Below, piece by piece: positions 1 to 64,000 of a DNA stretch of 64,000 bases; within the stretch, counting starts at the first letter, position 1, and each line of letters opens with the position of its first letter. The position numbers and the translations under genes were made by a program. The stretch covers positions 1,451 to 65,450 of the forward strand of contig PLZF01000098.1 in assembly GCA_003152015.1 (NCBI GenBank), given 5' to 3'. The notes under the pieces were generated by a model. That model saw nothing but the letters and a program-made list of their open reading frames with translations. It made no database searches and was not told the origin of the DNA. This DNA comes from Acidimicrobiaceae bacterium (GTDB lineage Bacteria > Actinomycetota > Acidimicrobiia > Acidimicrobiales > RAAP-2).

Positions 1-527
1 GAGTCGTGACCTGGCGGATGATCCGAAGAGTGCGGAAATGGCGGGCACGCCTTTTGCTGGTCATGCCCCAGGGGATGCCGAAGCCGGGTCCCGAAATGCT
101 GGCGTCCGCGTGGTCCCACGCCTACCGAACATCGCTGGGGGCGGGCGCTCTGATGAGGCGGGGAAGCCGTCGGGAGGCGATGTGGATGCGCCGAGACCTC
201 TGGTCGCATGTCGGAGCCGCCGATGCCGAGGTCAAAGCCGCGCAAGGGACGGGCACGCCGGTCGGTCAGCTTCCCCATCTGATGGGGCACCTTTGCGACC
301 AGGCCCAACGCCACGACCACGTGCTGGCGTTGGCAACCAAGGGTGTACGGATCATCGATCCGATCGAAGCGCAAGCGGAAACCGATCGAATTACTGATCA
401 GGCGGATAGGGTGTCAGCTGCGGTGATGGGTGCGGTGCGGGCCGACGCCACCATCGATGCTGATCAGCTGGCGACCGCGCTCGACCACGAAACCCGGGCC
501 GTATCTCATGGAGCTTCCCATGCCCGC

Positions 528-1763
528 TCACTCATGCCGTAGGGGCTTCCGCGAGTAGCTCGCCACCACTGCCAGGCAGACGACCACCACGCCGGCCAGA
601 CACAACAACAGCACAGTGAAACTGGTGAAGCGCGAAAGCTCGGCCAGGGCGATGGGATAGGCGAAGCCGACATAGGTCAACGCATAGAACACCGCATTCA
701 GCCCGGCCAGCTCATCGGGACTGGCGATTCGCTGTACCTCCAGGAGGCCGGCCACCAGGCAGAAACCGTATCCGGCGCCCAGAACGGCGCCCGCGGCCAC
801 CACCGCCAGCGGGTCGGTGAGGTCGGCGGCCCACGCGGCGATGAGCAATCCGACCGCCACCAGGGTGAGTCCGGCCACAGCCCCCCGGGAGCTGTCGAGA
901 CGATCGAGGCGACGGGCCACGGGCTGGACCAGGACGCCGACCCCGAGGGTGAGAACGGCGATCAGTCCGGCAAAGGCGATGCCGAAGCCCCGGGTCCGTT
1001 CGCTCACGATGGAGGGGAGGACGGCGAACGAGACGGAAGCGGACCCGAATACCCATGGCGCTAGTGGGGTGACGATGGAGAGAAACCTGGGGTGACCGGC
1101 GGCAGGCACCCGCATACGGGCCGCCAGGCTCGGGCCCAGGCCGACAGCGTGATGCACGGATTCAGGGACCCGCCACAATCCGGGGAGCACCAGGGCCATG
1201 ACGGCCAGGTGGGGAACATAGGAAACGACCAATGGAAGCGGTCCCCACTCGGCGATGAGGCCGGCCACCAACGGCCCGAGCCCGAAGCCGGCGGACAGTG
1301 CGATCGCCGCTCTTCTTGCTCCGGACTGCTCGCCCGCGGTGAGGTCGTACGGCGGGACCGACAGCTCCTTGACCCAGGCGGTGCCGGCCGCCAGGACCCA
1401 TCCGCTGGCTGTGCCGGCCAAAAAACGGCCCAGGAACAGTAGGGGAGTCGAGTGTGCACCGACCATCAGCACCAAGGTGGCCACGACCGACATCACCGCG
1501 GCCGGGCGCACCACCCGTCGCCGTCCCCACCGGTCTGACGCCGGTCCACCCAGGAGAAGAGCGGGAACCAGGCCGAGGGCGTAGATCCCGAACAACGCCT
1601 CGTTGACGCTGATGGTCAACCCGCGGTTCTGGTGATAGGCGATGAGCAGGGAGGCGAACTGGTTGGCTCCCCAGCCCACCCCGAACATCACCGCGGCTAC
1701 GGCCAGCCAGCTGTGGCGGATGTCTGCCCCGTTTTGTCCACCGTTACCGGTGATCTCGATCAA
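528..1763 (-). CDS. MFS transporter
   Basis: 411-aa ORF with many hydrophobic segments and the MFS TM2-3 loop motif GGPASDRWGRRRVV. It overlaps the upstream hydrolase gene by 4 nt. Confidence 0.8.
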   Translation of the reverse strand: MIEITGNGGQNGADIRHSWLAVAAVMFGVGWGANQFASLLIAYHQNRGLTISVNEALFGIYALGLVPALLLGGPASDRWGRRRVVRPAAVMSVVATLVLMVGAHSTPLLFLGRFLAGTASGWVLAAGTAWVKELSVPPYDLTAGEQSGARRAAIALSAGFGLGPLVAGLIAEWGPLPLVVSYVPHLAVMALVLPGLWRVPESVHHAVGLGPSLAARMRVPAAGHPRFLSIVTPLAPWVFGSASVSFAVLPSIVSERTRGFGIAFAGLIAVLTLGVGVLVQPVARRLDRLDSSRGAVAGLTLVAVGLLIAAWAADLTDPLAVVAAGAVLGAGYGFCLVAGLLEVQRIASPDELAGLNAVFYALTYVGFAYPIALAELSRFTSFTVLLLCLAGVVVVCLAVVASYSRKPLRHE

Positions 1764-3274
1764 CTACACACGGTCCCGGCGACGGGCCGTGCGCCATCCA
1801 CCAGGTAGGTGCTCAGGTGTTGTTGCATGCAGCCGTTGGTGGCCCCGCTGAGCAGCCAGGTGTGCCCCCATCCCTTCCAGGTCAGTTGGCTGGCGACCGG
1901 GAAGATCGCCGCCAAGTGCTTCGCCCCGATCAGCGGGGTGTTCGGATCTCCGGTATTGCCCACCACCAGGATCAGTGGGGTGCCGGTGGGGTGCACGACC
2001 TCGACCGGCTGGCGGGCGGCCGGCCAGGCCACACAACCACCGAGGGCATAGGTGGCGGCGTATCCGCCGATCAGGGGATCGGCGGCCGCCAGTTGCCGGG
2101 CCAGGGTGCCGGCGGCAACCGGACCGGGATGGAGCCCGGCGTCGTTGCAGGTGATGGCCCACTGGGAGTCGACCAGCGATGCACCGTCAATGTCGGTGAC
2201 GAACTCGAGAGCGAGCTGCCGCAGGGGTGTCCCGTTCCCGCCGTGGGCCGCAACCAGAGCTTGGAAGTAGGAGGAGGTGAAGGCGGGCACGCTCAGCGTC
2301 AGTAGCGTGGCGGTATCGAGGTCGCCCACGGTGACCGCCGAATTGTTGTCACCGGTTCCGGCCACGGGCCCCGGTTGACCGGGCAGGGTGCGATCAACCG
2401 CTTCGAAGAACCCGCGCGGGTCGGGTCCGAGTGGGCATGGAGCCTCCCCGCCGCAGGTAGCCAGAAGATGATCGAGCGACTGCTCGGCGGCGGGAGCTTG
2501 TTGTGCCGCCTGTTGAGCCAGGGTGGCATTCACATCGACAGCTCCGTCGAGGACCATCGAGCGGATCCGGTGCGGGAAGAGATTGGCGTAGACGGTTCCC
2601 AACTCCGTCCCGTACGACAGGCCGTAGAAGCTGATGGTCGACTCACCCAGCGCCATCCTGATCCGGTCCATGTCCCGGGCGGTGTTGGTGGTATCGATAA
2701 AGGGCACCAGTTGGGGTGAGCGGGTCTGACAGGCCTTGGCCATGGCGGTGAACACTGCCGAACCGGGAAGTGGCTGGTGGGGCAGCGATGGCACCGGTAA
2801 CTGGCTGGTCACCGTGGACGGTGATGTCCCGCAATTGAGTGGATCGCTGACCCCGGTACCTCGTGGGTCGAAGCTGACGATGTCGAATCGTTGGCGAACC
2901 ACTGCCGGGAACGAGGCGAGAACCACCGGCAGGATCTGAATGCCACTTTCCCCCGGCCCACCCGGGTTGAACACCAGGGTGCCGATCCGCATGGCCGGAT
3001 CCAGCGCTAGCGCCCGGGACACCGCCACACTCAGTGTGGCCCCGTCGGGGTGGGAATAGTCGATCGGCACGCTGACCGAGCCGCACTGAAGACCAGCGTT
3101 TCCCGCGCACGCCGACCAGGCGATCGGGGTGGGTGCCGTGGCCACCGGAAGCGGAGGTGAAGATGTCGTGGGAGAGGTGGTGGGAATGGAGCTACTGCAC
3201 GCCGTGGTCACCATGATCAGCAGAGTCACTCCCAGCCCGATGACCCGCCCACCAACCTGGCGCCCAGATTTCAT
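1760..3274 (-). CDS. secreted alpha/beta hydrolase, TAP-like (tripeptidyl aminopeptidase family) lipoprotein
   Basis: ORF-track frame 1760..3580 trimmed to the internal ATG at 3274. This gives MKSGRQ...LLIMVTTACSS, a lipobox-type signal. GGPGESG and the nucleophile elbow GLSYGT are present. Confidence 0.75.
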   Translation of the reverse strand: MKSGRQVGGRVIGLGVTLLIMVTTACSSSIPTTSPTTSSPPLPVATAPTPIAWSACAGNAGLQCGSVSVPIDYSHPDGATLSVAVSRALALDPAMRIGTLVFNPGGPGESGIQILPVVLASFPAVVRQRFDIVSFDPRGTGVSDPLNCGTSPSTVTSQLPVPSLPHQPLPGSAVFTAMAKACQTRSPQLVPFIDTTNTARDMDRIRMALGESTISFYGLSYGTELGTVYANLFPHRIRSMVLDGAVDVNATLAQQAAQQAPAAEQSLDHLLATCGGEAPCPLGPDPRGFFEAVDRTLPGQPGPVAGTGDNNSAVTVGDLDTATLLTLSVPAFTSSYFQALVAAHGGNGTPLRQLALEFVTDIDGASLVDSQWAITCNDAGLHPGPVAAGTLARQLAAADPLIGGYAATYALGGCVAWPAARQPVEVVHPTGTPLILVVGNTGDPNTPLIGAKHLAAIFPVASQLTWKGWGHTWLLSGATNGCMQQHLSTYLVDGARPVAGTVCS

Positions 3275-3654
3275 CGGGCCGACCGTAGCCGCGCCCTTGG
3301 CCGCTCGTTCTTGAATCAGGTAGTCGGAGTCAATCCGCCGGTGGGTGGTCGGCGAAATGGTGACGGTGAGCGACTTGCCCGCCTTGGTCATCACCGTCCA
3401 GGTCGATCCCGACTCGGCGGTGATGCTCCTACGGACTCCGCCGTGACCCTTTTGCTTCGATGATGGGGGAGTCGATGCCGGTGGGTGAAGACGGACGAGG
3501 GAAATGTGAGGGGATGATGAAGGCGACCAGGTGGCCGCCTTCGAACGGCCCGCCCTCCACTGAGTCACCGGCGACCCCACTGGTAGGGTCGGGCGTCGTC
3601 AGCGCCATTCGGGCGCGTGGACGCCGAGACGCTCGGACCTGGCACTGGAGCACG

Positions 3655-4170
3655 ATGGCAGCACCCCGGAAATCCCTTGCCTTCGATCCCATCGAAGAGG
3701 CACGCCGCCAATGGAGTGAGCGCGGATGGGATGCGGCTGCGCCGGGGATGGCCGCGGTGACCTCGGTCATGCGGGCGCATCAGATCTTTCTGGCCCGGGT
3801 CGACTCGGCGCTCCGCCCCTTCAACCTCACCTTTGCCCGCTACGAGCTGCTGATGCTGTTGAGTTTCAGCCGCACCGGAGCGTTGCCCCTCAGCCGGGTC
3901 GGTGCCCGATTACAAGTGCATCCGGCGAGCGTCACCAATGCCGTCGATCGGCTCGAGGCACAACGGCTGGTCACTCGGCTTCCGCACCCCACTGATCGGC
4001 GCACCACCTTGGCCCAGATTCTCCCCGAAGGACGACGGTTGGTCGGGTTGGCCACCGCCACGCTCAACGATCAGGTGTTCACCGAAGCCGGTCTTAGTGA
4101 CGAAGAGGCGGACCAACTGTTCGGGTTGGTCCGGACGCTCCGGGTCGATCAGGGTGACTTCAACCCCTGA
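3655..4170 (+). CDS. MarR family transcriptional regulator
   Basis: Frame 3460..4170 trimmed to the ATG at 3655 (MAAPRKSLAFDP...). Winged-helix region LSRVGARLQVHPASVTNAVDRLEAQRLVTRLPHPTDRR is typical of MarR. Divergent from the hydrolase gene. Confidence 0.8.
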   Translation: MAAPRKSLAFDPIEEARRQWSERGWDAAAPGMAAVTSVMRAHQIFLARVDSALRPFNLTFARYELLMLLSFSRTGALPLSRVGARLQVHPASVTNAVDRLEAQRLVTRLPHPTDRRTTLAQILPEGRRLVGLATATLNDQVFTEAGLSDEEADQLFGLVRTLRVDQGDFNP

Positions 4171-4177
4171 CCGCGGT

Positions 4178-4852
4178 TCACAGTTGGGCCAGCATTGCCG
4201 ACAATCTCTCGATGGCGCCGGGGGTACGGGCTCCCCACCAGAACAGATCCTTGCCGTCCAGAAAGGTGGTGGGTCCCACCGAAGCGAGATCGGGGAGCTG
4301 TCGCTGGCTGAATGGGTACGGCTCGCTCGGGGCCAGCACCACGTCGGGACGCCGAGCAATGACGTCGTCGAGGTCGACCGTCGGATAGGGCCCGTCGTCA
4401 TCGCCGAAGACAGAGATGACGCCGAGGTGGGCCAGGAGGGAAGCGCCGTAGGTCGGAATGCCCAATGCCATCCAGGGTCGCCTCCAAATGGGCACGAATG
4501 CGGTGAGTCGGGCGGGCTTCGGGCCCGACAGGCTGGTGGGTTCCCACTGCGCCCCGACCAAACGGGACAATTCCTCCATGGCCGGGTTGACGTCTTCGAG
4601 GGATCGGATACGCAAGACGTGGACCGTCATACCCCGATCCACCAACGCGTCATGGTCCTCACGACGGTTCTCTTCTTCGTCCACCACCACCACGTCCGGG
4701 TGGAACTCGACAATCCTGTCGATGTCGGGGTCCTTGGTCCCTCCCACGTGGGGGATGTCGGGTTGTTCGCAGAATCGGGTGCAGGCTAGAGGTATGCAAC
4801 CCCAGCTGATGAGGGTCTCGGTGGCCGAAGGGACCAGGCTGACGATGTTCAC
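4178..4852 (-). CDS. BtuF-like cobalamin-binding / helical-backbone metal receptor family protein (no signal peptide)
   Basis: 224-aa ORF starting MNIVSLVPSATETLISWG, with GGTKDPDIDRIVEFHPDVVVV. This resembles periplasmic-binding-protein type 2 cobalamin/siderophore binders. Confidence 0.55.
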   Translation of the reverse strand: MNIVSLVPSATETLISWGCIPLACTRFCEQPDIPHVGGTKDPDIDRIVEFHPDVVVVDEEENRREDHDALVDRGMTVHVLRIRSLEDVNPAMEELSRLVGAQWEPTSLSGPKPARLTAFVPIWRRPWMALGIPTYGASLLAHLGVISVFGDDDGPYPTVDLDDVIARRPDVVLAPSEPYPFSQRQLPDLASVGPTTFLDGKDLFWWGARTPGAIERLSAMLAQL

Positions 4853-4962
4853 CGGCGTTGCGCTTCGATGTCGGCACGGTAGCAGTGAAGGCCGGGGCGA
4901 GACCCGGTTCAGTGGTCGGACCCGTCGGGAATGCTCGTCGGTGGGATGATGTTGGAACGTTG

Positions 4963-5757
4963 ATGAGGGCGGTCAGCTTTTCATTAGGTCACCACCAGAT
5001 CGGGAGTTCCAGTACGACTTCGGCTCGGGTCGGTGGAGCCCGGGCGATCGGAGTTGCCAGCGTGATCGCGTACAACTGGTGGGTGGCGGTGCCCTTCGTC
5101 CCCGGGCTGGTGACCTCTCCGAACGAGTTCTTCTCTGATCTTGAAGTCGCGGGCTACCGGGACGCCGACCTCATGCAACACGCTGACCTGCTGGCCGGGT
5201 CTCTCCTGATCATTGCTCTGTTGATGAGGGGTGCCGCCGGACGGGACGGTGCCCGTCGGGAGTGGAAATGGTTGGTGGCATTCGCGGCCGCCGGTGCCAT
5301 CGGCAGCCGGTTTCCCTATGCGTGTTCCGAGGGTCTTAGTGCCACCTGCCGGAATCTCGAATGGCACCTGCAGCTTCCCTTGCACCACTACGTCCACGTG
5401 ATCTCGGGGATCGGCGAGTTCGCGTGTCTGACGGTGGCGGTGATCCTGGCTGTACGCCGGACCCAGGGTGAGACAACCCGTGAGGCGCGTGCGTTCCGCA
5501 TCCTCCTGAAAGGTCTGATTGTCGGGTACCCCGTGCTCGGCCTGGCCTACCTCAGTGATCGGCTGGGCGCGTTCGTCGAGCCGGTGTTCTTCGTGATCTT
5601 TTCCGCCATGATCATCGAGGAACTCTTTGAGCCAGCGGGGAAAGTGACATCTCCTGCCCAGCAGGGGCCACCTCCGGCGGAGATCGACGATCGCCCTCCC
5701 ACTGCATCTCCGGTCGGAGGCAAAAGGGTGCGAATCACCAGAAGCGTTCGACAGTAG
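4963..5757 (+). CDS. DUF998-like integral membrane protein
   Basis: Frame 4858..5757 trimmed to the ATG at 4963. Multiple TM segments. The N-terminal AYNWWVAVPFVPGL...FFSDLEV pattern resembles DUF998. Confidence 0.5.
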   Translation: MRAVSFSLGHHQIGSSSTTSARVGGARAIGVASVIAYNWWVAVPFVPGLVTSPNEFFSDLEVAGYRDADLMQHADLLAGSLLIIALLMRGAAGRDGARREWKWLVAFAAAGAIGSRFPYACSEGLSATCRNLEWHLQLPLHHYVHVISGIGEFACLTVAVILAVRRTQGETTREARAFRILLKGLIVGYPVLGLAYLSDRLGAFVEPVFFVIFSAMIIEELFEPAGKVTSPAQQGPPPAEIDDRPPTASPVGGKRVRITRSVRQ

Positions 5758-5868
5758 CCAACGCCTCGTTGGGCAATATCACTGGACGAGGGGATCCCAA
5801 CTGGGCACCGGGGTCCTAAGCCCGCTTGGACGCCATTGATCTGTTGTCGTCACCGAGCGGAGAGCTTG

Positions 5869-6162
5869 TCAGTGGACCTTCGAATGCGACGTCACGAAGT
5901 CGAGAGCCTCGCCAGCCAGCGTCCGCCGGGTTTCGTCATCGGTGGTGACCACGGTGAGCCATTCCGCCATCGGCCGGCCCTTTCCGGCATCGAATGGTCC
6001 ACCGATACCATTTCCAATCAAGCTGGCGGCCCGGTCTTTGGGGAGTTTCACCACGAGCCGGTCGTGGGAGAGCATGGCGAAGATCGAGCCATTGACTCTC
6101 AGTGCCGACGAGCCAAACCCACGGCGTCCCGACTCACCGGGGAGTGTGATCCCGGGAGGCAC
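5869..6162 (-). CDS. TfoX/Sxy N-terminal-domain family protein (conservative GTG start; the N-terminus appears frameshifted, see findings)
   Basis: RRGFGSSALRVNGSIFAMLSHDRLVVKLPKDRAASLI...GKGRPMAEWLTV matches the TfoX_N-type fold signature. An in-frame GTG is at 6162. Confidence 0.55.
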   Translation of the reverse strand: MPPGITLPGESGRRGFGSSALRVNGSIFAMLSHDRLVVKLPKDRAASLIGNGIGGPFDAGKGRPMAEWLTVVTTDDETRRTLAGEALDFVTSHSKVH

Positions 6163-6504
6163 CGACGAACTCGCTGACCAGCGCGGCGAAACGCTCTTCG
6201 GGTTCCATGACCACATTGGAGTGGCTCGGCAGGCCGGACGCAAGTACCGCTTGCGAGCGTTGCCGAGGTTGGTGATGTCCTGTCTCCCTGAAGCCCCTCC
6301 GATCGATCTTCTTGGGCTGCCACCAGGGAATATGTAGGTGGGGCCAGCCCCGCGAGGGTGGCCGATTGTGAAATGTCGGCACCTGGGCCCAGGATGCGCC
6401 TAGGGTAGTGCCATCGTCGACCCATTCACGCGGGCTGACGGAGGTTGGGCTTCAAAATGGATCCCCGCGTTTAAGTGCGTGAGTCAGCTCAAGGAGTGAC
6501 AGTT

Positions 6505-6708
6505 ATGCCAGTAGGTGCAGTCAAGTGGTTCAACGCCGAGAAGGGCTTTGGTTTCATCACGCCCGACGGCGGCGGGGATGATCTCTTCGTCCATCAATCC
6601 GAAATCCAGATGGAAGGCTTCCGCGACCTCGCAGAAGGCCAGCGTGTGGAGTTCGAGACGAAGCAGGGCCAAAAGGGCCTGCAGGCAAGCCAGGTCCGCA
6701 AGGTCTGA
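6505..6708 (+). CDS. cspA: cold-shock protein (CspA family)
   Basis: [34 protein letters not shown] carries the RNP1/RNP2 motifs. AAGGAG RBS at 6491-6496. About 290-nt upstream untranslated region. Confidence 0.95.
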
Positions 6709-6717
6709 ATTGACGAT

Positions 6718-6783
6718 CACCGGGTGCCGACCCGACGACCTCGCCGGATCCCGGTACGTAGTCGTCGGGTCGACACCCCGGTG
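6718..6783 (+). terminator. long imperfect GC-rich hairpin downstream of cspA (possible I-shaped terminator, no U-tract)
   Basis: Arms 6718-6739 and 6761-6783 are complementary. They include a perfect 12-bp core, cgacccgacgac / gtcgtcgggtcg. The hairpin starts 10 nt after the csp stop. Confidence 0.35.
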
Positions 6784-7006
6784 GCGTAGCGGCCACTGAA
6801 CTCAACGGTTCGGGCGGCATTTTTTTTGTAGCTCCCTTGGGCTGTCCCAAAGGTGAGTTGCGTCGCGTCACGTGCTCCGCCTGTAGGCGTTGAGCCATCG
6901 ACCCGGGCGAAGGCGTCAGCCATGGCGCTGGTGCTTGCCTACGAACCTAAGCATTCCGGACTACATCTGGGGCCCACCGGTCGAGGCGAGTTGCCCAGTT
7001 GGAAGA

Positions 7007-7477
7007 CTAACCAGCTGCCGCGGGTCGATGCAGCGAAATGAAGGCGGCGCTCAGCAGCACGACGAGCGCCGCCGCCTCGCCGATGAGTGAGGTCCAGGCA
7101 TATGAGGCGCTGAAGCTGTCTTTGAAGCCGAACAGGCCCACCTCAATGGAGATGAGCAGGCCGGCGATTGTCCCGGCCACGAATACGGCCCGGGCCACCG
7201 CGATCAGGAAGTGACGGGTGACAGCTATGGCGAGGGCGGCACCGAAACCGGCGATGACCTGCAGCAAAATGAGCGGTCCGATGATATGGATCTGCTTGTA
7301 CCCGGTCATCCACAGATGAAGATGGATGAGAGCGGAAAGGGCCACCAGTCCGGCGCCGGCCCAGTACAGCAGGCTGATCGGCAATCCGGGCGAGGCCAGT
7401 AAGGATCGAGGGCCCCGGCTGGTCGCTGCGGTGGCGGATCCGACGTTCGAGTGGCTTGCGTCCGAGGTACTTGGCAT
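7007..7477 (-). CDS. hypothetical integral membrane protein (about 4 TM)
   Basis: 156-aa ORF with four clear hydrophobic helices, co-directional with and 81 nt downstream of the Rpf-like gene. No family recognised. Confidence 0.5.
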   Translation of the reverse strand: MPSTSDASHSNVGSATAATSRGPRSLLASPGLPISLLYWAGAGLVALSALIHLHLWMTGYKQIHIIGPLILLQVIAGFGAALAIAVTRHFLIAVARAVFVAGTIAGLLISIEVGLFGFKDSFSASYAWTSLIGEAAALVVLLSAAFISLHRPAAAG

Positions 7478-7558
7478 ACCAAGTCTTCGGAGCGGTGCCC
7501 GGGTCGGGATGGCCCGGTCGGCGCTATGCCGACCGGGCCATGCCCGACGATGGTCGGG

Positions 7559-8158
7559 TTAGAGCCCGCAGGCATTCCGGGTGCTCCAGGGCTGCCAGCC
7601 GTACTGGTTGTACAGCTTCAGCGCCAGGGCGTCCTGGGTGGCGGGCGATGCCTCATAGGGCCAGCCGCTGTACCCATACGAGTGCCAGGTGACCGAGATG
7701 ATCCCATAGGCCCCGGAAGGAGCCGATGAGTCGTTGTACCGATCACCTGATTCGTGGACGCGGATGCAGTTCCAGTCCCCGGTGGCGGTGCTGGTTGCAT
7801 CCGACACTGGGACGACCGGTGCCGGGGCCGGGGCCGCTACCGGAACCGCGACAACTGCCGGCGCTGGTGTGGCCGCCACCGGAGTGGTGGTAGCCGTATT
7901 GGCAGCCGCCACAAGTCCTGCATCCAGCGAGAGCAATGCTCCCAGGCCGGCGATGGTGGCGGGACGGCTTTTCGACGTGTTCGACGAGTTGAACGCCACC
8001 AACTGGGAGGCATTCGTGATCGACGACGTAGATGTCGAGGATTTACTGGGTGCTGTCGCGGCGGCCTGTGAGGTAACAGGCCGGACCAGGACAGCAGTAC
8101 TGATGGCAATGATTGATGCGACGGTGAAAACCGCGATGAGTGCAATGCGGGTCCGCAT
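7559..8158 (-). CDS. secreted Rpf-like (transglycosylase-like domain) protein
   Basis: Frame trimmed to the ATG at 8158 (MRTRIALIAVFTVASIIAI signal/anchor), with a GGGAGG RBS. Ala/Pro/Thr-rich linker. C-terminal DWNCIRVHESGDRYN...YGWQPWSTRNACG resembles the Rpf lysozyme-like domain with its catalytic Glu. Confidence 0.7.
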   Translation of the reverse strand: MRTRIALIAVFTVASIIAISTAVLVRPVTSQAAATAPSKSSTSTSSITNASQLVAFNSSNTSKSRPATIAGLGALLSLDAGLVAAANTATTTPVAATPAPAVVAVPVAAPAPAPVVPVSDATSTATGDWNCIRVHESGDRYNDSSAPSGAYGIISVTWHSYGYSGWPYEASPATQDALALKLYNQYGWQPWSTRNACGL

Positions 8159-8396
8159 GGCACCTCCCTTCGTAGGGCGCGCGATGGCGCCTTCCTCTGC
8201 TCGGTGTTGGCGGGCTCCGGCCATTGCATTCGGTCCCCGGACGGCGAGCGGGAAGGCATCGTTCGTCCTGGCTTTACGCCGTAGGGTGTGCGGCCGGTTG
8301 GTCTACGCCCAGGATTGCTTCGTGGTTTCGTCCTTGTTCGTCATCGGTCTTCGCACGCCGGCGCGTGGCCACAAGCCACACGTTCCCCAACGTGGT

Positions 8397-8510
8397 CGCG
8401 CTGATCTATCCGGGGTTCGGACGGATCTGCCGCTGCCACCATGCGTGATTCACTACCCACGAATGGTGGGGTTATCCTCGGATTCGGGACACTCCAGCAA
8501 ATTTGCGCTA
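8397..8510 (-). promoter_or_regulatory. candidate ydaO-type (c-di-AMP) riboswitch in the 5' UTR of the Rpf-like gene
   Basis: The minus-strand RNA reads GCGCAAAU...GAAUCCGAGGAUAACCCCAC-cauuc-GUGGGUAGUGAAUCAC...CCGAACCCCGGAUAGAUCAGCGCG. This parallels the Bacillus ydaO blocks AAUCAGAGCGGGGGACCCA...UGGGGUGAAUCC...CCCGAAUCCGUCAGC...GCG. An AT-rich promoter-like stretch lies just upstream (8500-8545). Confidence 0.4.
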
Positions 8511-8658
8511 GCTAAAGTATACATATTGGATGTATCGGGTCATGTCATGCCCATTGAGCTGGACTTATGGTGTTCTCAGGACCATAGGAATCGGTCACGG
8601 AGCGTGGGCGCAAAGTAAGCAATGTGTAGTCGGAGCGCCAAGGTGGCGGGCAAGGGGC

Positions 8659-10089
8659 TCACGTCTCCCCAACGCCACCCCGGCTGCGCCACTTCACCTC
8701 GACGACCGGGAGGAGCGGGGCCAGGGTCCCGGCCCGGATGCATCCGGCCCACACCCCGATCCCGTAGGCCACATCATCGGCCACCGACGCCAGCGACCAC
8801 CTGACCAGATCGAGGTCGGGGCGACGTCGCCACCATTCGACGGCCGGGGGGACCATGGACAGAGCCATTGCCGCTCGTCGCATCCGACGTCCCCCCACGG
8901 CACCCAGCACCAGGGCCGGGCCTGCCACCACGGTGGCCGCCCGGCCGAGCCCGAAGAGCGACCATCCGGTCCCCTGCACGCTCCACCGCATGGCCAAGGT
9001 CGGGGGGACACCGAGTGGCCACACCCGTCGGGCCATGGCTCCGCCGTACAGTGCCGTGACTGCCACTGCGATCCGGGGACGGCCGCCCAGGAGGGCGACG
9101 GCCGCCAGCGTTGGCCACGGTCGTAGCTCCGCCGGGGCAAGTCGTCCGGGGTGACGCCGGGAAAGGGGACCGGCGGAGGTTCCGTAGCAGAAGCGCTTCC
9201 GGAGCAACCCTCCCCACGATGTCGGCCCGTGATGCTCGATCTCAACGGATGGCAGGTATCTCACCTGCCATCCGTTGTCGACCAGGGACCACACCAGGTC
9301 CACGTCCTCCCCGAACCGGAGGTCGACGTCGAATCCTTCGCCCCATGCCTGGCGTCGCATCACCAGGGCGGCGGTGGGGACGTACCTGACCAGCCGGTCC
9401 GGGCCCACCTCGCTGGCCTCGGGCCCCATGTCGAGAGGAGAATGATGGCGGTTGAAGCGTTCCCGGGCCGAGCGGGAAGATCCGTTCGGCCGGATTCGGG
9501 GCGCCACCGCCCCCACGACCGGGTCGTCGAACATCTGTACCAGTGGGGCAAGCCAACCCGGCCCGGCCACGCAATCACTGTCGAGGAACGCCACCAACGG
9601 CGTGTCGACCAGGCCCATACCGTCATTCCGGGCGGCAGCCGGGCCACCGTTCACCGCGCGGGTCACCAGCCGGGCTCCGTGTCGGAGGCAGACCTCGGCC
9701 ACCGACTCCGGGTCCTCTGACCCGTCATCAACGACCACGACCGGGGTTGCTCGGCCCAACGAGGCGAGGCACCGCTCGAGTAGCTCACTCCGGTCGTGGA
9801 CCGGGATCACCACGGTCACGTCGGCGATGTCCGCCAGGCTTGACGGTGGGGGGACGGGATGAGCCATGCCCGCCTCGACCAGTCGGCGACCGAGCATGCG
9901 TTCGGCGTCGGTCGAGGAGTTGCCGCCGGTGAGCGCGGCTACCGCCGCCGGACCGTGGGCGGTGAGCCTGAGGATCCGCCCGGGACGGCCGCCGACCAAC
10001 ACGGTTCCTCCGGCGAAACTCCGGACCGATCTATCGAGAACCAGGCGGAATCCCGGCGGCAGGGCGGTCGGTGGCGGTGGAGCTGTCAA
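8659..10089 (-). CDS. mftF: mycofactocin biosynthesis glycosyltransferase MftF
   Basis: Frame 8659..10554 trimmed to the TTG at 10089, which overlaps the SDR stop. GT2 core VVIPVHDRSELLERCL...VVVDDGSEDP...FLDSDC plus a C-terminal membrane region. Last gene of the mft operon. Confidence 0.85.
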   Translation of the reverse strand: MTAPPPPTALPPGFRLVLDRSVRSFAGGTVLVGGRPGRILRLTAHGPAAVAALTGGNSSTDAERMLGRRLVEAGMAHPVPPPSSLADIADVTVVIPVHDRSELLERCLASLGRATPVVVVDDGSEDPESVAEVCLRHGARLVTRAVNGGPAAARNDGMGLVDTPLVAFLDSDCVAGPGWLAPLVQMFDDPVVGAVAPRIRPNGSSRSARERFNRHHSPLDMGPEASEVGPDRLVRYVPTAALVMRRQAWGEGFDVDLRFGEDVDLVWSLVDNGWQVRYLPSVEIEHHGPTSWGGLLRKRFCYGTSAGPLSRRHPGRLAPAELRPWPTLAAVALLGGRPRIAVAVTALYGGAMARRVWPLGVPPTLAMRWSVQGTGWSLFGLGRAATVVAGPALVLGAVGGRRMRRAAMALSMVPPAVEWWRRRPDLDLVRWSLASVADDVAYGIGVWAGCIRAGTLAPLLPVVEVKWRSRGGVGET

Positions 10090-10886
10090 AGAGACAGTCC
10101 ACCGTCCACCGGGATGACGGTGCCGGTGATGCCCCCGGTTTCGGGACCCGCCAACCACACAAGGGCGGCCGCCACCTCTTCTGGGGCCAGGAGCCGTTCC
10201 ACCGGCACCTGAGCCGCAAACGCCTGAGCACCCTCCAATCCGTAGAGCCGGGCACTTTCGTCGAGGATGGCGGTTGCGGTGGAGCCCGGGCTCACCCCTA
10301 CGGCCGTCACACCCGTCGCCCGGAGGTCCACCGCGAGGCCTCTGATCAGTCCGGCCACCCCCGCCTTGGCCGCGCTGTAGGCGGCCAGACCCGGGAGCCC
10401 CCGGGTGGCAGCCGCCGAGACCACGGCGATGAAGCGCCCCTCCCTCGGCATCGGACGCCGGAGAAGGGCGGGTATTCCCACTCGGGCCGCGGTCAGTGGA
10501 CCGCCGAGGTCGACGTCCATGACGGCCCGCAGCTGTGCCTCGGGCATCTCCCACAGCGGCACTCCGCCGGCGATGACGCCGGCCGCGGCAATGACGGCAT
10601 CGAGCCCACCGAAGAGTTCCTCGGCCCGGGAAACCGCCCCGCCCAGAGCCTCGGGGTCAGTGGCATCGGCCACGTGGGCGACCACCCCGCCTCCCGCCGA
10701 GTCCACCACGGCGTGGAGCTCATCGGCGGTCCCGAGCGGGTAAGGGAGCCGGGGATCGTCCGAGGCCAGGTCGACGGCGACCACCGACCACCCGGAGGCG
10801 GCCAGCCCACGTACGGTGGCAGCCCCGATGCCCCGGGCGGCCCCGGTGACAAGCGCGACCCGGTTCACAGTTGCGACCCGGTTCAC
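10086..10886 (-). CDS. mycofactocin-coupled SDR family oxidoreductase
   Basis: VTGAARGIGAATV Rossmann motif, the DDPRLPYPLGT insertion typical of the mft-associated SDR subfamily, and YSAAK active site. GTG start overlaps the mftE stop. Confidence 0.85.
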   Translation of the reverse strand: MNRVATVNRVALVTGAARGIGAATVRGLAASGWSVVAVDLASDDPRLPYPLGTADELHAVVDSAGGGVVAHVADATDPEALGGAVSRAEELFGGLDAVIAAAGVIAGGVPLWEMPEAQLRAVMDVDLGGPLTAARVGIPALLRRPMPREGRFIAVVSAAATRGLPGLAAYSAAKAGVAGLIRGLAVDLRATGVTAVGVSPGSTATAILDESARLYGLEGAQAFAAQVPVERLLAPEEVAAALVWLAGPETGGITGTVIPVDGGLSL

Positions 10887-10901
10887 AGTTGCGACCCGGT
10901 G
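10855..10901. repeat. 18-bp tandem duplication (2.6 copies) spanning the mftE stop / SDR start junction
   Basis: gcgacccggttcacagtt occurs at 10855-10872 and 10873-10890, followed by a partial copy. Each full unit carries a GTGA start/stop overlap. Confidence 0.95.
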
Positions 10902-11584
10902 ACATCGGATGAATCCACGAACCCGACGAGATCGTCGACGGCGGCCGTGAGGAGCCGCTTCCCCTCGTCCGGGCTGGCCGTGGTGGGGTCCCCGAGGACG
11001 CCGTTGGGGCTCACCGAACCGACCCCGCCGGCACGGAGTTCGGGAAGGATCGAGGCGAGGGGCCGGGTGTCACCCGGTGCGGCTGATTCGAGGCGGACGC
11101 GATCGGGGGCGATGGCCAACATCAGCGAGGTCTCGGTATGGCCGGCATGGGCGTCACCTTGCCACCGGGGACTCCACGTCCGCACGTTCCGGCCCTCGGA
11201 ACCCAGGAGGGCCATGGCCCGCTCGACAGGTTGGGAGTTCCCTCCGTGGGTGGAGACCACGACCACGGCGGCGAACGCCGCGCTGGCCGAACGCACCAAC
11301 TCCACCAGCACCAGCTCGGTGGCCGCCTGGCCGATGGAGAGGGTCCCGGGGAATCCATCGTGCTCGCCGCACGATCCGTAGGGGATCGCCGGGGCGATGA
11401 CGGCGTGGGGGAGTCGGATCCCGATGGCCGGATGGGAGACGATGGCCACGGCAATGTCGGTGTCGGTGGTGACCGGGAGGTGGGGCCCGTGCTGCTCGGT
11501 GGATCCCACCGGGACCAGGAGCACTGCCCCCCGGTCGGTGATGCTGGCGACGTCGGGCCACGCCAGCCGGGCCAGTGAGGTCAC
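10883..11584 (-). CDS. mftE: mycofactocin biosynthesis peptidyl-dipeptidase MftE (creatininase family)
   Basis: LLVPVGSTEQHGPHLPVTTDTDIA and STHGGN creatininase-fold motifs. GTGA overlap with the upstream EtfB-like gene. Confidence 0.9.
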   Translation of the reverse strand: MTSLARLAWPDVASITDRGAVLLVPVGSTEQHGPHLPVTTDTDIAVAIVSHPAIGIRLPHAVIAPAIPYGSCGEHDGFPGTLSIGQAATELVLVELVRSASAAFAAVVVVSTHGGNSQPVERAMALLGSEGRNVRTWSPRWQGDAHAGHTETSLMLAIAPDRVRLESAAPGDTRPLASILPELRAGGVGSVSPNGVLGDPTTASPDEGKRLLTAAVDDLVGFVDSSDVTGSQL

Positions 11585-12621
11585 CGCGTCCCCTCGTGGG
11601 CTGCTTCTTCACCAACCGGTTCCGTATCGAGGTAGCCGTGGCGGATGAGGAATGTCAACAAGGCGTCAGCGGCACCGGCGGCGTCGATGGGCCCGACGAC
11701 GGTGGGCGGGTCATGGGCCACCAGTGCGCCGGTGAGGGCCAGGAGTCGCAACCGGGGGTCGTCACTATCGGGGCCCGGCACCACCCGGGTGCGGGGTCGG
11801 AAGGGACGCACCGATCCCACCGCAACCTCGGCCGGCCCGACGGAGCCCGCACCTCGAATGGCACCGGGTCCACCGGCCGCGGTCACCTGGGGGATCTCGG
11901 TGCGTTGGGTCGCCAGCGTGGCGGTCAACGAGGCTCGACGGAGCCGGACGCCGGCTCCCTCCACCGAGCACACCGCCGGGCACGGGACATGAAGGCGTTC
12001 TCGCCACCCCCCATCCAATCGGCGTTCGGCCACCACCATCGATTCCTGATCGGTGGTGGCGATGGCCACCAGGCCCAGGGCTTGGGCCGCACCGAGCTCG
12101 TGGGCCAAAAACGCCGGCAATGCCCCGGTGCCCCGGTCGGAGGATCGGTCCCCGCACACCACCAATGACGGTCGACCCAACGGGGCCAGGGCGGCCACGA
12201 TCATCCCGGCCATGGCCCGTTCATCCGATCCCAGTTCGTCCACGTAGGCCTGATCCGAGGATGGGCTGCCGACGGCGATGCGGAGCACAGTGGCTCCGAG
12301 GGCTCGGGCATCCCGGAGGACGGCATCGGCGGAGGGTGGGGCGGCGGTGATCACCACCACGTGGCCGGACCAGGCCTCGGCGATGCGGAAGGAGTACTCC
12401 AGGGCGGCGGCGTCGGCCGGCGACAACCCGGTACTCCATGGCTCCCGGACCACGGTTCCCGACAATGGTTCGATCTGGGGGCGGAGATCGGTGATCCGGA
12501 TGCAGGCGACCACCATGGGCCCGGTTCGGGTGTCATCCATGGGCCCGGTTCGGGTGTCATCCATGGGCCCGGTTCGGGTGTCATCCATGGGCCCGGTTCG
12601 GGTGTCATCCATGGGGCTCAT
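11581..12621 (-). CDS. electron transfer flavoprotein beta subunit-like protein (FixA/EtfB); start uncertain (12621 or 12516)
   Basis: MVVACIRITDLRPQIEP...SPADAAALEYSFRIAE...VVITAAPPSADAVLRDARALGA is EtfB-like. The ATG at 12621 overlaps the fixX stop (ATGA) and adds MSP plus four MDDTRTGP repeats. The ATG at 12516 gives the conventional N-terminus. Confidence 0.7.
   Translation of the reverse strand: MSPMDDTRTGPMDDTRTGPMDDTRTGPMDDTRTGPMVVACIRITDLRPQIEPLSGTVVREPWSTGLSPADAAALEYSFRIAEAWSGHVVVITAAPPSADAVLRDARALGATVLRIAVGSPSSDQAYVDELGSDERAMAGMIVAALAPLGRPSLVVCGDRSSDRGTGALPAFLAHELGAAQALGLVAIATTDQESMVVAERRLDGGWRERLHVPCPAVCSVEGAGVRLRRASLTATLATQRTEIPQVTAAGGPGAIRGAGSVGPAEVAVGSVRPFRPRTRVVPGPDSDDPRLRLLALTGALVAHDPPTVVGPIDAAGAADALLTFLIRHGYLDTEPVGEEAAHEGTR
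12514..12615. repeat. perfect 24-bp tandem repeat, 4 copies plus a partial copy
   Basis: The unit catgggcccggttcgggtgtcatc occurs at 12514, 12538, 12562 and 12586. On the coding strand each unit encodes MDDTRTGP and contains an in-frame ATG. Confidence 0.95.
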
Positions 12622-12956
12622 CCCTGGTGGAAGACGACGCCCTGGCCGCCGTCGGGATAGGTCCAGGTGATGGCGCCCTCGTGGTTGCACACCATGTAAC
12701 AGGTCCCACACTCGAAGCACTCCTCGTAGTTGAAGAGGATGCCTCCCTCCGACGTGGGTGCGAACAGGTTGGCCGGACAGGCGGTTACGCAGGCCTTGGT
12801 GGTGCACGACCGGCACACATCGGAGTCGACGGTGATGTGGGCCCGCTCGCCCACCCTGAACTCGACAGTGGACATCCGGTCCTCGAAGGAGATGCCCCGC
12901 CAGATTCCCCCCGGCACCTCGTGGCCCGATCCGAGTACTCCACCCGCGGCGCTCAT
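12618..12956 (-). CDS. fixX: ferredoxin-like protein FixX
   Basis: Frame 12618..13610 trimmed to the ATG at 12956 (ATGA overlap with the fixC stop). C-terminal CRSCTTKACVTACPANLF...YEECFECGTCYMVCN...ITWTYPDGGQGVVF matches FixX. Confidence 0.8.
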   Translation of the reverse strand: MSAAGGVLGSGHEVPGGIWRGISFEDRMSTVEFRVGERAHITVDSDVCRSCTTKACVTACPANLFAPTSEGGILFNYEECFECGTCYMVCNHEGAITWTYPDGGQGVVFHQG

Positions 12957-14299
12957 CCGAAGACTCTCAGGGCCCGCACGGTGTCGGCTGCCAGTTGTCG
13001 GAGTTTGACGCCGTGTTTGGCCGCGGCCGACCGGGTCACCCGCAGGCCTCCCTGTTTCGGTACCGGGTTGGTCACGGTGAACATCCCGTCGACCAGGTCG
13101 CAGATGAGGCCCGGGTAGCGCTGCTGTATCCGCTCGGAGAGCACCAGATGCGGTGCCTTGCGCAGCCGTTTGTGGTCGGCCAGCACAAATTGACCTTCCA
13201 GGTCGGAGCGGTAGGAGGCCAATCCTTTCGCCGAGCAGTCTCCGGCGGCGATGGCCCGGTCGACCGCCCGCCCGGCGGCAAGTCCGGAGCCAATGGCGAA
13301 ATTGACGCCTTCCAGCCAGAGCCCGGCCGCCAGTGTCATGGCGGCGGCATCGCCGGCCACCAACATCCCGTCGGTGATCATGGTGGGCATGGTGTCGTAG
13401 CCCCCTTCGGGGATCAGGTGGGCGGCGTACTCGCGCAAGGTGGCGCCCCGCAGGTAGGGAGCGATGGAGGGATGGTTCTTGAGGTCGGCGATCAGCTCCT
13501 CGGGCCGGACCTTGGCCTCGGCCAGGTGGGTCAACGAGAGCACGACCCCGAGGCTCACGGTGTCCGAGTTGGTGTAGAGGAACCCGCCCCCGGGAATGCC
13601 CCGGGTGCAACCCAACATTTCGATATCGATGCCTTCGTCCCCCCGCAGCCCGAACCGCTCGTCGATGACGTGGCCGGGCAGGTCCAGGACCTCTTTCACC
13701 CCGAGGGTGTGGTGCGAGGCCTGGGCCGGCGCCATCAGCCCGGCCTCCTTGGCCAGAAACGAATTGACACCGTCACAGGCCACCACCACTTTGGCCCGTA
13801 GTTCGCCCTGGTCCCGATCGGTGCGAACCCCGATGATACGTCCCTGGGCGTTTCGCAACAGGCCGGTGGCGACCGTGGAGGTGACCAGTTGGGCACCAGC
13901 CTCGACAGCCTTGGTGGCCAGCCAGTTGTCGAAGCGGGATCGAACAGTGGTCATCCCGTTGTAGGGCGCCTCACCCCACGCCGCCGACCGGTAGTCGACG
14001 GACACCGACTGGGTGCCGGTCATCATCATGGTGGACCGCCGGACCACCCAGCGCTCGACGGGGACCTCGTTCCACCACTCGGGCACCACATCGTCGAGAA
14101 CCCGGCCGTAGACCACCCCGCCGTAGACGTTTTTGGAGCCGGGAAACGGCCCGCGCTCGACTAGGACAACCGATCGCCCGGCCCGGGCCAGGGCCAACGC
14201 TGTCGCCGAGCCCGCCGGACCGGCACCCACCACCACCGCATCGAAGACAGGGGTGTCGGACGAGACGCTGGCGGCGGGAACCATGTTGGCCTTACCCAT
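12953..14299 (-). CDS. fixC: FAD-dependent oxidoreductase FixC (ETF-quinone oxidoreductase family)
   Basis: FDAVVVGAGPAGSATALALARAGRSVVLVERG dinucleotide-binding motif. 448 aa. Flanked by ETF subunit genes and fixX. Confidence 0.85.
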   Translation of the reverse strand: MGKANMVPAASVSSDTPVFDAVVVGAGPAGSATALALARAGRSVVLVERGPFPGSKNVYGGVVYGRVLDDVVPEWWNEVPVERWVVRRSTMMMTGTQSVSVDYRSAAWGEAPYNGMTTVRSRFDNWLATKAVEAGAQLVTSTVATGLLRNAQGRIIGVRTDRDQGELRAKVVVACDGVNSFLAKEAGLMAPAQASHHTLGVKEVLDLPGHVIDERFGLRGDEGIDIEMLGCTRGIPGGGFLYTNSDTVSLGVVLSLTHLAEAKVRPEELIADLKNHPSIAPYLRGATLREYAAHLIPEGGYDTMPTMITDGMLVAGDAAAMTLAAGLWLEGVNFAIGSGLAAGRAVDRAIAAGDCSAKGLASYRSDLEGQFVLADHKRLRKAPHLVLSERIQQRYPGLICDLVDGMFTVTNPVPKQGGLRVTRSAAAKHGVKLRQLAADTVRALRVFG

Positions 14300-15374
14300 G
14301 ACCGCCCTCGATGTCGCTCGGGCCGTGGCCGGTCAGGACGCCGGTGGGAATCACGACGTTCAACCGGCGGGCCAACTCGATCAACAGCCCGCGTCCGTCG
14401 GTGATGAGACCCAGATCGGCCATGGCGGTCATCGGGCACGATGGATCGGTGTTCACACTCACCACATGACGGGGTGCCCCGAGCCCACCTACGTGCTGGG
14501 TGGCACCTGATACGCCCAAGGCGATGTAGAGGTCAGGGTCGATAGTGACACCGGTGGTGCCGATCTGACGTTCGTACCCGATCCATCCGGCGTCGGTGAC
14601 AACCCGGGTGGCCCCGGCCGACGCCCCCAGCGCGGCGGAGACCTGCACCAGCAGGTCGAAGGTGGCCCGGGCCCGATCCTCGGATGTGCCTGCCGCCAGA
14701 CCCGCCCCCCCTCCCAGCACCCGCACCGCGTCGGCCAGGTCCATGGTGGCGGGGTCCGGCTCCAAGATCTCGAGAACGTGAGGATCGAGAGGTCCGCTCC
14801 CGGGAGCGCCCTCGGGGGAAGGGCCGGAAAGGGTCACCGGCTCCGGCTCCCAGGGTGATGGTTGTCGCCGCGGCACCACCGAGCGGCTACCGGGAACCAG
14901 GGTGGCCACCGCCGGGCCGTCCACAGTGATCGTCACCAGGATCCGGTCGTCGAGGCGGGACACCTCGGCATCCACACCGCCACGGTGCTCGTTGTTACCG
15001 TTCCGTCCGTCCGGTCCGGGTCCCGGCCGGAAGGAGACGGACACGGCATGGGCAATGAAGGGACGGTCGAGGATCGCCGCCACCCTGGGAGCAAGATCTC
15101 GTCCGTCCGGCGACGAGGGCATCACCACCAACGGCACGTCGTGGAGGAGTGGGGCCAGGGCGGCCGCCAATGCTCCCGGCTGCAAGCCGGGACCTGTCTC
15201 GCAGAACCACGCCCGTTCCGCTGCCGCCAGCGACCGGGCCGCCTCGTTGGTTCCCGAGCCGACCACCACCACCAACCCCCCGGCTTCCGCCACCGCTTCG
15301 TCGCCTCCGACCGGCAATCGCCCGCCCCGGGCCACCACCACCGCAGCCGGTCGTCCGGCATCGAGCCCGCTCAC
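14292..15374 (-). CDS. electron transfer flavoprotein alpha subunit (FixB/EtfA)
   Basis: Frame trimmed to the GTG at 15374 (GTGA overlap with the upstream stop). C-terminal FAD-binding block RVVTDAGWIGYERQIGTTGVTIDPDLYIALGVSGATQH. Confidence 0.8.
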   Translation of the reverse strand: MSGLDAGRPAAVVVARGGRLPVGGDEAVAEAGGLVVVVGSGTNEAARSLAAAERAWFCETGPGLQPGALAAALAPLLHDVPLVVMPSSPDGRDLAPRVAAILDRPFIAHAVSVSFRPGPGPDGRNGNNEHRGGVDAEVSRLDDRILVTITVDGPAVATLVPGSRSVVPRRQPSPWEPEPVTLSGPSPEGAPGSGPLDPHVLEILEPDPATMDLADAVRVLGGGAGLAAGTSEDRARATFDLLVQVSAALGASAGATRVVTDAGWIGYERQIGTTGVTIDPDLYIALGVSGATQHVGGLGAPRHVVSVNTDPSCPMTAMADLGLITDGRGLLIELARRLNVVIPTGVLTGHGPSDIEGGHG

Positions 15375-17347
15375 AGCCCCACCGCCACCCGGTGGCCCTC
15401 GATCACCGCGGCGTGGGCCCGCCGGGGGGCCAGGCAGTCCCCGATGCGGTAGACGTCGAAGGGGGAATGGCGCAGGGCCGACCACAGAACGTCATCAGGT
15501 CGCTGCTGGACGGAGCAGACCACCCAGTCACAGTGGCGTTGCTGGTCGGTGCCGGTGGGGTGGTGTTGCAGCGATAGGTCCACGCCACCGGGATGCCGGC
15601 CTCCCTCGATGGGACCGGCTCCCATCGGGACCAGATCCACACTCTGGGTGATCCCCTTTGCGTGGGCTTTCACGTTCCAGGTCTCCATGTCGAGGGTGAT
15701 TCCCAGATCCTGTCCGACGACCATGCCGTTGGTGACGATCTCCACCCGGCAGCCCCGGTCGGCCAGCAACTCGGCCGTCGATGTGGCCTGATGGAATCCG
15801 AGTTCGTCGACCACCACCACGTCGCCTTCGGGAGATACCCGGCCCTCGAGCACGTCGCGGATGTCGACCACCCGGCGGTGGTCCCCGGCCCACCACGGGC
15901 GGGACGGGCGGGCGCCGGTGGCCACGATCACCGCGTCGGGTTGTTCAGCTCGGATCGAGTCGGCGTCAGCTTCGGTGCCGGTGCGGATTTCGACACCGGC
16001 CCGGCGGACATGCACGATGAGGTTGCGGGCGATATCGAGGAACTCGGCCCGGCTGGGGACGGTGGCCGCCACGAGAACCTGCCCACCCAGGCGGTCGTGA
16101 CGTTCGAACAGGGTCACCCGGTGCCCGCGCTCGGCCGCGGTCACCGCCGCTTGGAGACCGCCCGGGCCCCCGCCCACCACCACCACCACCTTGGACCGCT
16201 TCTGCGGGACGGGCAGGGGGATGGACTCACGCCCGGTCCGGGGATTCTCGATGCATCCGAGCCACCGGTTGAGACCCATCCGGCCGACGCACTCCTGATT
16301 GCACGACAGGCAGGTCCGGATGTCGGTGGCGTGACCGGAGCGGGCCTTGGCGGCGAAGTCGGCGTCGGCGATCTGGCCTCGGACCACCCCGACCAGATCG
16401 CACTGCCCCGCGTCGAGGGCCCGGTCCGCCTGCAGCGGGTCCTTGAAGCGCCCGACACCCACCACCGGCACGCCCACTGCCTCGCGTATGGCACTGGGAA
16501 TGAACATGGCGTACCCCGGAGGCACCTGCATGCTGGCCTCGATCATGTAGAGCGTGGCGGTGGCCACCCCGATCGAGGTGTTGATGTAGTCGACCTGGCC
16601 GGTGGCATCCACCATCTTGGCCACCTCGACCGCGTCGTGAATGCCGGTGCCCCCCTCGATGAGTTCGTCTCCACAGATGCGGACACCGAGGGCCTGGTGG
16701 GTGCCGATTGCCTCGCGCACCGCGTCGACGATCTCGAGCAAAAGCCGGGCCCGGTTCTCCAACGGGCCCCCGTAGCGGTCGGTACGGCGGTTGGTGGCAG
16801 GGGAGAGGAAGCCCCTGACAATGGAGGAGTGGGAGCACTGCAGTTCAATTCCATCGAAGCCCCCGGCGATGCAGCGTGCAGCCACGGTGGCGTAGCCGGC
16901 CACGATCTCGTCGATCTCGTGGAGCTCGACCGCCTTGGGCACCTCGCGGAACAACGGGTCAGGTACCGGGCTGGGGGCCCATACCGGCAGACGGCTGTAC
17001 ATGCTCGATGCCTGCCCACCATTGTGGTTGATCTGGGCGAAGATGGGAACGTCGTGGGCATGTACCGCGTCGGTGATGCGCCGGTACCCCGGGATCACCT
17101 CCGGGTTGAAGCCGTGGATAAGCTTCTCGTACGGCCAGTCGGTGACGTGGGTGGAATGTTCCTCGGTGATGATAAGACCGCTCCCCCCGGCCGCCCGGGC
17201 GGCGTAGTAGGCGGTGTGTTGCTCGGTGGGCAGCCCGTTGGCGGCGTAGTTGGTGAGGTGGGCCGAGAACACGATCCGGTTGCGAACCGTGACCGGCCCG
17301 AGACGCAGGGGCGTGAACAGATGGCGGTACTGGCTGCCGACGCTCAC
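15371..17347 (-). CDS. FadH/OYE-family NADH:flavin oxidoreductase, mycofactocin-associated paralog
   Basis: Frame trimmed to the GTG at 17347. OYE TIM-barrel N-terminal half, Cys cluster CLSCNQECVGRMGLNRWLGCIEN, then VVVVGGGPGGLQAAVTAAERGHRVTLFE FAD/NAD domain (2,4-dienoyl-CoA reductase architecture). Confidence 0.85.
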   Translation of the reverse strand: MSVGSQYRHLFTPLRLGPVTVRNRIVFSAHLTNYAANGLPTEQHTAYYAARAAGGSGLIITEEHSTHVTDWPYEKLIHGFNPEVIPGYRRITDAVHAHDVPIFAQINHNGGQASSMYSRLPVWAPSPVPDPLFREVPKAVELHEIDEIVAGYATVAARCIAGGFDGIELQCSHSSIVRGFLSPATNRRTDRYGGPLENRARLLLEIVDAVREAIGTHQALGVRICGDELIEGGTGIHDAVEVAKMVDATGQVDYINTSIGVATATLYMIEASMQVPPGYAMFIPSAIREAVGVPVVGVGRFKDPLQADRALDAGQCDLVGVVRGQIADADFAAKARSGHATDIRTCLSCNQECVGRMGLNRWLGCIENPRTGRESIPLPVPQKRSKVVVVVGGGPGGLQAAVTAAERGHRVTLFERHDRLGGQVLVAATVPSRAEFLDIARNLIVHVRRAGVEIRTGTEADADSIRAEQPDAVIVATGARPSRPWWAGDHRRVVDIRDVLEGRVSPEGDVVVVDELGFHQATSTAELLADRGCRVEIVTNGMVVGQDLGITLDMETWNVKAHAKGITQSVDLVPMGAGPIEGGRHPGGVDLSLQHHPTGTDQQRHCDWVVCSVQQRPDDVLWSALRHSPFDVYRIGDCLAPRRAHAAVIEGHRVAVGL

Positions 17348-17351
17348 CGGA

Positions 17352-19313
17352 TCACCTGGCGCTCTCTGCTCCGACGTGGGCGCCGCTTCCGATCTCCAGC
17401 GCTCGCCGGCGCCCTTCCAGTATCGCTTCGAGCACGGTGCGGGGCGCCACGCAGTCCCCGGCCCGCGGCGTCCCCGGCCGCTCCAGGTACAACGCTTCCT
17501 CCGGCAGTCGATGGTTGCAGTCGACGATGACGGCGCAGTCGATCTCCCGACGCTCCCCGGTCCAGACGTCGTCGAGCTGGGCCCGGCCACCCTTCGCCCC
17601 CCGGAGGATGGCCCGGAGCTCGCGTTTCACCCCGGCGCGTTGCAACCGGGTATTGGCATCGGCCAGATCTCCGGTGAGCGCCAGCTGGGTGCCGACGATC
17701 TGATCGGAGGTGACGATCGCCACCTCGCGCCCCTCGCCCGCCAGCCATTCGGCCGCGCCGACGGCGACAGGTCCACCCACCGGATCGTGGACCACCACCG
17801 GGCCGACCGGGAGCCGGTCCGGGCCTCCCGCCAGCAACGAGGCCACATCGACGACGGTGATGGTTTCGTCGACGGGAATCTCGAACGGCAACGGCCTGGA
17901 GCCGGTGGCGATGACCACCGCGGTGCCCTGGCCAGCGGCGGTGTCGAGATCAGAGGCAGTGAGCTCGGTGCCGAGGTCCACCTTCACCCCCGATACCCGG
18001 CACTCGCCGGCCAGCCACTCGGCCAGGTCGGCCATCCGCTCGCGGCCCGGGCCCACCGCCGCAGTTCGTGCCGATCCGCCCAGCTGCCGGTCCCGTTCAA
18101 CCAGCCGCACCCGGTGGCCCCGACCGGCCAGCACCCGGGCACACTCGAGGCCGGCCACGCCACCCCCCACCACCAGAACATCGCCGGCCACCGGGTCGGT
18201 GCCCCCGATATCCGGGTCGCTGGTCTCGTGGCCGCTACGCGGCTCGCCCACACAGCTCACTATGGGATTGCGGTTGTCGCGCACGTGACAGGCCTGATTG
18301 CAGAGAATGCACGGGCGAATCCTTTGCGCCGCCCCGTTGCGGAACAGGGTGACGAGCCGCGGGTCGGCGATCTGGGCCCGGGTCATCTCCACCAGGTCGG
18401 CGGTGGCGTCGTCCAGCGCGGCTTGGGCCACCCCGGGGTCGATCACGCTTCCCTGCAGCACCACCGGCACCCGGCCCTCCGCTGACCCACGCATGCGCCG
18501 GCACAGGTCGGCATTGAAGGCGGCCGGGGTATGGCCGTCGGGACGATAGGCGGACCCGGAGAACGGGCCACCCCGCACCACCACCACCAGGTCCACCTGG
18601 TCGGCTAGGGCCGCAACGTGATCGGCGGCGTGGTCGGGAGTGACCCCCGCCCACGGGGCCAGCTCATCGCAGCACAGCCGGATCGACACCAGGTGATCGT
18701 CGCCGATCGCATGGCGCACCGCGGCCACCACCTCGACCGTCAGCCGCAACCGGTCGGTCCCGTAGCCGTCGTCCCGCAGGTTGGTCAGGCCCGAATGGAA
18801 CTGGCGCAATAACGAGAAGGGACCGATGTCGATCTCCACACCGTCGAGACCCGAGGCGGTAGCCAATCGGGCGGCGTGGGCGAATCCGGCCACCAGCTGG
18901 CCGATCTCGTCCTGCTCCATCTCCATGGGCATCTCCCGGTTGATGGCATCGGCCACCGGCGAGGGCGCCCACATCACCGATTGGGAGTACGCGCTGGATC
19001 CCTGTCCGCCGGCGTGGCCCAGTCCAGCCATCACCAGGGTCCCGTGCGGGTGACAGGCTGCGGCAGTGGCCGCCCACCCGGGCCCGCACTCGGTGGCCAG
19101 CGGCGCACGTTCATAGGGCCAGTCCGACGGGTGCACCGAGGCCGTCTCGGTCACGATGATGCCGCTGCCCCCCGCCGCCCGGGCCTGGTAGTAGGCCACG
19201 TGACGATGGCTGATGGCACGGTCGTCGCCCAAATTGGTCTCGTGGGGACCGAAGATCACCCTCGAAGGGGCGGTTCTTCCGGCCACGGTGATGGCGTCGA
19301 CCAGGCTGGCCAC
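17352..19313 (-). CDS. FadH/OYE-family NADH:flavin oxidoreductase, mycofactocin-associated paralog
   Basis: 653 aa. OYE barrel, Cys cluster CILCNQACHVRDNRNPIVSCVGEP, and VLVVGGGVAGLECARVLAGRGHRVRLVE. Starts 3 nt after the mftC stop. Confidence 0.85.
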   Translation of the reverse strand: MASLVDAITVAGRTAPSRVIFGPHETNLGDDRAISHRHVAYYQARAAGGSGIIVTETASVHPSDWPYERAPLATECGPGWAATAAACHPHGTLVMAGLGHAGGQGSSAYSQSVMWAPSPVADAINREMPMEMEQDEIGQLVAGFAHAARLATASGLDGVEIDIGPFSLLRQFHSGLTNLRDDGYGTDRLRLTVEVVAAVRHAIGDDHLVSIRLCCDELAPWAGVTPDHAADHVAALADQVDLVVVVRGGPFSGSAYRPDGHTPAAFNADLCRRMRGSAEGRVPVVLQGSVIDPGVAQAALDDATADLVEMTRAQIADPRLVTLFRNGAAQRIRPCILCNQACHVRDNRNPIVSCVGEPRSGHETSDPDIGGTDPVAGDVLVVGGGVAGLECARVLAGRGHRVRLVERDRQLGGSARTAAVGPGRERMADLAEWLAGECRVSGVKVDLGTELTASDLDTAAGQGTAVVIATGSRPLPFEIPVDETITVVDVASLLAGGPDRLPVGPVVVHDPVGGPVAVGAAEWLAGEGREVAIVTSDQIVGTQLALTGDLADANTRLQRAGVKRELRAILRGAKGGRAQLDDVWTGERREIDCAVIVDCNHRLPEEALYLERPGTPRAGDCVAPRTVLEAILEGRRRALEIGSGAHVGAESAR

Positions 19314-19316
19314 CTG

Positions 19317-20606
19317 TCAGTGTGGGTGGCTGTGGGGGTCGAAGGCGGCGAGGGGATTCTCGTCGCAGGCCCGGTCAGGACGGCGGGGGAGGAGGGCCAC
19401 CGCCACCGGGGTGGCCGACGGGCCCGACAGGTCCGGGCCGCCCGGGGCGGTGCGTGGTGACGTGCGTGAGTGGTCGGGCGATGACTGAGGCAGGACGGTG
19501 TCCCCCACCGCGGCCAGCAACGCCTCACCGTTGCCGAGCACACACTCGGGGTCGGGCCCGTCGAGGGGAAGCCCTGTAAAGAACTTGGCCGCCATGCATC
19601 CGCCCCGGCAGGCGTCGTAGCTCCCGCACGACCGACACGCTCCCCCGGTATCGGGCCGGCGAAGGTCGGTGAAGAGGTCGGAGGACTTCCAGACCCGGTC
19701 GAAACCACCAGGGGACCGCACGTTCCCGGCCAGAAATTCGTCATGAATGGCGAAGGGGCAGGCGTAGACATCGCCGACCGGGTCGACCAGGCAGACCACC
19801 CGGCCAGCGCCACACAGGTTGAGTCCGGGGAGCGATTCGCCGTAGCCGGCCAGATGGAAGAAGGAGTCACCGGTCAGTACCTGCTCACCGTGGGCCAGCA
19901 GCCATGCATACAGCGTCCGCTGTTGGTCGGCGGTCGGATGGAGTTCGTCCCACACGTCGGCCCCGCGCCCCGAGGGGCGTAACCGGGTGAGTCGGAGTTG
20001 GGCTTGGTACTTGTCGGCGAGCGCCTTGAAGGCGTCGAGTTGGGAGACGTTCTGGCGGGTGACCACCACCGAGAGTTTGAATCCGACGAAGCCGGCCGCG
20101 GCCATCCGCTCCAGGGCCCGAATGGCGGTGTCGAAGGAGCCGATGCCCCGTATTGCGTCGTTGACGTCGGAGGTGGCGCCGTCGAGGGAGATCTGCACGT
20201 CCACGTAGTCGCTCGATGCCAGTCGCTCGGCCACCTCGGGGGTGATTCTCGATCCATTGGTGGAGAACTTCACCCCGACGTGGTGGTCGGTGGCGTAGTC
20301 GACCAACTCCCAGAAGTCGCGGCGGATGGTGGGCTCGCCTCCGCCGATATTGACGTAGAAGATCTGCATCCGCTCGAACTCGTCGATGAGCGTCTTGCAC
20401 TCGGCGGTGGACAGCTCCCTCGGATCGCGGCGTCCCGAGCTCGAGAGGCAGTGCACACAGGCCAAGTTACAGGCGTAGGTGAGCTCCCAAGTCAGGCAGA
20501 TGGGGGCGTCGAGGCCCAGTTGGAACTGGTCGACCAATCGCTCGGTGGTCGGGCGCTCGGTGGTCGGGCGCCCGGTGGTCGGGCGCTCGGTGGTGACCAG
20601 GGTCAT
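19317..20606 (-). CDS. mftC: mycofactocin radical SAM maturase MftC
   Basis: Radical SAM motif CNLACVHC, SPASM-type C-terminal Cys clusters (CRSCGSYDACRGGC...CV), and its position after mftB (ATGA overlap). Confidence 0.95.
   Translation of the reverse strand: MTLVTTERPTTGRPTTERPTTERLVDQFQLGLDAPICLTWELTYACNLACVHCLSSSGRRDPRELSTAECKTLIDEFERMQIFYVNIGGGEPTIRRDFWELVDYATDHHVGVKFSTNGSRITPEVAERLASSDYVDVQISLDGATSDVNDAIRGIGSFDTAIRALERMAAAGFVGFKLSVVVTRQNVSQLDAFKALADKYQAQLRLTRLRPSGRGADVWDELHPTADQQRTLYAWLLAHGEQVLTGDSFFHLAGYGESLPGLNLCGAGRVVCLVDPVGDVYACPFAIHDEFLAGNVRSPGGFDRVWKSSDLFTDLRRPDTGGACRSCGSYDACRGGCMAAKFFTGLPLDGPDPECVLGNGEALLAAVGDTVLPQSSPDHSRTSPRTAPGGPDLSGPSATPVAVALLPRRPDRACDENPLAAFDPHSHPH
20541..20598. 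repeat. 15-bp tandem repeat, about 3.7 copies, in the first codons of mftC
   Basis: The unit ctcggtggtcgggcg occurs at 20541 and 20556, at 20571 with one mismatch, and as a partial copy from 20586. It encodes TTERP TTGRP TTERP TTER. Confidence 0.95.
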
Positions 20607-20905
20607 GGCGCTCTCCGTTCGCAGATCATGCCGGACTCGGCCAGGGTGGTCAGAGCCCGCTCGTAGTTGGGAAGATCATCGGGCGCCACGCCCGCCGCCG
20701 TGCAGGCATCTCGACCGGTGGGTTGGGCGGCCAGGGACGACACCACCGCCAACAGGGTGGGGCTCTTCAAAAAGGAGAGCCGACGGGTACCGAAGTGGTA
20801 CGCCAGTGCGCCGAACGACTCCGGCCTGAGAGACACCTGCGGGTGCAGGGCCCAGGGAAGGGAGGAGTCGAAGGACGTGGTACCAGTCGGGACGGTGGGT
20901 GGCAT
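20603..20905 (-). CDS. mftB: mycofactocin biosynthesis chaperone MftB (PqqD-like RRE protein)
   Basis: 100-aa ORF. LHPQVSLRPESFGALAYHFGTRRLSFLKSP is the conserved MftB core. Lies between mftA and mftC. Confidence 0.9.
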   Translation of the reverse strand: MPPTVPTGTTSFDSSLPWALHPQVSLRPESFGALAYHFGTRRLSFLKSPTLLAVVSSLAAQPTGRDACTAAGVAPDDLPNYERALTTLAESGMICERRAP

Positions 20906-20945
20906 TAGCCGTGCAGGGCTGTGGCGGGTATCGGCGTCGTAGGGC

Positions 20946-21092
20946 TTAGTAGACGCCGCACATGCCGTCGATCGACACGTCCTCGACCAGCAGTTCTGCT
21001 TCGACGAATTGATCGTCGTCGGTGCGCCCCTCGGCCAACGAGTTTGTGGTGGGGACCGACGAATCGCGGTTCTCGGTGGTGGGATCAGTCAT
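20946..21092 (-). CDS. mftA: mycofactocin precursor peptide MftA (48 aa, not in the ORF track)
   Basis: My own translation gives MTDPTTENRDSSVPTTNSLAEGRTDDDQFVEAELLVEDVSIDGMCGVY*. The canonical C-terminal IDGMCGVY is present. GGGAGG RBS lies 5 nt upstream, and the gene sits 40 nt upstream of mftB. Confidence 0.9.
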   Translation of the reverse strand: MTDPTTENRDSSVPTTNSLAEGRTDDDQFVEAELLVEDVSIDGMCGVY

Positions 21093-21139
21093 GGGAACCT
21101 CCCGAATTCGGCCGGCTCGGGCCGGCAGGTTAACGATGT

Positions 21140-21160
21140 ATTGACTTTATAGCACTCAAT
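21140..21160. promoter_or_regulatory. imperfect inverted repeat ATTGA-N11-TCAAT in the AT-rich mftA/mftR divergent promoter region (candidate MftR operator)
   Basis: ATTGA at 21140-21144 and TCAAT at 21156-21160, inside the only AT-rich stretch of the 66-nt intergenic region. It overlaps the first possible mftR start codon. Confidence 0.25.
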
Positions 21161-21872
21161 GCCAAAATGGAAGCCTATGGCCGATGTGGACACAGAAGGG
21201 ACCGAGGGGGTCGGAGCGCCCGCGGCCCGCCCATCCGCCGATGTGGCCCGCGGTCGCCGGCCCAGCACCACCCGAGAGCACATCGCCCGGAAAGCCCTCG
21301 ACCTCTTCGACCGGCGTGGGTTCGACGCCACCACCGTCGACGAGATCGCCTCGGCCGTGGGGATCAGCCGGCGCACCTTCTTCCGCTACTACGACTCCAA
21401 ACGCGATGTGGTGTGGGGGGAGTTCGACGCCGAGATGGTTCGGCTTCGGGACCAGCTCATGGGTGCTCCCCGCGACGAGCCGATGATGGACGTGCTGCGG
21501 CGGGCGGTGGTGGCGACCAATCGATTCGGGGCCGGGGAGCTCGATGAGTTGCGGATCCGGATGGGCCTCATCAGCACGGTCCCGGCCCTGGTAGCGCACT
21601 CCGCGGTGAGGTACACCGAGTGGTGCGATGTGGTCGCCGACTTCGTGGCCCGCCGGGTCGGAGGATCTCCGGAGGGCCTGGGGCCACAAACGGTGGCTCG
21701 AGCCGCCCTGGGTGCGGCGATGGCGGCGTTTGCCTGTTGGGCCCGCCACGACAGCGATGACCTGACCGGCGAGGTTGATCGGGCGTTCCGGCTTTTGGCT
21801 ACCGGTTTCGACGAGAACCGGCTCGGACGGTGGGTCACCAGTGACCCACCGTCATCGTCATCCGGGGCCTGA
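21159..21872 (+). CDS. mftR: TetR-family mycofactocin system transcriptional regulator MftR (alternative start 21177)
   Basis: HTH block TREHIARKALDLFDRRGFDATTVDEIASAVGISRRTFFRYYDSKRDVV. Divergent from mftA. Confidence 0.8.
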   Translation: MPKWKPMADVDTEGTEGVGAPAARPSADVARGRRPSTTREHIARKALDLFDRRGFDATTVDEIASAVGISRRTFFRYYDSKRDVVWGEFDAEMVRLRDQLMGAPRDEPMMDVLRRAVVATNRFGAGELDELRIRMGLISTVPALVAHSAVRYTEWCDVVADFVARRVGGSPEGLGPQTVARAALGAAMAAFACWARHDSDDLTGEVDRAFRLLATGFDENRLGRWVTSDPPSSSSGA

Positions 21873-21953
21873 CTCGACGCGACGGCTGGGTCGGCGCGAA
21901 GCTGGCGGCGAACCGCACGACGTCAGAGCCGCCAAATGGAGAGGACCACTCAC

Positions 21954-23105
21954 ATGAAGACCCGCGCAGCAGTCTGTACAGGGCTCCACGAACCTTGGAA
22001 AGTCGAAGAGATCGAAGTCGACGAGCCTGGTCCGCACGAAGTGCGGGTCCAGATGGCGTATGCGGGTATGTGTCACTCCGATGAGCACCTGCGCACCGGC
22101 GACATGGCACCTCCGCCGGAGGTCATGTCGGTGTTCGGGGTCGACTCCCTCTACCCGATCGTCGGCGGCCACGAGGGTGCGGGCATCGTCTCCGAGGTCG
22201 GGCCGGGCGTCGAGACGTTGGCCAAGGGCGACCACGTGGCCATGTCATTCATCCCCTCGTGTGGGCGTTGCCACTGGTGCGCGTCGGGCCGCCAGTACCT
22301 CTGCGATCTGGGGATGACGATTCTCGCCGGTCCGATGATGAGCGACGGCCAGTGGCGTCACCACCTCGATGGTCAGAAGCTGAACCGGATGACCCAGCTG
22401 GGGACGTTCACCGATTCGTTGCTGGCCAACGAGAACTCGCTGGTCAAGATCGATTCGGGGGTGTCGATGAAGGCCGCCGCTCTGATCAGCTGCGGACTGG
22501 CCACCGGATTCGGCTCGGTGGTCGACCGTGCTGCCGTGAAGCCGGGAGAGACGGTGGTCGTCATCGGCTGTGGCGGTGTCGGCTCCGGAGCGCTCCAAGG
22601 GGCGAAGATCGGTGGAGCGCGTTACATTGTCGCCGTCGACCCGCTGCCCTTCAAAGTGGAGAAGGCCAAGCAGATCGGCGCTACCCATGGCGCGGCGTCC
22701 ATCCTCGAAGCCGCCATGATGCTCCCCGAGCTCACCGAGGGACGCATGGCCGACGTGGTCATTCTCACCCCCGGGGTCCTCACCGGAGATCTGGTCGGGC
22801 CGGCCATGCAGTTGGCCAGCAAGGACGGCCGGGTGGTGGCGACCGCCATCGCTCCGATCACCCAGGACCAGGTCTCGCTCAATTTGTTCAACCTGGCAAT
22901 GTTCAATCAGTCCCTGCTCGGAACGGTCTTCGGCTCGTGCAGCCCGCGGGTGCAGATCCCCAATCTTCTCCGTCTGTACCAGGCCGGCCTGCTTGAGGTG
23001 GACAAGTTGATCACCCAGGAATACACGCTCGATCAGGTACAGAACGGCTATGACGACCTGGCGGCCGGAGTCAATGTCCGCGGCGTGGTGAAGTTCGATA
23101 TCTGA
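21954..23105 (+). CDS. NDMA-dependent (nicotinoprotein) zinc alcohol dehydrogenase, mycofactocin-associated type
   Basis: Frame trimmed to the ATG at 21954, with a GGAGAGG RBS. GMCHSDEH and GHEGAGIV zinc-ADH motifs, plus the extended loop DMAPPPEVMSVFGVDSLYP typical of the NDMA-ADH subfamily. Confidence 0.85.
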   Translation: MKTRAAVCTGLHEPWKVEEIEVDEPGPHEVRVQMAYAGMCHSDEHLRTGDMAPPPEVMSVFGVDSLYPIVGGHEGAGIVSEVGPGVETLAKGDHVAMSFIPSCGRCHWCASGRQYLCDLGMTILAGPMMSDGQWRHHLDGQKLNRMTQLGTFTDSLLANENSLVKIDSGVSMKAAALISCGLATGFGSVVDRAAVKPGETVVVIGCGGVGSGALQGAKIGGARYIVAVDPLPFKVEKAKQIGATHGAASILEAAMMLPELTEGRMADVVILTPGVLTGDLVGPAMQLASKDGRVVATAIAPITQDQVSLNLFNLAMFNQSLLGTVFGSCSPRVQIPNLLRLYQAGLLEVDKLITQEYTLDQVQNGYDDLAAGVNVRGVVKFDI

Positions 23106-23200
23106 GACAAGCCTGGGCGGGATCTGATCCAGATCGGTCCGTCGTCCATCGAATTGAATGCGGCTGCCCGGGTGCGTATGGCATCCGGGCGGTGCCGCGT

Positions 23201-23244
23201 CTGAGGGCGGACTGAGGGCGGACTGAGGGCGGACTGAGGGCCCC
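23201..23244. repeat. 11-bp tandem repeat, 4 copies, intergenic
   Basis: ctgagggcgga three times, then ctgagggcccc. Lies between the ADH stop and the esterase start. Confidence 0.9.
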
Positions 23245-23283
23245 GTCGGTTGAGGGCAGCAGGGGACAGGCGGTACTACCCTC

Positions 23284-24906
23284 ATGAAAATGCGCCGGGG
23301 GATCGCTTGCGTGGTTGTGATCTGTAGTGCTCTCTTGCTGGGGGCGTGTGGGTCATCGGGGACGAAGTCCATCAGGTGGCCTCAGCCGCTGCTCATCAAG
23401 ACGGCCGATGGTTTGGTCAACGGGGTCAGCACGGCGACAACCCGACAGTTCCTGGGTATCCCCTTCGCCCAGCCGCCGGTGGGCGCACTCCGATGGCAAG
23501 CCCCGCAGCCGCCAACGCCATGGTCGTCGACTCTCGACGCCGACAAGGCCAGCGCCGAGTGTCCTCAGATCACCCCGGTGGTCAATGTCCTGACCGGCAA
23601 CGAGGACTGCCTCTATCTCAACGTGTTCGCCCCCAAGGCGGTACCGGCAACACCTCGTCCGGTGATGGTGTGGATCTACGGCGGAGGTTTCACAGTGGGC
23701 AGTTCCACTGACGACAGCCCGGCGAACTTTGCCGCCAATGACAACACAGTCACCGTCAGCTTCAACTACCGGCTCGGGCCTCTCGGGTTCTTGGCATTGC
23801 CGGCACTGGCCCAGCAGGACCCCCACCATTCCACCGGTGACCTCGGGTTGCTCGACCAGCAGGCGGCGCTGCGATGGGTACAGGCCAATATCGCCGCGTT
23901 CGGCGGCGATCCGCACAACGTGACCATCTTTGGGGAGTCGGCCGGCGGCATCAGTGTCTGCGCGCAGCTCCTTTCGCCGAGGTCGGTGGGCCTGTTCCAA
24001 AAAGGGATCACCGAAAGTGGCCCTTGCACACTTCCCAGCATGGCCCTGGATGCGGCGGAAACCCAGGGAGCCGCGCTGGCATCGAAGCTGGGGTGCACCT
24101 CTGGCCCGGACCTGTTGGACTGCATGCGGTCGAAACCGGCTCCACAGGTCGCTTTGGCCATGCCGCCGGATCCGTCATTTCTCTTCGGTTCTGGTGCCAC
24201 CTGGGACCCGGTCAGCGACGGGGTGACCCTGCCCACCGATCCGGGTGCCGCCTTGGACAGTGGCCACTTCCACCATGTCCCGATGATTGTCGGGGCCAAT
24301 CGGGATGAAGGCCGACTGTTTGTCGCCCTCCACTACAACCTGATGGGCAACAACCTCACCGATGCCCAGTGGGCCCCTACGGTCGATACCTACTTCGGTT
24401 CCACGGTGGGGGCGAAGGTGCAACAGGAGTATCCACTCTCCGCCTACCCGGATGCCGGTGCGGCATTCGGCCAGGCCATCGGCGATGCCGTGCTGGCCTG
24501 CCCGGCGGTGGCGAGTGCCGGGGTGCTCTCGAAGTACGTCCCGGTCTACGAGTACGAGTACGACCAGACCCCCAACCCGTTTGTGTTGCCTACGCCGGGG
24601 ATCGACCTCGGGGCGTTCCACTCCAGTGAGCTTCCCTACGTCTTTGACGGACCCGTCGAATCGAGTGGGAACATCGCCTTCACTCCGGCGCAACAGAAGC
24701 TGGCCACCACCATCAGTGGCGCCTGGGCCCGCTTCGCCGCTACCGGCAATCCGGCCGGCGGGGGACTGGTGTGGCCGGAGTTGTCGAAGCTGGGTGGGCG
24801 GTATGTGTCGTTGAATACTCCGATTTCGGTGAAGACGAACATGTTGGCGCCGCGTTGCCGGTTCTGGGCCATGTCGGGTTTCTCCGTCGCCAAGACGACG
24901 AGATGA
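23284..24906 (+). CDS. type-B carboxylesterase/lipase family lipoprotein
   Basis: MKMRRGIACVVVICSALLLGACGSS lipobox signal. GESAGG nucleophile elbow. EDCLYLNVF and WIYGGGF motifs. Confidence 0.85.
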   Translation: MKMRRGIACVVVICSALLLGACGSSGTKSIRWPQPLLIKTADGLVNGVSTATTRQFLGIPFAQPPVGALRWQAPQPPTPWSSTLDADKASAECPQITPVVNVLTGNEDCLYLNVFAPKAVPATPRPVMVWIYGGGFTVGSSTDDSPANFAANDNTVTVSFNYRLGPLGFLALPALAQQDPHHSTGDLGLLDQQAALRWVQANIAAFGGDPHNVTIFGESAGGISVCAQLLSPRSVGLFQKGITESGPCTLPSMALDAAETQGAALASKLGCTSGPDLLDCMRSKPAPQVALAMPPDPSFLFGSGATWDPVSDGVTLPTDPGAALDSGHFHHVPMIVGANRDEGRLFVALHYNLMGNNLTDAQWAPTVDTYFGSTVGAKVQQEYPLSAYPDAGAAFGQAIGDAVLACPAVASAGVLSKYVPVYEYEYDQTPNPFVLPTPGIDLGAFHSSELPYVFDGPVESSGNIAFTPAQQKLATTISGAWARFAATGNPAGGGLVWPELSKLGGRYVSLNTPISVKTNMLAPRCRFWAMSGFSVAKTTR

Positions 24907-24977
24907 ACCTGCATGGCTGACCGCCGATCCCGGAGCTGGTGTATCCCATCGGGGTTGTAAGGAGAGGGGAGAAGCGG

Positions 24978-26282
24978 ATGCGTGTCGTGAAGCTTGATCC
25001 GACCGAGGACGGGGCCCGCCCTCGGACACCCCGGGAGAACCGTCTTGCCCTTGGCCGGTGTGGCACCATCGGCTCCGTACTGATGGTTGCCGCGCTGATA
25101 CTGAGCGCATGTGGGTCATCAACTGGTCGGTTGGCGGCGACCATCCCAGCCCCGGTCGGACTGCCGTCCTTTTATTCGGCTCCGATCAAACTCCCGTCGC
25201 GCAGCCCGGGAGCGCTGATCAAATCACAAAAGGTTCCGAGTGGCGGAGTCCATGGGGCCGCCTACCTGGTCATGTACGTATCGGAAGACGTGCATGGTGC
25301 TCCCGTCCTGGTCACCGGGTTGATCATGGTCCCTACAACACCGGCGCCGGCCACCGGGTATCCGATCGTCAGCTGGGGGCACGGTACCAACGGCATGGCC
25401 GATCAGTGCGCACCGTCGTTGGCGCCGACCAGCGCGGTGCCGGAGCAGAACACGTTCCTTGACCATGGGTGGGAAGTCACCGCCAGTGACTACCAAGGGG
25501 AAGGTACCCCGGGACTGTTGCCCTACCTGGTAGGGGTCGCCGCCGCCCGTAACACCATTGACATCGTGCGCGCCGCACAGCACCTCGCCGCCGCGAATGC
25601 CAGTACCAACTACGTGGTGTGGGGCCATTCCGAGGGCGGTCAGACCGCCATGTTCAGCCTGGTCACCGCCGAGTCGTACGCCCCAGACCTGACTCTGAAG
25701 GGCGTGGTCGCCGGTGCGCCGCCCTCTCAGTTCCAATACATCTACGACTTCTTGAAGACGAGTCCCTACCGGTACTACCTGTTTATGGCCGGTGCCGCCT
25801 GGAGCAGTGCGTATGGGAATGCGGTAGCCCCGTTGTCGGAGGTGGCGACACCCAAGGCCATTTCGCTCGTTCCCGTCCTGGAGAAAGGGTGTTCCGCCTA
25901 CATCGCCGCGCAGACGGATCGCTATCCGATCAACGAAATCCTCAAGGCTGACCCGTTCACCGTTCCGGCATGGAAGAAACTGTTGATTGCCAACGATCCC
26001 GGGCAACTCACCACCGCCAGCCCGGCACCGCTTCTGATCATCCAGGGAGGTGCCGACGCACAGATCCCGGTTGCCACCACTCAGGTACTCGAGCAGCACG
26101 AGTGCTCGATCGGACAGGAGGTCCAACGCTGGGTCTATCCCGGACTCAGTCACACCGGGGTGATCCCGGTGTCGACTCCGGACATGGTCCACTGGATTTC
26201 CGACCGGTTTGCCGGAGGCACCAATCCCGACCCCTATCAACCTGCGGGGGCCACGGGTATAGATGTGACCGCCTGCACCTGA
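24978..26282 (+). CDS. secretory lipase (LIP family) lipoprotein
   Basis: Frame trimmed to the ATG at 24978, preceded by AAGGAGAGGGGA. Signal ...VLMVAALILSACGSS. GHSEGG nucleophile motif. Confidence 0.75.
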   Translation: MRVVKLDPTEDGARPRTPRENRLALGRCGTIGSVLMVAALILSACGSSTGRLAATIPAPVGLPSFYSAPIKLPSRSPGALIKSQKVPSGGVHGAAYLVMYVSEDVHGAPVLVTGLIMVPTTPAPATGYPIVSWGHGTNGMADQCAPSLAPTSAVPEQNTFLDHGWEVTASDYQGEGTPGLLPYLVGVAAARNTIDIVRAAQHLAAANASTNYVVWGHSEGGQTAMFSLVTAESYAPDLTLKGVVAGAPPSQFQYIYDFLKTSPYRYYLFMAGAAWSSAYGNAVAPLSEVATPKAISLVPVLEKGCSAYIAAQTDRYPINEILKADPFTVPAWKKLLIANDPGQLTTASPAPLLIIQGGADAQIPVATTQVLEQHECSIGQEVQRWVYPGLSHTGVIPVSTPDMVHWISDRFAGGTNPDPYQPAGATGIDVTACT

Positions 26283-26427
26283 TGGTCCGCACGCGCAACT
26301 GCACTACCCGTAGGCGGTCACTGTCACGAACGACGGTGGTGGCACGGCGTCCGAGTCGGCAGGTTGGGCGGCGTTAGTGTGGCCCCGCTAGGCGGCAACA
26401 CCCCAAGGACGCCAAAAGGAGGCATCG

Positions 26428-26553
26428 ATGGCCAGTGGTCAGTGGCGGAAGAATCTGGTTATGACTGCCATGATCTTCGCGGTGGCCATGACATCCATCA
26501 ATCAGACCATCGTGTCCATTGCCGCGCCCCCCACGTCCCGCACCGAAGCGTGA
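26428..26553 (+). pseudogene. 41-codon remnant of an MFS transporter N-terminus
   Basis: AAAGGAGG RBS, then ATG at 26428. MASGQWRKNLVMTAMIFAVAMTSINQTIVSIAAP resembles TM1 of DHA-type MFS proteins, and the frame then stops. The next gene starts 20 nt later. Confidence 0.4.
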
Positions 26554-26572
26554 GCCGCAGAATGGGAGTGTG

Positions 26573-27976
26573 ATGATGGCGTTCGATCTGAACGCAGTGC
26601 TGGGGGGTTATCGAGGTGACAGCTTCGACCTACATTCCCAGTTTCTGAACCCGCAACTCGTCAAGGTCCTCCGCACCCTTGGCTTCGATCGTCATTATGT
26701 GCGGGGGGAGGGGTCGTATCTCATCGACGACAAGGGCGTCAGTTATCTCGATTTCCTGTCGGGATTCGGCGTCTACGCACTGGGCCGGAGCCACCCGGTC
26801 ATCAAGGACGCCCTCCATCAGGCGCTGGATGCAGATCTCCCTAATCTGGTGCAACTCGACTGCGCGGTCCTGCCGGGGTTGCTGGCCGAGGCCCTGGTGG
26901 GCAGGGCCCACCCCGGGATCGAGCGGGTGACCTTTTGCAACTCGGGTGCCGAAGCGACCGAGACCGCCATCAAGTTCGCTAGGTGTGCGACCGGGCGTGG
27001 CCGGATCCTCTACTGCGACCATGCCTTTCATGGGCTCACCAACGGTGCGCTCTCGCTCAATGGGGGCAGTGAATTCCGGAACGGGTTCGAGCCACTCCTA
27101 CCCAAGTGTGACCGGATCCCATTCGGAGACCTCGATGCCTTGGCCCGTGAGTTGGCGCGAGGAGACGTGGCCGCTTTTGTAGTGGAGCCGATTCAGGGAA
27201 AGGGTGTCTACATGGCTCCCGACGGGTACTGGCCCGAAGCGCAGGCCCTGTGTCGTAAGCGCGGTGCATTGCTGGCTATCGACGAGGTCCAGACCGGGCT
27301 GGGTCGTACCGGCCGGTTCTTCTGTCATGAGCATTGGGATCTGCAGCCCGACATCATCACCATCTCCAAAGCGTTGTCGGGTGGATATATCCCGGTGGGC
27401 GCGGTGCTCACCTCAGCCAAGACGTTCGATGCCGTCTACGACTCGATGGACCGGGCGGTGGTGCACTCATCGACATTCTCGAGGAACCAGCTGGCCATGG
27501 TGGCCGGGTTGGCCACGCTGGGTGTCATCGATGACGAGGACATCGTGGAACGCTCCCGTCGCAACGGTGATCGCTTGATGGAGGCGCTGGCCCCCTTGGT
27601 CGAGAAGTATGAGGTGCTCCACGAGGTACGAGGCAAAGGCCTCATGATCGGTTTGGAGTTCGTTGCCCCCACCAGGCGCGGCCCCCGCACTCGGTTCCGC
27701 ATGATGGAACTGGCCCGAAAGGGACTGTTCTCACAGTTGATAGTGGTGCCCCTGTTCCACCGGCACCACATCCTCACCCAGGTGGCGGCCGACAACGTGA
27801 ACATCATAAAGCTGCTGCCACCCCTCATCATCGGAGAGGCAGAGATCAAACTGTTCGTGGCCGCCATCGACGATGTCCTGAGCGACGCCGAACGGAGCTC
27901 GGGATTGCTGGTGGAGGTGGTCAAGACCATGACCATGAACACTCTGCGGCGGCGTAAGCCGGTGAGCCACCGGTGA
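26573..27976 (+). CDS. class-III (PLP-dependent) aminotransferase
   Basis: Frame trimmed to the ATG at 26573. FCNSGAEATETAIKFAR, AIDEVQTGLGRTGRFF, and the PLP lysine context ITISKALSGG. Confidence 0.85.
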   Translation: MMAFDLNAVLGGYRGDSFDLHSQFLNPQLVKVLRTLGFDRHYVRGEGSYLIDDKGVSYLDFLSGFGVYALGRSHPVIKDALHQALDADLPNLVQLDCAVLPGLLAEALVGRAHPGIERVTFCNSGAEATETAIKFARCATGRGRILYCDHAFHGLTNGALSLNGGSEFRNGFEPLLPKCDRIPFGDLDALARELARGDVAAFVVEPIQGKGVYMAPDGYWPEAQALCRKRGALLAIDEVQTGLGRTGRFFCHEHWDLQPDIITISKALSGGYIPVGAVLTSAKTFDAVYDSMDRAVVHSSTFSRNQLAMVAGLATLGVIDDEDIVERSRRNGDRLMEALAPLVEKYEVLHEVRGKGLMIGLEFVAPTRRGPRTRFRMMELARKGLFSQLIVVPLFHRHHILTQVAADNVNIIKLLPPLIIGEAEIKLFVAAIDDVLSDAERSSGLLVEVVKTMTMNTLRRRKPVSHR

Positions 27977-29037
27977 CGGACCCGGATACCTATGCTTTGG
28001 AGCCGGGGGATCGGGTGGTGGTCACCGGCGCCGCCGGATTCATCGGCTCCGCGGTGACCCGGGAGCTGCTGGCCCTAGACACACACGTGGTGGCACTGGT
28101 GGAGCCGGACGGGGATACCCGCAACCTCGACGACCTGGTGGTGGAGCGGGTCACTGTCGACCTCCGTGACGCCGATGGCGTGGCCAAGGCGATCGACGGG
28201 GCCCGGACCGTCTTCCATCTGGCTGCGCTCTACCGGTTTTGGTCAACCGATCCTCACTCCTTTTACGACGTGAATGTGGTCGGCACCCGCAACGTGCTCA
28301 CTGCGGCCAGGGAATCGGCGGTCGGACGGGTCGTCTATACGTCGACGGTGGGTACGCTCGGTCTTCGCGGTGCCACCGCAGGGGCCCCGGTGGACGAGAC
28401 CTCCTTCGCCCATATCGATCATCTGTTCGGCCTGTACAAGCAGTCGAAATACGTAGCCGAGCACGAGGTACTGCGGGCCGGGGCTGAAGGCCTACCGGTG
28501 ATACTTGTCCAGCCCACCACCCCGGTCGGCCCCGGTGATCGCGGCCCCACGCCGACGGGCAAAACTGTCCTTGAATTCCTCAACGGGCGCATTCCTGGTT
28601 TCGTCGACACCACCCTGAATATCGTCGACGTTGATGACGTCGCCCGCGGCCACCTCCTGGCGGCCGAACGAGGATCGATCGGCCGGAGCTACATCCTCGG
28701 GGGCGAGAACCTCTCGCTCCAACAGATCCTGGCTTCGCTGGCGGAGACCACCGGACTCCCGGCGCCGACCCGACGGTTTCCGAACTCCCTGGCTTTGGGG
28801 GCCGGGTGGGTCTCCGATGTGGTCGAGGGCCGTATTCTCCATCGGGAGCCGTCGATTCCACTCGAGGCGGCCCGGATGTCCACCACCCACATGTCCTTCG
28901 ACGACGCTCGTGCCCGTCGCGAGCTGGGGTATGGGTCGCGGCCAGCCAGCGAGGCCCTGGCCCGGGCGGCACGGTGGTTCGCCGACGCCGGGTACATTCG
29001 ACCTGACCGGCTGGACCATTTTGAGTGGAGGACGTAA
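27973..29037 (+). CDS. NAD-dependent epimerase/dehydratase family protein
   Basis: VVVTGAAGFIGSAVTREL Rossmann motif and YKQSK catalytic motif. 4-nt overlap with the aminotransferase gene. Confidence 0.8.
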   Translation: MTDPDTYALEPGDRVVVTGAAGFIGSAVTRELLALDTHVVALVEPDGDTRNLDDLVVERVTVDLRDADGVAKAIDGARTVFHLAALYRFWSTDPHSFYDVNVVGTRNVLTAARESAVGRVVYTSTVGTLGLRGATAGAPVDETSFAHIDHLFGLYKQSKYVAEHEVLRAGAEGLPVILVQPTTPVGPGDRGPTPTGKTVLEFLNGRIPGFVDTTLNIVDVDDVARGHLLAAERGSIGRSYILGGENLSLQQILASLAETTGLPAPTRRFPNSLALGAGWVSDVVEGRILHREPSIPLEAARMSTTHMSFDDARARRELGYGSRPASEALARAARWFADAGYIRPDRLDHFEWRT

Positions 29038-29535
29038 ATGCGCATTGTGATCGGCTCCGACCATGCTGGTTTTGTCCTGAAAGGCTTGGTGATCCAACGC
29101 CTGCGGACCGAAGGTCACGACGTGACCGACGTCGGGACCAACTCCGAGGTCTCGGTGGACTATCCGCCTATCTGTGCTGACGTCGCCCGCCGTGTGGTGC
29201 GAGGTGAAGGGGCGCTTGGCATAGTCATCGGGGGAAGCGGCCAGGGTGAGGCCATCGCCGCCAATAAGGTCCATGGTGCGCGAGCGGCCCTCTGCCACGA
29301 TGAGTACACCTCGCGCCTGGCCCGCCGCCACAACGATGCCAATGTGTTGTCGCTCGGTGCCCGGGTGGTCGCCACCGAGTTGGCACTCGACATCATCGAG
29401 GTCTTTCTCAAAACGGGATTCGCTGGTGGTCGCCACATGGCCCGAGTCGAGGAGTTGGCGGTCATCGAAACCGAAGAGGATCGTGGTATCGGGGGCCACG
29501 AGGGTGAAGGAGCCCCGCGGCCGCCCACCGCATGA
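29038..29535 (+). CDS. rpiB: ribose-5-phosphate isomerase B
   Basis: MRIVIGSDHAGFVLK...GIVIGGSGQGEAIAANKVHGARAALCHD...RRHNDANVLSLGARV is a strong RpiB/LacAB signature. Confidence 0.9.
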   Translation: MRIVIGSDHAGFVLKGLVIQRLRTEGHDVTDVGTNSEVSVDYPPICADVARRVVRGEGALGIVIGGSGQGEAIAANKVHGARAALCHDEYTSRLARRHNDANVLSLGARVVATELALDIIEVFLKTGFAGGRHMARVEELAVIETEEDRGIGGHEGEGAPRPPTA

Positions 29536-30911
29536 ACCGGGCTCCCGAGGTCACCAGGTATCGGGCCGACGCCGTCCTCCCCTGCGATGGCACCGGCCAC
29601 GTGTTCCGGCCTGGCGAGGTGGAGATCTCGGGGGATTCGGTCACCTATGTGGGATTCCCGCGTGACGGTGGCCACGGTGGCCCCCACGCCTCTGCCACCC
29701 ACGGAGCTGCCCCGGCCGGCGACGTCGAGGAGGTGCGGCTCTCGGGGCTCCTGCTCCCCGGTTTCGTCAACGTCCACTGCCACTCGCCGATGACCCTCTT
29801 CCGCGGGTCGGGTGAGAACCTGCCCTTACTCCGCTGGCTCCGCGAAGTGCTGTGGCCGCGAGAGGCCCGGTTGACCTCCGACGATGTGTTCTGGGGCATG
29901 ACCCTGGCTTCGGCTGAACTCTTGCAACTGGGGGTGACCACCAGTTGCGAGATGTATTTCTTTGAGGACGCAGTGGCCGATGCGGTGCTGGCCGCCGGTT
30001 CTCGGGTCGTCATCACGCCGGCGGCGTTGTCCCTGGCCCGGCCCGAGGACGCGGCGCACACCGGCGATGCCTGGTGGGCGGAACGCCTCGAGGAAGTCTC
30101 CGACTTCCATGCCCGCCGCCACGGCGAGAGCGGTCGCATCGAGGTCGGATTCGGGCCTCACGCCGCCTATACGGTGCCCCTCAAGGTACTGGCGGATATT
30201 GCCGAGGTGGCCCAAGAGCTCGACGCCATTTTCCATATTCACGTGGCCGAGACCGAGGGTGAGGTGGAGGGCTATGCCGCCGAGCACGGGCGGTCGGTGC
30301 CGGAGGCATTGGCCGATGTCGGCGCCCTCGATGGACGGGTCATCGCCGCCCACAGCATTTGGATATCGGATACCGACATCGCCCTCTACCGCCTCCACGA
30401 TGTGGCCGTTGCCCACTGTCCGCAGAGCAATGCCAAGCTGGCCTCGGGAGTTGCCCCGCTTTCCCGGTTGTTGGCAGAGGGGATACGGGTCGGCCTGGGG
30501 ACCGACGGCCCGGCATCCAACAACAACCTTGACCTATGGGAGGAGATGCGCTTCGCCGCCCTGGTGGCCCGAATCCACGACCGTGATGCGGCGGCCATTC
30601 CGGCCGCGACCGCGCTCGACCTGGCCACACGCGGGGGTGGGGCAGTCCTCGGCCGCTCCGATCTGGGCACCCTGGCCGCCGGGTCCAAGGCCGACATGGT
30701 GCTGGTCAACATGGAGGACCCGGCCTTCGGTCCGATTCATGAGGACGCCCATGTGGTGGAGCACGTGGTGTGGTCGGCGTCGAGCCGCCTGGTGACCGAT
30801 GTGTGGGTGGCGGGCCGGCAGGTCGTCACCGGTGGCCGCTGCCTGACAGTTGACGTGGGTGAGGCCCGCCGTCAGGTCGAGGACCGGTCCCGTCGCCTGC
30901 TGGCCGGCTGA
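29532..30911 (+). CDS. amidohydrolase (MtaD / nucleoside-deaminase-like)
   Basis: FVNVHCHSPMTLFRG metal-binding HxH motif, later HVAE and the DGPASNNNLD region. 4-nt overlap with rpiB. Confidence 0.8.
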   Translation: MNRAPEVTRYRADAVLPCDGTGHVFRPGEVEISGDSVTYVGFPRDGGHGGPHASATHGAAPAGDVEEVRLSGLLLPGFVNVHCHSPMTLFRGSGENLPLLRWLREVLWPREARLTSDDVFWGMTLASAELLQLGVTTSCEMYFFEDAVADAVLAAGSRVVITPAALSLARPEDAAHTGDAWWAERLEEVSDFHARRHGESGRIEVGFGPHAAYTVPLKVLADIAEVAQELDAIFHIHVAETEGEVEGYAAEHGRSVPEALADVGALDGRVIAAHSIWISDTDIALYRLHDVAVAHCPQSNAKLASGVAPLSRLLAEGIRVGLGTDGPASNNNLDLWEEMRFAALVARIHDRDAAAIPAATALDLATRGGGAVLGRSDLGTLAAGSKADMVLVNMEDPAFGPIHEDAHVVEHVVWSASSRLVTDVWVAGRQVVTGGRCLTVDVGEARRQVEDRSRRLLAG

Positions 30912-30965
30912 GATTGGCTGCGAGTCCCGTCAGGCCGGGCTCTCGGAGGTCGGGCTCAGGGTGGT

Positions 30966-31454
30966 TCAGGTCAGTTGGCGATCGGCGAAACGACCGGCCG
31001 CGTTGGCGAACCGGAAGATGAGGAGTCGGAGTATCACCCACACGGCAGCTCCGGTCCCGGGCAATTTGGGCGTGAAGCTGACCGACCAGGTGATGGTGGT
31101 ACCTCCGCTCTTGGGTGAGAGGTCGACATCGGCTCGATAATCGCGGACCGGAAATCCGCTGAGTATGGCGTAGCTGAGATGGGTGGGTGGCTCCCATGCC
31201 AGCACTTCTTCGCGTGAGCCGACGCCGAAGGCGGTAAACCGCCGGACCGCCCCCACTCCATCAGGAGCCGGAATGCCTTGGCGCTCGAGGTCACTACGGG
31301 TCAGGAAGGACCACTCCTTCCATCGCCCGGCTTCCCCGACCAGGGACCAGACGTCTCCCATCGGAGCCCGTGAATGGGATACCTGAGTGAACGACCATCG
31401 CCCCTGGTTGTCGCGACCTCCGCCAGGTGCCCTGCCGGTGTGTCGGTTCGCCAT
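30966..31454 (-). CDS. SRPBCC family protein
   Basis: 162-aa ORF. The VWSLVGEAGRWKEW...FGVGSREEVLAWEP pattern is typical of polyketide_cyc2-like SRPBCC proteins. Confidence 0.65.
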   Translation of the reverse strand: MANRHTGRAPGGGRDNQGRWSFTQVSHSRAPMGDVWSLVGEAGRWKEWSFLTRSDLERQGIPAPDGVGAVRRFTAFGVGSREEVLAWEPPTHLSYAILSGFPVRDYRADVDLSPKSGGTTITWSVSFTPKLPGTGAAVWVILRLLIFRFANAAGRFADRQLT

Positions 31455-31473
31455 GGCCCTTCCTGTTCCCGAC

Positions 31474-31857
31474 TCAGCCTTCGACGTGAGTTTTGAGTGC
31501 CGCCAGGGACTGCTGGTAGATGGAGGTCATGACCTCGGCCATCTCATCGGGGGTGGCGTCGACGTCCCACGTCACATGAGAGGTCTCTCCGGTCGGGGTG
31601 ACGGTGATGACGCCTTGGTGGCTCTCCACCGGGGCGCCATTGGTGATGGAGTAGGACAGGACTCGTCCGGCATCGTCCTTCGATACCAACCTTTCGGTGA
31701 TCTCCATTCCCATGGTGACCAGGATTCTGTCCTCGCCCTCGACCCGACAGGATTCGACACCGGGCATCCAGTCGCCGATTCCGCCGAAGTCACCGATCAC
31801 TGCCCACACTTTGTCGGCTGATCCGTCGATGTCGATTGTTGCGTTTCCATGTCCCAT
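31474..31857 (-). CDS. SRPBCC family protein
   Basis: IDGSADKVWAVIGDFGGIGDWMPGVESCRVEG...ITERLVS...SYSI is a classic SRPBCC (MxaD/CoxG-like) pattern. Confidence 0.75.
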   Translation of the reverse strand: MGHGNATIDIDGSADKVWAVIGDFGGIGDWMPGVESCRVEGEDRILVTMGMEITERLVSKDDAGRVLSYSITNGAPVESHQGVITVTPTGETSHVTWDVDATPDEMAEVMTSIYQQSLAALKTHVEG

Positions 31858-31977
31858 GGTTCCCCCTGGATGATTGATGTTCCACTGGTTCAGATAGTGC
31901 CGCTGATGCTAGCGGCGCCGCGTCAAGTAATCCGAATCGATGGGTAACGAGGACGCAGAGAGGACGCAGGGACTAAG

Positions 31978-32910
31978 TTGCTCCCCATGAGCGGCCCGGT
32001 CAGCTACCGCACAGCTTCTCTGGCCGACGCGCTGGTGTTGCTGGCTGTGGGAGTATCCGCCTGCAGCTTGTTATCGGCGACGAAGCCGAAGGCGCGGGCC
32101 AACCGGTACTACGTGTCGCTGGGTGATTCGTATGCGGCTGGGTATCAGCCGACAGGCGCGGATGTGGGCCAGACTGTGGGCCACACCACCACCAACGGCT
32201 TCGCCTACCAACTGCCCAAGCTGGCCGCTTCCCGCGGCTACAACCTCACCCTGGTGAATTTTGGATGCGCTGCTGCCACCACCACCTTGATTCTGCGCGC
32301 GTTGGGGTGTTGGGGGGAACTGGGACCGGGTGCGCCGACCTATGGCGGCCAGTCGCAAGCCACCGCTGCTGACCAGTTCCTCTCCCAGCACCAAGGGAGG
32401 ATCGGGCTGGTCACTGTCTCGATCGGCATGAACGACGTCACCAATTGCACCTCCAGTTCTGATCTGATCAGCTGCGTGGCAGCCGCCACTAGGACCATCA
32501 AGACGAATCTCGCCGTGCTGCTGCCGGCACTGCGAGCTGCCGCCGGCCCCGCGGTGCCGATCATCGGGATCACCTACCCCGACGTCATCCTGGGCGACTA
32601 CCTGTCAACGAACACTGCCACCAAGAGCCTGGCGACACTGTCGGTGAACGCGTTCCAGTCCCTGATCAACCCGGCCCTTCAGCAGCAGTATCAGGCCATC
32701 GGCGCCACCTTTGTCGACGTGACTTCCGCCACCGGCGCCTACACACCGTTCACCCAGACCACCAGCCTCTCTGGGTACGGCACCGTTCCGATCGCGGTGG
32801 CTCGTGTCTGTGAGCTGACCTTTTTCTGTCAGTACAGTGACATCCACCCACGTACTGTCGGATACACGGAAATTGCCACGCTCATTGCGGCCGCCCTTCC
32901 GAAGCGGTGA
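31978..32910 (+). CDS. SGNH/GDSL hydrolase family lipoprotein
   Basis: Signal ALVLLAVGVSACS. Block I YVSLGDSYAAGY with the catalytic Ser. C-terminal DIHP block V. Confidence 0.75.
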   Translation: MLPMSGPVSYRTASLADALVLLAVGVSACSLLSATKPKARANRYYVSLGDSYAAGYQPTGADVGQTVGHTTTNGFAYQLPKLAASRGYNLTLVNFGCAAATTTLILRALGCWGELGPGAPTYGGQSQATAADQFLSQHQGRIGLVTVSIGMNDVTNCTSSSDLISCVAAATRTIKTNLAVLLPALRAAAGPAVPIIGITYPDVILGDYLSTNTATKSLATLSVNAFQSLINPALQQQYQAIGATFVDVTSATGAYTPFTQTTSLSGYGTVPIAVARVCELTFFCQYSDIHPRTVGYTEIATLIAAALPKR

Positions 32911-33770
32911 CCCACGAGGCAGGCGCCGAGGGGGAGATGACGACGCAACCAGAAACGGCTGACACCGGAGGACCGGACGAACCCGATGCCGCCCTTTTCA
33001 TCCCGGATGGCGACGGCTTTCTCCCCACCGATCTGGCTAGGGGGCCGTGGACGCCAAAGGCGCTCCACGGCGGCCCGGTGGCGGCGCTGGTAGCCCGCGC
33101 CATCGAGCAATGCTCACCCGAGGGTGGGCAACAATTGGTTCGCCTGACCCTCGAATTGCTCCGCCCGGTACCGTCGTCCCGGCTCAACGTCACCGCCTTT
33201 CTGGTCAGGCCGGGGCGGAAGGTCCAGTTGGTGGATGCGGTAGTGGAATCGGGCGGGGTCGAGATGGCGTGGGCCCGGGCTCTGCGCATCCGGGTGGGTC
33301 CCGACGATCACCGGGCGGTGCCGACCGTTCCCGAGGATGATGCTCCACCTCCCCCCGAGGAGGGAATCACTTCCCCACATATGACCGACGGCTATCGGGC
33401 CTTTCACAACGAAGGTGTCGAGGTCCGCTTTGTCAAGGGACGGTTCAACAGCCTGGGGCCAGCCACAGCATGGTTCAGGTTGCGGTGCCCGGTGGTGGCG
33501 GGCGAAGACCCCTCGCCGTGGCAACGGGCGGCAGCGGTTGGCGACTTCGGCAACGGGATCTCCGCCGAGCTCGACTTCGCCTCGAATATTTTCATCAATC
33601 CTGATGTCTCGGTGTCGTTGTACCGTCCCCCGGTGGGTGAGTGGATCTGTCTCGACGGGCGTACCCGCTTCGGCACTCCGGGAATCGGCAGTGCGGAATC
33701 GGTGTTGTGGGATCTCCAGGGGCGGATCGGCCGAGCCATACAGAGCCTGCTCGTCGAGCCCATCACGTGA
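32907..33770 (+). CDS. thioesterase-like superfamily protein (acyl-CoA thioesterase II-like double hotdog)
   Basis: ARGPWTPKALHGGPVAALVARA and WFRLR...P motifs. About 280 aa. Confidence 0.65.
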   Translation: MTHEAGAEGEMTTQPETADTGGPDEPDAALFIPDGDGFLPTDLARGPWTPKALHGGPVAALVARAIEQCSPEGGQQLVRLTLELLRPVPSSRLNVTAFLVRPGRKVQLVDAVVESGGVEMAWARALRIRVGPDDHRAVPTVPEDDAPPPPEEGITSPHMTDGYRAFHNEGVEVRFVKGRFNSLGPATAWFRLRCPVVAGEDPSPWQRAAAVGDFGNGISAELDFASNIFINPDVSVSLYRPPVGEWICLDGRTRFGTPGIGSAESVLWDLQGRIGRAIQSLLVEPIT

Positions 33771-33832
33771 CCGGTGGCGTTGGATACGACTCATGATTAC
33801 CGTGCTTTCCGCAACACGATGACACGCAATGG

Positions 33833-34819
33833 GTGATCCGAGACGCCATGGGTGAGGCGGTCAGCCGACTGGGACGCACCTTCGCCAAGTGGTGGGTGAT
33901 CCTCAAGAGACAGATCACTGGGCTCGTCGATTGGTTCGACGAGGTTCAGCAGCGTCGTGCGGCCACGGCTGTCCCCGCGGCGGTTGTCCGGAAGTTCTCC
34001 GATGACCAGGGTGGTCGACTGGCCGGGCAGATCGCTTATGCGTCGTTCATGGCCGTGTTCCCCATGCTGATCGTCCTGTTGACCGGGCTGGGGGTGGTGC
34101 TGCACGGCGATCCACACCTACAGGAAGACATCGTGAATTCGGCGCTCAGGCAGTTCCCTGTGGTCGGATCCGACATCTCGAAGAACGTGCACCAACTGTC
34201 GGCCGGCAGCACCCTCGGGCTCTACGTCGGCCTGATCTGGCTGATGTACGGCGTACTGCGTCTGAGCCGGAGTGCACAGGTGATGATGGCGAGGGTCTGG
34301 GATATCGATAGAGATGATCTCCCCGGCTTTTGGCCCTGGCTGCCTCGTGCCGCCGGTTTTCTGCTCGTGATCGGAGTCGGATTCATCGGGGCGGGAGCAC
34401 TGGCCGGGTTGGGAGCCTTCGGTGGATTCGGCGGGTACTCGGTGTGGATCGGATTGCTCGCATCCTTTGCCGTCAATATCACCATGTACTGGTGCGCATA
34501 TTGGATTCTGGTGCACCTCCCTCCACAGCACCGGGTCCTGTGGCCGGGTGCACTCTTTGCCGGTTCCATCTGGACGCTCTTGCAGTTTGCCGGCGCCCAA
34601 CTGGTTGCCCATCAGCTGAAACACCTCTCGAATCTCTACGGCACGTTCGCCGCCGTGCTCGGTCTCATCTGGTGGCTGGCGCTCGGAGCCACCATCTCTG
34701 TCTATGGGGCAGAGCTCAACTCGGTGGTGAGTCGGAACCTCTGGCCGCGATCCCTTCACCGGGTCCGCGGTGATGGCCAAGCGAAGGATCCGGCTGGCAC
34801 CGTAGGAGAATCAGCGTGA
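33833..34819 (+). CDS. YihY/BrkB family membrane protein
   Basis: LAGQIAYASFMAVFPMLIVL and about 6 TM segments. C-terminal YGAELN motif. Confidence 0.75.
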   Translation: MIRDAMGEAVSRLGRTFAKWWVILKRQITGLVDWFDEVQQRRAATAVPAAVVRKFSDDQGGRLAGQIAYASFMAVFPMLIVLLTGLGVVLHGDPHLQEDIVNSALRQFPVVGSDISKNVHQLSAGSTLGLYVGLIWLMYGVLRLSRSAQVMMARVWDIDRDDLPGFWPWLPRAAGFLLVIGVGFIGAGALAGLGAFGGFGGYSVWIGLLASFAVNITMYWCAYWILVHLPPQHRVLWPGALFAGSIWTLLQFAGAQLVAHQLKHLSNLYGTFAAVLGLIWWLALGATISVYGAELNSVVSRNLWPRSLHRVRGDGQAKDPAGTVGESA

Positions 34820-35299
34820 TACCCAGGCGTCGGCCTTGGTGGTCAACTTCACCACAGAATTGGGAAGTTTGCCGGCCACGATGTCGGCCAAGGTGACCAC
34901 CTCGAGTACCGAGCGCAGGCTCGACCTCACTGCCACCCAGACGTCTTGCAGATGGGCGGCGGCTCCTTCGTAATTGGCGGCTTCGGGACGTAGTCCTCGG
35001 ACCTCGGCCAACGGGCCGTCGAGAGGCCGGATGATGTCGGCCACCGTTATCTCCTTGGCTGTCCTGGCCAGGCGGTAACCACCTTCGGCTCCGCGTTGGC
35101 TACGGAGGAGGCCGGCCCTCCGCAGGTCGTTGAGGATGCTCTCGAGAAATTTTGGGGGCAGGCCTTGGGACGAGGCCAACGCCTCTGCGGTCACCGGGCG
35201 ATCGCCGGCATCGGCCACTGCGCACATGGCCCGAACGGCGTAGTCAACCTTGGCGGAGATATACACACCCAGGAGTCTGCCATGGGCGTAGGTCCTCAA
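34811..35299 (-). CDS. Rrf2 family transcriptional regulator
   Basis: SAKVDYAVRAMCAVA...PVTAEALASSQGLPPKFLESILNDLRRAGLLRSQRGAEGGYRLAR. Lies downstream of the TauE gene in the same orientation. Confidence 0.8.
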   Translation of the reverse strand: MRTYAHGRLLGVYISAKVDYAVRAMCAVADAGDRPVTAEALASSQGLPPKFLESILNDLRRAGLLRSQRGAEGGYRLARTAKEITVADIIRPLDGPLAEVRGLRPEAANYEGAAAHLQDVWVAVRSSLRSVLEVVTLADIVAGKLPNSVVKLTTKADAWVSR

Positions 35300-35302
35300 T
35301 CC

Positions 35303-36244
35303 CTAGTCGTAGCCCTCGCCGTGGGCGATGGCCGGCTCGGTGTCCGCCTCGGGCGTTCCGTCACCTTGCCCGTCCCGGGTCTGCCACGGGCGGGTCTGGA
35401 CCAGCCAGACGCAGGCGGCAGCGAGGAGCACGGCACACAGAATCCATCCCAGCGCGGTGGTGCTGACCCCCACATATTTGAGGCCCGATGCCAAGATGAC
35501 GAAGGTGATCACCGGCCGGATGTAGCGGTCCGGGACCCCCGAAGACAGGAACGACCCGATCACCACGGCGGGGACGCTGCCGATGACCAGGGAAGTGGTC
35601 ACCGGTAATTCCACATGACCGAAGGCAAGGGCTCCGAGTGCGGCGGCGAGGGTCAGGGGGACGGCCTGGGTGAGATCGGTGCCTACCAGTTGTTTGGCAC
35701 CCAGCATCGGGTAGACAAACAACAGGAAGACAATCATCAACGAGCCCGAGCCCACCGAGGTAATGCCCACGATGATTCCTCCGACCATTCCGATGATCAC
35801 CGAGGGCACCGGCCGGATCGTCAGGTGGTGGACCACGGCCTTTCCAACCTTGCCGGACCGGCGGTCGAGGGCGTACCGCAGGATCATGGCGGTCGCCCCC
35901 AACAGCAATGCGGCCCCCAGGGCGGTCTGGATGCTCTTCTCCGCCGAAGGGCTGTGGCCCATGAGGTGCAGGAGGTATGCCCCGAGGAAAGCCATTGGCA
36001 CCGAGCCCAACACCATCCAGCCCACCAGCGCGAGGTTCACTGTTCCGTTGCGCAGATGCACAGCGGCACCGAAGGGCCGCATGAGCACCGCTGCCACCAG
36101 GTCGCTCGAGATAGCGGTAGAGGGCCTGATCCCGAAGAGAAGGATGAGCATGGGGGTCATCAGGGCCCCACCACCGGCCCCGGTCATCCCAACCAAAAAC
36201 CCGACGACCGCGCTACCGAGGACAATAAAGGGATCAATATGCAC
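35303..36244 (-). CDS. sulfite exporter TauE/SafE family membrane protein
   Basis: 313 aa and highly hydrophobic. It has the repeated GxGGG-type motif (MTGAGGGALMTP, ITSVGSGSLM) characteristic of TauE/SafE. Confidence 0.8.
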   Translation of the reverse strand: MHIDPFIVLGSAVVGFLVGMTGAGGGALMTPMLILLFGIRPSTAISSDLVAAVLMRPFGAAVHLRNGTVNLALVGWMVLGSVPMAFLGAYLLHLMGHSPSAEKSIQTALGAALLLGATAMILRYALDRRSGKVGKAVVHHLTIRPVPSVIIGMVGGIIVGITSVGSGSLMIVFLLFVYPMLGAKQLVGTDLTQAVPLTLAAALGALAFGHVELPVTTSLVIGSVPAVVIGSFLSSGVPDRYIRPVITFVILASGLKYVGVSTTALGWILCAVLLAAACVWLVQTRPWQTRDGQGDGTPEADTEPAIAHGEGYD

Positions 36245-36288
36245 TGTTACCTCGGGCCGTGGTCACGTCAGACCTTGTATCTACTAAA

Positions 36289-36305
36289 CCTAGTAATCAA
36301 CTAGG
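36289..36305. promoter_or_regulatory. 17-bp palindrome CCTAGT-AATCA-ACTAGG upstream of the TauE-Rrf2 operon (candidate operator)
   Basis: Perfect 6-bp arms in an AT-rich stretch 45-60 nt upstream of the TauE start. An overlapping TACTA-aacc-TAGTA repeat lies immediately beside it. Confidence 0.3.
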
Positions 36306-36337
36306 GTAAGTAATATAAACACCCGGTCACCCGGGGG

Positions 36338-37039
36338 TCAACCGCTGGCCTGGCGGTCGACCAGGCGGTGGCGGTCGACCAGGCGGTGGCGGTCGACCAG
36401 GCGGTGGCGGTCGACCAGGCGGTGGCGGTCGACCAGGCGGTGGCGGTGGACCGGCCACTCGTCGGCCAACATCGAGAATGTGGCCGTATTCCGTACTGTG
36501 CTGTCGGCGGCCGGGCGTTCCGCCCGCAGTATTCCGTCCAACTGACAACCCAGCCGTTCGATGGCTTGGCGGGAACGGGCGTTCCGTTCATCGGTCTCAA
36601 ATCTCACCGCCCACACACCCCACGTTTCGAAAGCATGAGTCAGCATCAACCGTTTTGCCTCGGTATTGATCGGCGACCGCTGTGCCGATGACGCCAGCCA
36701 GGTGGCACCAATGCTGACGGTGTCGGGCCGCCCGTGACGCTGGTTGGCTTTGGCCGGTCCGGTCGACCAGTCCCACGGGGTCATGTCGTAGAAGCGGGTG
36801 GCTCCCACGATGCGGCCGGTTTGGATGTCTCGGGTGACGAACGGATAGTGCTGGCCCAGGCCACGAGCCTCGATTGCCCGCGTCACGTAGACGGCCATCG
36901 TTTCCGGCGTGGACGGCACGTGGGTGAATGCGAACGTCGATCGGTCACCGGCGGCAGCCGCCATCAGTTCGTCGACGTGGCCCATCTCCATGGGCCCGAG
37001 ATGGACGTAGCGGCCAGGCAGGGAAAAGAGCTCGGGCAT
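36338..37039 (-). CDS. GNAT family N-acetyltransferase (RimJ/RimL-like) with a C-terminal repeat tail
   Basis: IGATWLASSAQRSPINTEAKRLMLTHAFETWGVWAVRFETDERNARSRQAIERLG is a GNAT core. The C-terminus is HRLVDR five times. Confidence 0.8.
   Translation of the reverse strand: MPELFSLPGRYVHLGPMEMGHVDELMAAAAGDRSTFAFTHVPSTPETMAVYVTRAIEARGLGQHYPFVTRDIQTGRIVGATRFYDMTPWDWSTGPAKANQRHGRPDTVSIGATWLASSAQRSPINTEAKRLMLTHAFETWGVWAVRFETDERNARSRQAIERLGCQLDGILRAERPAADSTVRNTATFSMLADEWPVHRHRLVDRHRLVDRHRLVDRHRLVDRHRLVDRQASG
36352..36450. repeat. perfect 18-bp tandem repeat, about 5.4 copies, in the 3' end of the GNAT gene
   Basis: The unit ggcggtcgaccaggcggt starts at 36352, 36370, 36388, 36406 and 36424, followed by a partial copy. 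Confidence 0.95.
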
Positions 37040-37313
37040 GTCCCATTATCGTCGACGGATCCCGTCGCCCCGCTGGCAGCCGACGTGACGCACATGATGG
37101 AGGGGTCTCGCGAACGGGTTCGGCTCGGACCACAGACGGGAACCTCGGCACACCACTTCCACTCCACCTCGCGGCGAAAGCAGCGCCTTCACCGGGCAAA
37201 ATGACACTCAGGGTGTCGGTGATGTCCTGAACGCAGCAATTGGAACCGATGCCAATTCGCCGGGAGGTGGAGCGATTGGACCACCGGGAGACTCTGGAGA
37301 CCCAAAGTTCCCG

Positions 37314-37670
37314 TTACACCGACACTGTCAAATCATGACGTTGATCGAACTCCGACCCGATGTCGAGTCCCACCCGTAGCGCCAACGACGTCTTGGCCGG
37401 GCGGGCGGTGGTGGCCGGAACCGTGTCGTGCCAACGGATAAATCCGGCCCGAGCCAGGTGCGCCACCAGCCACATTCCGTCGAGATCGAAGCAGACGTAC
37501 TTGCCCCGGCGACTGCATCCCGCCGAGACCCGCCCGATCAGCTGGTCGAGCGACGGGGACACCGTCTTCAGCGCCGAAAAGGACGCCGGCTCACATCGGG
37601 GTATCGGCTGACCGGTCATCCTCTCTGCCAGGAGAGTTGTAAGGGCTTCTACCTCGGGAAGCTCGGGCAC
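37314..37670 (-). pseudogene. truncated Fpg/Nei family DNA glycosylase (N-terminal domain only)
   Basis: Starts with the canonical MPELPEVE, followed by RRGKYVCFDLDGMWLVAHLARAGFIRW. The frame stops after 118 aa, whereas family members carry an additional H2TH domain and zinc finger. Only 274 nt remain before the next gene. Confidence 0.7.
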
Positions 37671-37747
37671 AGGTCCATTGTGGACTCTGAGCGCCCGTAG
37701 TATCTGGTCCTCACCCGCGCCTGCCCAACCCGAGAGGGAGTTCCCAG

Positions 37748-40700
37748 TTGTTCCGCCCGGTTCCCACCGACGCTGATTTTACCGCCATCGAGGCCGGAGA
37801 GCTGGCCCGATGGAAGAAGCACCGCGTCTTCGAGCGTTCGGTGGAGTTGCGGGAAGGGGCCGAGCCCTGGGTGTTCTACGAGGGCCCGCCGACCGCCAAT
37901 GGGCGTCCCGGGCTCCATCACGTCTGGGCCCGGGCCTACAAGGACCTGTTCTGCCGCTACCGAACCATGCGCGGGTTTGCCGTTCCCCGGAAGGCCGGCT
38001 GGGACACCCACGGGCTTCCGGTCGAGGTCGAAGTGGAAAAACAGCTCGGCATCACGGCCAAGCGCCAGATCGAAGAAGAGATCGGGATCGCCGAGTTCAC
38101 CCGGCTTTGCCGCCAGTCGGTCCGCAACTACGTCGATGAATGGAAGACCCTCACCGGGCGCATCGGGTATTGGCTCGACTTCGACGATGCCTACTGGACC
38201 TTCTCTTCCGACTATGTGGAGTCGGTGTGGTGGAACCTCAAGAACATCTGGGATCAGGGCCTGCTCTACGAGGACATCAAGGTGGTGCCCTACTGCCCGC
38301 GATGTGGGACCGCCCTCAGCAGCCACGAGCTGGGTCAACCCGATGTTTACCGGGACGTGGTGGACGAGTCGGCCTACGTGCGGTTCCCTCTGACCGACGA
38401 TGGTGGTGCCGCCGAGGCACTGCGCGGCTCGCTCGGCCTGTCCACCCTCACCGGCCTGTCGCTGGTGGCATGGACCACCACCCCCTGGACGTTGCTCTCC
38501 AACACCGGCGCAGCGGTGGGACCCGACCTCGACTATGCGGTGGTGGGCGATTCGATAGTGGCGGCCGAATTAGTCGAGAAAGTATTCGGCGAAGGAGTGA
38601 GCGCCGACCGTCGGATCACCGGGCGAGACCTGGTCGGCCTCCGCTATGTGCGCCCCTTCGATGATCTCGACGTACCGCCCGGAGATGACGGAGACGGGTG
38701 GCGAGTGGTGCTCGGGGATTTCGTCGAGGCGGACGAGGGAACCGGGATCGTCCATCTGGCCCCCGCTTTCGGCGAGATTGATAGGCAAGTAGGCCGCCAG
38801 GAGGGTCTGCCCACCATCAACCCGGTGGGCCCGGATGGCACCTTCACCTCACAGGTGCCATGGCTCCAAGCCCAGCCGGTGCGGGCCACCAACCCTGCCG
38901 TGATCGACCGCCTCGAGGCGGCCGGACTCCTTTTCCGGCGGGAGTCGTACCAGCACTCGTACCCCCATTGCTGGCGCTGCGGCACTGCCCTTATCTACTG
39001 GGGAAAGCCCAGTTGGTATATCCGGACATCTGCCCGTAAGGCGGAGATGGTGGCGGAAAATCAGACCATCGGCTGGCATCCTGAGCACATCCGTGACGGA
39101 CGGATGGGGGAGTGGTTGTCCAACAATGTGGACTGGGCCCTGTCGCGAGATCGCTTCTGGGGCACCCCACTCCCGATCTGGCGGTGCGACAACGGGCACC
39201 TCCGGTGTGTCGGTTCCCTGTCCGACCTGTCTCAGCTGGTGGGCCGGGATGTGAGTGACATCGATCCTCACCGCCCGGCCATCGACGAGGTGGTCTTTTC
39301 GTGTCCCGACTGTGCCGGCGACACCGAGAGGCCTTCGTCGGAGATGAGGAGGGTGGAGCCGGTGATCGATGCCTGGTTCGACTCGGGCTCGATGCCCTCA
39401 GGCCAATGGGGCTATCCGGTGGCTCAAGGATCGGACCAGCGCTTCGTCTACCCGGCCGACTTCATCTGCGAGGCCATCGACCAGACCCGCGGCTGGTTCT
39501 ACTCGCTCTTGGCTGTCAACACGCTGGTGCGGGACTCCACGCCGTACAAAAACGTGCTGTGCCTCGGTCATATCGTGGATGCTGACGGACGGAAGATGTC
39601 CAAATCCGTCGGCAACGTCATCGATCCCTGGGAGATCCTCGATACCCGGGGTGCCGACCCCCTCCGATGGTGGATGTTCTCGCAGGGCTCCCCGTGGACG
39701 CCGACGCGGGTCAGTTTCGAAGTGATCGATACCGCCATGAGGGACTCCCTCCTTACCCTGTGGAATACCTGGTCGTTCTTCACCACCTATGCCTCCCTCA
39801 ATGATTTCGACCCCGCCGATCTGGCCATTCCCCGGCCCCTGGACCGCTCGGTCCTCGATCGGTGGATGCTGTCGCGTCTCTATGCCACGGTTGCGACGGT
39901 GACTGCCTCGCTGGATGGCTACGAGCCGTTCCCGGCCGCCAGCGCCATTGCCGAGCTGATCGACGACGTCTCCAACTGGTACGTGCGCCGTAGCCGCCGG
40001 CGCTTTTGGCGGACCGATCCGGGTGCCGACCCGGCCGACTCGCTCGGGGCCCAGGCCACCCTCTACGAGACGTTGGTTACCGTGACTCGTCTGCTCGCCC
40101 CGATGTGCCCGTTCTTGGCGGATCGAATGTGGCGTGACCTCACCCTGGCGGCAGAAGAGGATTCGGTCCACTTGGCCGACTGGCCCCAACAACAGCCTGA
40201 CGCCGTTGACGACGGCCTCGAGGCCGGCATGGGCCTGGCCCGCCGGCTGTCATCTCTCGGCCGGGCGGCCCGGTCGGAGGCGGAGATGAAGGTGCGTCAG
40301 CCTCTGGCCCGAGCCCTGGTGTACTTGCCGCCCAACAGCCCGTCATTGCCGGCCGGGATCGTCGAGGACGAACTGAATGTCGATGTGGTGGAGTCCATCG
40401 GCGAGTTGGGTGATGTGCTGGCCTACGAACTGGTGCCCAACTTCAAACTGCTGGGGCCGCGTCTCGGATCGCGGGTGCAGCAACTGCGTGCGGCCATGGC
40501 CTCGGTGGACGGGGCCGCCGCCGCCGCGGATCTGGCCGATGGCCGGCCCGTGGTGGTGGCGTTGGACGACGGCTCCGTGGAGTTGAGCGGCGACGAGGTG
40601 GAGTTGCGGGTTCGGGCCCAGTCGGGTTTCGCGGTGTCGCGGGACGGGGCCGAGGTGGTGGCGCTCGACCTCACACTCAATGATGATCTCCGCCGCCGGG

Positions 40701-40969
40701 GGTTGGCCCGCGAGGTGATCCGACACGTTCAGGATCTGCGGAAGGCCTCAGGCTTGCAGGTGTCGGATTGGATCCATCTCCATCTGGTCGGCCTCGACGA
40801 CCTGGCTCCGCTGTTCGACCTGATCGGCCGCGAGGTGCTGGCCCGCTCAGTGGTCACCACGCCACCGGACGAGGTCGGAACGGGTGGCAGTGTTGGGGAA
40901 GGCACTCCTTTCGAGTTTGACGACGGCGGCACGTTGCGGCAGGCCATGATCTGGATCATCAAGGCGTGA
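37748..40969 (+). CDS. ileS: isoleucine--tRNA ligase
   Basis: 1073 aa with a TTG start preceded by GAGAGGGAG. HIGH-type PTANGRPGLHHV and KMSKS (RKMSKSVGN). CP1 editing-domain region. Confidence 0.97.
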   Translation: MFRPVPTDADFTAIEAGELARWKKHRVFERSVELREGAEPWVFYEGPPTANGRPGLHHVWARAYKDLFCRYRTMRGFAVPRKAGWDTHGLPVEVEVEKQLGITAKRQIEEEIGIAEFTRLCRQSVRNYVDEWKTLTGRIGYWLDFDDAYWTFSSDYVESVWWNLKNIWDQGLLYEDIKVVPYCPRCGTALSSHELGQPDVYRDVVDESAYVRFPLTDDGGAAEALRGSLGLSTLTGLSLVAWTTTPWTLLSNTGAAVGPDLDYAVVGDSIVAAELVEKVFGEGVSADRRITGRDLVGLRYVRPFDDLDVPPGDDGDGWRVVLGDFVEADEGTGIVHLAPAFGEIDRQVGRQEGLPTINPVGPDGTFTSQVPWLQAQPVRATNPAVIDRLEAAGLLFRRESYQHSYPHCWRCGTALIYWGKPSWYIRTSARKAEMVAENQTIGWHPEHIRDGRMGEWLSNNVDWALSRDRFWGTPLPIWRCDNGHLRCVGSLSDLSQLVGRDVSDIDPHRPAIDEVVFSCPDCAGDTERPSSEMRRVEPVIDAWFDSGSMPSGQWGYPVAQGSDQRFVYPADFICEAIDQTRGWFYSLLAVNTLVRDSTPYKNVLCLGHIVDADGRKMSKSVGNVIDPWEILDTRGADPLRWWMFSQGSPWTPTRVSFEVIDTAMRDSLLTLWNTWSFFTTYASLNDFDPADLAIPRPLDRSVLDRWMLSRLYATVATVTASLDGYEPFPAASAIAELIDDVSNWYVRRSRRRFWRTDPGADPADSLGAQATLYETLVTVTRLLAPMCPFLADRMWRDLTLAAEEDSVHLADWPQQQPDAVDDGLEAGMGLARRLSSLGRAARSEAEMKVRQPLARALVYLPPNSPSLPAGIVEDELNVDVVESIGELGDVLAYELVPNFKLLGPRLGSRVQQLRAAMASVDGAAAAADLADGRPVVVALDDGSVELSGDEVELRVRAQSGFAVSRDGAEVVALDLTLNDDLRRRGLAREVIRHVQDLRKASGLQVSDWIHLHLVGLDDLAPLFDLIGREVLARSVVTTPPDEVGTGGSVGEGTPFEFDDGGTLRQAMIWIIKA

Positions 40970-42552
40970 CTGCTCCCGGCGAAGCTTCGACCATGGGTGC
41001 GGTCCCCGGCCAGGCCGAGCAGTTCGTAGTGGCCATCGACCTCGGAACCGGGGGTCCGAAGGTGGCGGTGGTATCGACGACCGGCCGGATCGTGTCCCAC
41101 GGTTTCGCTTCGGTCCCGCTGCATCTCCTCGACGGCGGCGGCGCCGAACAGGATCCGGCCGATTGGTGGTCGGCAATCTGTTCGGCCGCCCATGATGCAC
41201 TAGCCGAGGCGGCACTACCTCCTGCCGAGTTCATAGGGGTGGGGTGTACGGCGCAATGGTCGGGCACCGTGGCCGTCGGAGCCGATGGTACGCCGTTGAT
41301 GCGGGCGATCATCTGGATGGACTCCCGGGGCAACAAGGCGATCCGGGCCGCAGCCGCGGGTCCGGTGAATGTGCTCGGGTATGACCCCCGCAACATTCTT
41401 CGATGGGTGCGGGTCACCGGTGGAGCGCCCGGTCTTTCGGGCAAGGACCCGGTGGCGCACATTCTGTTCATCCGTGACGAGTTCCCCGAGGTCTACCGGG
41501 ACACGACCACCTTCCTCGAGCCGGTCGACTACCTCAACCTCAAACTGACCGGTCGGACCTGTGCGTCGTTCGACTCGATCGCAGCTCACTGGGTCACCGA
41601 CAACCGGAACATCGACCGAGTGACCTACGACCCTCGTTTGTTGTCCATTACCGGGCTCGATCGCGCCAAGTTGCCCGAACTGGTGGCGCCGGGGCGCATC
41701 GTGGGATCGCTGACTGCCGAGGCGGCGGCCGACCTCGGCCTACGGGCAGGGTTACCGGTAGCCGTGGGCACCGGGGATGTGCACTCGGCGGTCTTCGGGG
41801 CCGGATCGGTGGCCGACTTTTCTGCCCACCTCTACATCGGGACGTCGTCGTGGATCTCGGCCCACGTACCCTTCAAAAAGACTTCCATCACCAACAACGT
41901 GGCCTCCATCCCGGCCGCCCTGGCCGGGAAATACATTGTCGTAGACGAGCACGAGACGGCCGGTGCCTGCCTCACGTTTCTGCGGGACAACCTCGGCTTC
42001 GCCGACGACTTCGGATCCCTCAATGACATGGTGGACTCGGTGGAACCGGGGAGTGGGCGGGTGCTGTTCACGCCATGGCTCAACGGGGAGCGGACGCCGG
42101 TGGACGATCACACCATCCGAGGTGGTTTTCACAATCTTTCGCTGTCGACATCGCGGGCCCAGATGGTCCGGGCCGTGTACGAGGGCGTGGCCTTCAACTC
42201 GAAGTGGTTACTGGAGGCGGTAGAGCGATTCGCCGGACGCACCTTCGATTCGATGGCCTTCATCGGTGGCGGGGCGAATTCCGAACAGTGGTGTCAGATC
42301 CACGCCGATGTGCTGGGTCGGGAGATCCGGCAGATTGCCGATCCGGTATTGGCCAACGTGCGAGGAGCTGCCCTGGTTACGTTGATGGCCCTGGGGAGGG
42401 TGACCGTCGATGAGATCCCGGGCATGGTGGAGGTGCGCCGAACCTTCACACCTGATCCGGCGGTGGGCACCGTCTATGACCACCTGTACGCGGAGTTCGT
42501 CAACCTCTACAAACAGACGAAGGGGATTCACAAACGCCTGAACAGGTTCTGA
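40966..42552 (+). CDS. FGGY-family carbohydrate kinase (xylulokinase-like)
   Basis: FVVAIDLGTGGPKVAV N-terminal motif, GTGDVHSA, and the FIGGGANSEQWCQIHADV C-terminal motif. 4-nt overlap with ileS. Confidence 0.85.
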   Translation: MTAPGEASTMGAVPGQAEQFVVAIDLGTGGPKVAVVSTTGRIVSHGFASVPLHLLDGGGAEQDPADWWSAICSAAHDALAEAALPPAEFIGVGCTAQWSGTVAVGADGTPLMRAIIWMDSRGNKAIRAAAAGPVNVLGYDPRNILRWVRVTGGAPGLSGKDPVAHILFIRDEFPEVYRDTTTFLEPVDYLNLKLTGRTCASFDSIAAHWVTDNRNIDRVTYDPRLLSITGLDRAKLPELVAPGRIVGSLTAEAAADLGLRAGLPVAVGTGDVHSAVFGAGSVADFSAHLYIGTSSWISAHVPFKKTSITNNVASIPAALAGKYIVVDEHETAGACLTFLRDNLGFADDFGSLNDMVDSVEPGSGRVLFTPWLNGERTPVDDHTIRGGFHNLSLSTSRAQMVRAVYEGVAFNSKWLLEAVERFAGRTFDSMAFIGGGANSEQWCQIHADVLGREIRQIADPVLANVRGAALVTLMALGRVTVDEIPGMVEVRRTFTPDPAVGTVYDHLYAEFVNLYKQTKGIHKRLNRF

Positions 42553-42612
42553 CTCCCGTGACCGGCATATGGCGCCTCCCGTGGCCCCCAACGGGGTCTG
42601 CGCACCGTATGG

Positions 42613-43026
42613 TCAGCGGGGACCGGTCGGTTGCAGGAACTCGAGTCGATTGCCGAACGGGTCCGTGGCATAGAACCGTCGGAATCCGGGGAAGTCGCTG
42701 TCCCAGGTCACCGACTGACCCGCCGAGGTGAAACGGCGGACGATGTCTTCGATGTCTTCGATGTCTTCGACGAGGATGGCGGGGTGACCCTTCTTGGCCG
42801 GCCGGAACCCGTCCTCCACGCCGAGATGTAGCTCGAGGCCGCCGCTGATGAACCATGCCCCGCCCCGAGCGGCCAGGACCGGGGGTTTGGGGATCTCTCT
42901 CATTCCGAGCACGTCGACGAAGAACTCGCGGGCAGCCGGCTCCCCGCCCACCGGCATGGCCAGCTGCATGTGATGAAGGCCTGCGTACATCACCCCAGCA
43001 TGGCAGTGGTCAGCGGGCGAAACCAA
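42613..43026 (-). CDS. VOC (glyoxalase/bleomycin resistance) family protein
   Basis: HHMQLAMPVGGEPAAREFFVDVLGM...GGLELHLGVE...ATDPFGNRLEF. Confidence 0.75.
   Translation of the reverse strand: MVSPADHCHAGVMYAGLHHMQLAMPVGGEPAAREFFVDVLGMREIPKPPVLAARGGAWFISGGLELHLGVEDGFRPAKKGHPAILVEDIEDIEDIVRRFTSAGQSVTWDSDFPGFRRFYATDPFGNRLEFLQPTGPR
42742..42768. repeat. 9-bp tandem repeat, 3 copies (encodes EDIEDIEDI in the VOC protein)
   Basis: gatgtcttc occurs three times, at 42742-42768. Confidence 0.9.
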
Positions 43027-43245
43027 GTCACGGATAGGCCGGGAAGCGACTCGACTCAGTAGCCGGTGTCGCCGATCACCGGTGAGCAGCGTCTGTTGTT
43101 GATCGAGGGCAACCGCACCCCGGGGCGCCCGAACTCCGGGTCACCGGCCCCGTACCCAATCGGGCAACCCTGGCCAGTTGGAATGTGTTCGGTGAGCCGG
43201 ACGTCTGCCGCTCCCAGGGCTCACGTGGACACTTGTCCGAGTCGA

Positions 43246-43563
43246 TCAGCAGTCGGACATGGCCGCCATGGCTTGGCACATCGCCTTCCGCCGGGCCTCG
43301 GTCGCCGGCCCGATGCGGCTCACCAGGTATGACTTTGCGATGGGTTGGATGCTGTCGAATGACGCAACGCACTCATCATGAAGCCCATCTTCGGGCCCGA
43401 GTGGAACCTCGGACGGGATGTTGCGGATGGTACGAGTAACCGGGGGCCCCACGATGCGGGTGAGAACCGGGACTACCTGGGTTGGCGTTACGATCAGGAC
43501 TGGTCGGCGCCTATCTTCCGCCTCTGCCCACCACAGTTCACCCTGTTTGGGGTTGGCTACCAC
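43246..43563 (-). CDS. mazF: type II toxin, PemK/MazF family endoribonuclease
   Basis: PKQGELWWAEAEDRRRPVLIVT...VPLGPEDGL.ECVASFDSIQPI is the PemK/MazF signature. 105 aa. Confidence 0.8.
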   Translation of the reverse strand: MVANPKQGELWWAEAEDRRRPVLIVTPTQVVPVLTRIVGPPVTRTIRNIPSEVPLGPEDGLHDECVASFDSIQPIAKSYLVSRIGPATEARRKAMCQAMAAMSDC

Positions 43564-43751
43564 TGTTCTTCAGAGATCATCGTGGCGGTGTCGGCCCCTG
43601 ACCACAGTCCTTCGTCGCGCTGTGGCACCCGAAGATAACCGGTGACGATGGCTTGTCCGATCCGGCCCCGGCGGACCCGGTCGACCACAGCCTCGATACC
43701 GGCCCGGACGAGTTCCGACGGGTGGCCAATCCGGCCCCGGCGTGGCGTCAT
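43557..43751 (-). CDS. putative MazE-like antitoxin (64 aa)
   Basis: Small ORF overlapping the toxin start by 7 nt and the upstream MBL stop by ATGA. It ends in an acidic tail with a terminal Trp (MISEEQW), as in many MazE antitoxins. No clear DNA-binding motif was recognised. Confidence 0.5.
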   Translation of the reverse strand: MTPRRGRIGHPSELVRAGIEAVVDRVRRGRIGQAIVTGYLRVPQRDEGLWSGADTATMISEEQW

Positions 43752-44689
43752 GCCAGGCATGTCAAAGGGCGGCCACCGTTGAAGGTGATCATGTCGCCGA
43801 TGGCGGCGACGAGGTCGACGGGCGTCCCCGGCTCCGCCCCGTTGAGTTCGGCGTAGGCCCGGTGCAAGTTGCCGACGATCCTTTCCGGGTCGAGGAGCTC
43901 GGCAAAAGGACCGAGATCGGCGGCCCGGGCGGCGGCAAGAGGGGACAGGCCGGCGGCAAGGCCTTCCTCTGCCGTGGTGAGGACGAACTGCAGGTAGGCG
44001 AGGACTTCGTCGATCATGGCAGGGCCACCGATCGGTCCGTGGCCTGGCACGATGGTGCGCGCTTCCAGGGGCTTCAGCACGGTTTGGAGAACCTCGATGG
44101 CTCCGGTGACCGACCCCATCAGCACGAACGGGGTGCAACCGCTGAACAGCAGGTCCCCTGAGAACAGAACTGAGCGGTCAGGGATCCAGACGATCGAGTC
44201 GTTGTTGGTGTGGGCCGGCGGACCTACGTGGCGGAGTTCGCAGCGCAAGTCGTCGACCCACACAACCACCTCGTCGCGATAGGTGAGGAACGGGGGAGCC
44301 AGTTCCAAGGCACCCCACTCCACGTCGGTCCAGACACCCAGGTTGGAAGGAAGACCGGCAGCCATCATCTCTCGGCGACACCACTCGTGGGCCACGATTG
44401 TCGCTCCGTCGAACAGGTAATTGCCGTGGGTATGGTCTCCGTGATGGTGGGTATTGAGCAACGTCCGGACCGGCTGATCGCTGGTTCGGACGATGGCGTC
44501 CAAGTAGGCCCGAGTGCGCCGCTCAGTCGAGCAGGAGTCCACGCTGACGACCCCGTGGCTGCCGACGATGAATCCGGTGTTGTTGATGTACCAACTCCCG
44601 TCGGGCTGGATGTAGGCGTAGACCCCCTCGCTCACCTCCTCGACTCTCGGAGGGTCGAGGGACGGGGTATCCGCGCTGGACGTACTCAT
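43748..44689 (-). CDS. MBL-fold metallo-hydrolase
   Basis: NTHHHGDHTHGN (HxHxDH) motif. 313 aa. Confidence 0.85.
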   Translation of the reverse strand: MSTSSADTPSLDPPRVEEVSEGVYAYIQPDGSWYINNTGFIVGSHGVVSVDSCSTERRTRAYLDAIVRTSDQPVRTLLNTHHHGDHTHGNYLFDGATIVAHEWCRREMMAAGLPSNLGVWTDVEWGALELAPPFLTYRDEVVVWVDDLRCELRHVGPPAHTNNDSIVWIPDRSVLFSGDLLFSGCTPFVLMGSVTGAIEVLQTVLKPLEARTIVPGHGPIGGPAMIDEVLAYLQFVLTTAEEGLAAGLSPLAAARAADLGPFAELLDPERIVGNLHRAYAELNGAEPGTPVDLVAAIGDMITFNGGRPLTCLA

Positions 44690-44770
44690 GACACTTCACA
44701 ACGTAGTGGTGGAGGGCATCGACGCCCAAACAGTAAAGTCATTATTCCAGCGGAACGAAGGTTACCAACC

Positions 44771-45430
44771 ATGCAGATCGCCATTGGATTGTTTCCGGGC
44801 TTCACCGCCCTCGACGCCATCGGTCCCTATCAGGTATTCACCCAGCTGCCCGACGCCCAGGTCGTCCTCTGTGCGGCGAAAGCAGGCGAGGTCGCCGATG
44901 ACAACGGCTTGCTGCGTTTGGACATTTCCCATACGTTCGATGAGGTCGACTCGCCCGACATCATCGTGGTGCCCGGCGGCTTCATCACCCGCAAGCTCGC
45001 TCGGGACGGAGACCCAATCGTCGACTGGGTAGCCGCGGTGCATCCACACACCACCTTCACCACATCGGTGTGCACCGGCGCGTTGCTGCTGGGCGCCGCC
45101 GGCCTCCTCGACGGTCTCGATGCCACCACCCACTGGTTCGCGTTTGACGAGTTGGCCAAGTATGGAGCCACGCCAACCGAACAGCGGGTCGTGCACCGGG
45201 GAAGGGTGTGGACGGCGGCGGGCGTCTCTGCCGGGATCGACCTGGCACTGACCCTGGTGGCCGAAACCCACGGAGCCGACATCGCCCCGGCCATTCAACT
45301 CGGAATCGAATACGACCCTCAGCCGCCCTTCGACGCCGGTGCTCCTTCAAAGGCGCCACCCGACATTTTGGAGTTTGTCCGTTCCGTTTCCGCGGCCAAA
45401 GAATCAGAGGCACTCGGATCGTCAGTGTGA
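44771..45430 (+). CDS. DJ-1/PfpI family protein
   Basis: Frame 44210..45430 trimmed to the ATG at 44771 (MQIAIGLFPGFTALDAIGPYQVF). Nucleophile-elbow context SVCTGALLL. Confidence 0.85.
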   Translation: MQIAIGLFPGFTALDAIGPYQVFTQLPDAQVVLCAAKAGEVADDNGLLRLDISHTFDEVDSPDIIVVPGGFITRKLARDGDPIVDWVAAVHPHTTFTTSVCTGALLLGAAGLLDGLDATTHWFAFDELAKYGATPTEQRVVHRGRVWTAAGVSAGIDLALTLVAETHGADIAPAIQLGIEYDPQPPFDAGAPSKAPPDILEFVRSVSAAKESEALGSSV

Positions 45431-45512
45431 ACTGGTGATTTGCCTGGTGAGTTGGATCCGCCCGCCACAGTGAACGATCCAGGTGGACGTGGGCTGATGG
45501 AGTTACCGGCCC

Positions 45513-47357
<1,845 letters not shown>

Positions 47358-47359
47358 TC

Positions 47360-47391
47360 AAAAAACCCCCTGGCCTTTTCGGCTCAGGAGG
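47360..47391 (-). terminator. intrinsic terminator / candidate leuA attenuator
   Basis: The minus-strand RNA is CCUCCUGAGCC-GAAAA-GGCCAGGGGG followed by UUUUUU. That is about a 10-bp stem with one bulge. It lies 87 nt upstream of the leuA ATG and about 150 nt downstream of the GS-like stop. Confidence 0.6.
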
Positions 47392-47421
47392 TTGCGGGCG
47401 AACGCGATGGGGCGCTCGCCG

Positions 47422-47472
47422 TTACGTAAGAAGGAGGTCCGAGGTCAGTGAGCGATACATGATGTTGTCCAT
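47422..47472 (-). CDS. candidate leuA leader peptide (16 aa, MDNIMYRSLTSDLLLT)
   Basis: Mini-ORF ending in three consecutive Leu codons (CTC CTT CTT). Its stop lies 30 nt before the terminator hairpin. No convincing SD sequence. Confidence 0.35.
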   Translation of the reverse strand: MDNIMYRSLTSDLLLT

Positions 47473-47543
47473 GCTGCCAGGACAGATCGGTTTCGTCAAG
47501 GTATCTTTTGGTGTCGGCCCGTCGACCTGGAGCTCGTGTTCCC

Positions 47544-48911
47544 TCAGATGCGTTCGAAGTTCCGGGCCAACTCCCAGTCGGTGACCACCCTGTTGGCCTT
47601 CGCCCACTCTTGACGTGCGGTATTGAGAAGGTGGTGGTGAACCGCGGGGCCAAAGGCTTCATCGGCCACCTCGCTGGTGGCCAAGCCATCGATGGCTTCG
47701 GCCAGGGTCGAAGGAAGCCGGGGTACCTCGGCTGAATTGTAGGCGTTGCCTTCGAATGCCGGCTCCAGCTCGAGCTCATGTTCGATGCCCCACAATCCCC
47801 CAGCGATAGACGCAGCCAACGCGATGTATGGATTGACGTCGGCACCCGGCACCCGGCACTCGATCCTCCTCCCACTCCCGGCGCCGACCGCCCGGAACCC
47901 GCAGGTGCGATTGTCCTCTCCCCATACGGTGGCGGTTGGTGCCCACGATCCGGGGACGTACCGTCGGTAGGAGTTGACGTAAGGCGCGAAGCACCACGCC
48001 AACTGACCGGCACTGTGTAGCTGCCCAGCGAGGAACTGTTGTCCGATCACGGAAAATCCCGATAGGGATGCGTCGCCGCCTGTTGGTGCCATCAGCGGGG
48101 CTCCTGAAGACGCGTCCCACAGGCTGGTGTGGATGTGGCACGACGAACCGGCCTGTTCCATGGACCACTTGGCCATGAAGGTTGCAGCTCTGCCGTGCTG
48201 GGAGGCGATCTCCTTGACGCCATTCTTGAACACGAGATGGCGATCGGCGACTTCGAGGGCGCCGCCGTAGGTGATATTGATCTCGTGTTGACCGGTGCCG
48301 GCCTCCCCCTTAGAGGACTCGACGGGGATGCCGGCACCGACCATCTGGTTGCGGATTTCGCCGATGATGTACTCGACGCGGGACGTCTGCAGAAGTTGAT
48401 AGTCCTCGATGGTGTCGGCGTGAGGTGTGACCCCCTGCCAGTGCTTAGCGGCTGCCTCGGCGAACGTGTCGAGGAAAAGGTAGAACTCGAGTTCGGTGGC
48501 GCACTTGATTTCGAGCCCGTGTTCCGCCGCTCGCTCGAGTTGTCGTTGCAGGATGCGACGCGGGGACACGTCAACCGGCTCACCCTCCATGGTGAATAGA
48601 TCACAGAGCACCAGAGCGTTCCCCGAAAGCCAGGGGATCGGCCGGACGGTCTGCGGGTCGATCACCGCGTGGAGGTCGCCATATCCGCTGTCCCAGTTGG
48701 TGAACTGGTAACCGGGGAGGGGTTCCATGTCGACGTCGACGGCCAACAGGTAGTCACAGACCTCGATCCCATGGTCGATGACGTGATCGAGGAAGAACGA
48801 ACCCGTGACTCGCTTCCCGACCGGACGACCCTGCAGATCGGGGAAGGCCACCAGCACCGTGTGGATGTCGCCCGATTGAATCTGGTGGGGAAGGGTTTCG
48901 AGGGTGAGCAT
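47544..48911 (-). CDS. glutamine synthetase family protein (GlnA3/PuuA-like gamma-glutamyl-polyamine synthetase type)
   Basis: 455 aa. GS catalytic-domain motifs (KGEAGTGQHEIN, NSYRRYVPGSWAP, NRTCGFR). N-terminal beta-grasp region. Confidence 0.85.
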   Translation of the reverse strand: MLTLETLPHQIQSGDIHTVLVAFPDLQGRPVGKRVTGSFFLDHVIDHGIEVCDYLLAVDVDMEPLPGYQFTNWDSGYGDLHAVIDPQTVRPIPWLSGNALVLCDLFTMEGEPVDVSPRRILQRQLERAAEHGLEIKCATELEFYLFLDTFAEAAAKHWQGVTPHADTIEDYQLLQTSRVEYIIGEIRNQMVGAGIPVESSKGEAGTGQHEINITYGGALEVADRHLVFKNGVKEIASQHGRAATFMAKWSMEQAGSSCHIHTSLWDASSGAPLMAPTGGDASLSGFSVIGQQFLAGQLHSAGQLAWCFAPYVNSYRRYVPGSWAPTATVWGEDNRTCGFRAVGAGSGRRIECRVPGADVNPYIALAASIAGGLWGIEHELELEPAFEGNAYNSAEVPRLPSTLAEAIDGLATSEVADEAFGPAVHHHLLNTARQEWAKANRVVTDWELARNFERI

Positions 48912-49053
48912 CCCAGAACTCTGACCCAGGCTGAACCGCTCGTCCAGCGTCTGTCCGGTGAGGCGCCCCTGGTGACCTCGGACGCTGACCCGGTGCCATC
49001 TCGAAACGGCAGCCTCGCATCATGATGCATGATGATGATGATAAGATGCTTCA

Positions 49054-49317
49054 ATGAGGACGACTGTGAACATTGACGAGCACCTCCTCGCCGAAGCCAA
49101 GGCGATGGCGGCCCGTGGGCGCCGTTCTCTCGGTGACATCATCGACGATGCATTGAGAAGTCTCTTCGTCGAACGAGCCGAGGACGCCCCTCTGACCCAG
49201 AGAGTGGTGTTGCCGGTCGGCGGCGGATCCGGCCTCCAGCCCGGCATCGATCTCGAGGACAAGGAGTCGTTGGCCGAGGCACTCGGCGACAATGTCCCGT
49301 TCCATGCTGCTGGCTGA
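49054..49317 (+). CDS. vapB: type II antitoxin, VapB family (RHH)
   Basis: MRTTVNIDEHLLAEAKAMAARGRRSLGDIIDDALRSL is a ribbon-helix-helix N-terminus. It overlaps the PIN toxin gene. Confidence 0.8.
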   Translation: MRTTVNIDEHLLAEAKAMAARGRRSLGDIIDDALRSLFVERAEDAPLTQRVVLPVGGGSGLQPGIDLEDKESLAEALGDNVPFHAAG

Positions 49318-49735
49318 CGTCAATATCTTTGTCTACGTCCAACGTCGCGAGAGTGAGCGGCACGATGCGTATCGCCAGTGGCTCGAGGAACGCCTGGGTG
49401 GTCCCGAACCGTTTGGGGTGAGCGAGCTCGTGCTCAGCTCCTTTGTTCGCATAGTTACCAATCACCGTATCTACAAGGTTCCCACCCCACCCAACCAGGC
49501 GATTGAGTTCTGTGATGCGGTGCTGGCGGCGCCGGCCGCCCTGCCTGTCCGTTCGGGACCGCGACATTGGGCACTCTTCGCCGAACTCTGTCGAGCTGCC
49601 GGGGCCCGGGGCAACTTGGTGCCGGATGCATACCTGGCGGCGTTGGCGATCGAGCATGGTGCCACGCTCGTTACCTCTGACAGGGGATTTCTGAGGTATC
49701 CGGGGCTTCGGGTTATCGATCCGCTGGCCGGATGA
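49304..49735 (+). CDS. vapC: type II toxin, VapC family PIN-domain ribonuclease
   Basis: MLLADVNIFVYV...GNLVPDAYLAALAIEHGATLVTSDRGFLRYPGLRVIDP carries the PIN acidic residues. The start at 49304 overlaps the vapB end. Confidence 0.85.
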   Translation: MLLADVNIFVYVQRRESERHDAYRQWLEERLGGPEPFGVSELVLSSFVRIVTNHRIYKVPTPPNQAIEFCDAVLAAPAALPVRSGPRHWALFAELCRAAGARGNLVPDAYLAALAIEHGATLVTSDRGFLRYPGLRVIDPLAG

Positions 49736-49753
49736 CGGTCTACAGGTCCAGTG

Positions 49754-50530
49754 CTACTCCGGCGTCACGTAGGCGGCGGTGATGCCACCATCGACCACAA
49801 GTGCCGATCCGGTGATGAACGAGGCGTCATCGGAGGCCAGAAAGAGAGCGGCCTTGGCGATCTCCTCGGGTCGACCGAAACGACCTATCGGGATGTGGAC
49901 CAGACGACGTTGCCGTCGCTCGGGATCGGTTAGAAGCTCAGCCAGGAGCGGGGTTTCGATCGGGCCCGGACAGAGCGAGTTGGCCCTGATTCCCTTGCGG
50001 GCGTATTCCACCGCCAACTCCCGGGTCATGGCCAGCACGCCACCCTTCGACGCGGTGTAGGCGATCTGGGCGGTGGCCGCGCCCATGAGGGCGACAAAGG
50101 AGGCGACATTCACGATGGAGCCACCTCCGGAGTCGAGCATGGCGGGCACCGCGGCCCGGCAACCGAGCCACACCCCCTTCAAGTTGACCTCCATCACTCT
50201 CTGCCATGTTTCGGCAGGGGTGTCGAGGACGCCACCGTCGTCATCGGGGAAGATCCCGGCGTTATTGAACAACACGTGGAGGCCGCCGTAGGTATCGACG
50301 GCCTTCTGCACCATGGCATCCACCTGTGCCTCATCGGACACGTCGACAGTGACCGCGGTGGCGGCACCACCGGCGGCGACGATTTCCGTCGTCACTGACT
50401 CGGCGCTGTCCGGCACCACGTCGGCCACCACCACCTTGGCTCCCTCGGCGGCAAAGAGAATCGCCGCTACCCGGCCAATGCCGCTCCCGGCTCCGGTGAT
50501 CACTGCTACTTTGCCGTCGAGCCGACCCAT
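49754..50530 (-). CDS. SDR family oxidoreductase
   Basis: VAVITGAGSGIGR, NNAG and YTASK motifs. 258 aa. Confidence 0.85.
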   Translation of the reverse strand: MGRLDGKVAVITGAGSGIGRVAAILFAAEGAKVVVADVVPDSAESVTTEIVAAGGAATAVTVDVSDEAQVDAMVQKAVDTYGGLHVLFNNAGIFPDDDGGVLDTPAETWQRVMEVNLKGVWLGCRAAVPAMLDSGGGSIVNVASFVALMGAATAQIAYTASKGGVLAMTRELAVEYARKGIRANSLCPGPIETPLLAELLTDPERRQRRLVHIPIGRFGRPEEIAKAALFLASDDASFITGSALVVDGGITAAYVTPE

Positions 50531-50607
50531 CGATTTCTCCGTCGCCTTCAGGGAATGTGTTCGGCCCGCACCCTACTGGGACATCGCCGGGAGTGGGATA
50601 CTGGTCC

Positions 50608-51348
50608 ATGCCGTCTACGGGGCCGGTCCCTCTCATCGGAGTCACCATGTACCGCCAGGTCGCCTCGTGGGGGGCCTGGGAGCGCGATGCGGCTCTGGTC
50701 CCCGGTGCCTATATCGACCTGGTGGTGGCGGCCGGCGGACAGCCCGTCCTCATTCCCCCGTTCGATGCGGGCAGCCAGGGGTTCACGGCTGGCATCGAGG
50801 CCTTCGCCGGGGCGATAGACGGCCTGATGCTCGTCGGTGGAGGAGATGTCAATGCCGAACGGTATGGGCAACCACTTGATCCGCGCGCCGGTGGCCTCAA
50901 TGACGATCGCGATGAAGTGGAGTTCGGGATTCTCTCGGCCGCCCTCAGTGGAGACCTGCCGGTCCTGGCCATCTGCCGTGGGCATCAGCTACTCAACGTC
51001 TTCCTCGGCGGCGACCTGATTCAGCACTTGCCCGATGCGATCGGTTCCAGCGCGCACCAGCCACGCCCCGGGGCGTTCGGGCCGATGTTGGTCACCACCG
51101 AGCCCGGCTCAATCGTGCGCCGAGTGCTCGGCGAACGGACCGACGTTCTCTGTTCCCACCACCAGGCCATCAGGTCGCTTGGAGCTGACTTGTCGGTCAC
51201 TGCACGGAGTCACGACGGCGTCATCGAAGCGATCGAACTCCCCGGACATAGATTCGTGGTCGGCGTGCAGTGGCACCCCGAAGAGTCCAGCGACGGCCGG
51301 CTTATTGAGGAATTGATCGAATCCACACGGACCGGGGAGCCGGCATGA
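50608..51348 (+). CDS. gamma-glutamyl-gamma-aminobutyrate hydrolase family (class I GATase / peptidase C26, PuuD-like)
   Basis: Frame trimmed to the ATG at 50608. LAICRGHQLLNV nucleophile Cys motif and the VQWHPE His/Glu motif. Confidence 0.8.
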   Translation: MPSTGPVPLIGVTMYRQVASWGAWERDAALVPGAYIDLVVAAGGQPVLIPPFDAGSQGFTAGIEAFAGAIDGLMLVGGGDVNAERYGQPLDPRAGGLNDDRDEVEFGILSAALSGDLPVLAICRGHQLLNVFLGGDLIQHLPDAIGSSAHQPRPGAFGPMLVTTEPGSIVRRVLGERTDVLCSHHQAIRSLGADLSVTARSHDGVIEAIELPGHRFVVGVQWHPEESSDGRLIEELIESTRTGEPA

Positions 51349-52733
51349 GTGACGTATGTTCCGTGGTCAACCCGGCCACTGAGGCAATGATTGCCACGAT
51401 TCCGATGGTCAGCATCGAAGAGACAGACGCTGCCGTAGCCCGAGCCAAAGACGCCGGTCCCGCCTGGCGGGCGGTGACCCCGACCGACCGTGCCCGTCTG
51501 ATGCGCCGATTTGCCGGCCACGTCGAGGATCACGCCGAGGAGCTGGCACAACTCGAGACGGCCAACGTGGGAAAGCCGATCGCCGATAGCCGGGATGAAG
51601 TGGGCATGGTCGCCGAAGTACTCCACTTCTACGCCGGTGCGGTGGACAAGCACCGGGGTGCGACAGTTCCCGTGGCGGGTGGCCTGGATCTGACCTTTCA
51701 CGAGCCTTTGGGAGTAGTTGGTGCCATCGTCCCCTGGAACTTTCCCATCGCCATCACGTCCTGGAAGGTCGGTCCCGCCCTTGCTACCGGCAACACCATC
51801 GTGGTGAAGCCGGCCGAACTGACCCCGTTGTCTGCCCTGCGGCTGGCTGAATTGGCCCTGGATGCCGGCGTCCCAGAAGGAGTGTTCCAGGTGGTGGTGG
51901 GTACCGGTCCCACCGTTGGGGCGCGCCTGTCCGAACATCCCGATGTGGCCAAAGTGGCGTTCACCGGATCCACTGCCGTCGGTCGGGAGGTCATGCGTCG
52001 AGCGGCAGGGACCATCAAGCGGGTGACTCTCGAGTTGGGGGGTAAGTCCGCCAACATCGTGTTTGCCGACGCCGACCTCGAACGGGCCGCCGCCGCGGCT
52101 CCGGGGAGCGTCTTCGGCAATGCCGGCCAGGACTGTTGTGCCCGGAGTCGCATACTGGTGGAGCGGTCGGTGTTCGACCGATTCGTCGCTCTCTTCGTCG
52201 ACGCAGTGGGTGCATGGCGGGTCGGCGACCCCACTCACCCCGATACCCAGATGGGGCCGCTGGTTTCGGCACGGCACCGCCAGGTGGTGGCTGGGTTCCT
52301 GGCGTCCGGCATGGGAGACCCTGGCGGAGGGGCGGTCGAAGCCTTGGCGAGGGGAAGTGTTCCCGATGGTCCCGGATTCTGGTTTCCACCCACGGTGGTT
52401 GCACCGGCGGAACCGGATTGGCGCCTGGCTCGTGAAGAGATCTTCGGACCGGTAGTAGCGGTGATCCCTTTTGAAGACGAGGCCGATGCGGTTCGGCTGG
52501 CCAACGACACTCCCTATGGATTGGCCGGCTCCATCTGGACCGGTGACGGGGCCAAGGCCCTGCGGATGGCCCGCGCCGTCGACGCCGGGAACCTCTCGGT
52601 GAACTCCAACGGTTCGGTTCGAGTGCAGACAAGCTTTGGCGGCATGAAGCAGTCGGGATTTGGCCGGGAGTTGGGTCTGGAGGCTTTGGATGCCTACAGT
52701 GACGTCAAGAATGTCTTCCTTGCCACCTCTTGA
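51345..52733 (+). CDS. aldehyde dehydrogenase family protein
   Basis: VTLELGGKSANIVF and GQDCCARSRILV (catalytic Cys), plus EEIFGPV. 4-nt overlap with the PuuD-like gene. Confidence 0.9.
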   Translation: MSDVCSVVNPATEAMIATIPMVSIEETDAAVARAKDAGPAWRAVTPTDRARLMRRFAGHVEDHAEELAQLETANVGKPIADSRDEVGMVAEVLHFYAGAVDKHRGATVPVAGGLDLTFHEPLGVVGAIVPWNFPIAITSWKVGPALATGNTIVVKPAELTPLSALRLAELALDAGVPEGVFQVVVGTGPTVGARLSEHPDVAKVAFTGSTAVGREVMRRAAGTIKRVTLELGGKSANIVFADADLERAAAAAPGSVFGNAGQDCCARSRILVERSVFDRFVALFVDAVGAWRVGDPTHPDTQMGPLVSARHRQVVAGFLASGMGDPGGGAVEALARGSVPDGPGFWFPPTVVAPAEPDWRLAREEIFGPVVAVIPFEDEADAVRLANDTPYGLAGSIWTGDGAKALRMARAVDAGNLSVNSNGSVRVQTSFGGMKQSGFGRELGLEALDAYSDVKNVFLATS

Positions 52734-52760
52734 TCTGTCTGATCGACAGGGCTGGCGCAA

Positions 52761-53234
52761 TCAGGGCTGGGAAGAGCCGGGTATTCCACCCTCCCCGCCT
52801 TCGACCAGGTCCTTGAAGCGGACCATTTCGTGGGCGGTGTCGTTCTCCAGCCACTTACGCAGGAGTGGGTCGAGGAACCACCGCCACGGACGTTTGAACG
52901 CGAACACTTCGCGATGCACCACGACCGTTCCGTCTCCGGTCTCCTCGCACTCGAACGACCCTTCAAAATCCAAGAACCAGCGAGCGGGTCCAGCGATCGC
53001 CGATCTGAACCGCAGTGACGTCGGGGTCAGCGTGAACGGGTAGGTACCGCTCGGTCCCGGCAACCCTCCGATGCGCCCAGAGAACACCGCGGTCCCACCA
53101 GAGCCGCCGCGATTCACCGGGCCAACCCGACCGATCTTGTGATCCGCCTGCCGATACCTATCCAAATCGAGGACGAACTCGAAGACTTCCCGGGGCGACA
53201 CTGCGACTTTGGCACTGGCCTCGCCGACGATCAT
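52761..53234 (-). CDS. SRPBCC family protein
   Basis: Frame trimmed to the ATG at 53234 (MIVGEASAKVAVSPREVFEFVLDLDRYRQAD...). 157 aa. Confidence 0.6.
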   Translation of the reverse strand: MIVGEASAKVAVSPREVFEFVLDLDRYRQADHKIGRVGPVNRGGSGGTAVFSGRIGGLPGPSGTYPFTLTPTSLRFRSAIAGPARWFLDFEGSFECEETGDGTVVVHREVFAFKRPWRWFLDPLLRKWLENDTAHEMVRFKDLVEGGEGGIPGSSQP

Positions 53235-53316
53235 TGCTCCACGGTAGTCAGGCGGACCGGGTTCCGCATGGGCGGAATCCGGTTGGGACCTCCGTGCAGT
53301 CAGGTGGATGGCCCGG

Positions 53317-53697
53317 TCAGGCCCCGGGGTATGCGCCGAACACCCAGGCGTGGCCCCACGGGTCCTTGACGGCGAAGGTGCGGTTGCCGTACTCCTCATC
53401 GGCCGCCGCTTCGATGATCTCGGCTCCGGCCACTGTCGACTTGACGAAGAGGGCGTCAGGATCCTGGGTGACCACGTACAACCAGGTCGTGCCGGCGCCT
53501 ATCTGATCCCGGTACCCGTCGGGGTTGTCCGTAGAGCCGATCATGATGCCCCCGCTACCCTCGGGCCAGCGCAACTCGACATGTGCGTAGTGACCCTCGA
53601 TCTCGCCGAGGGTGAGTGTGGTCGCTTCGAAGCCGAAGGGGTCGACCAGGAAGTCGATGGCGGCCTGGACGTAGGGGTAGCGAGCACTCGGCCACAC
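53317..53697 (-). CDS. VOC (glyoxalase) family protein
   Basis: AIDFLVDPFGFEA...HVELRW...YGNRTFAVKDPWGHAWVFG. Confidence 0.75.
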   Translation of the reverse strand: MWPSARYPYVQAAIDFLVDPFGFEATTLTLGEIEGHYAHVELRWPEGSGGIMIGSTDNPDGYRDQIGAGTTWLYVVTQDPDALFVKSTVAGAEIIEAAADEEYGNRTFAVKDPWGHAWVFGAYPGA

Positions 53698-53794
53698 GCT
53701 CGGAGGTGCACCCCGGGGGCCACGGTGTCCATGGAGTCACACTGTGTCGGGGTCATCCGACCTGCTTGAAAGAGGCGTGATCCGGCAGATCGGC

Positions 53795-54265
53795 TTACTC
53801 GGTTTGCCCCGGCACTTCGGCAACCGCCTTGATCCTTTCGAGGGTGGTCCGCATGCCCTTGGCGTTGGTGCGTCCACGCGCTTTCCCGGCAAGTCGCCAA
53901 TACAGGCGGAGAATCGGCGTATCGGTCAGCTCAAACGATTCGGTGACGTCGGTACCGTCCCCGCTTGGTTCGAAGCGGTACCTCCACGAGTTGACGGTCC
54001 TCCCGCCCGGACCTCCGACGGCGAAGGCGAACTCGCGTCCCGGATCGGATGCGGTGACCTTGCACTGGGTCCAGTACACGGGCCCTCGCCCGTTGCGGCG
54101 GACGTGACCGCGAAACCGCGCCCCGACGGCCGAACCCGTGGCCCCATCGAGCCACTCAGCTTCGAAGGTCTCCGGGCTGAACTTCCCGGTGTTGGTGATA
54201 TCGCTCACCAACATCCAGACCCGTTCAGGGGATGCAGCCATATGGATAGTCACCGAATCACGCAT
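53795..54265 (-). CDS. SRPBCC family protein
   Basis: IHMAASPERVWMLVSDITNTGKFSPE...WRYRFEP..GGTDVTESF. Confidence 0.75.
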   Translation of the reverse strand: MRDSVTIHMAASPERVWMLVSDITNTGKFSPETFEAEWLDGATGSAVGARFRGHVRRNGRGPVYWTQCKVTASDPGREFAFAVGGPGGRTVNSWRYRFEPSGDGTDVTESFELTDTPILRLYWRLAGKARGRTNAKGMRTTLERIKAVAEVPGQTE

Positions 54266-54611
54266 GCCGGGAGACTAGGACCAAGTGTGACGCGTGCGCC
54301 AAGGGCATTGCGCTCAAGGTACCGACGCCTCGTTGAGTCCGGGGATGGGCCCACTGAACATGTGCAGGCGACAAGGATCGTCTTGACCGCGTCGACACCA
54401 CGGTGGTTTCGTAAAGCTCCGGGCGCTTCGTCGAGGGAAGTGACGTTGGTGGCAACGGTCTCGGGATGGCGCCGACCATCGACCATGAGTTGAGCACCCC
54501 GGACATAACCGAGCCCACCTGCCCATTTGAGGTGCCGAACCACAAATGGCTGCAGAATGAAATGGTAAAGCACGTCAGCGATTATCCAAGGGTCGACCTG
54601 GAGCCAAGCCA

Positions 54612-55379
54612 ATGAATGATCTGGAGAATGTCAAAGGGACCGGTTCTGGACTGGTCGCCGTCGTCACCGGAGCGAGTCGCGGTCTTGGCGCCGGATTGGC
54701 GCAAGCGTTCGCCGACACGGGACTACGGCTCGGCCTCTGTGCCCGTACGGTGCCGGCGGTGCCCGATGGAGCTGACGCAGTGACCGCCTCGGTGGACGTC
54801 ACCGACGCCGGGGCCGTCGACTCATTTGCAGACGCGGTGGTGGAACGGTTCGGTCGGGTCGATCTGTGGGTGAACAACGCCGGCGTGCTCGGCCCGATCG
54901 GCCCCCTGGTCGACGCCAATCCCGGGGCCCTCCGCCGTCACATCGACATCAACGTCACCGGCGTGCTCCTCGGTTGCCGAGCCTTTTCCCGGGTTGTCCG
55001 TGCTCAACCAGGAGGAGGAGTTCTTATCAATATCTCCTCGGGGGCGGGCACGAAGATCTATGAAGGCTGGGCCGCCTACTGCGCCTCGAAAGCGGCGGTC
55101 GACATGATGACAGCGGTGGTCGCCACCGAGGAACGCCCACACGGCCTCCGGGCTTATGCACTCGCACCGGGCGTGGTGGATACCGATATGCAGGCACAGA
55201 TCCGAGCAACCCCAGCCGCCTCGTTTCCCTCGGTGGCCCGATTCCTCAAACTGGACGAAGAACAAGCGTTCAACTCACCGGACTGGGTTGCGAATTTCAT
55301 CCTCGACCTCGTCGAGGGCAGGCGTGAGGTCAGCGACGGAGTGCGGATCCGAGTTCCGGATCAGCCGCATCACGGCTGA
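54612..55379 (+). CDS. SDR family oxidoreductase
   Basis: VAVVTGASRGLGAGLA, NNAG and YCASKAA motifs. 255 aa. Confidence 0.85.
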   Translation: MNDLENVKGTGSGLVAVVTGASRGLGAGLAQAFADTGLRLGLCARTVPAVPDGADAVTASVDVTDAGAVDSFADAVVERFGRVDLWVNNAGVLGPIGPLVDANPGALRRHIDINVTGVLLGCRAFSRVVRAQPGGGVLINISSGAGTKIYEGWAAYCASKAAVDMMTAVVATEERPHGLRAYALAPGVVDTDMQAQIRATPAASFPSVARFLKLDEEQAFNSPDWVANFILDLVEGRREVSDGVRIRVPDQPHHG

Positions 55380-55398
55380 TCCGGACCCTGACATGACC

Positions 55399-56463
55399 TC
55401 AGTAGGGAAAGCCGCCATAGCCACCCGAGCGCCCCGAGCTCCCATCGCCACCTGAACTGCTATTGCTCGATGAACCGAGGCTGTTCTGGCTCCCATCGCC
55501 ACCTGAGCGCAATCCCGAGACAAGTGAGGTGAGTCCATCGGAGGGAATGGCGAACCCGATGTTCTGTGCCGATGATCCGTTGCTCGAACCGGCGGCCGCG
55601 GTGTTCATGCCGATGACTTGACCCGACGAGTTCAGGAGTGCTCCTCCGGAGTTGCCCGGATTGATGGCGGCGTCGGTCTGCAGCATGCCGGTGAGCGTCT
55701 CGGTGGAGCTCCCTGTGCTGTCGCCGGCTGTGATCTGACGGTTGAGCGCGGAGATGATCCCTGAAGTGACCGAGGCACTATCACCGAGGGCCAGTGCGTT
55801 TCCGATAGCCACAACCGAGTCTCCGACCTGTACCTGGCTAGAGTTGCCGAAGTTCACCGCCGGTAATCCGCTTTGGTTGGTGATCTGCAGGAGGGCCACG
55901 TCTTTGTCGGGGTCGGTTCCAACGAGTGTGGCCGGAAGCTGCTTCGTCGAACCGTTGAGCGCCACGGTGATGGTGGTGGCACCGTCGATGACATGGTTGT
56001 TGGTCAGCACTTCTCCGGTCGACGTGATGATCATGCCGGTTCCCTCGTCTTGCGACTGGCTTCCATTGGTGGCGGTGATGGCCACGATGGACGGCGACAC
56101 CGACTTCACGATTTGAGAGACGCTCGACGAAGAAGTGCTCCCTGCAACTTTGATCGGCGGGGCCGCGGCAGTTGTGGGAGTAGAGGAAGACGTCGAGTGG
56201 ACATTGGCTGCTTCCACCGCTCCGGCACCGGCAACACCGCCGACTAGGACGGCGACCACGGTGATTGCAGCAACGCCTCTCCGACGTTTGTTGGCCTTCG
56301 GCGCGGCCTCGGGGCTCGGCCAGGGGGCAGGGGAAGCCGGGGCGCCGGCGTAGGGGGGCCAACCTCCGGGCGGTGACCATCCTCCACCGCTGACAGGCGG
56401 TGCTCCGACAGGAGGCACCTCGGAGATGGCTCCACTGGGCAGTTGATTCGGGTAGTCGGTCAT
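55399..56463 (-). CDS. membrane-anchored trypsin-like serine protease (S1C/HtrA-like, no PDZ seen)
   Basis: Pro-rich N-terminus and a TM anchor. LTNNHV (His), DVALLQI (Asp), DAAINPGNSGGALL (Ser). Gly/Ser-rich tail. Confidence 0.8.
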   Translation of the reverse strand: MTDYPNQLPSGAISEVPPVGAPPVSGGGWSPPGGWPPYAGAPASPAPWPSPEAAPKANKRRRGVAAITVVAVLVGGVAGAGAVEAANVHSTSSSTPTTAAAPPIKVAGSTSSSSVSQIVKSVSPSIVAITATNGSQSQDEGTGMIITSTGEVLTNNHVIDGATTITVALNGSTKQLPATLVGTDPDKDVALLQITNQSGLPAVNFGNSSQVQVGDSVVAIGNALALGDSASVTSGIISALNRQITAGDSTGSSTETLTGMLQTDAAINPGNSGGALLNSSGQVIGMNTAAAGSSNGSSAQNIGFAIPSDGLTSLVSGLRSGGDGSQNSLGSSSNSSSGGDGSSGRSGGYGGFPY

Positions 56464-56582
56464 ACGGCAAGTCTCTGCCCGACACCTAAGGAAACAGTAT
56501 GGAGGACATATGAGTCACAGAAGAATCCTCGAAATTGACCCCCGCATTCGACGGGACGGTCCGGGAAGGTAACGTCGCAGGT

Positions 56583-56702
56583 ATGTCAGATCGTTCGCGG
56601 AAGATTGTGAAACCAGCGGCTGCTATCGGGGTGCTCGCCACCATAGCGAGCGTGTGGTGGTTTGCCCTCAGGCCTCGGCGGAAGATCAAACTCGACAAGT
56701 AA
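56583..56702 (+). CDS. candidate 39-aa single-TM small protein (not in the ORF track)
   Basis: My own translation gives MSDRSRKIVKPAAAIGVLATIASVWWFALRPRRKIKLDK*. It has a basic N-terminus, one hydrophobic helix and a basic C-terminus. Only a weak GGAAGG lies 13 nt upstream. It sits in a 280-nt gap. Confidence 0.3.
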   Translation: MSDRSRKIVKPAAAIGVLATIASVWWFALRPRRKIKLDK

Positions 56703-56743
56703 GGCTCCGGCGGCGCCGGCATCGTGCCCAGGCAAACGAACCG

Positions 56744-57526
56744 TCAACTCATCATGGCGGGTACGGCTTCCCCGATCGGCATCCGGACAATGGCGTGAGC
56801 CATGGCATCGAACTCTGTCTCCTCGGCGTTGACAATCACGATGGCGGCACCGTGATGATGGGCAATGGGGACGAGACTGGCGGCCGGAAACACCGCCAGG
56901 GTGGATCCGATGGCCAGCAGCAGATCGCATTCGGAGGCCGCTCGGGTGGCTCTCCGCAGGTCCTCGGCCACCAGGTCCTGACCGAAGCTGATGGTGGCGG
57001 ACTTGAGGATCCCTCCACAATGACGACAGGGCGGATCCTCTTCGCCGGCCCGCACTCGGTCGAGGGTCTCTCCCATCGGGGAACGGTGGTCGCACGACAT
57101 GCACATCACCTGGTGCATGGTGCCGTGGAGTTCGACGATGAGAGCCGGGTCAGTACCGGCGACCTGATGGAGCCCGTCGATATTCTGGGTGACCAGGGTG
57201 TGAAGCTTCCCGGACGCAGCCAGCGCGGTGAGGGCGGTATGGGCAGCGTTGGGACGGGCGGCCCATGTCGGCGAGTTGAGTCGACTGCGCCACGCTCGCC
57301 TGCGAAGGTCTGCATCGGCCATATAGCTGGCCAACGTGGCCACCTTTTCCGCTTCGGGATTCTTCGTCCACACTCCGTTCGGGCCCCGGAAGTCGGGGAT
57401 ACCGGAGTCGGTGGAGATGCCGGCACCGGTCAGCACAACCACCGAGCCGGCCTCGGCCAGCAAACTCCGGGCGATGCCGAGACCGGTGGCACCACCGGGG
57501 TCGCGGCCGGATTCCACTGAGCTCAT
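56744..57526 (-). CDS. cobB: NAD-dependent protein deacylase (Sir2/CobB family)
   Basis: VVLTGAGISTDSGIPDFRGPNGVW, QNIDGLH, and the Zn ribbon CxxC...CxxC (CMSCDH...CRHCGG). Confidence 0.9.
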   Translation of the reverse strand: MSSVESGRDPGGATGLGIARSLLAEAGSVVVLTGAGISTDSGIPDFRGPNGVWTKNPEAEKVATLASYMADADLRRRAWRSRLNSPTWAARPNAAHTALTALAASGKLHTLVTQNIDGLHQVAGTDPALIVELHGTMHQVMCMSCDHRSPMGETLDRVRAGEEDPPCRHCGGILKSATISFGQDLVAEDLRRATRAASECDLLLAIGSTLAVFPAASLVPIAHHHGAAIVIVNAEETEFDAMAHAIVRMPIGEAVPAMMS

Positions 57527-57599
57527 CTGATCAGCTTGGCACGACCCCCGAAGCGCCGACTCCCGGCCGGCATCGCCCGACGCCCGGTAGCCTCGACCG

Positions 57600-58847
57600 A
57601 TGGCCCTGGCCTCCCTTCGCCCTCTTCAATCACGCAACTTCGCCCTGTTGTGGTCGGCGGCGCTGGTATCCAACGTCGGGACGTGGATGCAGACCGTCGC
57701 CCTCGGGGTACTGGTCTACGCCCGAAGCCACCAAGCCGGTTGGACCGGATTGGTAGCGGCAGCGGCGTTCATCCCGATGGGCCTGCTTGCCCCGGTGGGC
57801 GGGGCACTGGCTGACCGGTTCGATCGCCGTCGATGGTTGATCGTGACCACCTTGGGCGAGATGGCCTTCGCCACCGTGCTGACGGTGTTGGTAGCCACCG
57901 GGCACGATCAACCGGGGATAGTGATCATCGTGGCCTTCTTAGGTGGTGCGGCCGGGGCCATCGGATTTCCGGCCTACCAGGCCATGGTTCCGGATCTAGT
58001 GCCGAAAGAAGATCTCCTCGGCGCCATTTCGCTGTCATCGGCTCAGTTCAACCTGGGACGGGTGGTGGGTCCGGCGGCGGCCGGCCTCACCCTCATCCAT
58101 CACGACTACACCCTGACGTTCGCCGTCAATGCTGCATCGTTTGCCGCCGTGGTGGTGGCGTTGAGCCTGGTGCGCCTGCCCAAACCGGCACCAGTCCGCG
58201 GGGATCTGGGGATGTTTCGCCGGATAGCCGATGGTGCCCGTACGGCCATGAGCGAGCCAGGATGTCGCAGCGCCATCATCCTCATCTCGGTGGTGGCCCT
58301 CCTCGCCTCGCCGTTCATCGCCTTGGTGCCGGTGATGTCGGCGGCCCTCGGCCACGGTGCCGGGGGAACCGCGCTGTTGGTAACCGCCCAGGGCGTCGGT
58401 GCGGTGATCGGAGCCCTGGTGCTGCCCACCCTGGCTGAGCAGTTGGGACGGCGGAGGGTGGTGCGAGGCGCGTTGTTCTTGTTACCGCTCCTGCTCATCA
58501 ACTACGGGTTGTCGCCGACCTTGTGGTGGTCGCTGGTGACGTTTTTGCTGGTGGGTGCCGGCTATATCTCGGTGTTGGCCGGCCTCAACACGGTGGTCCA
58601 ACTGCGTGCCCCGGCCGCATCCCGTGGCCGGGTGATCGGGCTGTACATGATGGCCTTGGGCATCATCTATCCGATCGGCGCCGTGCTCCAAGGTTTGATC
58701 GCCAACCGAACCGGGGTGCGGGCGGTTACAGTCGGGGGAGCCGTGATCCTGTTGGTCGTGCTCGGTCTGTTGGCGATGATCCGGCCGCAACTGCTGGAGG
58801 CACTTGATGATGTGCCGATGATTGTCCCGACCGAGGAGCTTCCATGA
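57600..58847 (+). CDS. MFS transporter
   Basis: 415 aa with about 12 TM. GGALADRFDRRRWL loop motif. Confidence 0.85.
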   Translation: MALASLRPLQSRNFALLWSAALVSNVGTWMQTVALGVLVYARSHQAGWTGLVAAAAFIPMGLLAPVGGALADRFDRRRWLIVTTLGEMAFATVLTVLVATGHDQPGIVIIVAFLGGAAGAIGFPAYQAMVPDLVPKEDLLGAISLSSAQFNLGRVVGPAAAGLTLIHHDYTLTFAVNAASFAAVVVALSLVRLPKPAPVRGDLGMFRRIADGARTAMSEPGCRSAIILISVVALLASPFIALVPVMSAALGHGAGGTALLVTAQGVGAVIGALVLPTLAEQLGRRRVVRGALFLLPLLLINYGLSPTLWWSLVTFLLVGAGYISVLAGLNTVVQLRAPAASRGRVIGLYMMALGIIYPIGAVLQGLIANRTGVRAVTVGGAVILLVVLGLLAMIRPQLLEALDDVPMIVPTEELP

Positions 58848-60244
58848 TCGGTGAATCGAAGATGGCATCGACCGGCCTGACCACTGTGGAGGTTCTGACG
58901 TCCGCCGACGCCGAAGCGGCACAGGGTCGGGCGGCCGGCTATCTGGCAGCGGCCGGTCTCCGTGTCGGCGATCGGGTCGTCTTCTGTCTCCCGTCCTCCT
59001 CGGCTCTTCTGTGCGCGGTGCTGGGGGCGCTACGGACAGGAGTGATTCCCGTACTGCTCAATGCCACCCTGCTCGACGATGAACGGGACCATCTGATCGC
59101 CGACGCCGAACCCAAATTGGTGGTGACCGACATCGCCACACTGGCGGCACTCGACACTGGAACCCCTGTTGAGCTGCCTCGCTACCCGCGGGGACGGCCC
59201 ATGCACTACACCTCGGGTACCACCGGCCGTTCCAAAGGCGTGTGGTCGGGAGTGTGGGACGAGTCCGCCGCCGCCGAGGCATTCGCCGATGAGGCCGACC
59301 TGTGGTCATTCGGGCCGGATGACGTCCACTTGGTGTGCTCGCCGATGTATCACTCGGTGTCGGTCAGGTTCGCGGCCGGGACACTGCTGCGGGGAGGGAC
59401 CTGCGTCATCCTCGGACGATTTGAGGCCACTGCCGCACTCGCCGCCCTGACGGGCAGCGCGGGTGTGATCCCCACTACCACCTTCATGGCCCCCTCGGCC
59501 CTGGCCCGGCTCTTGGCCCTCGGCCGAGGCCTCCCGGGTCAATTCAACTCGCTCCGCCTCCTGGTCCACGCCGGGTCGCCGTGCCCACAGGCCGTCAAAC
59601 GTGCAGCCCTCGAACGGGTTCATGACGGAGTGTTGTGGGAGTTCTACGGATCCACGGAAGGGCAGTTCACCGCGTGCTCGCCCGGGGAGTGGTCGGCTCA
59701 TCCCGGCAGCGTGGGGAGGGCTCGCCCAGGACGAACGATCACAGTCGACGACGATGGCACCGTGTGGTGCCGGCCTCCCGCCTTCGCCCGCTTCCAATAC
59801 TGGCGGGACGAGGACAAGACCGCCTCGGCATGGCGAGATGGCTCATTTACGGTCGGGGACCTTGGGCGCCTCGATGTCGACGGGTACCTCTATCTCGACG
59901 GGCGGCGCGACGATCTGATCATCAGCGGGGGAGTCAACGTCTATCCGGCCGAGGTGGAGAACGTCATGTCCGAGGTCGGCGGGGTGGCAAGGTTGGCGGC
60001 ATTCGGTCTTCCCGACGAGACCTGGGGGCAGCGTGTATGCGTGGCGGTGGTCCCCGATGCCACCGTCGAGGGGATCGATCGGGAGCACCTGATTGGTGCC
60101 CTTCGGTCCCACGCCATGGATCGGATGGCAGGATACAAGAGGCCGAAGCAGTACTTCATCGTCGAGGCGCTGCCCACCACCGCCACCGGGAAGGTGCAGC
60201 GCCACCGGGTCGCCGCCCAGATCGGCAGCTTGCCAGCTCACTGA
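58844..60244 (+). CDS. AMP-binding acyl-CoA synthetase / ligase
   Basis: YTSGTTGRSKGV AMP-binding motif, YGSTEG, GDLGRLDVDGYLYLDGRRDDLIISGG, and the C-terminal TGKVQR. Confidence 0.85.
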   Translation: MIGESKMASTGLTTVEVLTSADAEAAQGRAAGYLAAAGLRVGDRVVFCLPSSSALLCAVLGALRTGVIPVLLNATLLDDERDHLIADAEPKLVVTDIATLAALDTGTPVELPRYPRGRPMHYTSGTTGRSKGVWSGVWDESAAAEAFADEADLWSFGPDDVHLVCSPMYHSVSVRFAAGTLLRGGTCVILGRFEATAALAALTGSAGVIPTTTFMAPSALARLLALGRGLPGQFNSLRLLVHAGSPCPQAVKRAALERVHDGVLWEFYGSTEGQFTACSPGEWSAHPGSVGRARPGRTITVDDDGTVWCRPPAFARFQYWRDEDKTASAWRDGSFTVGDLGRLDVDGYLYLDGRRDDLIISGGVNVYPAEVENVMSEVGGVARLAAFGLPDETWGQRVCVAVVPDATVEGIDREHLIGALRSHAMDRMAGYKRPKQYFIVEALPTTATGKVQRHRVAAQIGSLPAH

Positions 60245-60261
60245 TGAGGGAGAATCGCTCC

Positions 60262-61665
60262 ATGAGTCCCACCGACGCAGGACCACCACTGGCCTCGATC
60301 AACCCCGCCACCGGCGAACTCCTTCAGTCCTTCGAACCCTTCGATGCCGACGAAGTGGAGGCCCGTCTGGCCATTGCGGCCCGGGCCGCATCCGAGTGGG
60401 CCGCCACCAGTTTCGTGGAGCGGGCTCGGTTGCTGATCACCGTGGCCGAACTCCTCGAAGGTGAGCTCCCCGATATCGCCCATGTGGTGACGACCGAGAT
60501 GGGAAAGCCGTTCGCCCAGGCCAAGGGCGAGGTAGCCAAGTGCGCCAGTGCCTTCCGGTGGTTCGCTGAGCATGGCGAGAGTTTTCTCACCGATGAGGAG
60601 CTGCCGGTCGACGCCTCCCTGGGACTGGTGACCTATCAACCACTCGGACCGGTGCTCGCCATCATGCCGTGGAACTTTCCCCTGTGGCAGGTGGTGAGGT
60701 TTGCCGCCCCAGCCGTCATGGCCGGCAATGTCGGGTTGTTGAAGCACGCTCCAAATGTGTGTCGGACCGCTCTGCTGATCGAGGATCTGTTTCGCCGGGC
60801 CGGCGCTCTACCTGGCGTCTTCCAGACCCTGTTGATCGGGACTGATCAGGTGCCGGGGATCATCGCTGACACCCGAGTCAAGGCTGTCACGTTGACCGGC
60901 AGCGTCGGTGCCGGCCGGGCGGTGGCGGCTCAGGCCGGAGCGGCCATCAAAAAGGTCGTCCTCGAGCTCGGAGGCAGTGACCCGTTCATCGTGCTGCCGT
61001 CGGCCGATATCGATCGGGCCGTCCCGGTGGGAGTGCAGGCCCGTATGCAGAACACCGGCCAATCGTGCATCGCCGCCAAACGGTTCATCGTGCACGACGA
61101 GGTGGCCGACGCCTTCATCGACGCCTTTGTCGCCGGGGTGGCGGCCCTGTCGGTGGGGGATCCCTTCGATCCGGCCACCGAGGTCGGACCCCTGGTGACA
61201 TCGGTCGCCCGGGACAACATCGAAGCTCTGGTGGAGGACGCTCGCGCCCATGGGGCGTCGATTCTCTGCGGTGGCGAGCGGATGGTGGGCCCGGGAGGAT
61301 CCGATGAGGCGGGCTACTACTACCTGCCGACGGTGATCGCCGACATCACTTCTGAGATGAGGGTGGCAACCGAAGAGGTGTTCGGCCCGGTGGCACTCCT
61401 GTTTCGGGTGTCGAGCGCTGACGAGGCACTTTCGGTGGCCAACGGCACCGACTTTGGCCTCGGATCGAGCGTATGGACCGGCGACCCTGATGAACAACAG
61501 CAGTTTGTCCAGGGGCTCGAGGCCGGCCAGGTCTTCGTGAACGGCATGGTGGCGTCGATGCCTGAGTTGCCGTTTGGCGGGATCAAGACCTCAGGGGTCG
61601 GCCGGGAGCTGTCAGTTCATGGGATCCGCGAATTCTGCAACATAAAGTCGGTGTGGGTGGCCTGA
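60262..61665 (+). CDS. NAD(P)-dependent succinate-semialdehyde dehydrogenase-type aldehyde dehydrogenase
   Basis: Frame 59635..61665 trimmed to the ATG at 60262. LELGGSDPFIV, GQSCIAAKRFIV (Cys), EEVFGPV. Confidence 0.85.
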   Translation: MSPTDAGPPLASINPATGELLQSFEPFDADEVEARLAIAARAASEWAATSFVERARLLITVAELLEGELPDIAHVVTTEMGKPFAQAKGEVAKCASAFRWFAEHGESFLTDEELPVDASLGLVTYQPLGPVLAIMPWNFPLWQVVRFAAPAVMAGNVGLLKHAPNVCRTALLIEDLFRRAGALPGVFQTLLIGTDQVPGIIADTRVKAVTLTGSVGAGRAVAAQAGAAIKKVVLELGGSDPFIVLPSADIDRAVPVGVQARMQNTGQSCIAAKRFIVHDEVADAFIDAFVAGVAALSVGDPFDPATEVGPLVTSVARDNIEALVEDARAHGASILCGGERMVGPGGSDEAGYYYLPTVIADITSEMRVATEEVFGPVALLFRVSSADEALSVANGTDFGLGSSVWTGDPDEQQQFVQGLEAGQVFVNGMVASMPELPFGGIKTSGVGRELSVHGIREFCNIKSVWVA

Positions 61666-61669
61666 CCCG

Positions 61670-62503
61670 TCACTGTGTCGACGTCTCCACGTGGTTGACC
61701 ACTGGTGCCGCCACCCACGTCCCCGACATCGAGGTCCATGTGCGCCCGCCGAAAGTAACCGAGGTGAGGTGGTAGCTGTAGGCATTGGCCACCGCCCACG
61801 CGGCGACCTGCCATCCTCGTTGGGTGCTCGCCGGGGTGCCGAACGGGTCCGGGCCCAGTTGTGCGGATGCCGCTTTGGTGAGCGCCATATGGTTCGGGGC
61901 CGCGCCTCCGAAGCTACTGAGAAGGCAGGCAAGCCCAGCCGGGACTTCTCCCGTGGATGCTGCCGCCAGGGCGTGGGCTTCTGGCGACCACTGGGCATAG
62001 GCGTCGGGGGTGGCGCTGAGCTGGACACGTTGGGCGGCATCGGTCACCGGCAGCGACTCCCATCCGGGGATCTTGGCGAGATGGTTGTAGAAGGCCCCCG
62101 CGGCGTAGGTGGGGTCCATGATCTGGGCTGTGGTGCCCCAACCCTCGGAAGGGCGCTGTTGGAAGAGGCCGACCGAGTCGCGGTCGCCATAGGGGAGGTT
62201 CTGTAGATGGGTCTCCTGCAAGGACGTGGCGAGAGCGACGGTGGCGGCGTGGTCGGGTAGCCCCTTGCGCAGACCGACGGCGGTGATGAGAGCGGCGTTC
62301 TGGGCTTGGATGGGGGTAATCGCATACGGGTCACCGCCCGAGCGCCCTCCGAACGTGCACGTCGAGGCCACGGCAGGAGACCCGAGCAGCCCGATGAGGG
62401 TCACCGCACCCGCCACCACGACCGCCAACGTCACCGAGATGGAGACCACCCACCGGCGTCGCCTGTGGAATCTCGGGCGCGAATGTCGATTCATGGTCGG
62501 CAC
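61670..62503 (-). CDS. conserved secreted/anchored hypothetical protein
   Basis: Basic N-terminus plus a TM/signal segment (WVVSISVTLAVVVAGAV). The DRDSVGLFQQRPSEGWG motif recurs in uncharacterised actinobacterial secreted proteins (from memory, no named family). Confidence 0.6.
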   Translation of the reverse strand: MPTMNRHSRPRFHRRRRWVVSISVTLAVVVAGAVTLIGLLGSPAVASTCTFGGRSGGDPYAITPIQAQNAALITAVGLRKGLPDHAATVALATSLQETHLQNLPYGDRDSVGLFQQRPSEGWGTTAQIMDPTYAAGAFYNHLAKIPGWESLPVTDAAQRVQLSATPDAYAQWSPEAHALAAASTGEVPAGLACLLSSFGGAAPNHMALTKAASAQLGPDPFGTPASTQRGWQVAAWAVANAYSYHLTSVTFGGRTWTSMSGTWVAAPVVNHVETSTQ

Positions 62504-62587
62504 TGGTCAGTTGCTCCAATCGATGGCCAGACGCGGTGGGCGGGCGAACATGAAGTTTCCCATCTCGCTGGGGGTGAGAAGGGTCGG

Positions 62588-62614
62588 GTGCCCAGGTGCC
62601 CAGGTGCCCAGGTG
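62588..62614. repeat. 9-bp tandem repeat, 3 copies, upstream of the cysteine desulfurase gene
   Basis: gtgcccagg occurs three times, 36-62 nt upstream of the ATG at 62650. Confidence 0.9.
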
Positions 62615-62649
62615 CAGGGGCATCGTCCCGTGTCGGTCAGACTGGAGGT

Positions 62650-63813
62650 ATGCGTGCTTACCTCGACCATGCGGCAACCACGCCCATGCGACCAGAGGCT
62701 GTCGAGGCCATGTTGCCGTATCTGAGCGGCACCGAGATGTTCGGGAACCCCTCGGGTAGCCATCGCGAGTCCCGAAGGGCACGGTTGGCCGTGGATGACG
62801 CCCGGGAGAAAATCGCTGATTTACTCGGTGCTGACCTCGGAGAAGTGGTGTTCACCGGAAGCGGGACCGAAGCTGACAACTTGGCCATCACCGGCGCTCT
62901 TCGAGCTCGGGGATCTTCTCTCGGCGGCCGATCCGGTGTCATCGTCTGCTCGGCGATGGAGCATCACGCCGTCCTCAATACTTGTCGGGCCGCGGTCGAA
63001 CCGGGTGGCATCGAACTCCGTGAAGTGCAGACCGACCGGTCGGGGATCGTGGATCTCGCCTCGTTCGCCGAGGCATGCACGTCCGAGGTTCGACTGGTCT
63101 CGGTGATGGCTGTCAATAATGAGATCGGTACCGTGCAGCCTCTCGACGAAGTCTCCCGTCTGGTGCGCGCGCAGGCTCCGGGCGCGGTATTGCACACCGA
63201 CGCCATCCAGGCGGCGGCGTGGCTCGACATGACACCGATCACGGCCGCTGTCGATCTGTTGGCGCTGAGTGCGCACAAGTTCGGTGGCCCCAAAGGGGTG
63301 GGCGCGTTGGTGGTCCGCAATGGCATCCCGATCGACGCGGTGACCCACGGCGGCGGGCAGGAGCGCGAACGCCGGAGTGGGACCCACAACGTCGCCGGCA
63401 TAGTTGCCATGGCCGCAGCCCTCTCTGCCACCGTGGACCAGCGTTCAGATACCGCGGCCCGGGTCACCGCTCTTCGAGACCGGCTGGTCGACGGTCTGCT
63501 GGCCTTGGTGGAAGGAGCCGAAGAGACCGGAGATCGGTCCCGCAAAGTGCCTGGACACGCCCATCTGCGCTTTACCGGGATCGAGAGCGAGGCGATGGTG
63601 GTGCTCCTCGACGAGGCAGGGGTCGCCGCGTCGGCGGGAGCGGCGTGCTCGAGCGGCGCGGTCGATGCCAGCCACGTCCTGCTGTCAATGGGATTGGATT
63701 CGGCGGCGGCGGGCAGTGGGGTCCGCTTTTCGCTGGGCACAACATCCACCGACGCCGAGGTTGATCATGTTCTGGCCGTTGTCCCGGGAGTGGTCGCCCG
63801 CCTGCGAAACTAG
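62650..63813 (+). CDS. iscS: cysteine desulfurase (IscS/NifS family)
   Basis: Frame trimmed to the ATG at 62650, with a [17 protein letters not shown], the PLP lysine context [13 protein letters not shown], and SAGAACSSG (active-site Cys loop). Confidence 0.9.
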
Positions 63814-63817
63814 AGCC

Positions 63818-64000
63818 GTGCGAGTTCTTGTTGCCATGTCCGGAGGGGTCGACTCCTCGGTCGCCGCCTCCCTGCTGGTGGAGGAGTTCGGTCGTGACCA
63901 GGTGGTCGGGGCCACCTTGAAGTTATGGGGTGGGTCGTCCGACTCAGGGTGTTGTTCAGTGGCCGATGTGGAGGACGCCCGACGGGTGGCCGACCAACTT
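63818..64000 (+). CDS. mnmA: tRNA 2-thiouridine(34) synthase MnmA, 5' partial (runs off the window)
   Basis: GTG at 63818, then [20 protein letters not shown] (PP-loop SGGxDS). The frame is open to the window end. This is the typical iscS-mnmA pairing. Confidence 0.8.

Follow-up and report, generated by a model that had tools for sequence, protein, structure and literature searches.

The window, a 64-kb stretch of a metagenome scaffold, carries a mycofactocin locus whose genes are listed in Table 1. A minus-strand operon running from 21092 down to 8659 comprises 12 genes in the order mftA-mftB-mftC-OYE1-OYE2-etfA-fixC-fixX-etfB-mftE-SDR-mftF. The genes mftR and ADH are divergent from it on the plus strand, as the preliminary description of this DNA had stated, although its count of 13 operon genes was one too high. 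The junctions from mftA to mftF are +40, -4, +3, +4, -4, -8, -4, -4, -4, -4 and -4 nt (spacers positive, overlaps negative), matching exactly those given earlier, and the genes are translationally coupled. The overlap between the SDR gene and mftF requires the TTG start of the latter; a public gene call uses GTG 10002, and the upstream TTG is favored because the match to the MftF model already begins at residue 17 when translation starts at TTG. Inside the operon, promoter-like and terminator-like sites are no more numerous than expected from shuffled sequence (5 terminator-like sites vs. 4.4 expected). The next minus-strand ORF (7559–8224) lies ~430–500 nt past the mftF stop, the distance varying with the start codon chosen. 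The mftR-mftA intergenic region is presumed to be the promoter/operator; it has a single sigma-70-like match (plus strand, 21141–21168) and no significant RNA structure.

Table 1. Features of the mycofactocin locus. Scores are bits against the curated NCBIfam model and its cut-off, or against the PDB chain named.
Feature	Position	Strand	Evidence
mftF, glycosyltransferase; TTG start 10089, alternative GTG 10002	8659..10089	-	TIGR03965, 383 (cut-off 280)
Mycofactocin-coupled SDR, subfamily 2	10086..10886	-	TIGR04504, 336 (cut-off 250)
mftE, peptidase	10883..11584	-	TIGR03964, 275 (cut-off 172)
etfB, mycofactocin-associated ETF beta (FixA-like)	11581..12621	-	TIGR04503, 327 (cut-off 200)
fixX, ferredoxin-like, two 4Fe-4S motifs (8 Cys)	12618..12956	-	7KOE_D, 59 (E=3e-15)
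fixC, ETF:quinone-oxidoreductase-like FAD protein	12953..14299	-	7KOE_C, 264 (E=2e-77)
etfA, mycofactocin-associated ETF alpha (FixB-like)	14292..15374	-	NF038209, 422 (cut-off 240)
OYE2, three-domain FMN / 4Fe-4S / dinucleotide-binding flavoenzyme	15371..17347	-	TIGR03997, 1000 (cut-off 793)
OYE1, three-domain FMN / 4Fe-4S / dinucleotide-binding flavoenzyme	17352..19313	-	TIGR03996, 963 (cut-off 628)
mftC, radical SAM/SPASM maturase	19317..20606	-	TIGR03962, 650 (cut-off 265)
mftB, peptide chaperone	20603..20905	-	TIGR03967, 109 (cut-off 33)
mftA, precursor peptide, C-terminal IDGMCGVY	20946..21092	-	TIGR03969, 51 (cut-off 25)
mftR-mftA divergent intergenic region, 66 nt	21093..21158	.	AT-richer stretch, read directly
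mftR, TetR-family regulator, divergent from operon	21159..21872	+	TIGR03968, 244 (cut-off 225)
NDMA-dependent (nicotinoprotein-type) zinc ADH	21936..23105	+	TIGR03989, 486 (cut-off 440)

The family identities rest on these profile scores, which are well beyond chance. In a search of the window proteins with the mycofactocin models, MftA, MftB, MftC, MftE, MftF, MftR, OYE_1, OYE_2 and mft_etfA/B score above the cut-offs. FixC (329 bits, cut-off 610) and FixX (49 bits, cut-off 166) fall below those of the NCBIfam FixC and FixX models and are classed as homologues. The canonical mft locus is organized as mftR and mftABCDEF(G), for example Rv0691c-Rv0697 of M. tuberculosis. Its representatives on plasmids of Tsukamurella tyrosinosolvens (L087) and Streptomyces sp. 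NBC_00080 (L175) share with the window MftA (IDGMCGVY), MftB, MftC, MftE, MftF and MftR, all above equivalog cut-offs in the window, together with the divergent position of mftR and the nicotinoprotein ADH and SDR partners. The window locus differs in that its SDR gene sits between mftE and mftF, that mftD and mftG are absent, and that the six genes OYE1 to etfB occupy the mftD slot of both plasmid loci. A tblastn search of the 64-kb window with two genuine MftD, two genuine MftG, E. coli LldD and BetA as queries found neither mftD nor mftG and recovered the positive controls.

The locus is a typical example of a second, widespread type of mycofactocin cluster, in which mftD and mftG are absent and OYE1-OYE2-EtfA-FixC-FixX-EtfB stand between mftC and mftE. 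The EtfA of this locus has a relative in 332 species-representative genomes, 80 of which carry the cassette in the same position. Clusters with the same arrangement occur in Acidimicrobiales, Frankia, Thermopolyspora, Saccharopolyspora, Amycolatopsis and Streptomyces plasmids, and the segment OYE2-etfA-fixC-fixX-etfB is invariant wherever contigs reach far enough. Since the cassette loci are phylogenetically related, independent events are fewer than the counts suggest. The plasmid of Streptomyces sp. NBC_00557 (L086), Saccharopolyspora hordei (L088), Amycolatopsis acidiphila (L174) and many Acidimicrobiales MAGs (L003–L082) have the same layout. These loci correspond to the NCBIfam "mycofactocin-associated ETF" and "mycofactocin system FadH/OYE oxidoreductase 1 and 2" families, and share with the window the protein families, the core order and the absence of mftD and mftG; the window proteins exceed all four curated cut-offs. 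The proximity of ADH to mftR is also conserved in relatives. The differences are an additional SDR gene between OYE1 and OYE2 in most Acidimicrobiales relatives, absent from the window, the position of mftE after mftF in actinomycete versions, and in-frame repeats that are expanded in the window copies of etfB, mftC and the SDR gene. The mftC repeat is at the N-terminus (15 nt x3.7, 20539–20594), as is that of EtfB, with four PMDDTRTG units (24 nt x4.3, 12513–12615) whose copy number is variable. A version with one OYE, which is OYE2-like, is found on haloarchaeal plasmids (H. turkmenica, Halolamina), and its proteins have mft-specific models as best matches. One locus (L137) codes for genuine OYE1 and OYE2 with no ETF within 15.5 kb, so the OYE and ETF genes are not obligately linked.

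The cassette and mftD do not occur together in the loci examined. Neither MftD nor MftG is encoded near the cassette in any of ~108 loci (~10 kb around each locus, or per replicon), and the cassette is absent from all 24 mftD loci (19 from metagenomes, 4 plasmids and L175). Among 12 mftC-bearing plasmids, 8 have the cassette without mftD and 4 have mftD without the cassette. MftG is confined to mftD-type loci; such loci without a nearby mftG are common, and none has the cassette. A published table lists Haloterrigena turkmenica, Halolamina sp. CBA1230 and Amycolatopsis acidiphila, in each of which we found cassette loci, as MftG-negative genome-wide, and likewise Frankia and Saccharopolyspora species (PMC11778925). 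An LldD/MftD-like FMN_dh gene adjoins ADH in two cassette loci (L039 and L101), its products reaching 192 and 260 bits with the model for MftD, under the cut-off of 471. Other loci lack both mftD and the cassette in their neighborhood, for example a syntenic close relative (L097) with ADH, mftB-C-E-SDR-F and GH43, which implies that the MftD step can be encoded elsewhere or be dispensable. Many Streptomyces carry MftD, which a cassette plasmid might therefore obtain from its host. The interpretation given in the preliminary description is thus partly supported. The integration of the six flavoprotein genes in the operon, their slot and their order are upheld, and recurrence inside mft operons, the test it had set itself, speaks strongly for integration. 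The etfA-fixC-fixX-etfB (B-C-X-A) order is a family-wide trait and not one of this locus. The statement that no description of such wiring was known is not upheld: curated NCBIfam models exist for the association (NF038209, TIGR04503, TIGR03996, TIGR03997), RefSeq annotates the genes by the corresponding mft-associated names, and mftD-less clusters with OYE were published in 2024 for Saccharopolyspora (PMC11162802). The locus type is thus known and curated in annotation databases while functionally uncharacterised; no published account of the function of the OYE/ETF replacement genes was found in the literature.

OYE1 and OYE2 are three-domain FMN/4Fe-4S enzymes that match FadH, NCR, histamine dehydrogenase and TMADH. 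The top PDB matches of OYE1, the more divergent paralogue, are FadH (1PS9), NCR (6QKG) and histamine dehydrogenase (6DE6). The cassette has OYE2 as its conserved core enzyme: with FixX (84%) and FixC (78.5%) it is among the three most conserved proteins of the locus (median identity to relatives 82%, vs. 76% for MftC). Both paralogues retain the four cluster cysteines and the first GxGxxG, and the NADPH loop GCGGIG of FadH reads DPVGGP in OYE1 and DELGFH in OYE2. The OYE His/Tyr pair is lost from OYE1; in OYE2 the Tyr that serves FadH and NCR as proton donor is missing, but the His common to amine dehydrogenases is present. The third domain of OYE2 aligns with histamine dehydrogenase and not with FadH, whose alignment stops at residue 514. 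TMADH and histamine dehydrogenase (PDB 1DJN, 1O94, 3K30, 6DE6) share with the OYE proteins the FMN, 4Fe-4S and dinucleotide domain architecture, the absence of a functional NADPH loop and, in gene context, an adjacent ETF, which is their electron acceptor (PMC6502838). The differences are that both OYE proteins lack the Cys carrying 6-S-cysteinyl-FMN and score higher overall to the FadH/NCR reductases, that two paralogues stand in place of a homodimer, and that the ETF is accompanied by FixCX.

The four ETF/Fix proteins correspond subunit by subunit to EtfABCX of Thermotoga maritima (7KOE) and are homologous to Azotobacter FixABCX. Chains 7KOE_C and 7KOE_D are the closest solved relatives of FixC and FixX, both Cys motifs of FixX aligning with the latter. 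The C-terminal FAD domain of EtfA matches ETF alpha chains (5OL2_A, 1EFV_A, 7KOE_B), and the top PDB matches of EtfB are beta chains of bifurcating type (4KPU_B, 7KOE_A). In contrast to those systems the window order is B-C-X-A instead of ABCX, and EtfA and EtfB are strongly diverged (47–88 bits on generic ETF models, cut-offs 445–600). The context is a cofactor operon and not nitrogen fixation or NADH oxidation, and bifurcation is putative here. The nucleotide-binding motif GRQAIDGDTAQVGP of EtfB reads GDRSSDRGTGALPA in this locus, which makes the presence of a bifurcating FAD/NADH site uncertain.

We tentatively favor that the OYE enzymes oxidize C3 of the mycofactocin core. This would account for the MftD step and probably also for that of MftG, and the electrons would leave through ETF and FixCX to menaquinone. 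The amine intermediate AHDP would be made by MftA, MftB, MftC and MftE as in the canonical pathway. OYE2 would probably form a dimer with OYE1, the more degenerate of the two. It would be an FMN/4Fe-4S dehydrogenase like those for trimethylamine and histamine, not an NAD(P)H-linked reductase, and would oxidize C3 of the pyrrolidinone ring by two electrons. Oxidation of AHDP (C3-NH2) to an imine and its hydrolysis to the keto-amide premycofactocin would accomplish the MftD step without O2, a reaction of the same class as the oxidative amine deamination of TMADH and histamine dehydrogenase. The same chemistry could convert mycofactocinol (C3-OH) to mycofactocinone, the MftG step. The 4Fe-4S cluster of the OYE enzymes would hand electrons singly to the dedicated ETF, which would dock on these enzymes, and FixC/FixX would relay them to menaquinone. 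We count as support that an mftD-independent route exists the cassette type of the mftD-less Saccharopolyspora clusters and the production of MMFT-2, MMFT-2H2 and MMFT-3 by S. erythraea (PMC9679996). Several points weigh against this reading: the searches for mftD and mftG covered ~10 kb per locus or single replicons, many Streptomyces have MftD, some loci have neither mftD nor the cassette, L137 has both OYE genes but no ETF nearby, L039 and L101 have the FMN_dh gene, and both OYE proteins score closer to FadH and NCR and lack the Cys for covalent FMN. In addition, an electron chain of four proteins seems more than a low-flux biosynthetic step would need by itself.

Such a chain, with its ETF-QO-like component, suits a high-flux respiratory link, and the cassette might be an electron outlet only, replacing MftG between mycofactocinol and the respiratory chain while MftD or another enzyme encoded elsewhere performs the deamination. 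What replaces MftG in the ~25% of mftC genomes without it is a published open question (PMC11778925), the cassette organisms are MftG-negative genome-wide, and clustering of mftD is not obligatory, as the loci without mftD and cassette show. However, the strongest anticorrelation is with mftD, the common mftD loci without nearby mftG have no cassette, no locus combines mftD with the cassette, and the cassette lies exactly at the mftD slot; we consider an outlet-only role unlikely. Less probable still is that EtfAB-FixCX bifurcates as the FixABCX type does, sending one electron of NADH or mycofactocinol to quinone and one, through FixX, to a low-potential branch that drives a difficult reduction by the NCR-like OYE enzymes or reductively activates the radical SAM enzyme MftC. 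The bifurcating EtfABCX is the best match of FixC and FixX, EtfB is closest to bifurcating Etfs and both FixX clusters are kept; against this, the EtfB motif is altered, canonical mft loci manage without a dedicated reductant, OYE2 has lost the reductase Tyr and retains the His shared with amine dehydrogenases, and the exclusivity with mftD is left unexplained. We give very little credence to the genes being a catabolic passenger in the MftR regulon, independent of mycofactocin or consuming it (e.g., in enoyl/dienoyl-CoA metabolism with ETF feeding quinone), with no role in biosynthesis or recycling. The OYE family does resemble 2,4-dienoyl-CoA reductase, ETF and ETF-QO classically serve beta-oxidation, and MftR is reported to respond to long-chain acyl-CoAs (PMC11778925). 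Yet the genes are coupled between mftC and mftE inside a biosynthetic operon without acyl-CoA dehydrogenase, Acidimicrobiia and Halobacteria alike keep them in this position, the families are mft-specific enough for curated equivalog-type models, and a passenger role does not explain why mftD and mftG are never found with the cassette.

In the favored reading, oxidation of the mycofactocin core by the OYE enzymes, the NDMA-dependent ADH is the enzyme presumed to reduce mycofactocin and would, together with the co-encoded SDR, load electrons onto it. The locus would then encode a full alcohol-to-quinone route.

The mycofactocin genes of the window form a minus-strand operon with the order mftA, mftB, mftC, OYE1, OYE2, etfA, fixC, fixX, etfB, mftE, SDR and mftF. 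Gene order and coordinates of the preliminary description are borne out by this layout, as are its tight junctions (spacings of +40, -4, +3, +4, -4, -8, -4, -4, -4, -4 and -4 nt in operon order), while its count of 13 genes is corrected to 12. Note that the 4-nt overlap of SDR and mftF rests on a TTG start of mftF; a public gene call has the GTG at 10002, and the alignment to the MftF model begins upstream of this GTG. The gene identities proposed earlier hold in NCBIfam profile searches, in which every assignment lies above its cut-off, FixC and FixX excepted. MftA, whose carboxyl terminus is VSIDGMCGVY, reaches 51 bits on TIGR03969 (cut-off 25), and the MftB chaperone, the MftC rSAM/SPASM maturase, the MftE peptidase and the MftF glycosyltransferase all pass their equivalog cut-offs. 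Promoter- or terminator-like motifs within the operon occur at the count expected from shuffled sequences, and three pieces folded as RNA (mftA leader, mftA-mftB spacer and 3' region of mftF) showed no more structure than shuffled controls. EtfA is 99% and 95% identical to its counterparts in the nearest genomes, both Acidimicrobiales MAGs.

Perfect in-frame tandem repeats are found inside coding regions of the window, and a perfect 11-nt repeat is intergenic (see table). The etfB repeat is present in two copies in L001, a public 180-kb wood-metagenome contig (ENA) otherwise 100% identical to the window, and in one copy in L003 and L004, relatives that are 93-96% identical. Because copy number differs among these contigs, the repeat is recent, and either population-variable or assembly-unstable. 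Elsewhere in the window, translations look like a cluster of genes for a glutamine-synthetase-like protein, an SDR, a class-I glutamine-amidotransferase-like hydrolase and an aldehyde dehydrogenase, which as read from these translations resemble an amine catabolic set of the gamma-glutamylation type.

Coordinates of features in the window and in comparison loci (L-handles: loci or contigs from public genomes, metagenomes and plasmids)
Feature	Location	Position	Strand	Remarks
mftA	window	20946-21092	-	first gene of operon; followed by mftB and mftC
mftF	window	8659-10089	-	last gene of operon
mftR	window	21159-21872	+	
NDMA-type ADH	window	21936-23105	+	
etfB amino terminus repeat	window	12513-12615		24 nt x4.3 (PMDDTRTG x4)
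mftC amino terminus repeat	window	20539-20594		15 nt x3.7 (TTERP-like)
mftE/SDR junction repeat	window	10855-10900		18 nt x2.6 (VNRVAT); at SDR start
Repeat at 3' end of unrelated ORF	window	36351-36452		18 nt x5.7 (HRLVDR x5)
Perfect 11-nt tandem repeat	window	23201-23241		CTGAGGGCGGA x3.7; intergenic, ADH to downstream carboxylesterase gene
Glutamine-synthetase-like gene cluster	window	47544-52733		
MoxR/VWA pair	L044	2-2632		
MoxR/VWA pair	L161	3146-5350		
MoxR/VWA pair	L142	4291-6318		
MoxR/VWA pair	L090	4272-7446		
MoxR/VWA pair	L091	17919-21043		
Extra SDR gene	L009, L013-L015, L018, L019, L022-L026, others	~7100-8000		locus coordinates
FMN_dh-family gene	L039	1-918	-	
FMN_dh-family gene	L101	4824-5855	-	
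Locus lacking the cassette	L097 (Ga0302196_10001830)	7951-16325		
OYE-only locus	L137 (Ga0193743_1001820)	5143-10974		
Cassette-type locus	L086	1-29194		Streptomyces sp. NBC_00557 plasmid

The six genes between mftC and mftE, hereafter the cassette, code for proteins of which four match mycofactocin-specific models. OYE1 and OYE2 each exceed the curated cut-off of their own model (OYE1, 963 bits on TIGR03996 versus 525 on TIGR03997; OYE2, 1000 bits on TIGR03997 versus 394 on TIGR03996). EtfA scores 422 bits on NF038209 (mft_etfA, cut-off 240) and EtfB 327 bits on TIGR04503 (mft_etfB, cut-off 200). With FixC and FixX they make up all four subunits of FixABCX/EtfABCX systems (EtfA/FixB, EtfB/FixA, FixC, FixX). 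FixC (329 bits, cut-off 610) and FixX (49 bits, cut-off 166) are clear homologs that stay below cut-offs of E. coli type; their best matches are chains C and D of 7KOE (Thermotoga maritima EtfABCX), whose chains A and B are also among the best matches. The FAD-domain signature is retained in EtfA, and FixX has 8 Cys residues with two predicted 4Fe-4S clusters.

The earlier statement that no description of such wiring was known does not stand. NCBIfam models named for mycofactocin-associated ETF exist and both are passed here, the OYE proteins pass models entitled "mycofactocin system FadH/OYE family oxidoreductase 1/2", and RefSeq annotates loci in the same terms, for example on a Streptomyces plasmid. 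The arrangement is known and already curated, and the window adds one more example. With EtfA as the seed of a survey, 332 of 185,579 species-representative genomes proved to have a relative. ETF genes do recur inside mft loci: tblastn of the window proteins recovered an identical order in the best 80 of the 332 genomes, where the OYE2-etfA-fixC-fixX-etfB core is invariant wherever the contig reaches. These genomes are mostly Acidimicrobiales, but also include Thermopolyspora, Protofrankia, Frankia, Dermatophilaceae, Micrococcales and Mycobacteriales MAGs. The B-C-X-A order of the ETF/Fix genes is thus real in the window, yet it is a trait of the family and no peculiarity of this locus. The cassette is also found in Saccharopolyspora hordei, in Amycolatopsis acidiphila and on six Streptomyces plasmids, and in a form with one OYE gene on plasmids of the haloarchaea Haloterrigena turkmenica and Halolamina, whose cassette proteins still have mft-specific models as best matches.

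Most Acidimicrobiales relatives carry an extra SDR gene between OYE1 and OYE2, whose product shares 31-37% identity with the operon SDR; it is missing from the window and from about 10 other loci. The Streptomyces cassette-type loci lie on large linear or circular plasmids (L086 and five others), and in L086 type I polyketide synthase genes lie immediately upstream of the locus. Both locus types are mobile within this genus, since the Streptomyces plasmid L175 carries a canonical locus with mftD and mftG. The idea that cassette plasmids must be self-sufficient, their Streptomyces hosts being otherwise without mycofactocin, was dropped because many Streptomyces encode MftD. A gene pair coding for a MoxR-type AAA ATPase and a VWA-domain protein recurs beside mft loci of differing types in bacteria and haloarchaea; in the latter it directly adjoins the OYE gene.

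The absence of mftD and mftG from the window, claimed previously, was confirmed by tblastn over its 64 kb, which revealed no FMN_dh homolog at E<=1 (three MftD queries and E. coli LldD) and no GMC homolog (two MftG queries and E. coli BetA). The MftD and MftG queries came from annotated canonical loci on plasmids of Tsukamurella (L087), Mycolicibacterium chubuense (L085) and Streptomyces sp. NBC_00080 (L175), and the positive controls were recovered. The same queries, LldD and BetA included, had no match in any cassette locus, these absences being local to each locus or replicon, save for an LldD-like gene in L039 and L101. In both of these cassette-type loci it codes for a member of the FMN-dependent alpha-hydroxy-acid-dehydrogenase family and adjoins an NDMA-type ADH gene. 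On the MftD model its products reach 192 and 260 bits (cut-off 471; true MftD, 697), about equal to their LldD scores, and might be distant MftD-like enzymes or unrelated lactate dehydrogenases. None of the recurrent flanking genes of the relatives (GH43, DUF998, aminotransferase, amidohydrolase, carboxylesterase and others) belongs to the FMN_dh or GMC families.

The two gene sets exclude each other within the loci and replicons covered. A metagenome sample seeded with MftC yielded 18 cassette-type and 19 mftD-type loci and none with both, besides 24 loci with neither set on the contig and 19 too short to be classed. Among 12 mftC plasmids, eight carry the cassette but not mftD, and the other four mftD but not the cassette. 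The surveys covered about 130 loci, from haloarchaea, Acidimicrobiia and several orders of actinomycetes; in none of them did the cassette accompany mftD or mftG, and MftG was seen solely in mftD-type loci. Reduced variants were also found. In L097, which is closely related and syntenic (80% identity in MftC, same ADH upstream, GH43 downstream), mftC is followed directly by mftE-SDR-mftF without the six genes, and mftD was not found within its 16.5 kb. Between its mftC and mftE, the locus L137 has genuine genes for OYE1 (770 bits) and OYE2 (873 bits), with ETF/FixCX genes nowhere on its 15.5-kb contig, defining an OYE-only variant. The SDR as a substitute for MftD was ruled out by its co-occurrence with mftD in loci L135, L136 and L164.

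OYE1 and OYE2 are old-yellow-enzyme relatives of the three-domain subclass. Their closest solved structures are 2,4-dienoyl-CoA reductase, 2-naphthoyl-CoA reductase, histamine dehydrogenase and trimethylamine dehydrogenase (TMADH), and they align over their full length to 3K30, 6DE6 and 1DJN. They share with TMADH and histamine dehydrogenase the FMN TIM barrel, the 4Fe-4S linker and a dinucleotide domain without use of NAD(P)H. In both, the first dinucleotide fold is retained, as are the four 4Fe-4S cluster Cys. Where FadH has its NADPH glycine loop GCGGIG, OYE1 reads DPVGGP, OYE2 DELGFH and the archaeal protein DTNKHA, and the NADPH-domain insertion of FadH is absent. The alignment of OYE2 to FadH ends at residue 514. 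Histamine dehydrogenase aligns well with the third domain of OYE2 (VVVVDELGFHQATSTAELLADRGCRVEIVT in OYE2, VVVYDDDHYYLGGVVAELLAQKGYEVSIVT in histamine dehydrogenase). OYE2 keeps the barrel His common to amine dehydrogenases and has lost the Tyr of FadH/NCR. Unlike in TMADH and histamine dehydrogenase, the Cys of the VPHC motif that carries 6-S-cysteinyl-FMN is absent (SAHL in OYE2, GPHE in OYE1). Conservation within the locus is highest for OYE2, FixX and FixC and lowest for EtfA and EtfB. Given this conservation of OYE2 and the OYE2-like character of the single haloarchaeal OYE, OYE2 looks like the core enzyme of the cassette and OYE1 like its accessory partner. According to the paper on the NCR structure, TMADH and histamine dehydrogenase hand electrons from their 4Fe-4S cluster straight to ETF (PMC6502838). 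An amine substrate and ETF as acceptor may likewise be proposed for the OYE enzymes, the one basis for this being adjacency to and the 4-nt overlap with etfA.

The reading we favor, tentatively and at somewhat short of an even chance, is that the OYE enzymes oxidize C3 of the mycofactocin core and that the electrons pass via ETF/FixCX to menaquinone. OYE2, with or without OYE1, would oxidize C3 of the pyrrolidinone core, with AHDP, the amine intermediate before premycofactocin, as substrate (the MftD reaction) and probably also mycofactocinol (the MftG reaction). Electrons would leave OYE2 one at a time for the adjacent, translationally coupled ETF, and then reach FixCX and menaquinone. This mechanism would account for the operon position of the cassette, its lack of co-occurrence with mftD or mftG, the lost pyridine-nucleotide site and the production of mycofactocin in an mftD-less genus of cassette type. 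The MftD reaction is O2-dependent. In a broader and somewhat unlikely version, one system, made up of OYE2 (alone or with OYE1), its own ETF and FixCX, would perform both C3 oxidations, namely O2-free deamination of AHDP and re-oxidation of mycofactocinol, wired directly to menaquinone and possibly with a low-potential branch through FixX; mftD plus mftG and OYE/ETF/FixCX would then be interchangeable sets swapping between loci.

Replacement of MftG only by the cassette is unlikely. A bifurcating system that supplies low-potential electrons to a reductive OYE or to MftC is quite improbable; EtfB is nearest to bifurcating-type beta subunits, and their conserved motif G(R/K)QAIDGDTxQVGP is altered to GDRSSDRGTGALPA. 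That OYE/ETF form an unrelated, co-regulated catabolic module is very improbable; etfA and etfB sit within the mft operon, translationally coupled between mftC and mftE, and have the same context in the relatives. Each of these three alternatives explains the exclusivity with mftD less well than C3 oxidation by the OYE enzymes does. The interpretation of the cassette in the preliminary description is partly supported.

The function of the cassette appears so far unpublished: among the papers searched, none combines "mycofactocin" and "electron transfer flavoprotein". MftD was recognized as not universal by Haft (2011), a paper in which ETF is unmentioned. About 25% of genomes with mftC are without MftG, and the MftG paper leaves it open if other enzymes stand in for it (PMC11778925). 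According to its supplement tables, H. turkmenica, Halolamina sp. CBA1230 and A. acidiphila are MftG-negative genome-wide, and the published tables give the same for Frankia, Saccharopolyspora and cultured Acidimicrobiia; the loci of the first three are of cassette type. Saccharopolyspora mycofactocin clusters miss mftD (PMC11162802), and S. erythraea makes methylmycofactocinone and methylmycofactocinol (PMC9679996). For both gaps, the MftG-less genomes and the mftD-less Saccharopolyspora, the obvious candidate is the cassette. Note that rules of antiSMASH type demanding TIGR03966 miss or misclassify clusters of cassette type. The example in the window comes from an Acidimicrobiales population associated with wood. 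If the proposed mechanism is true, the cassette would define a premycofactocin synthase that works without O2 and a second path from the mycofactocin pool into the respiratory chain.
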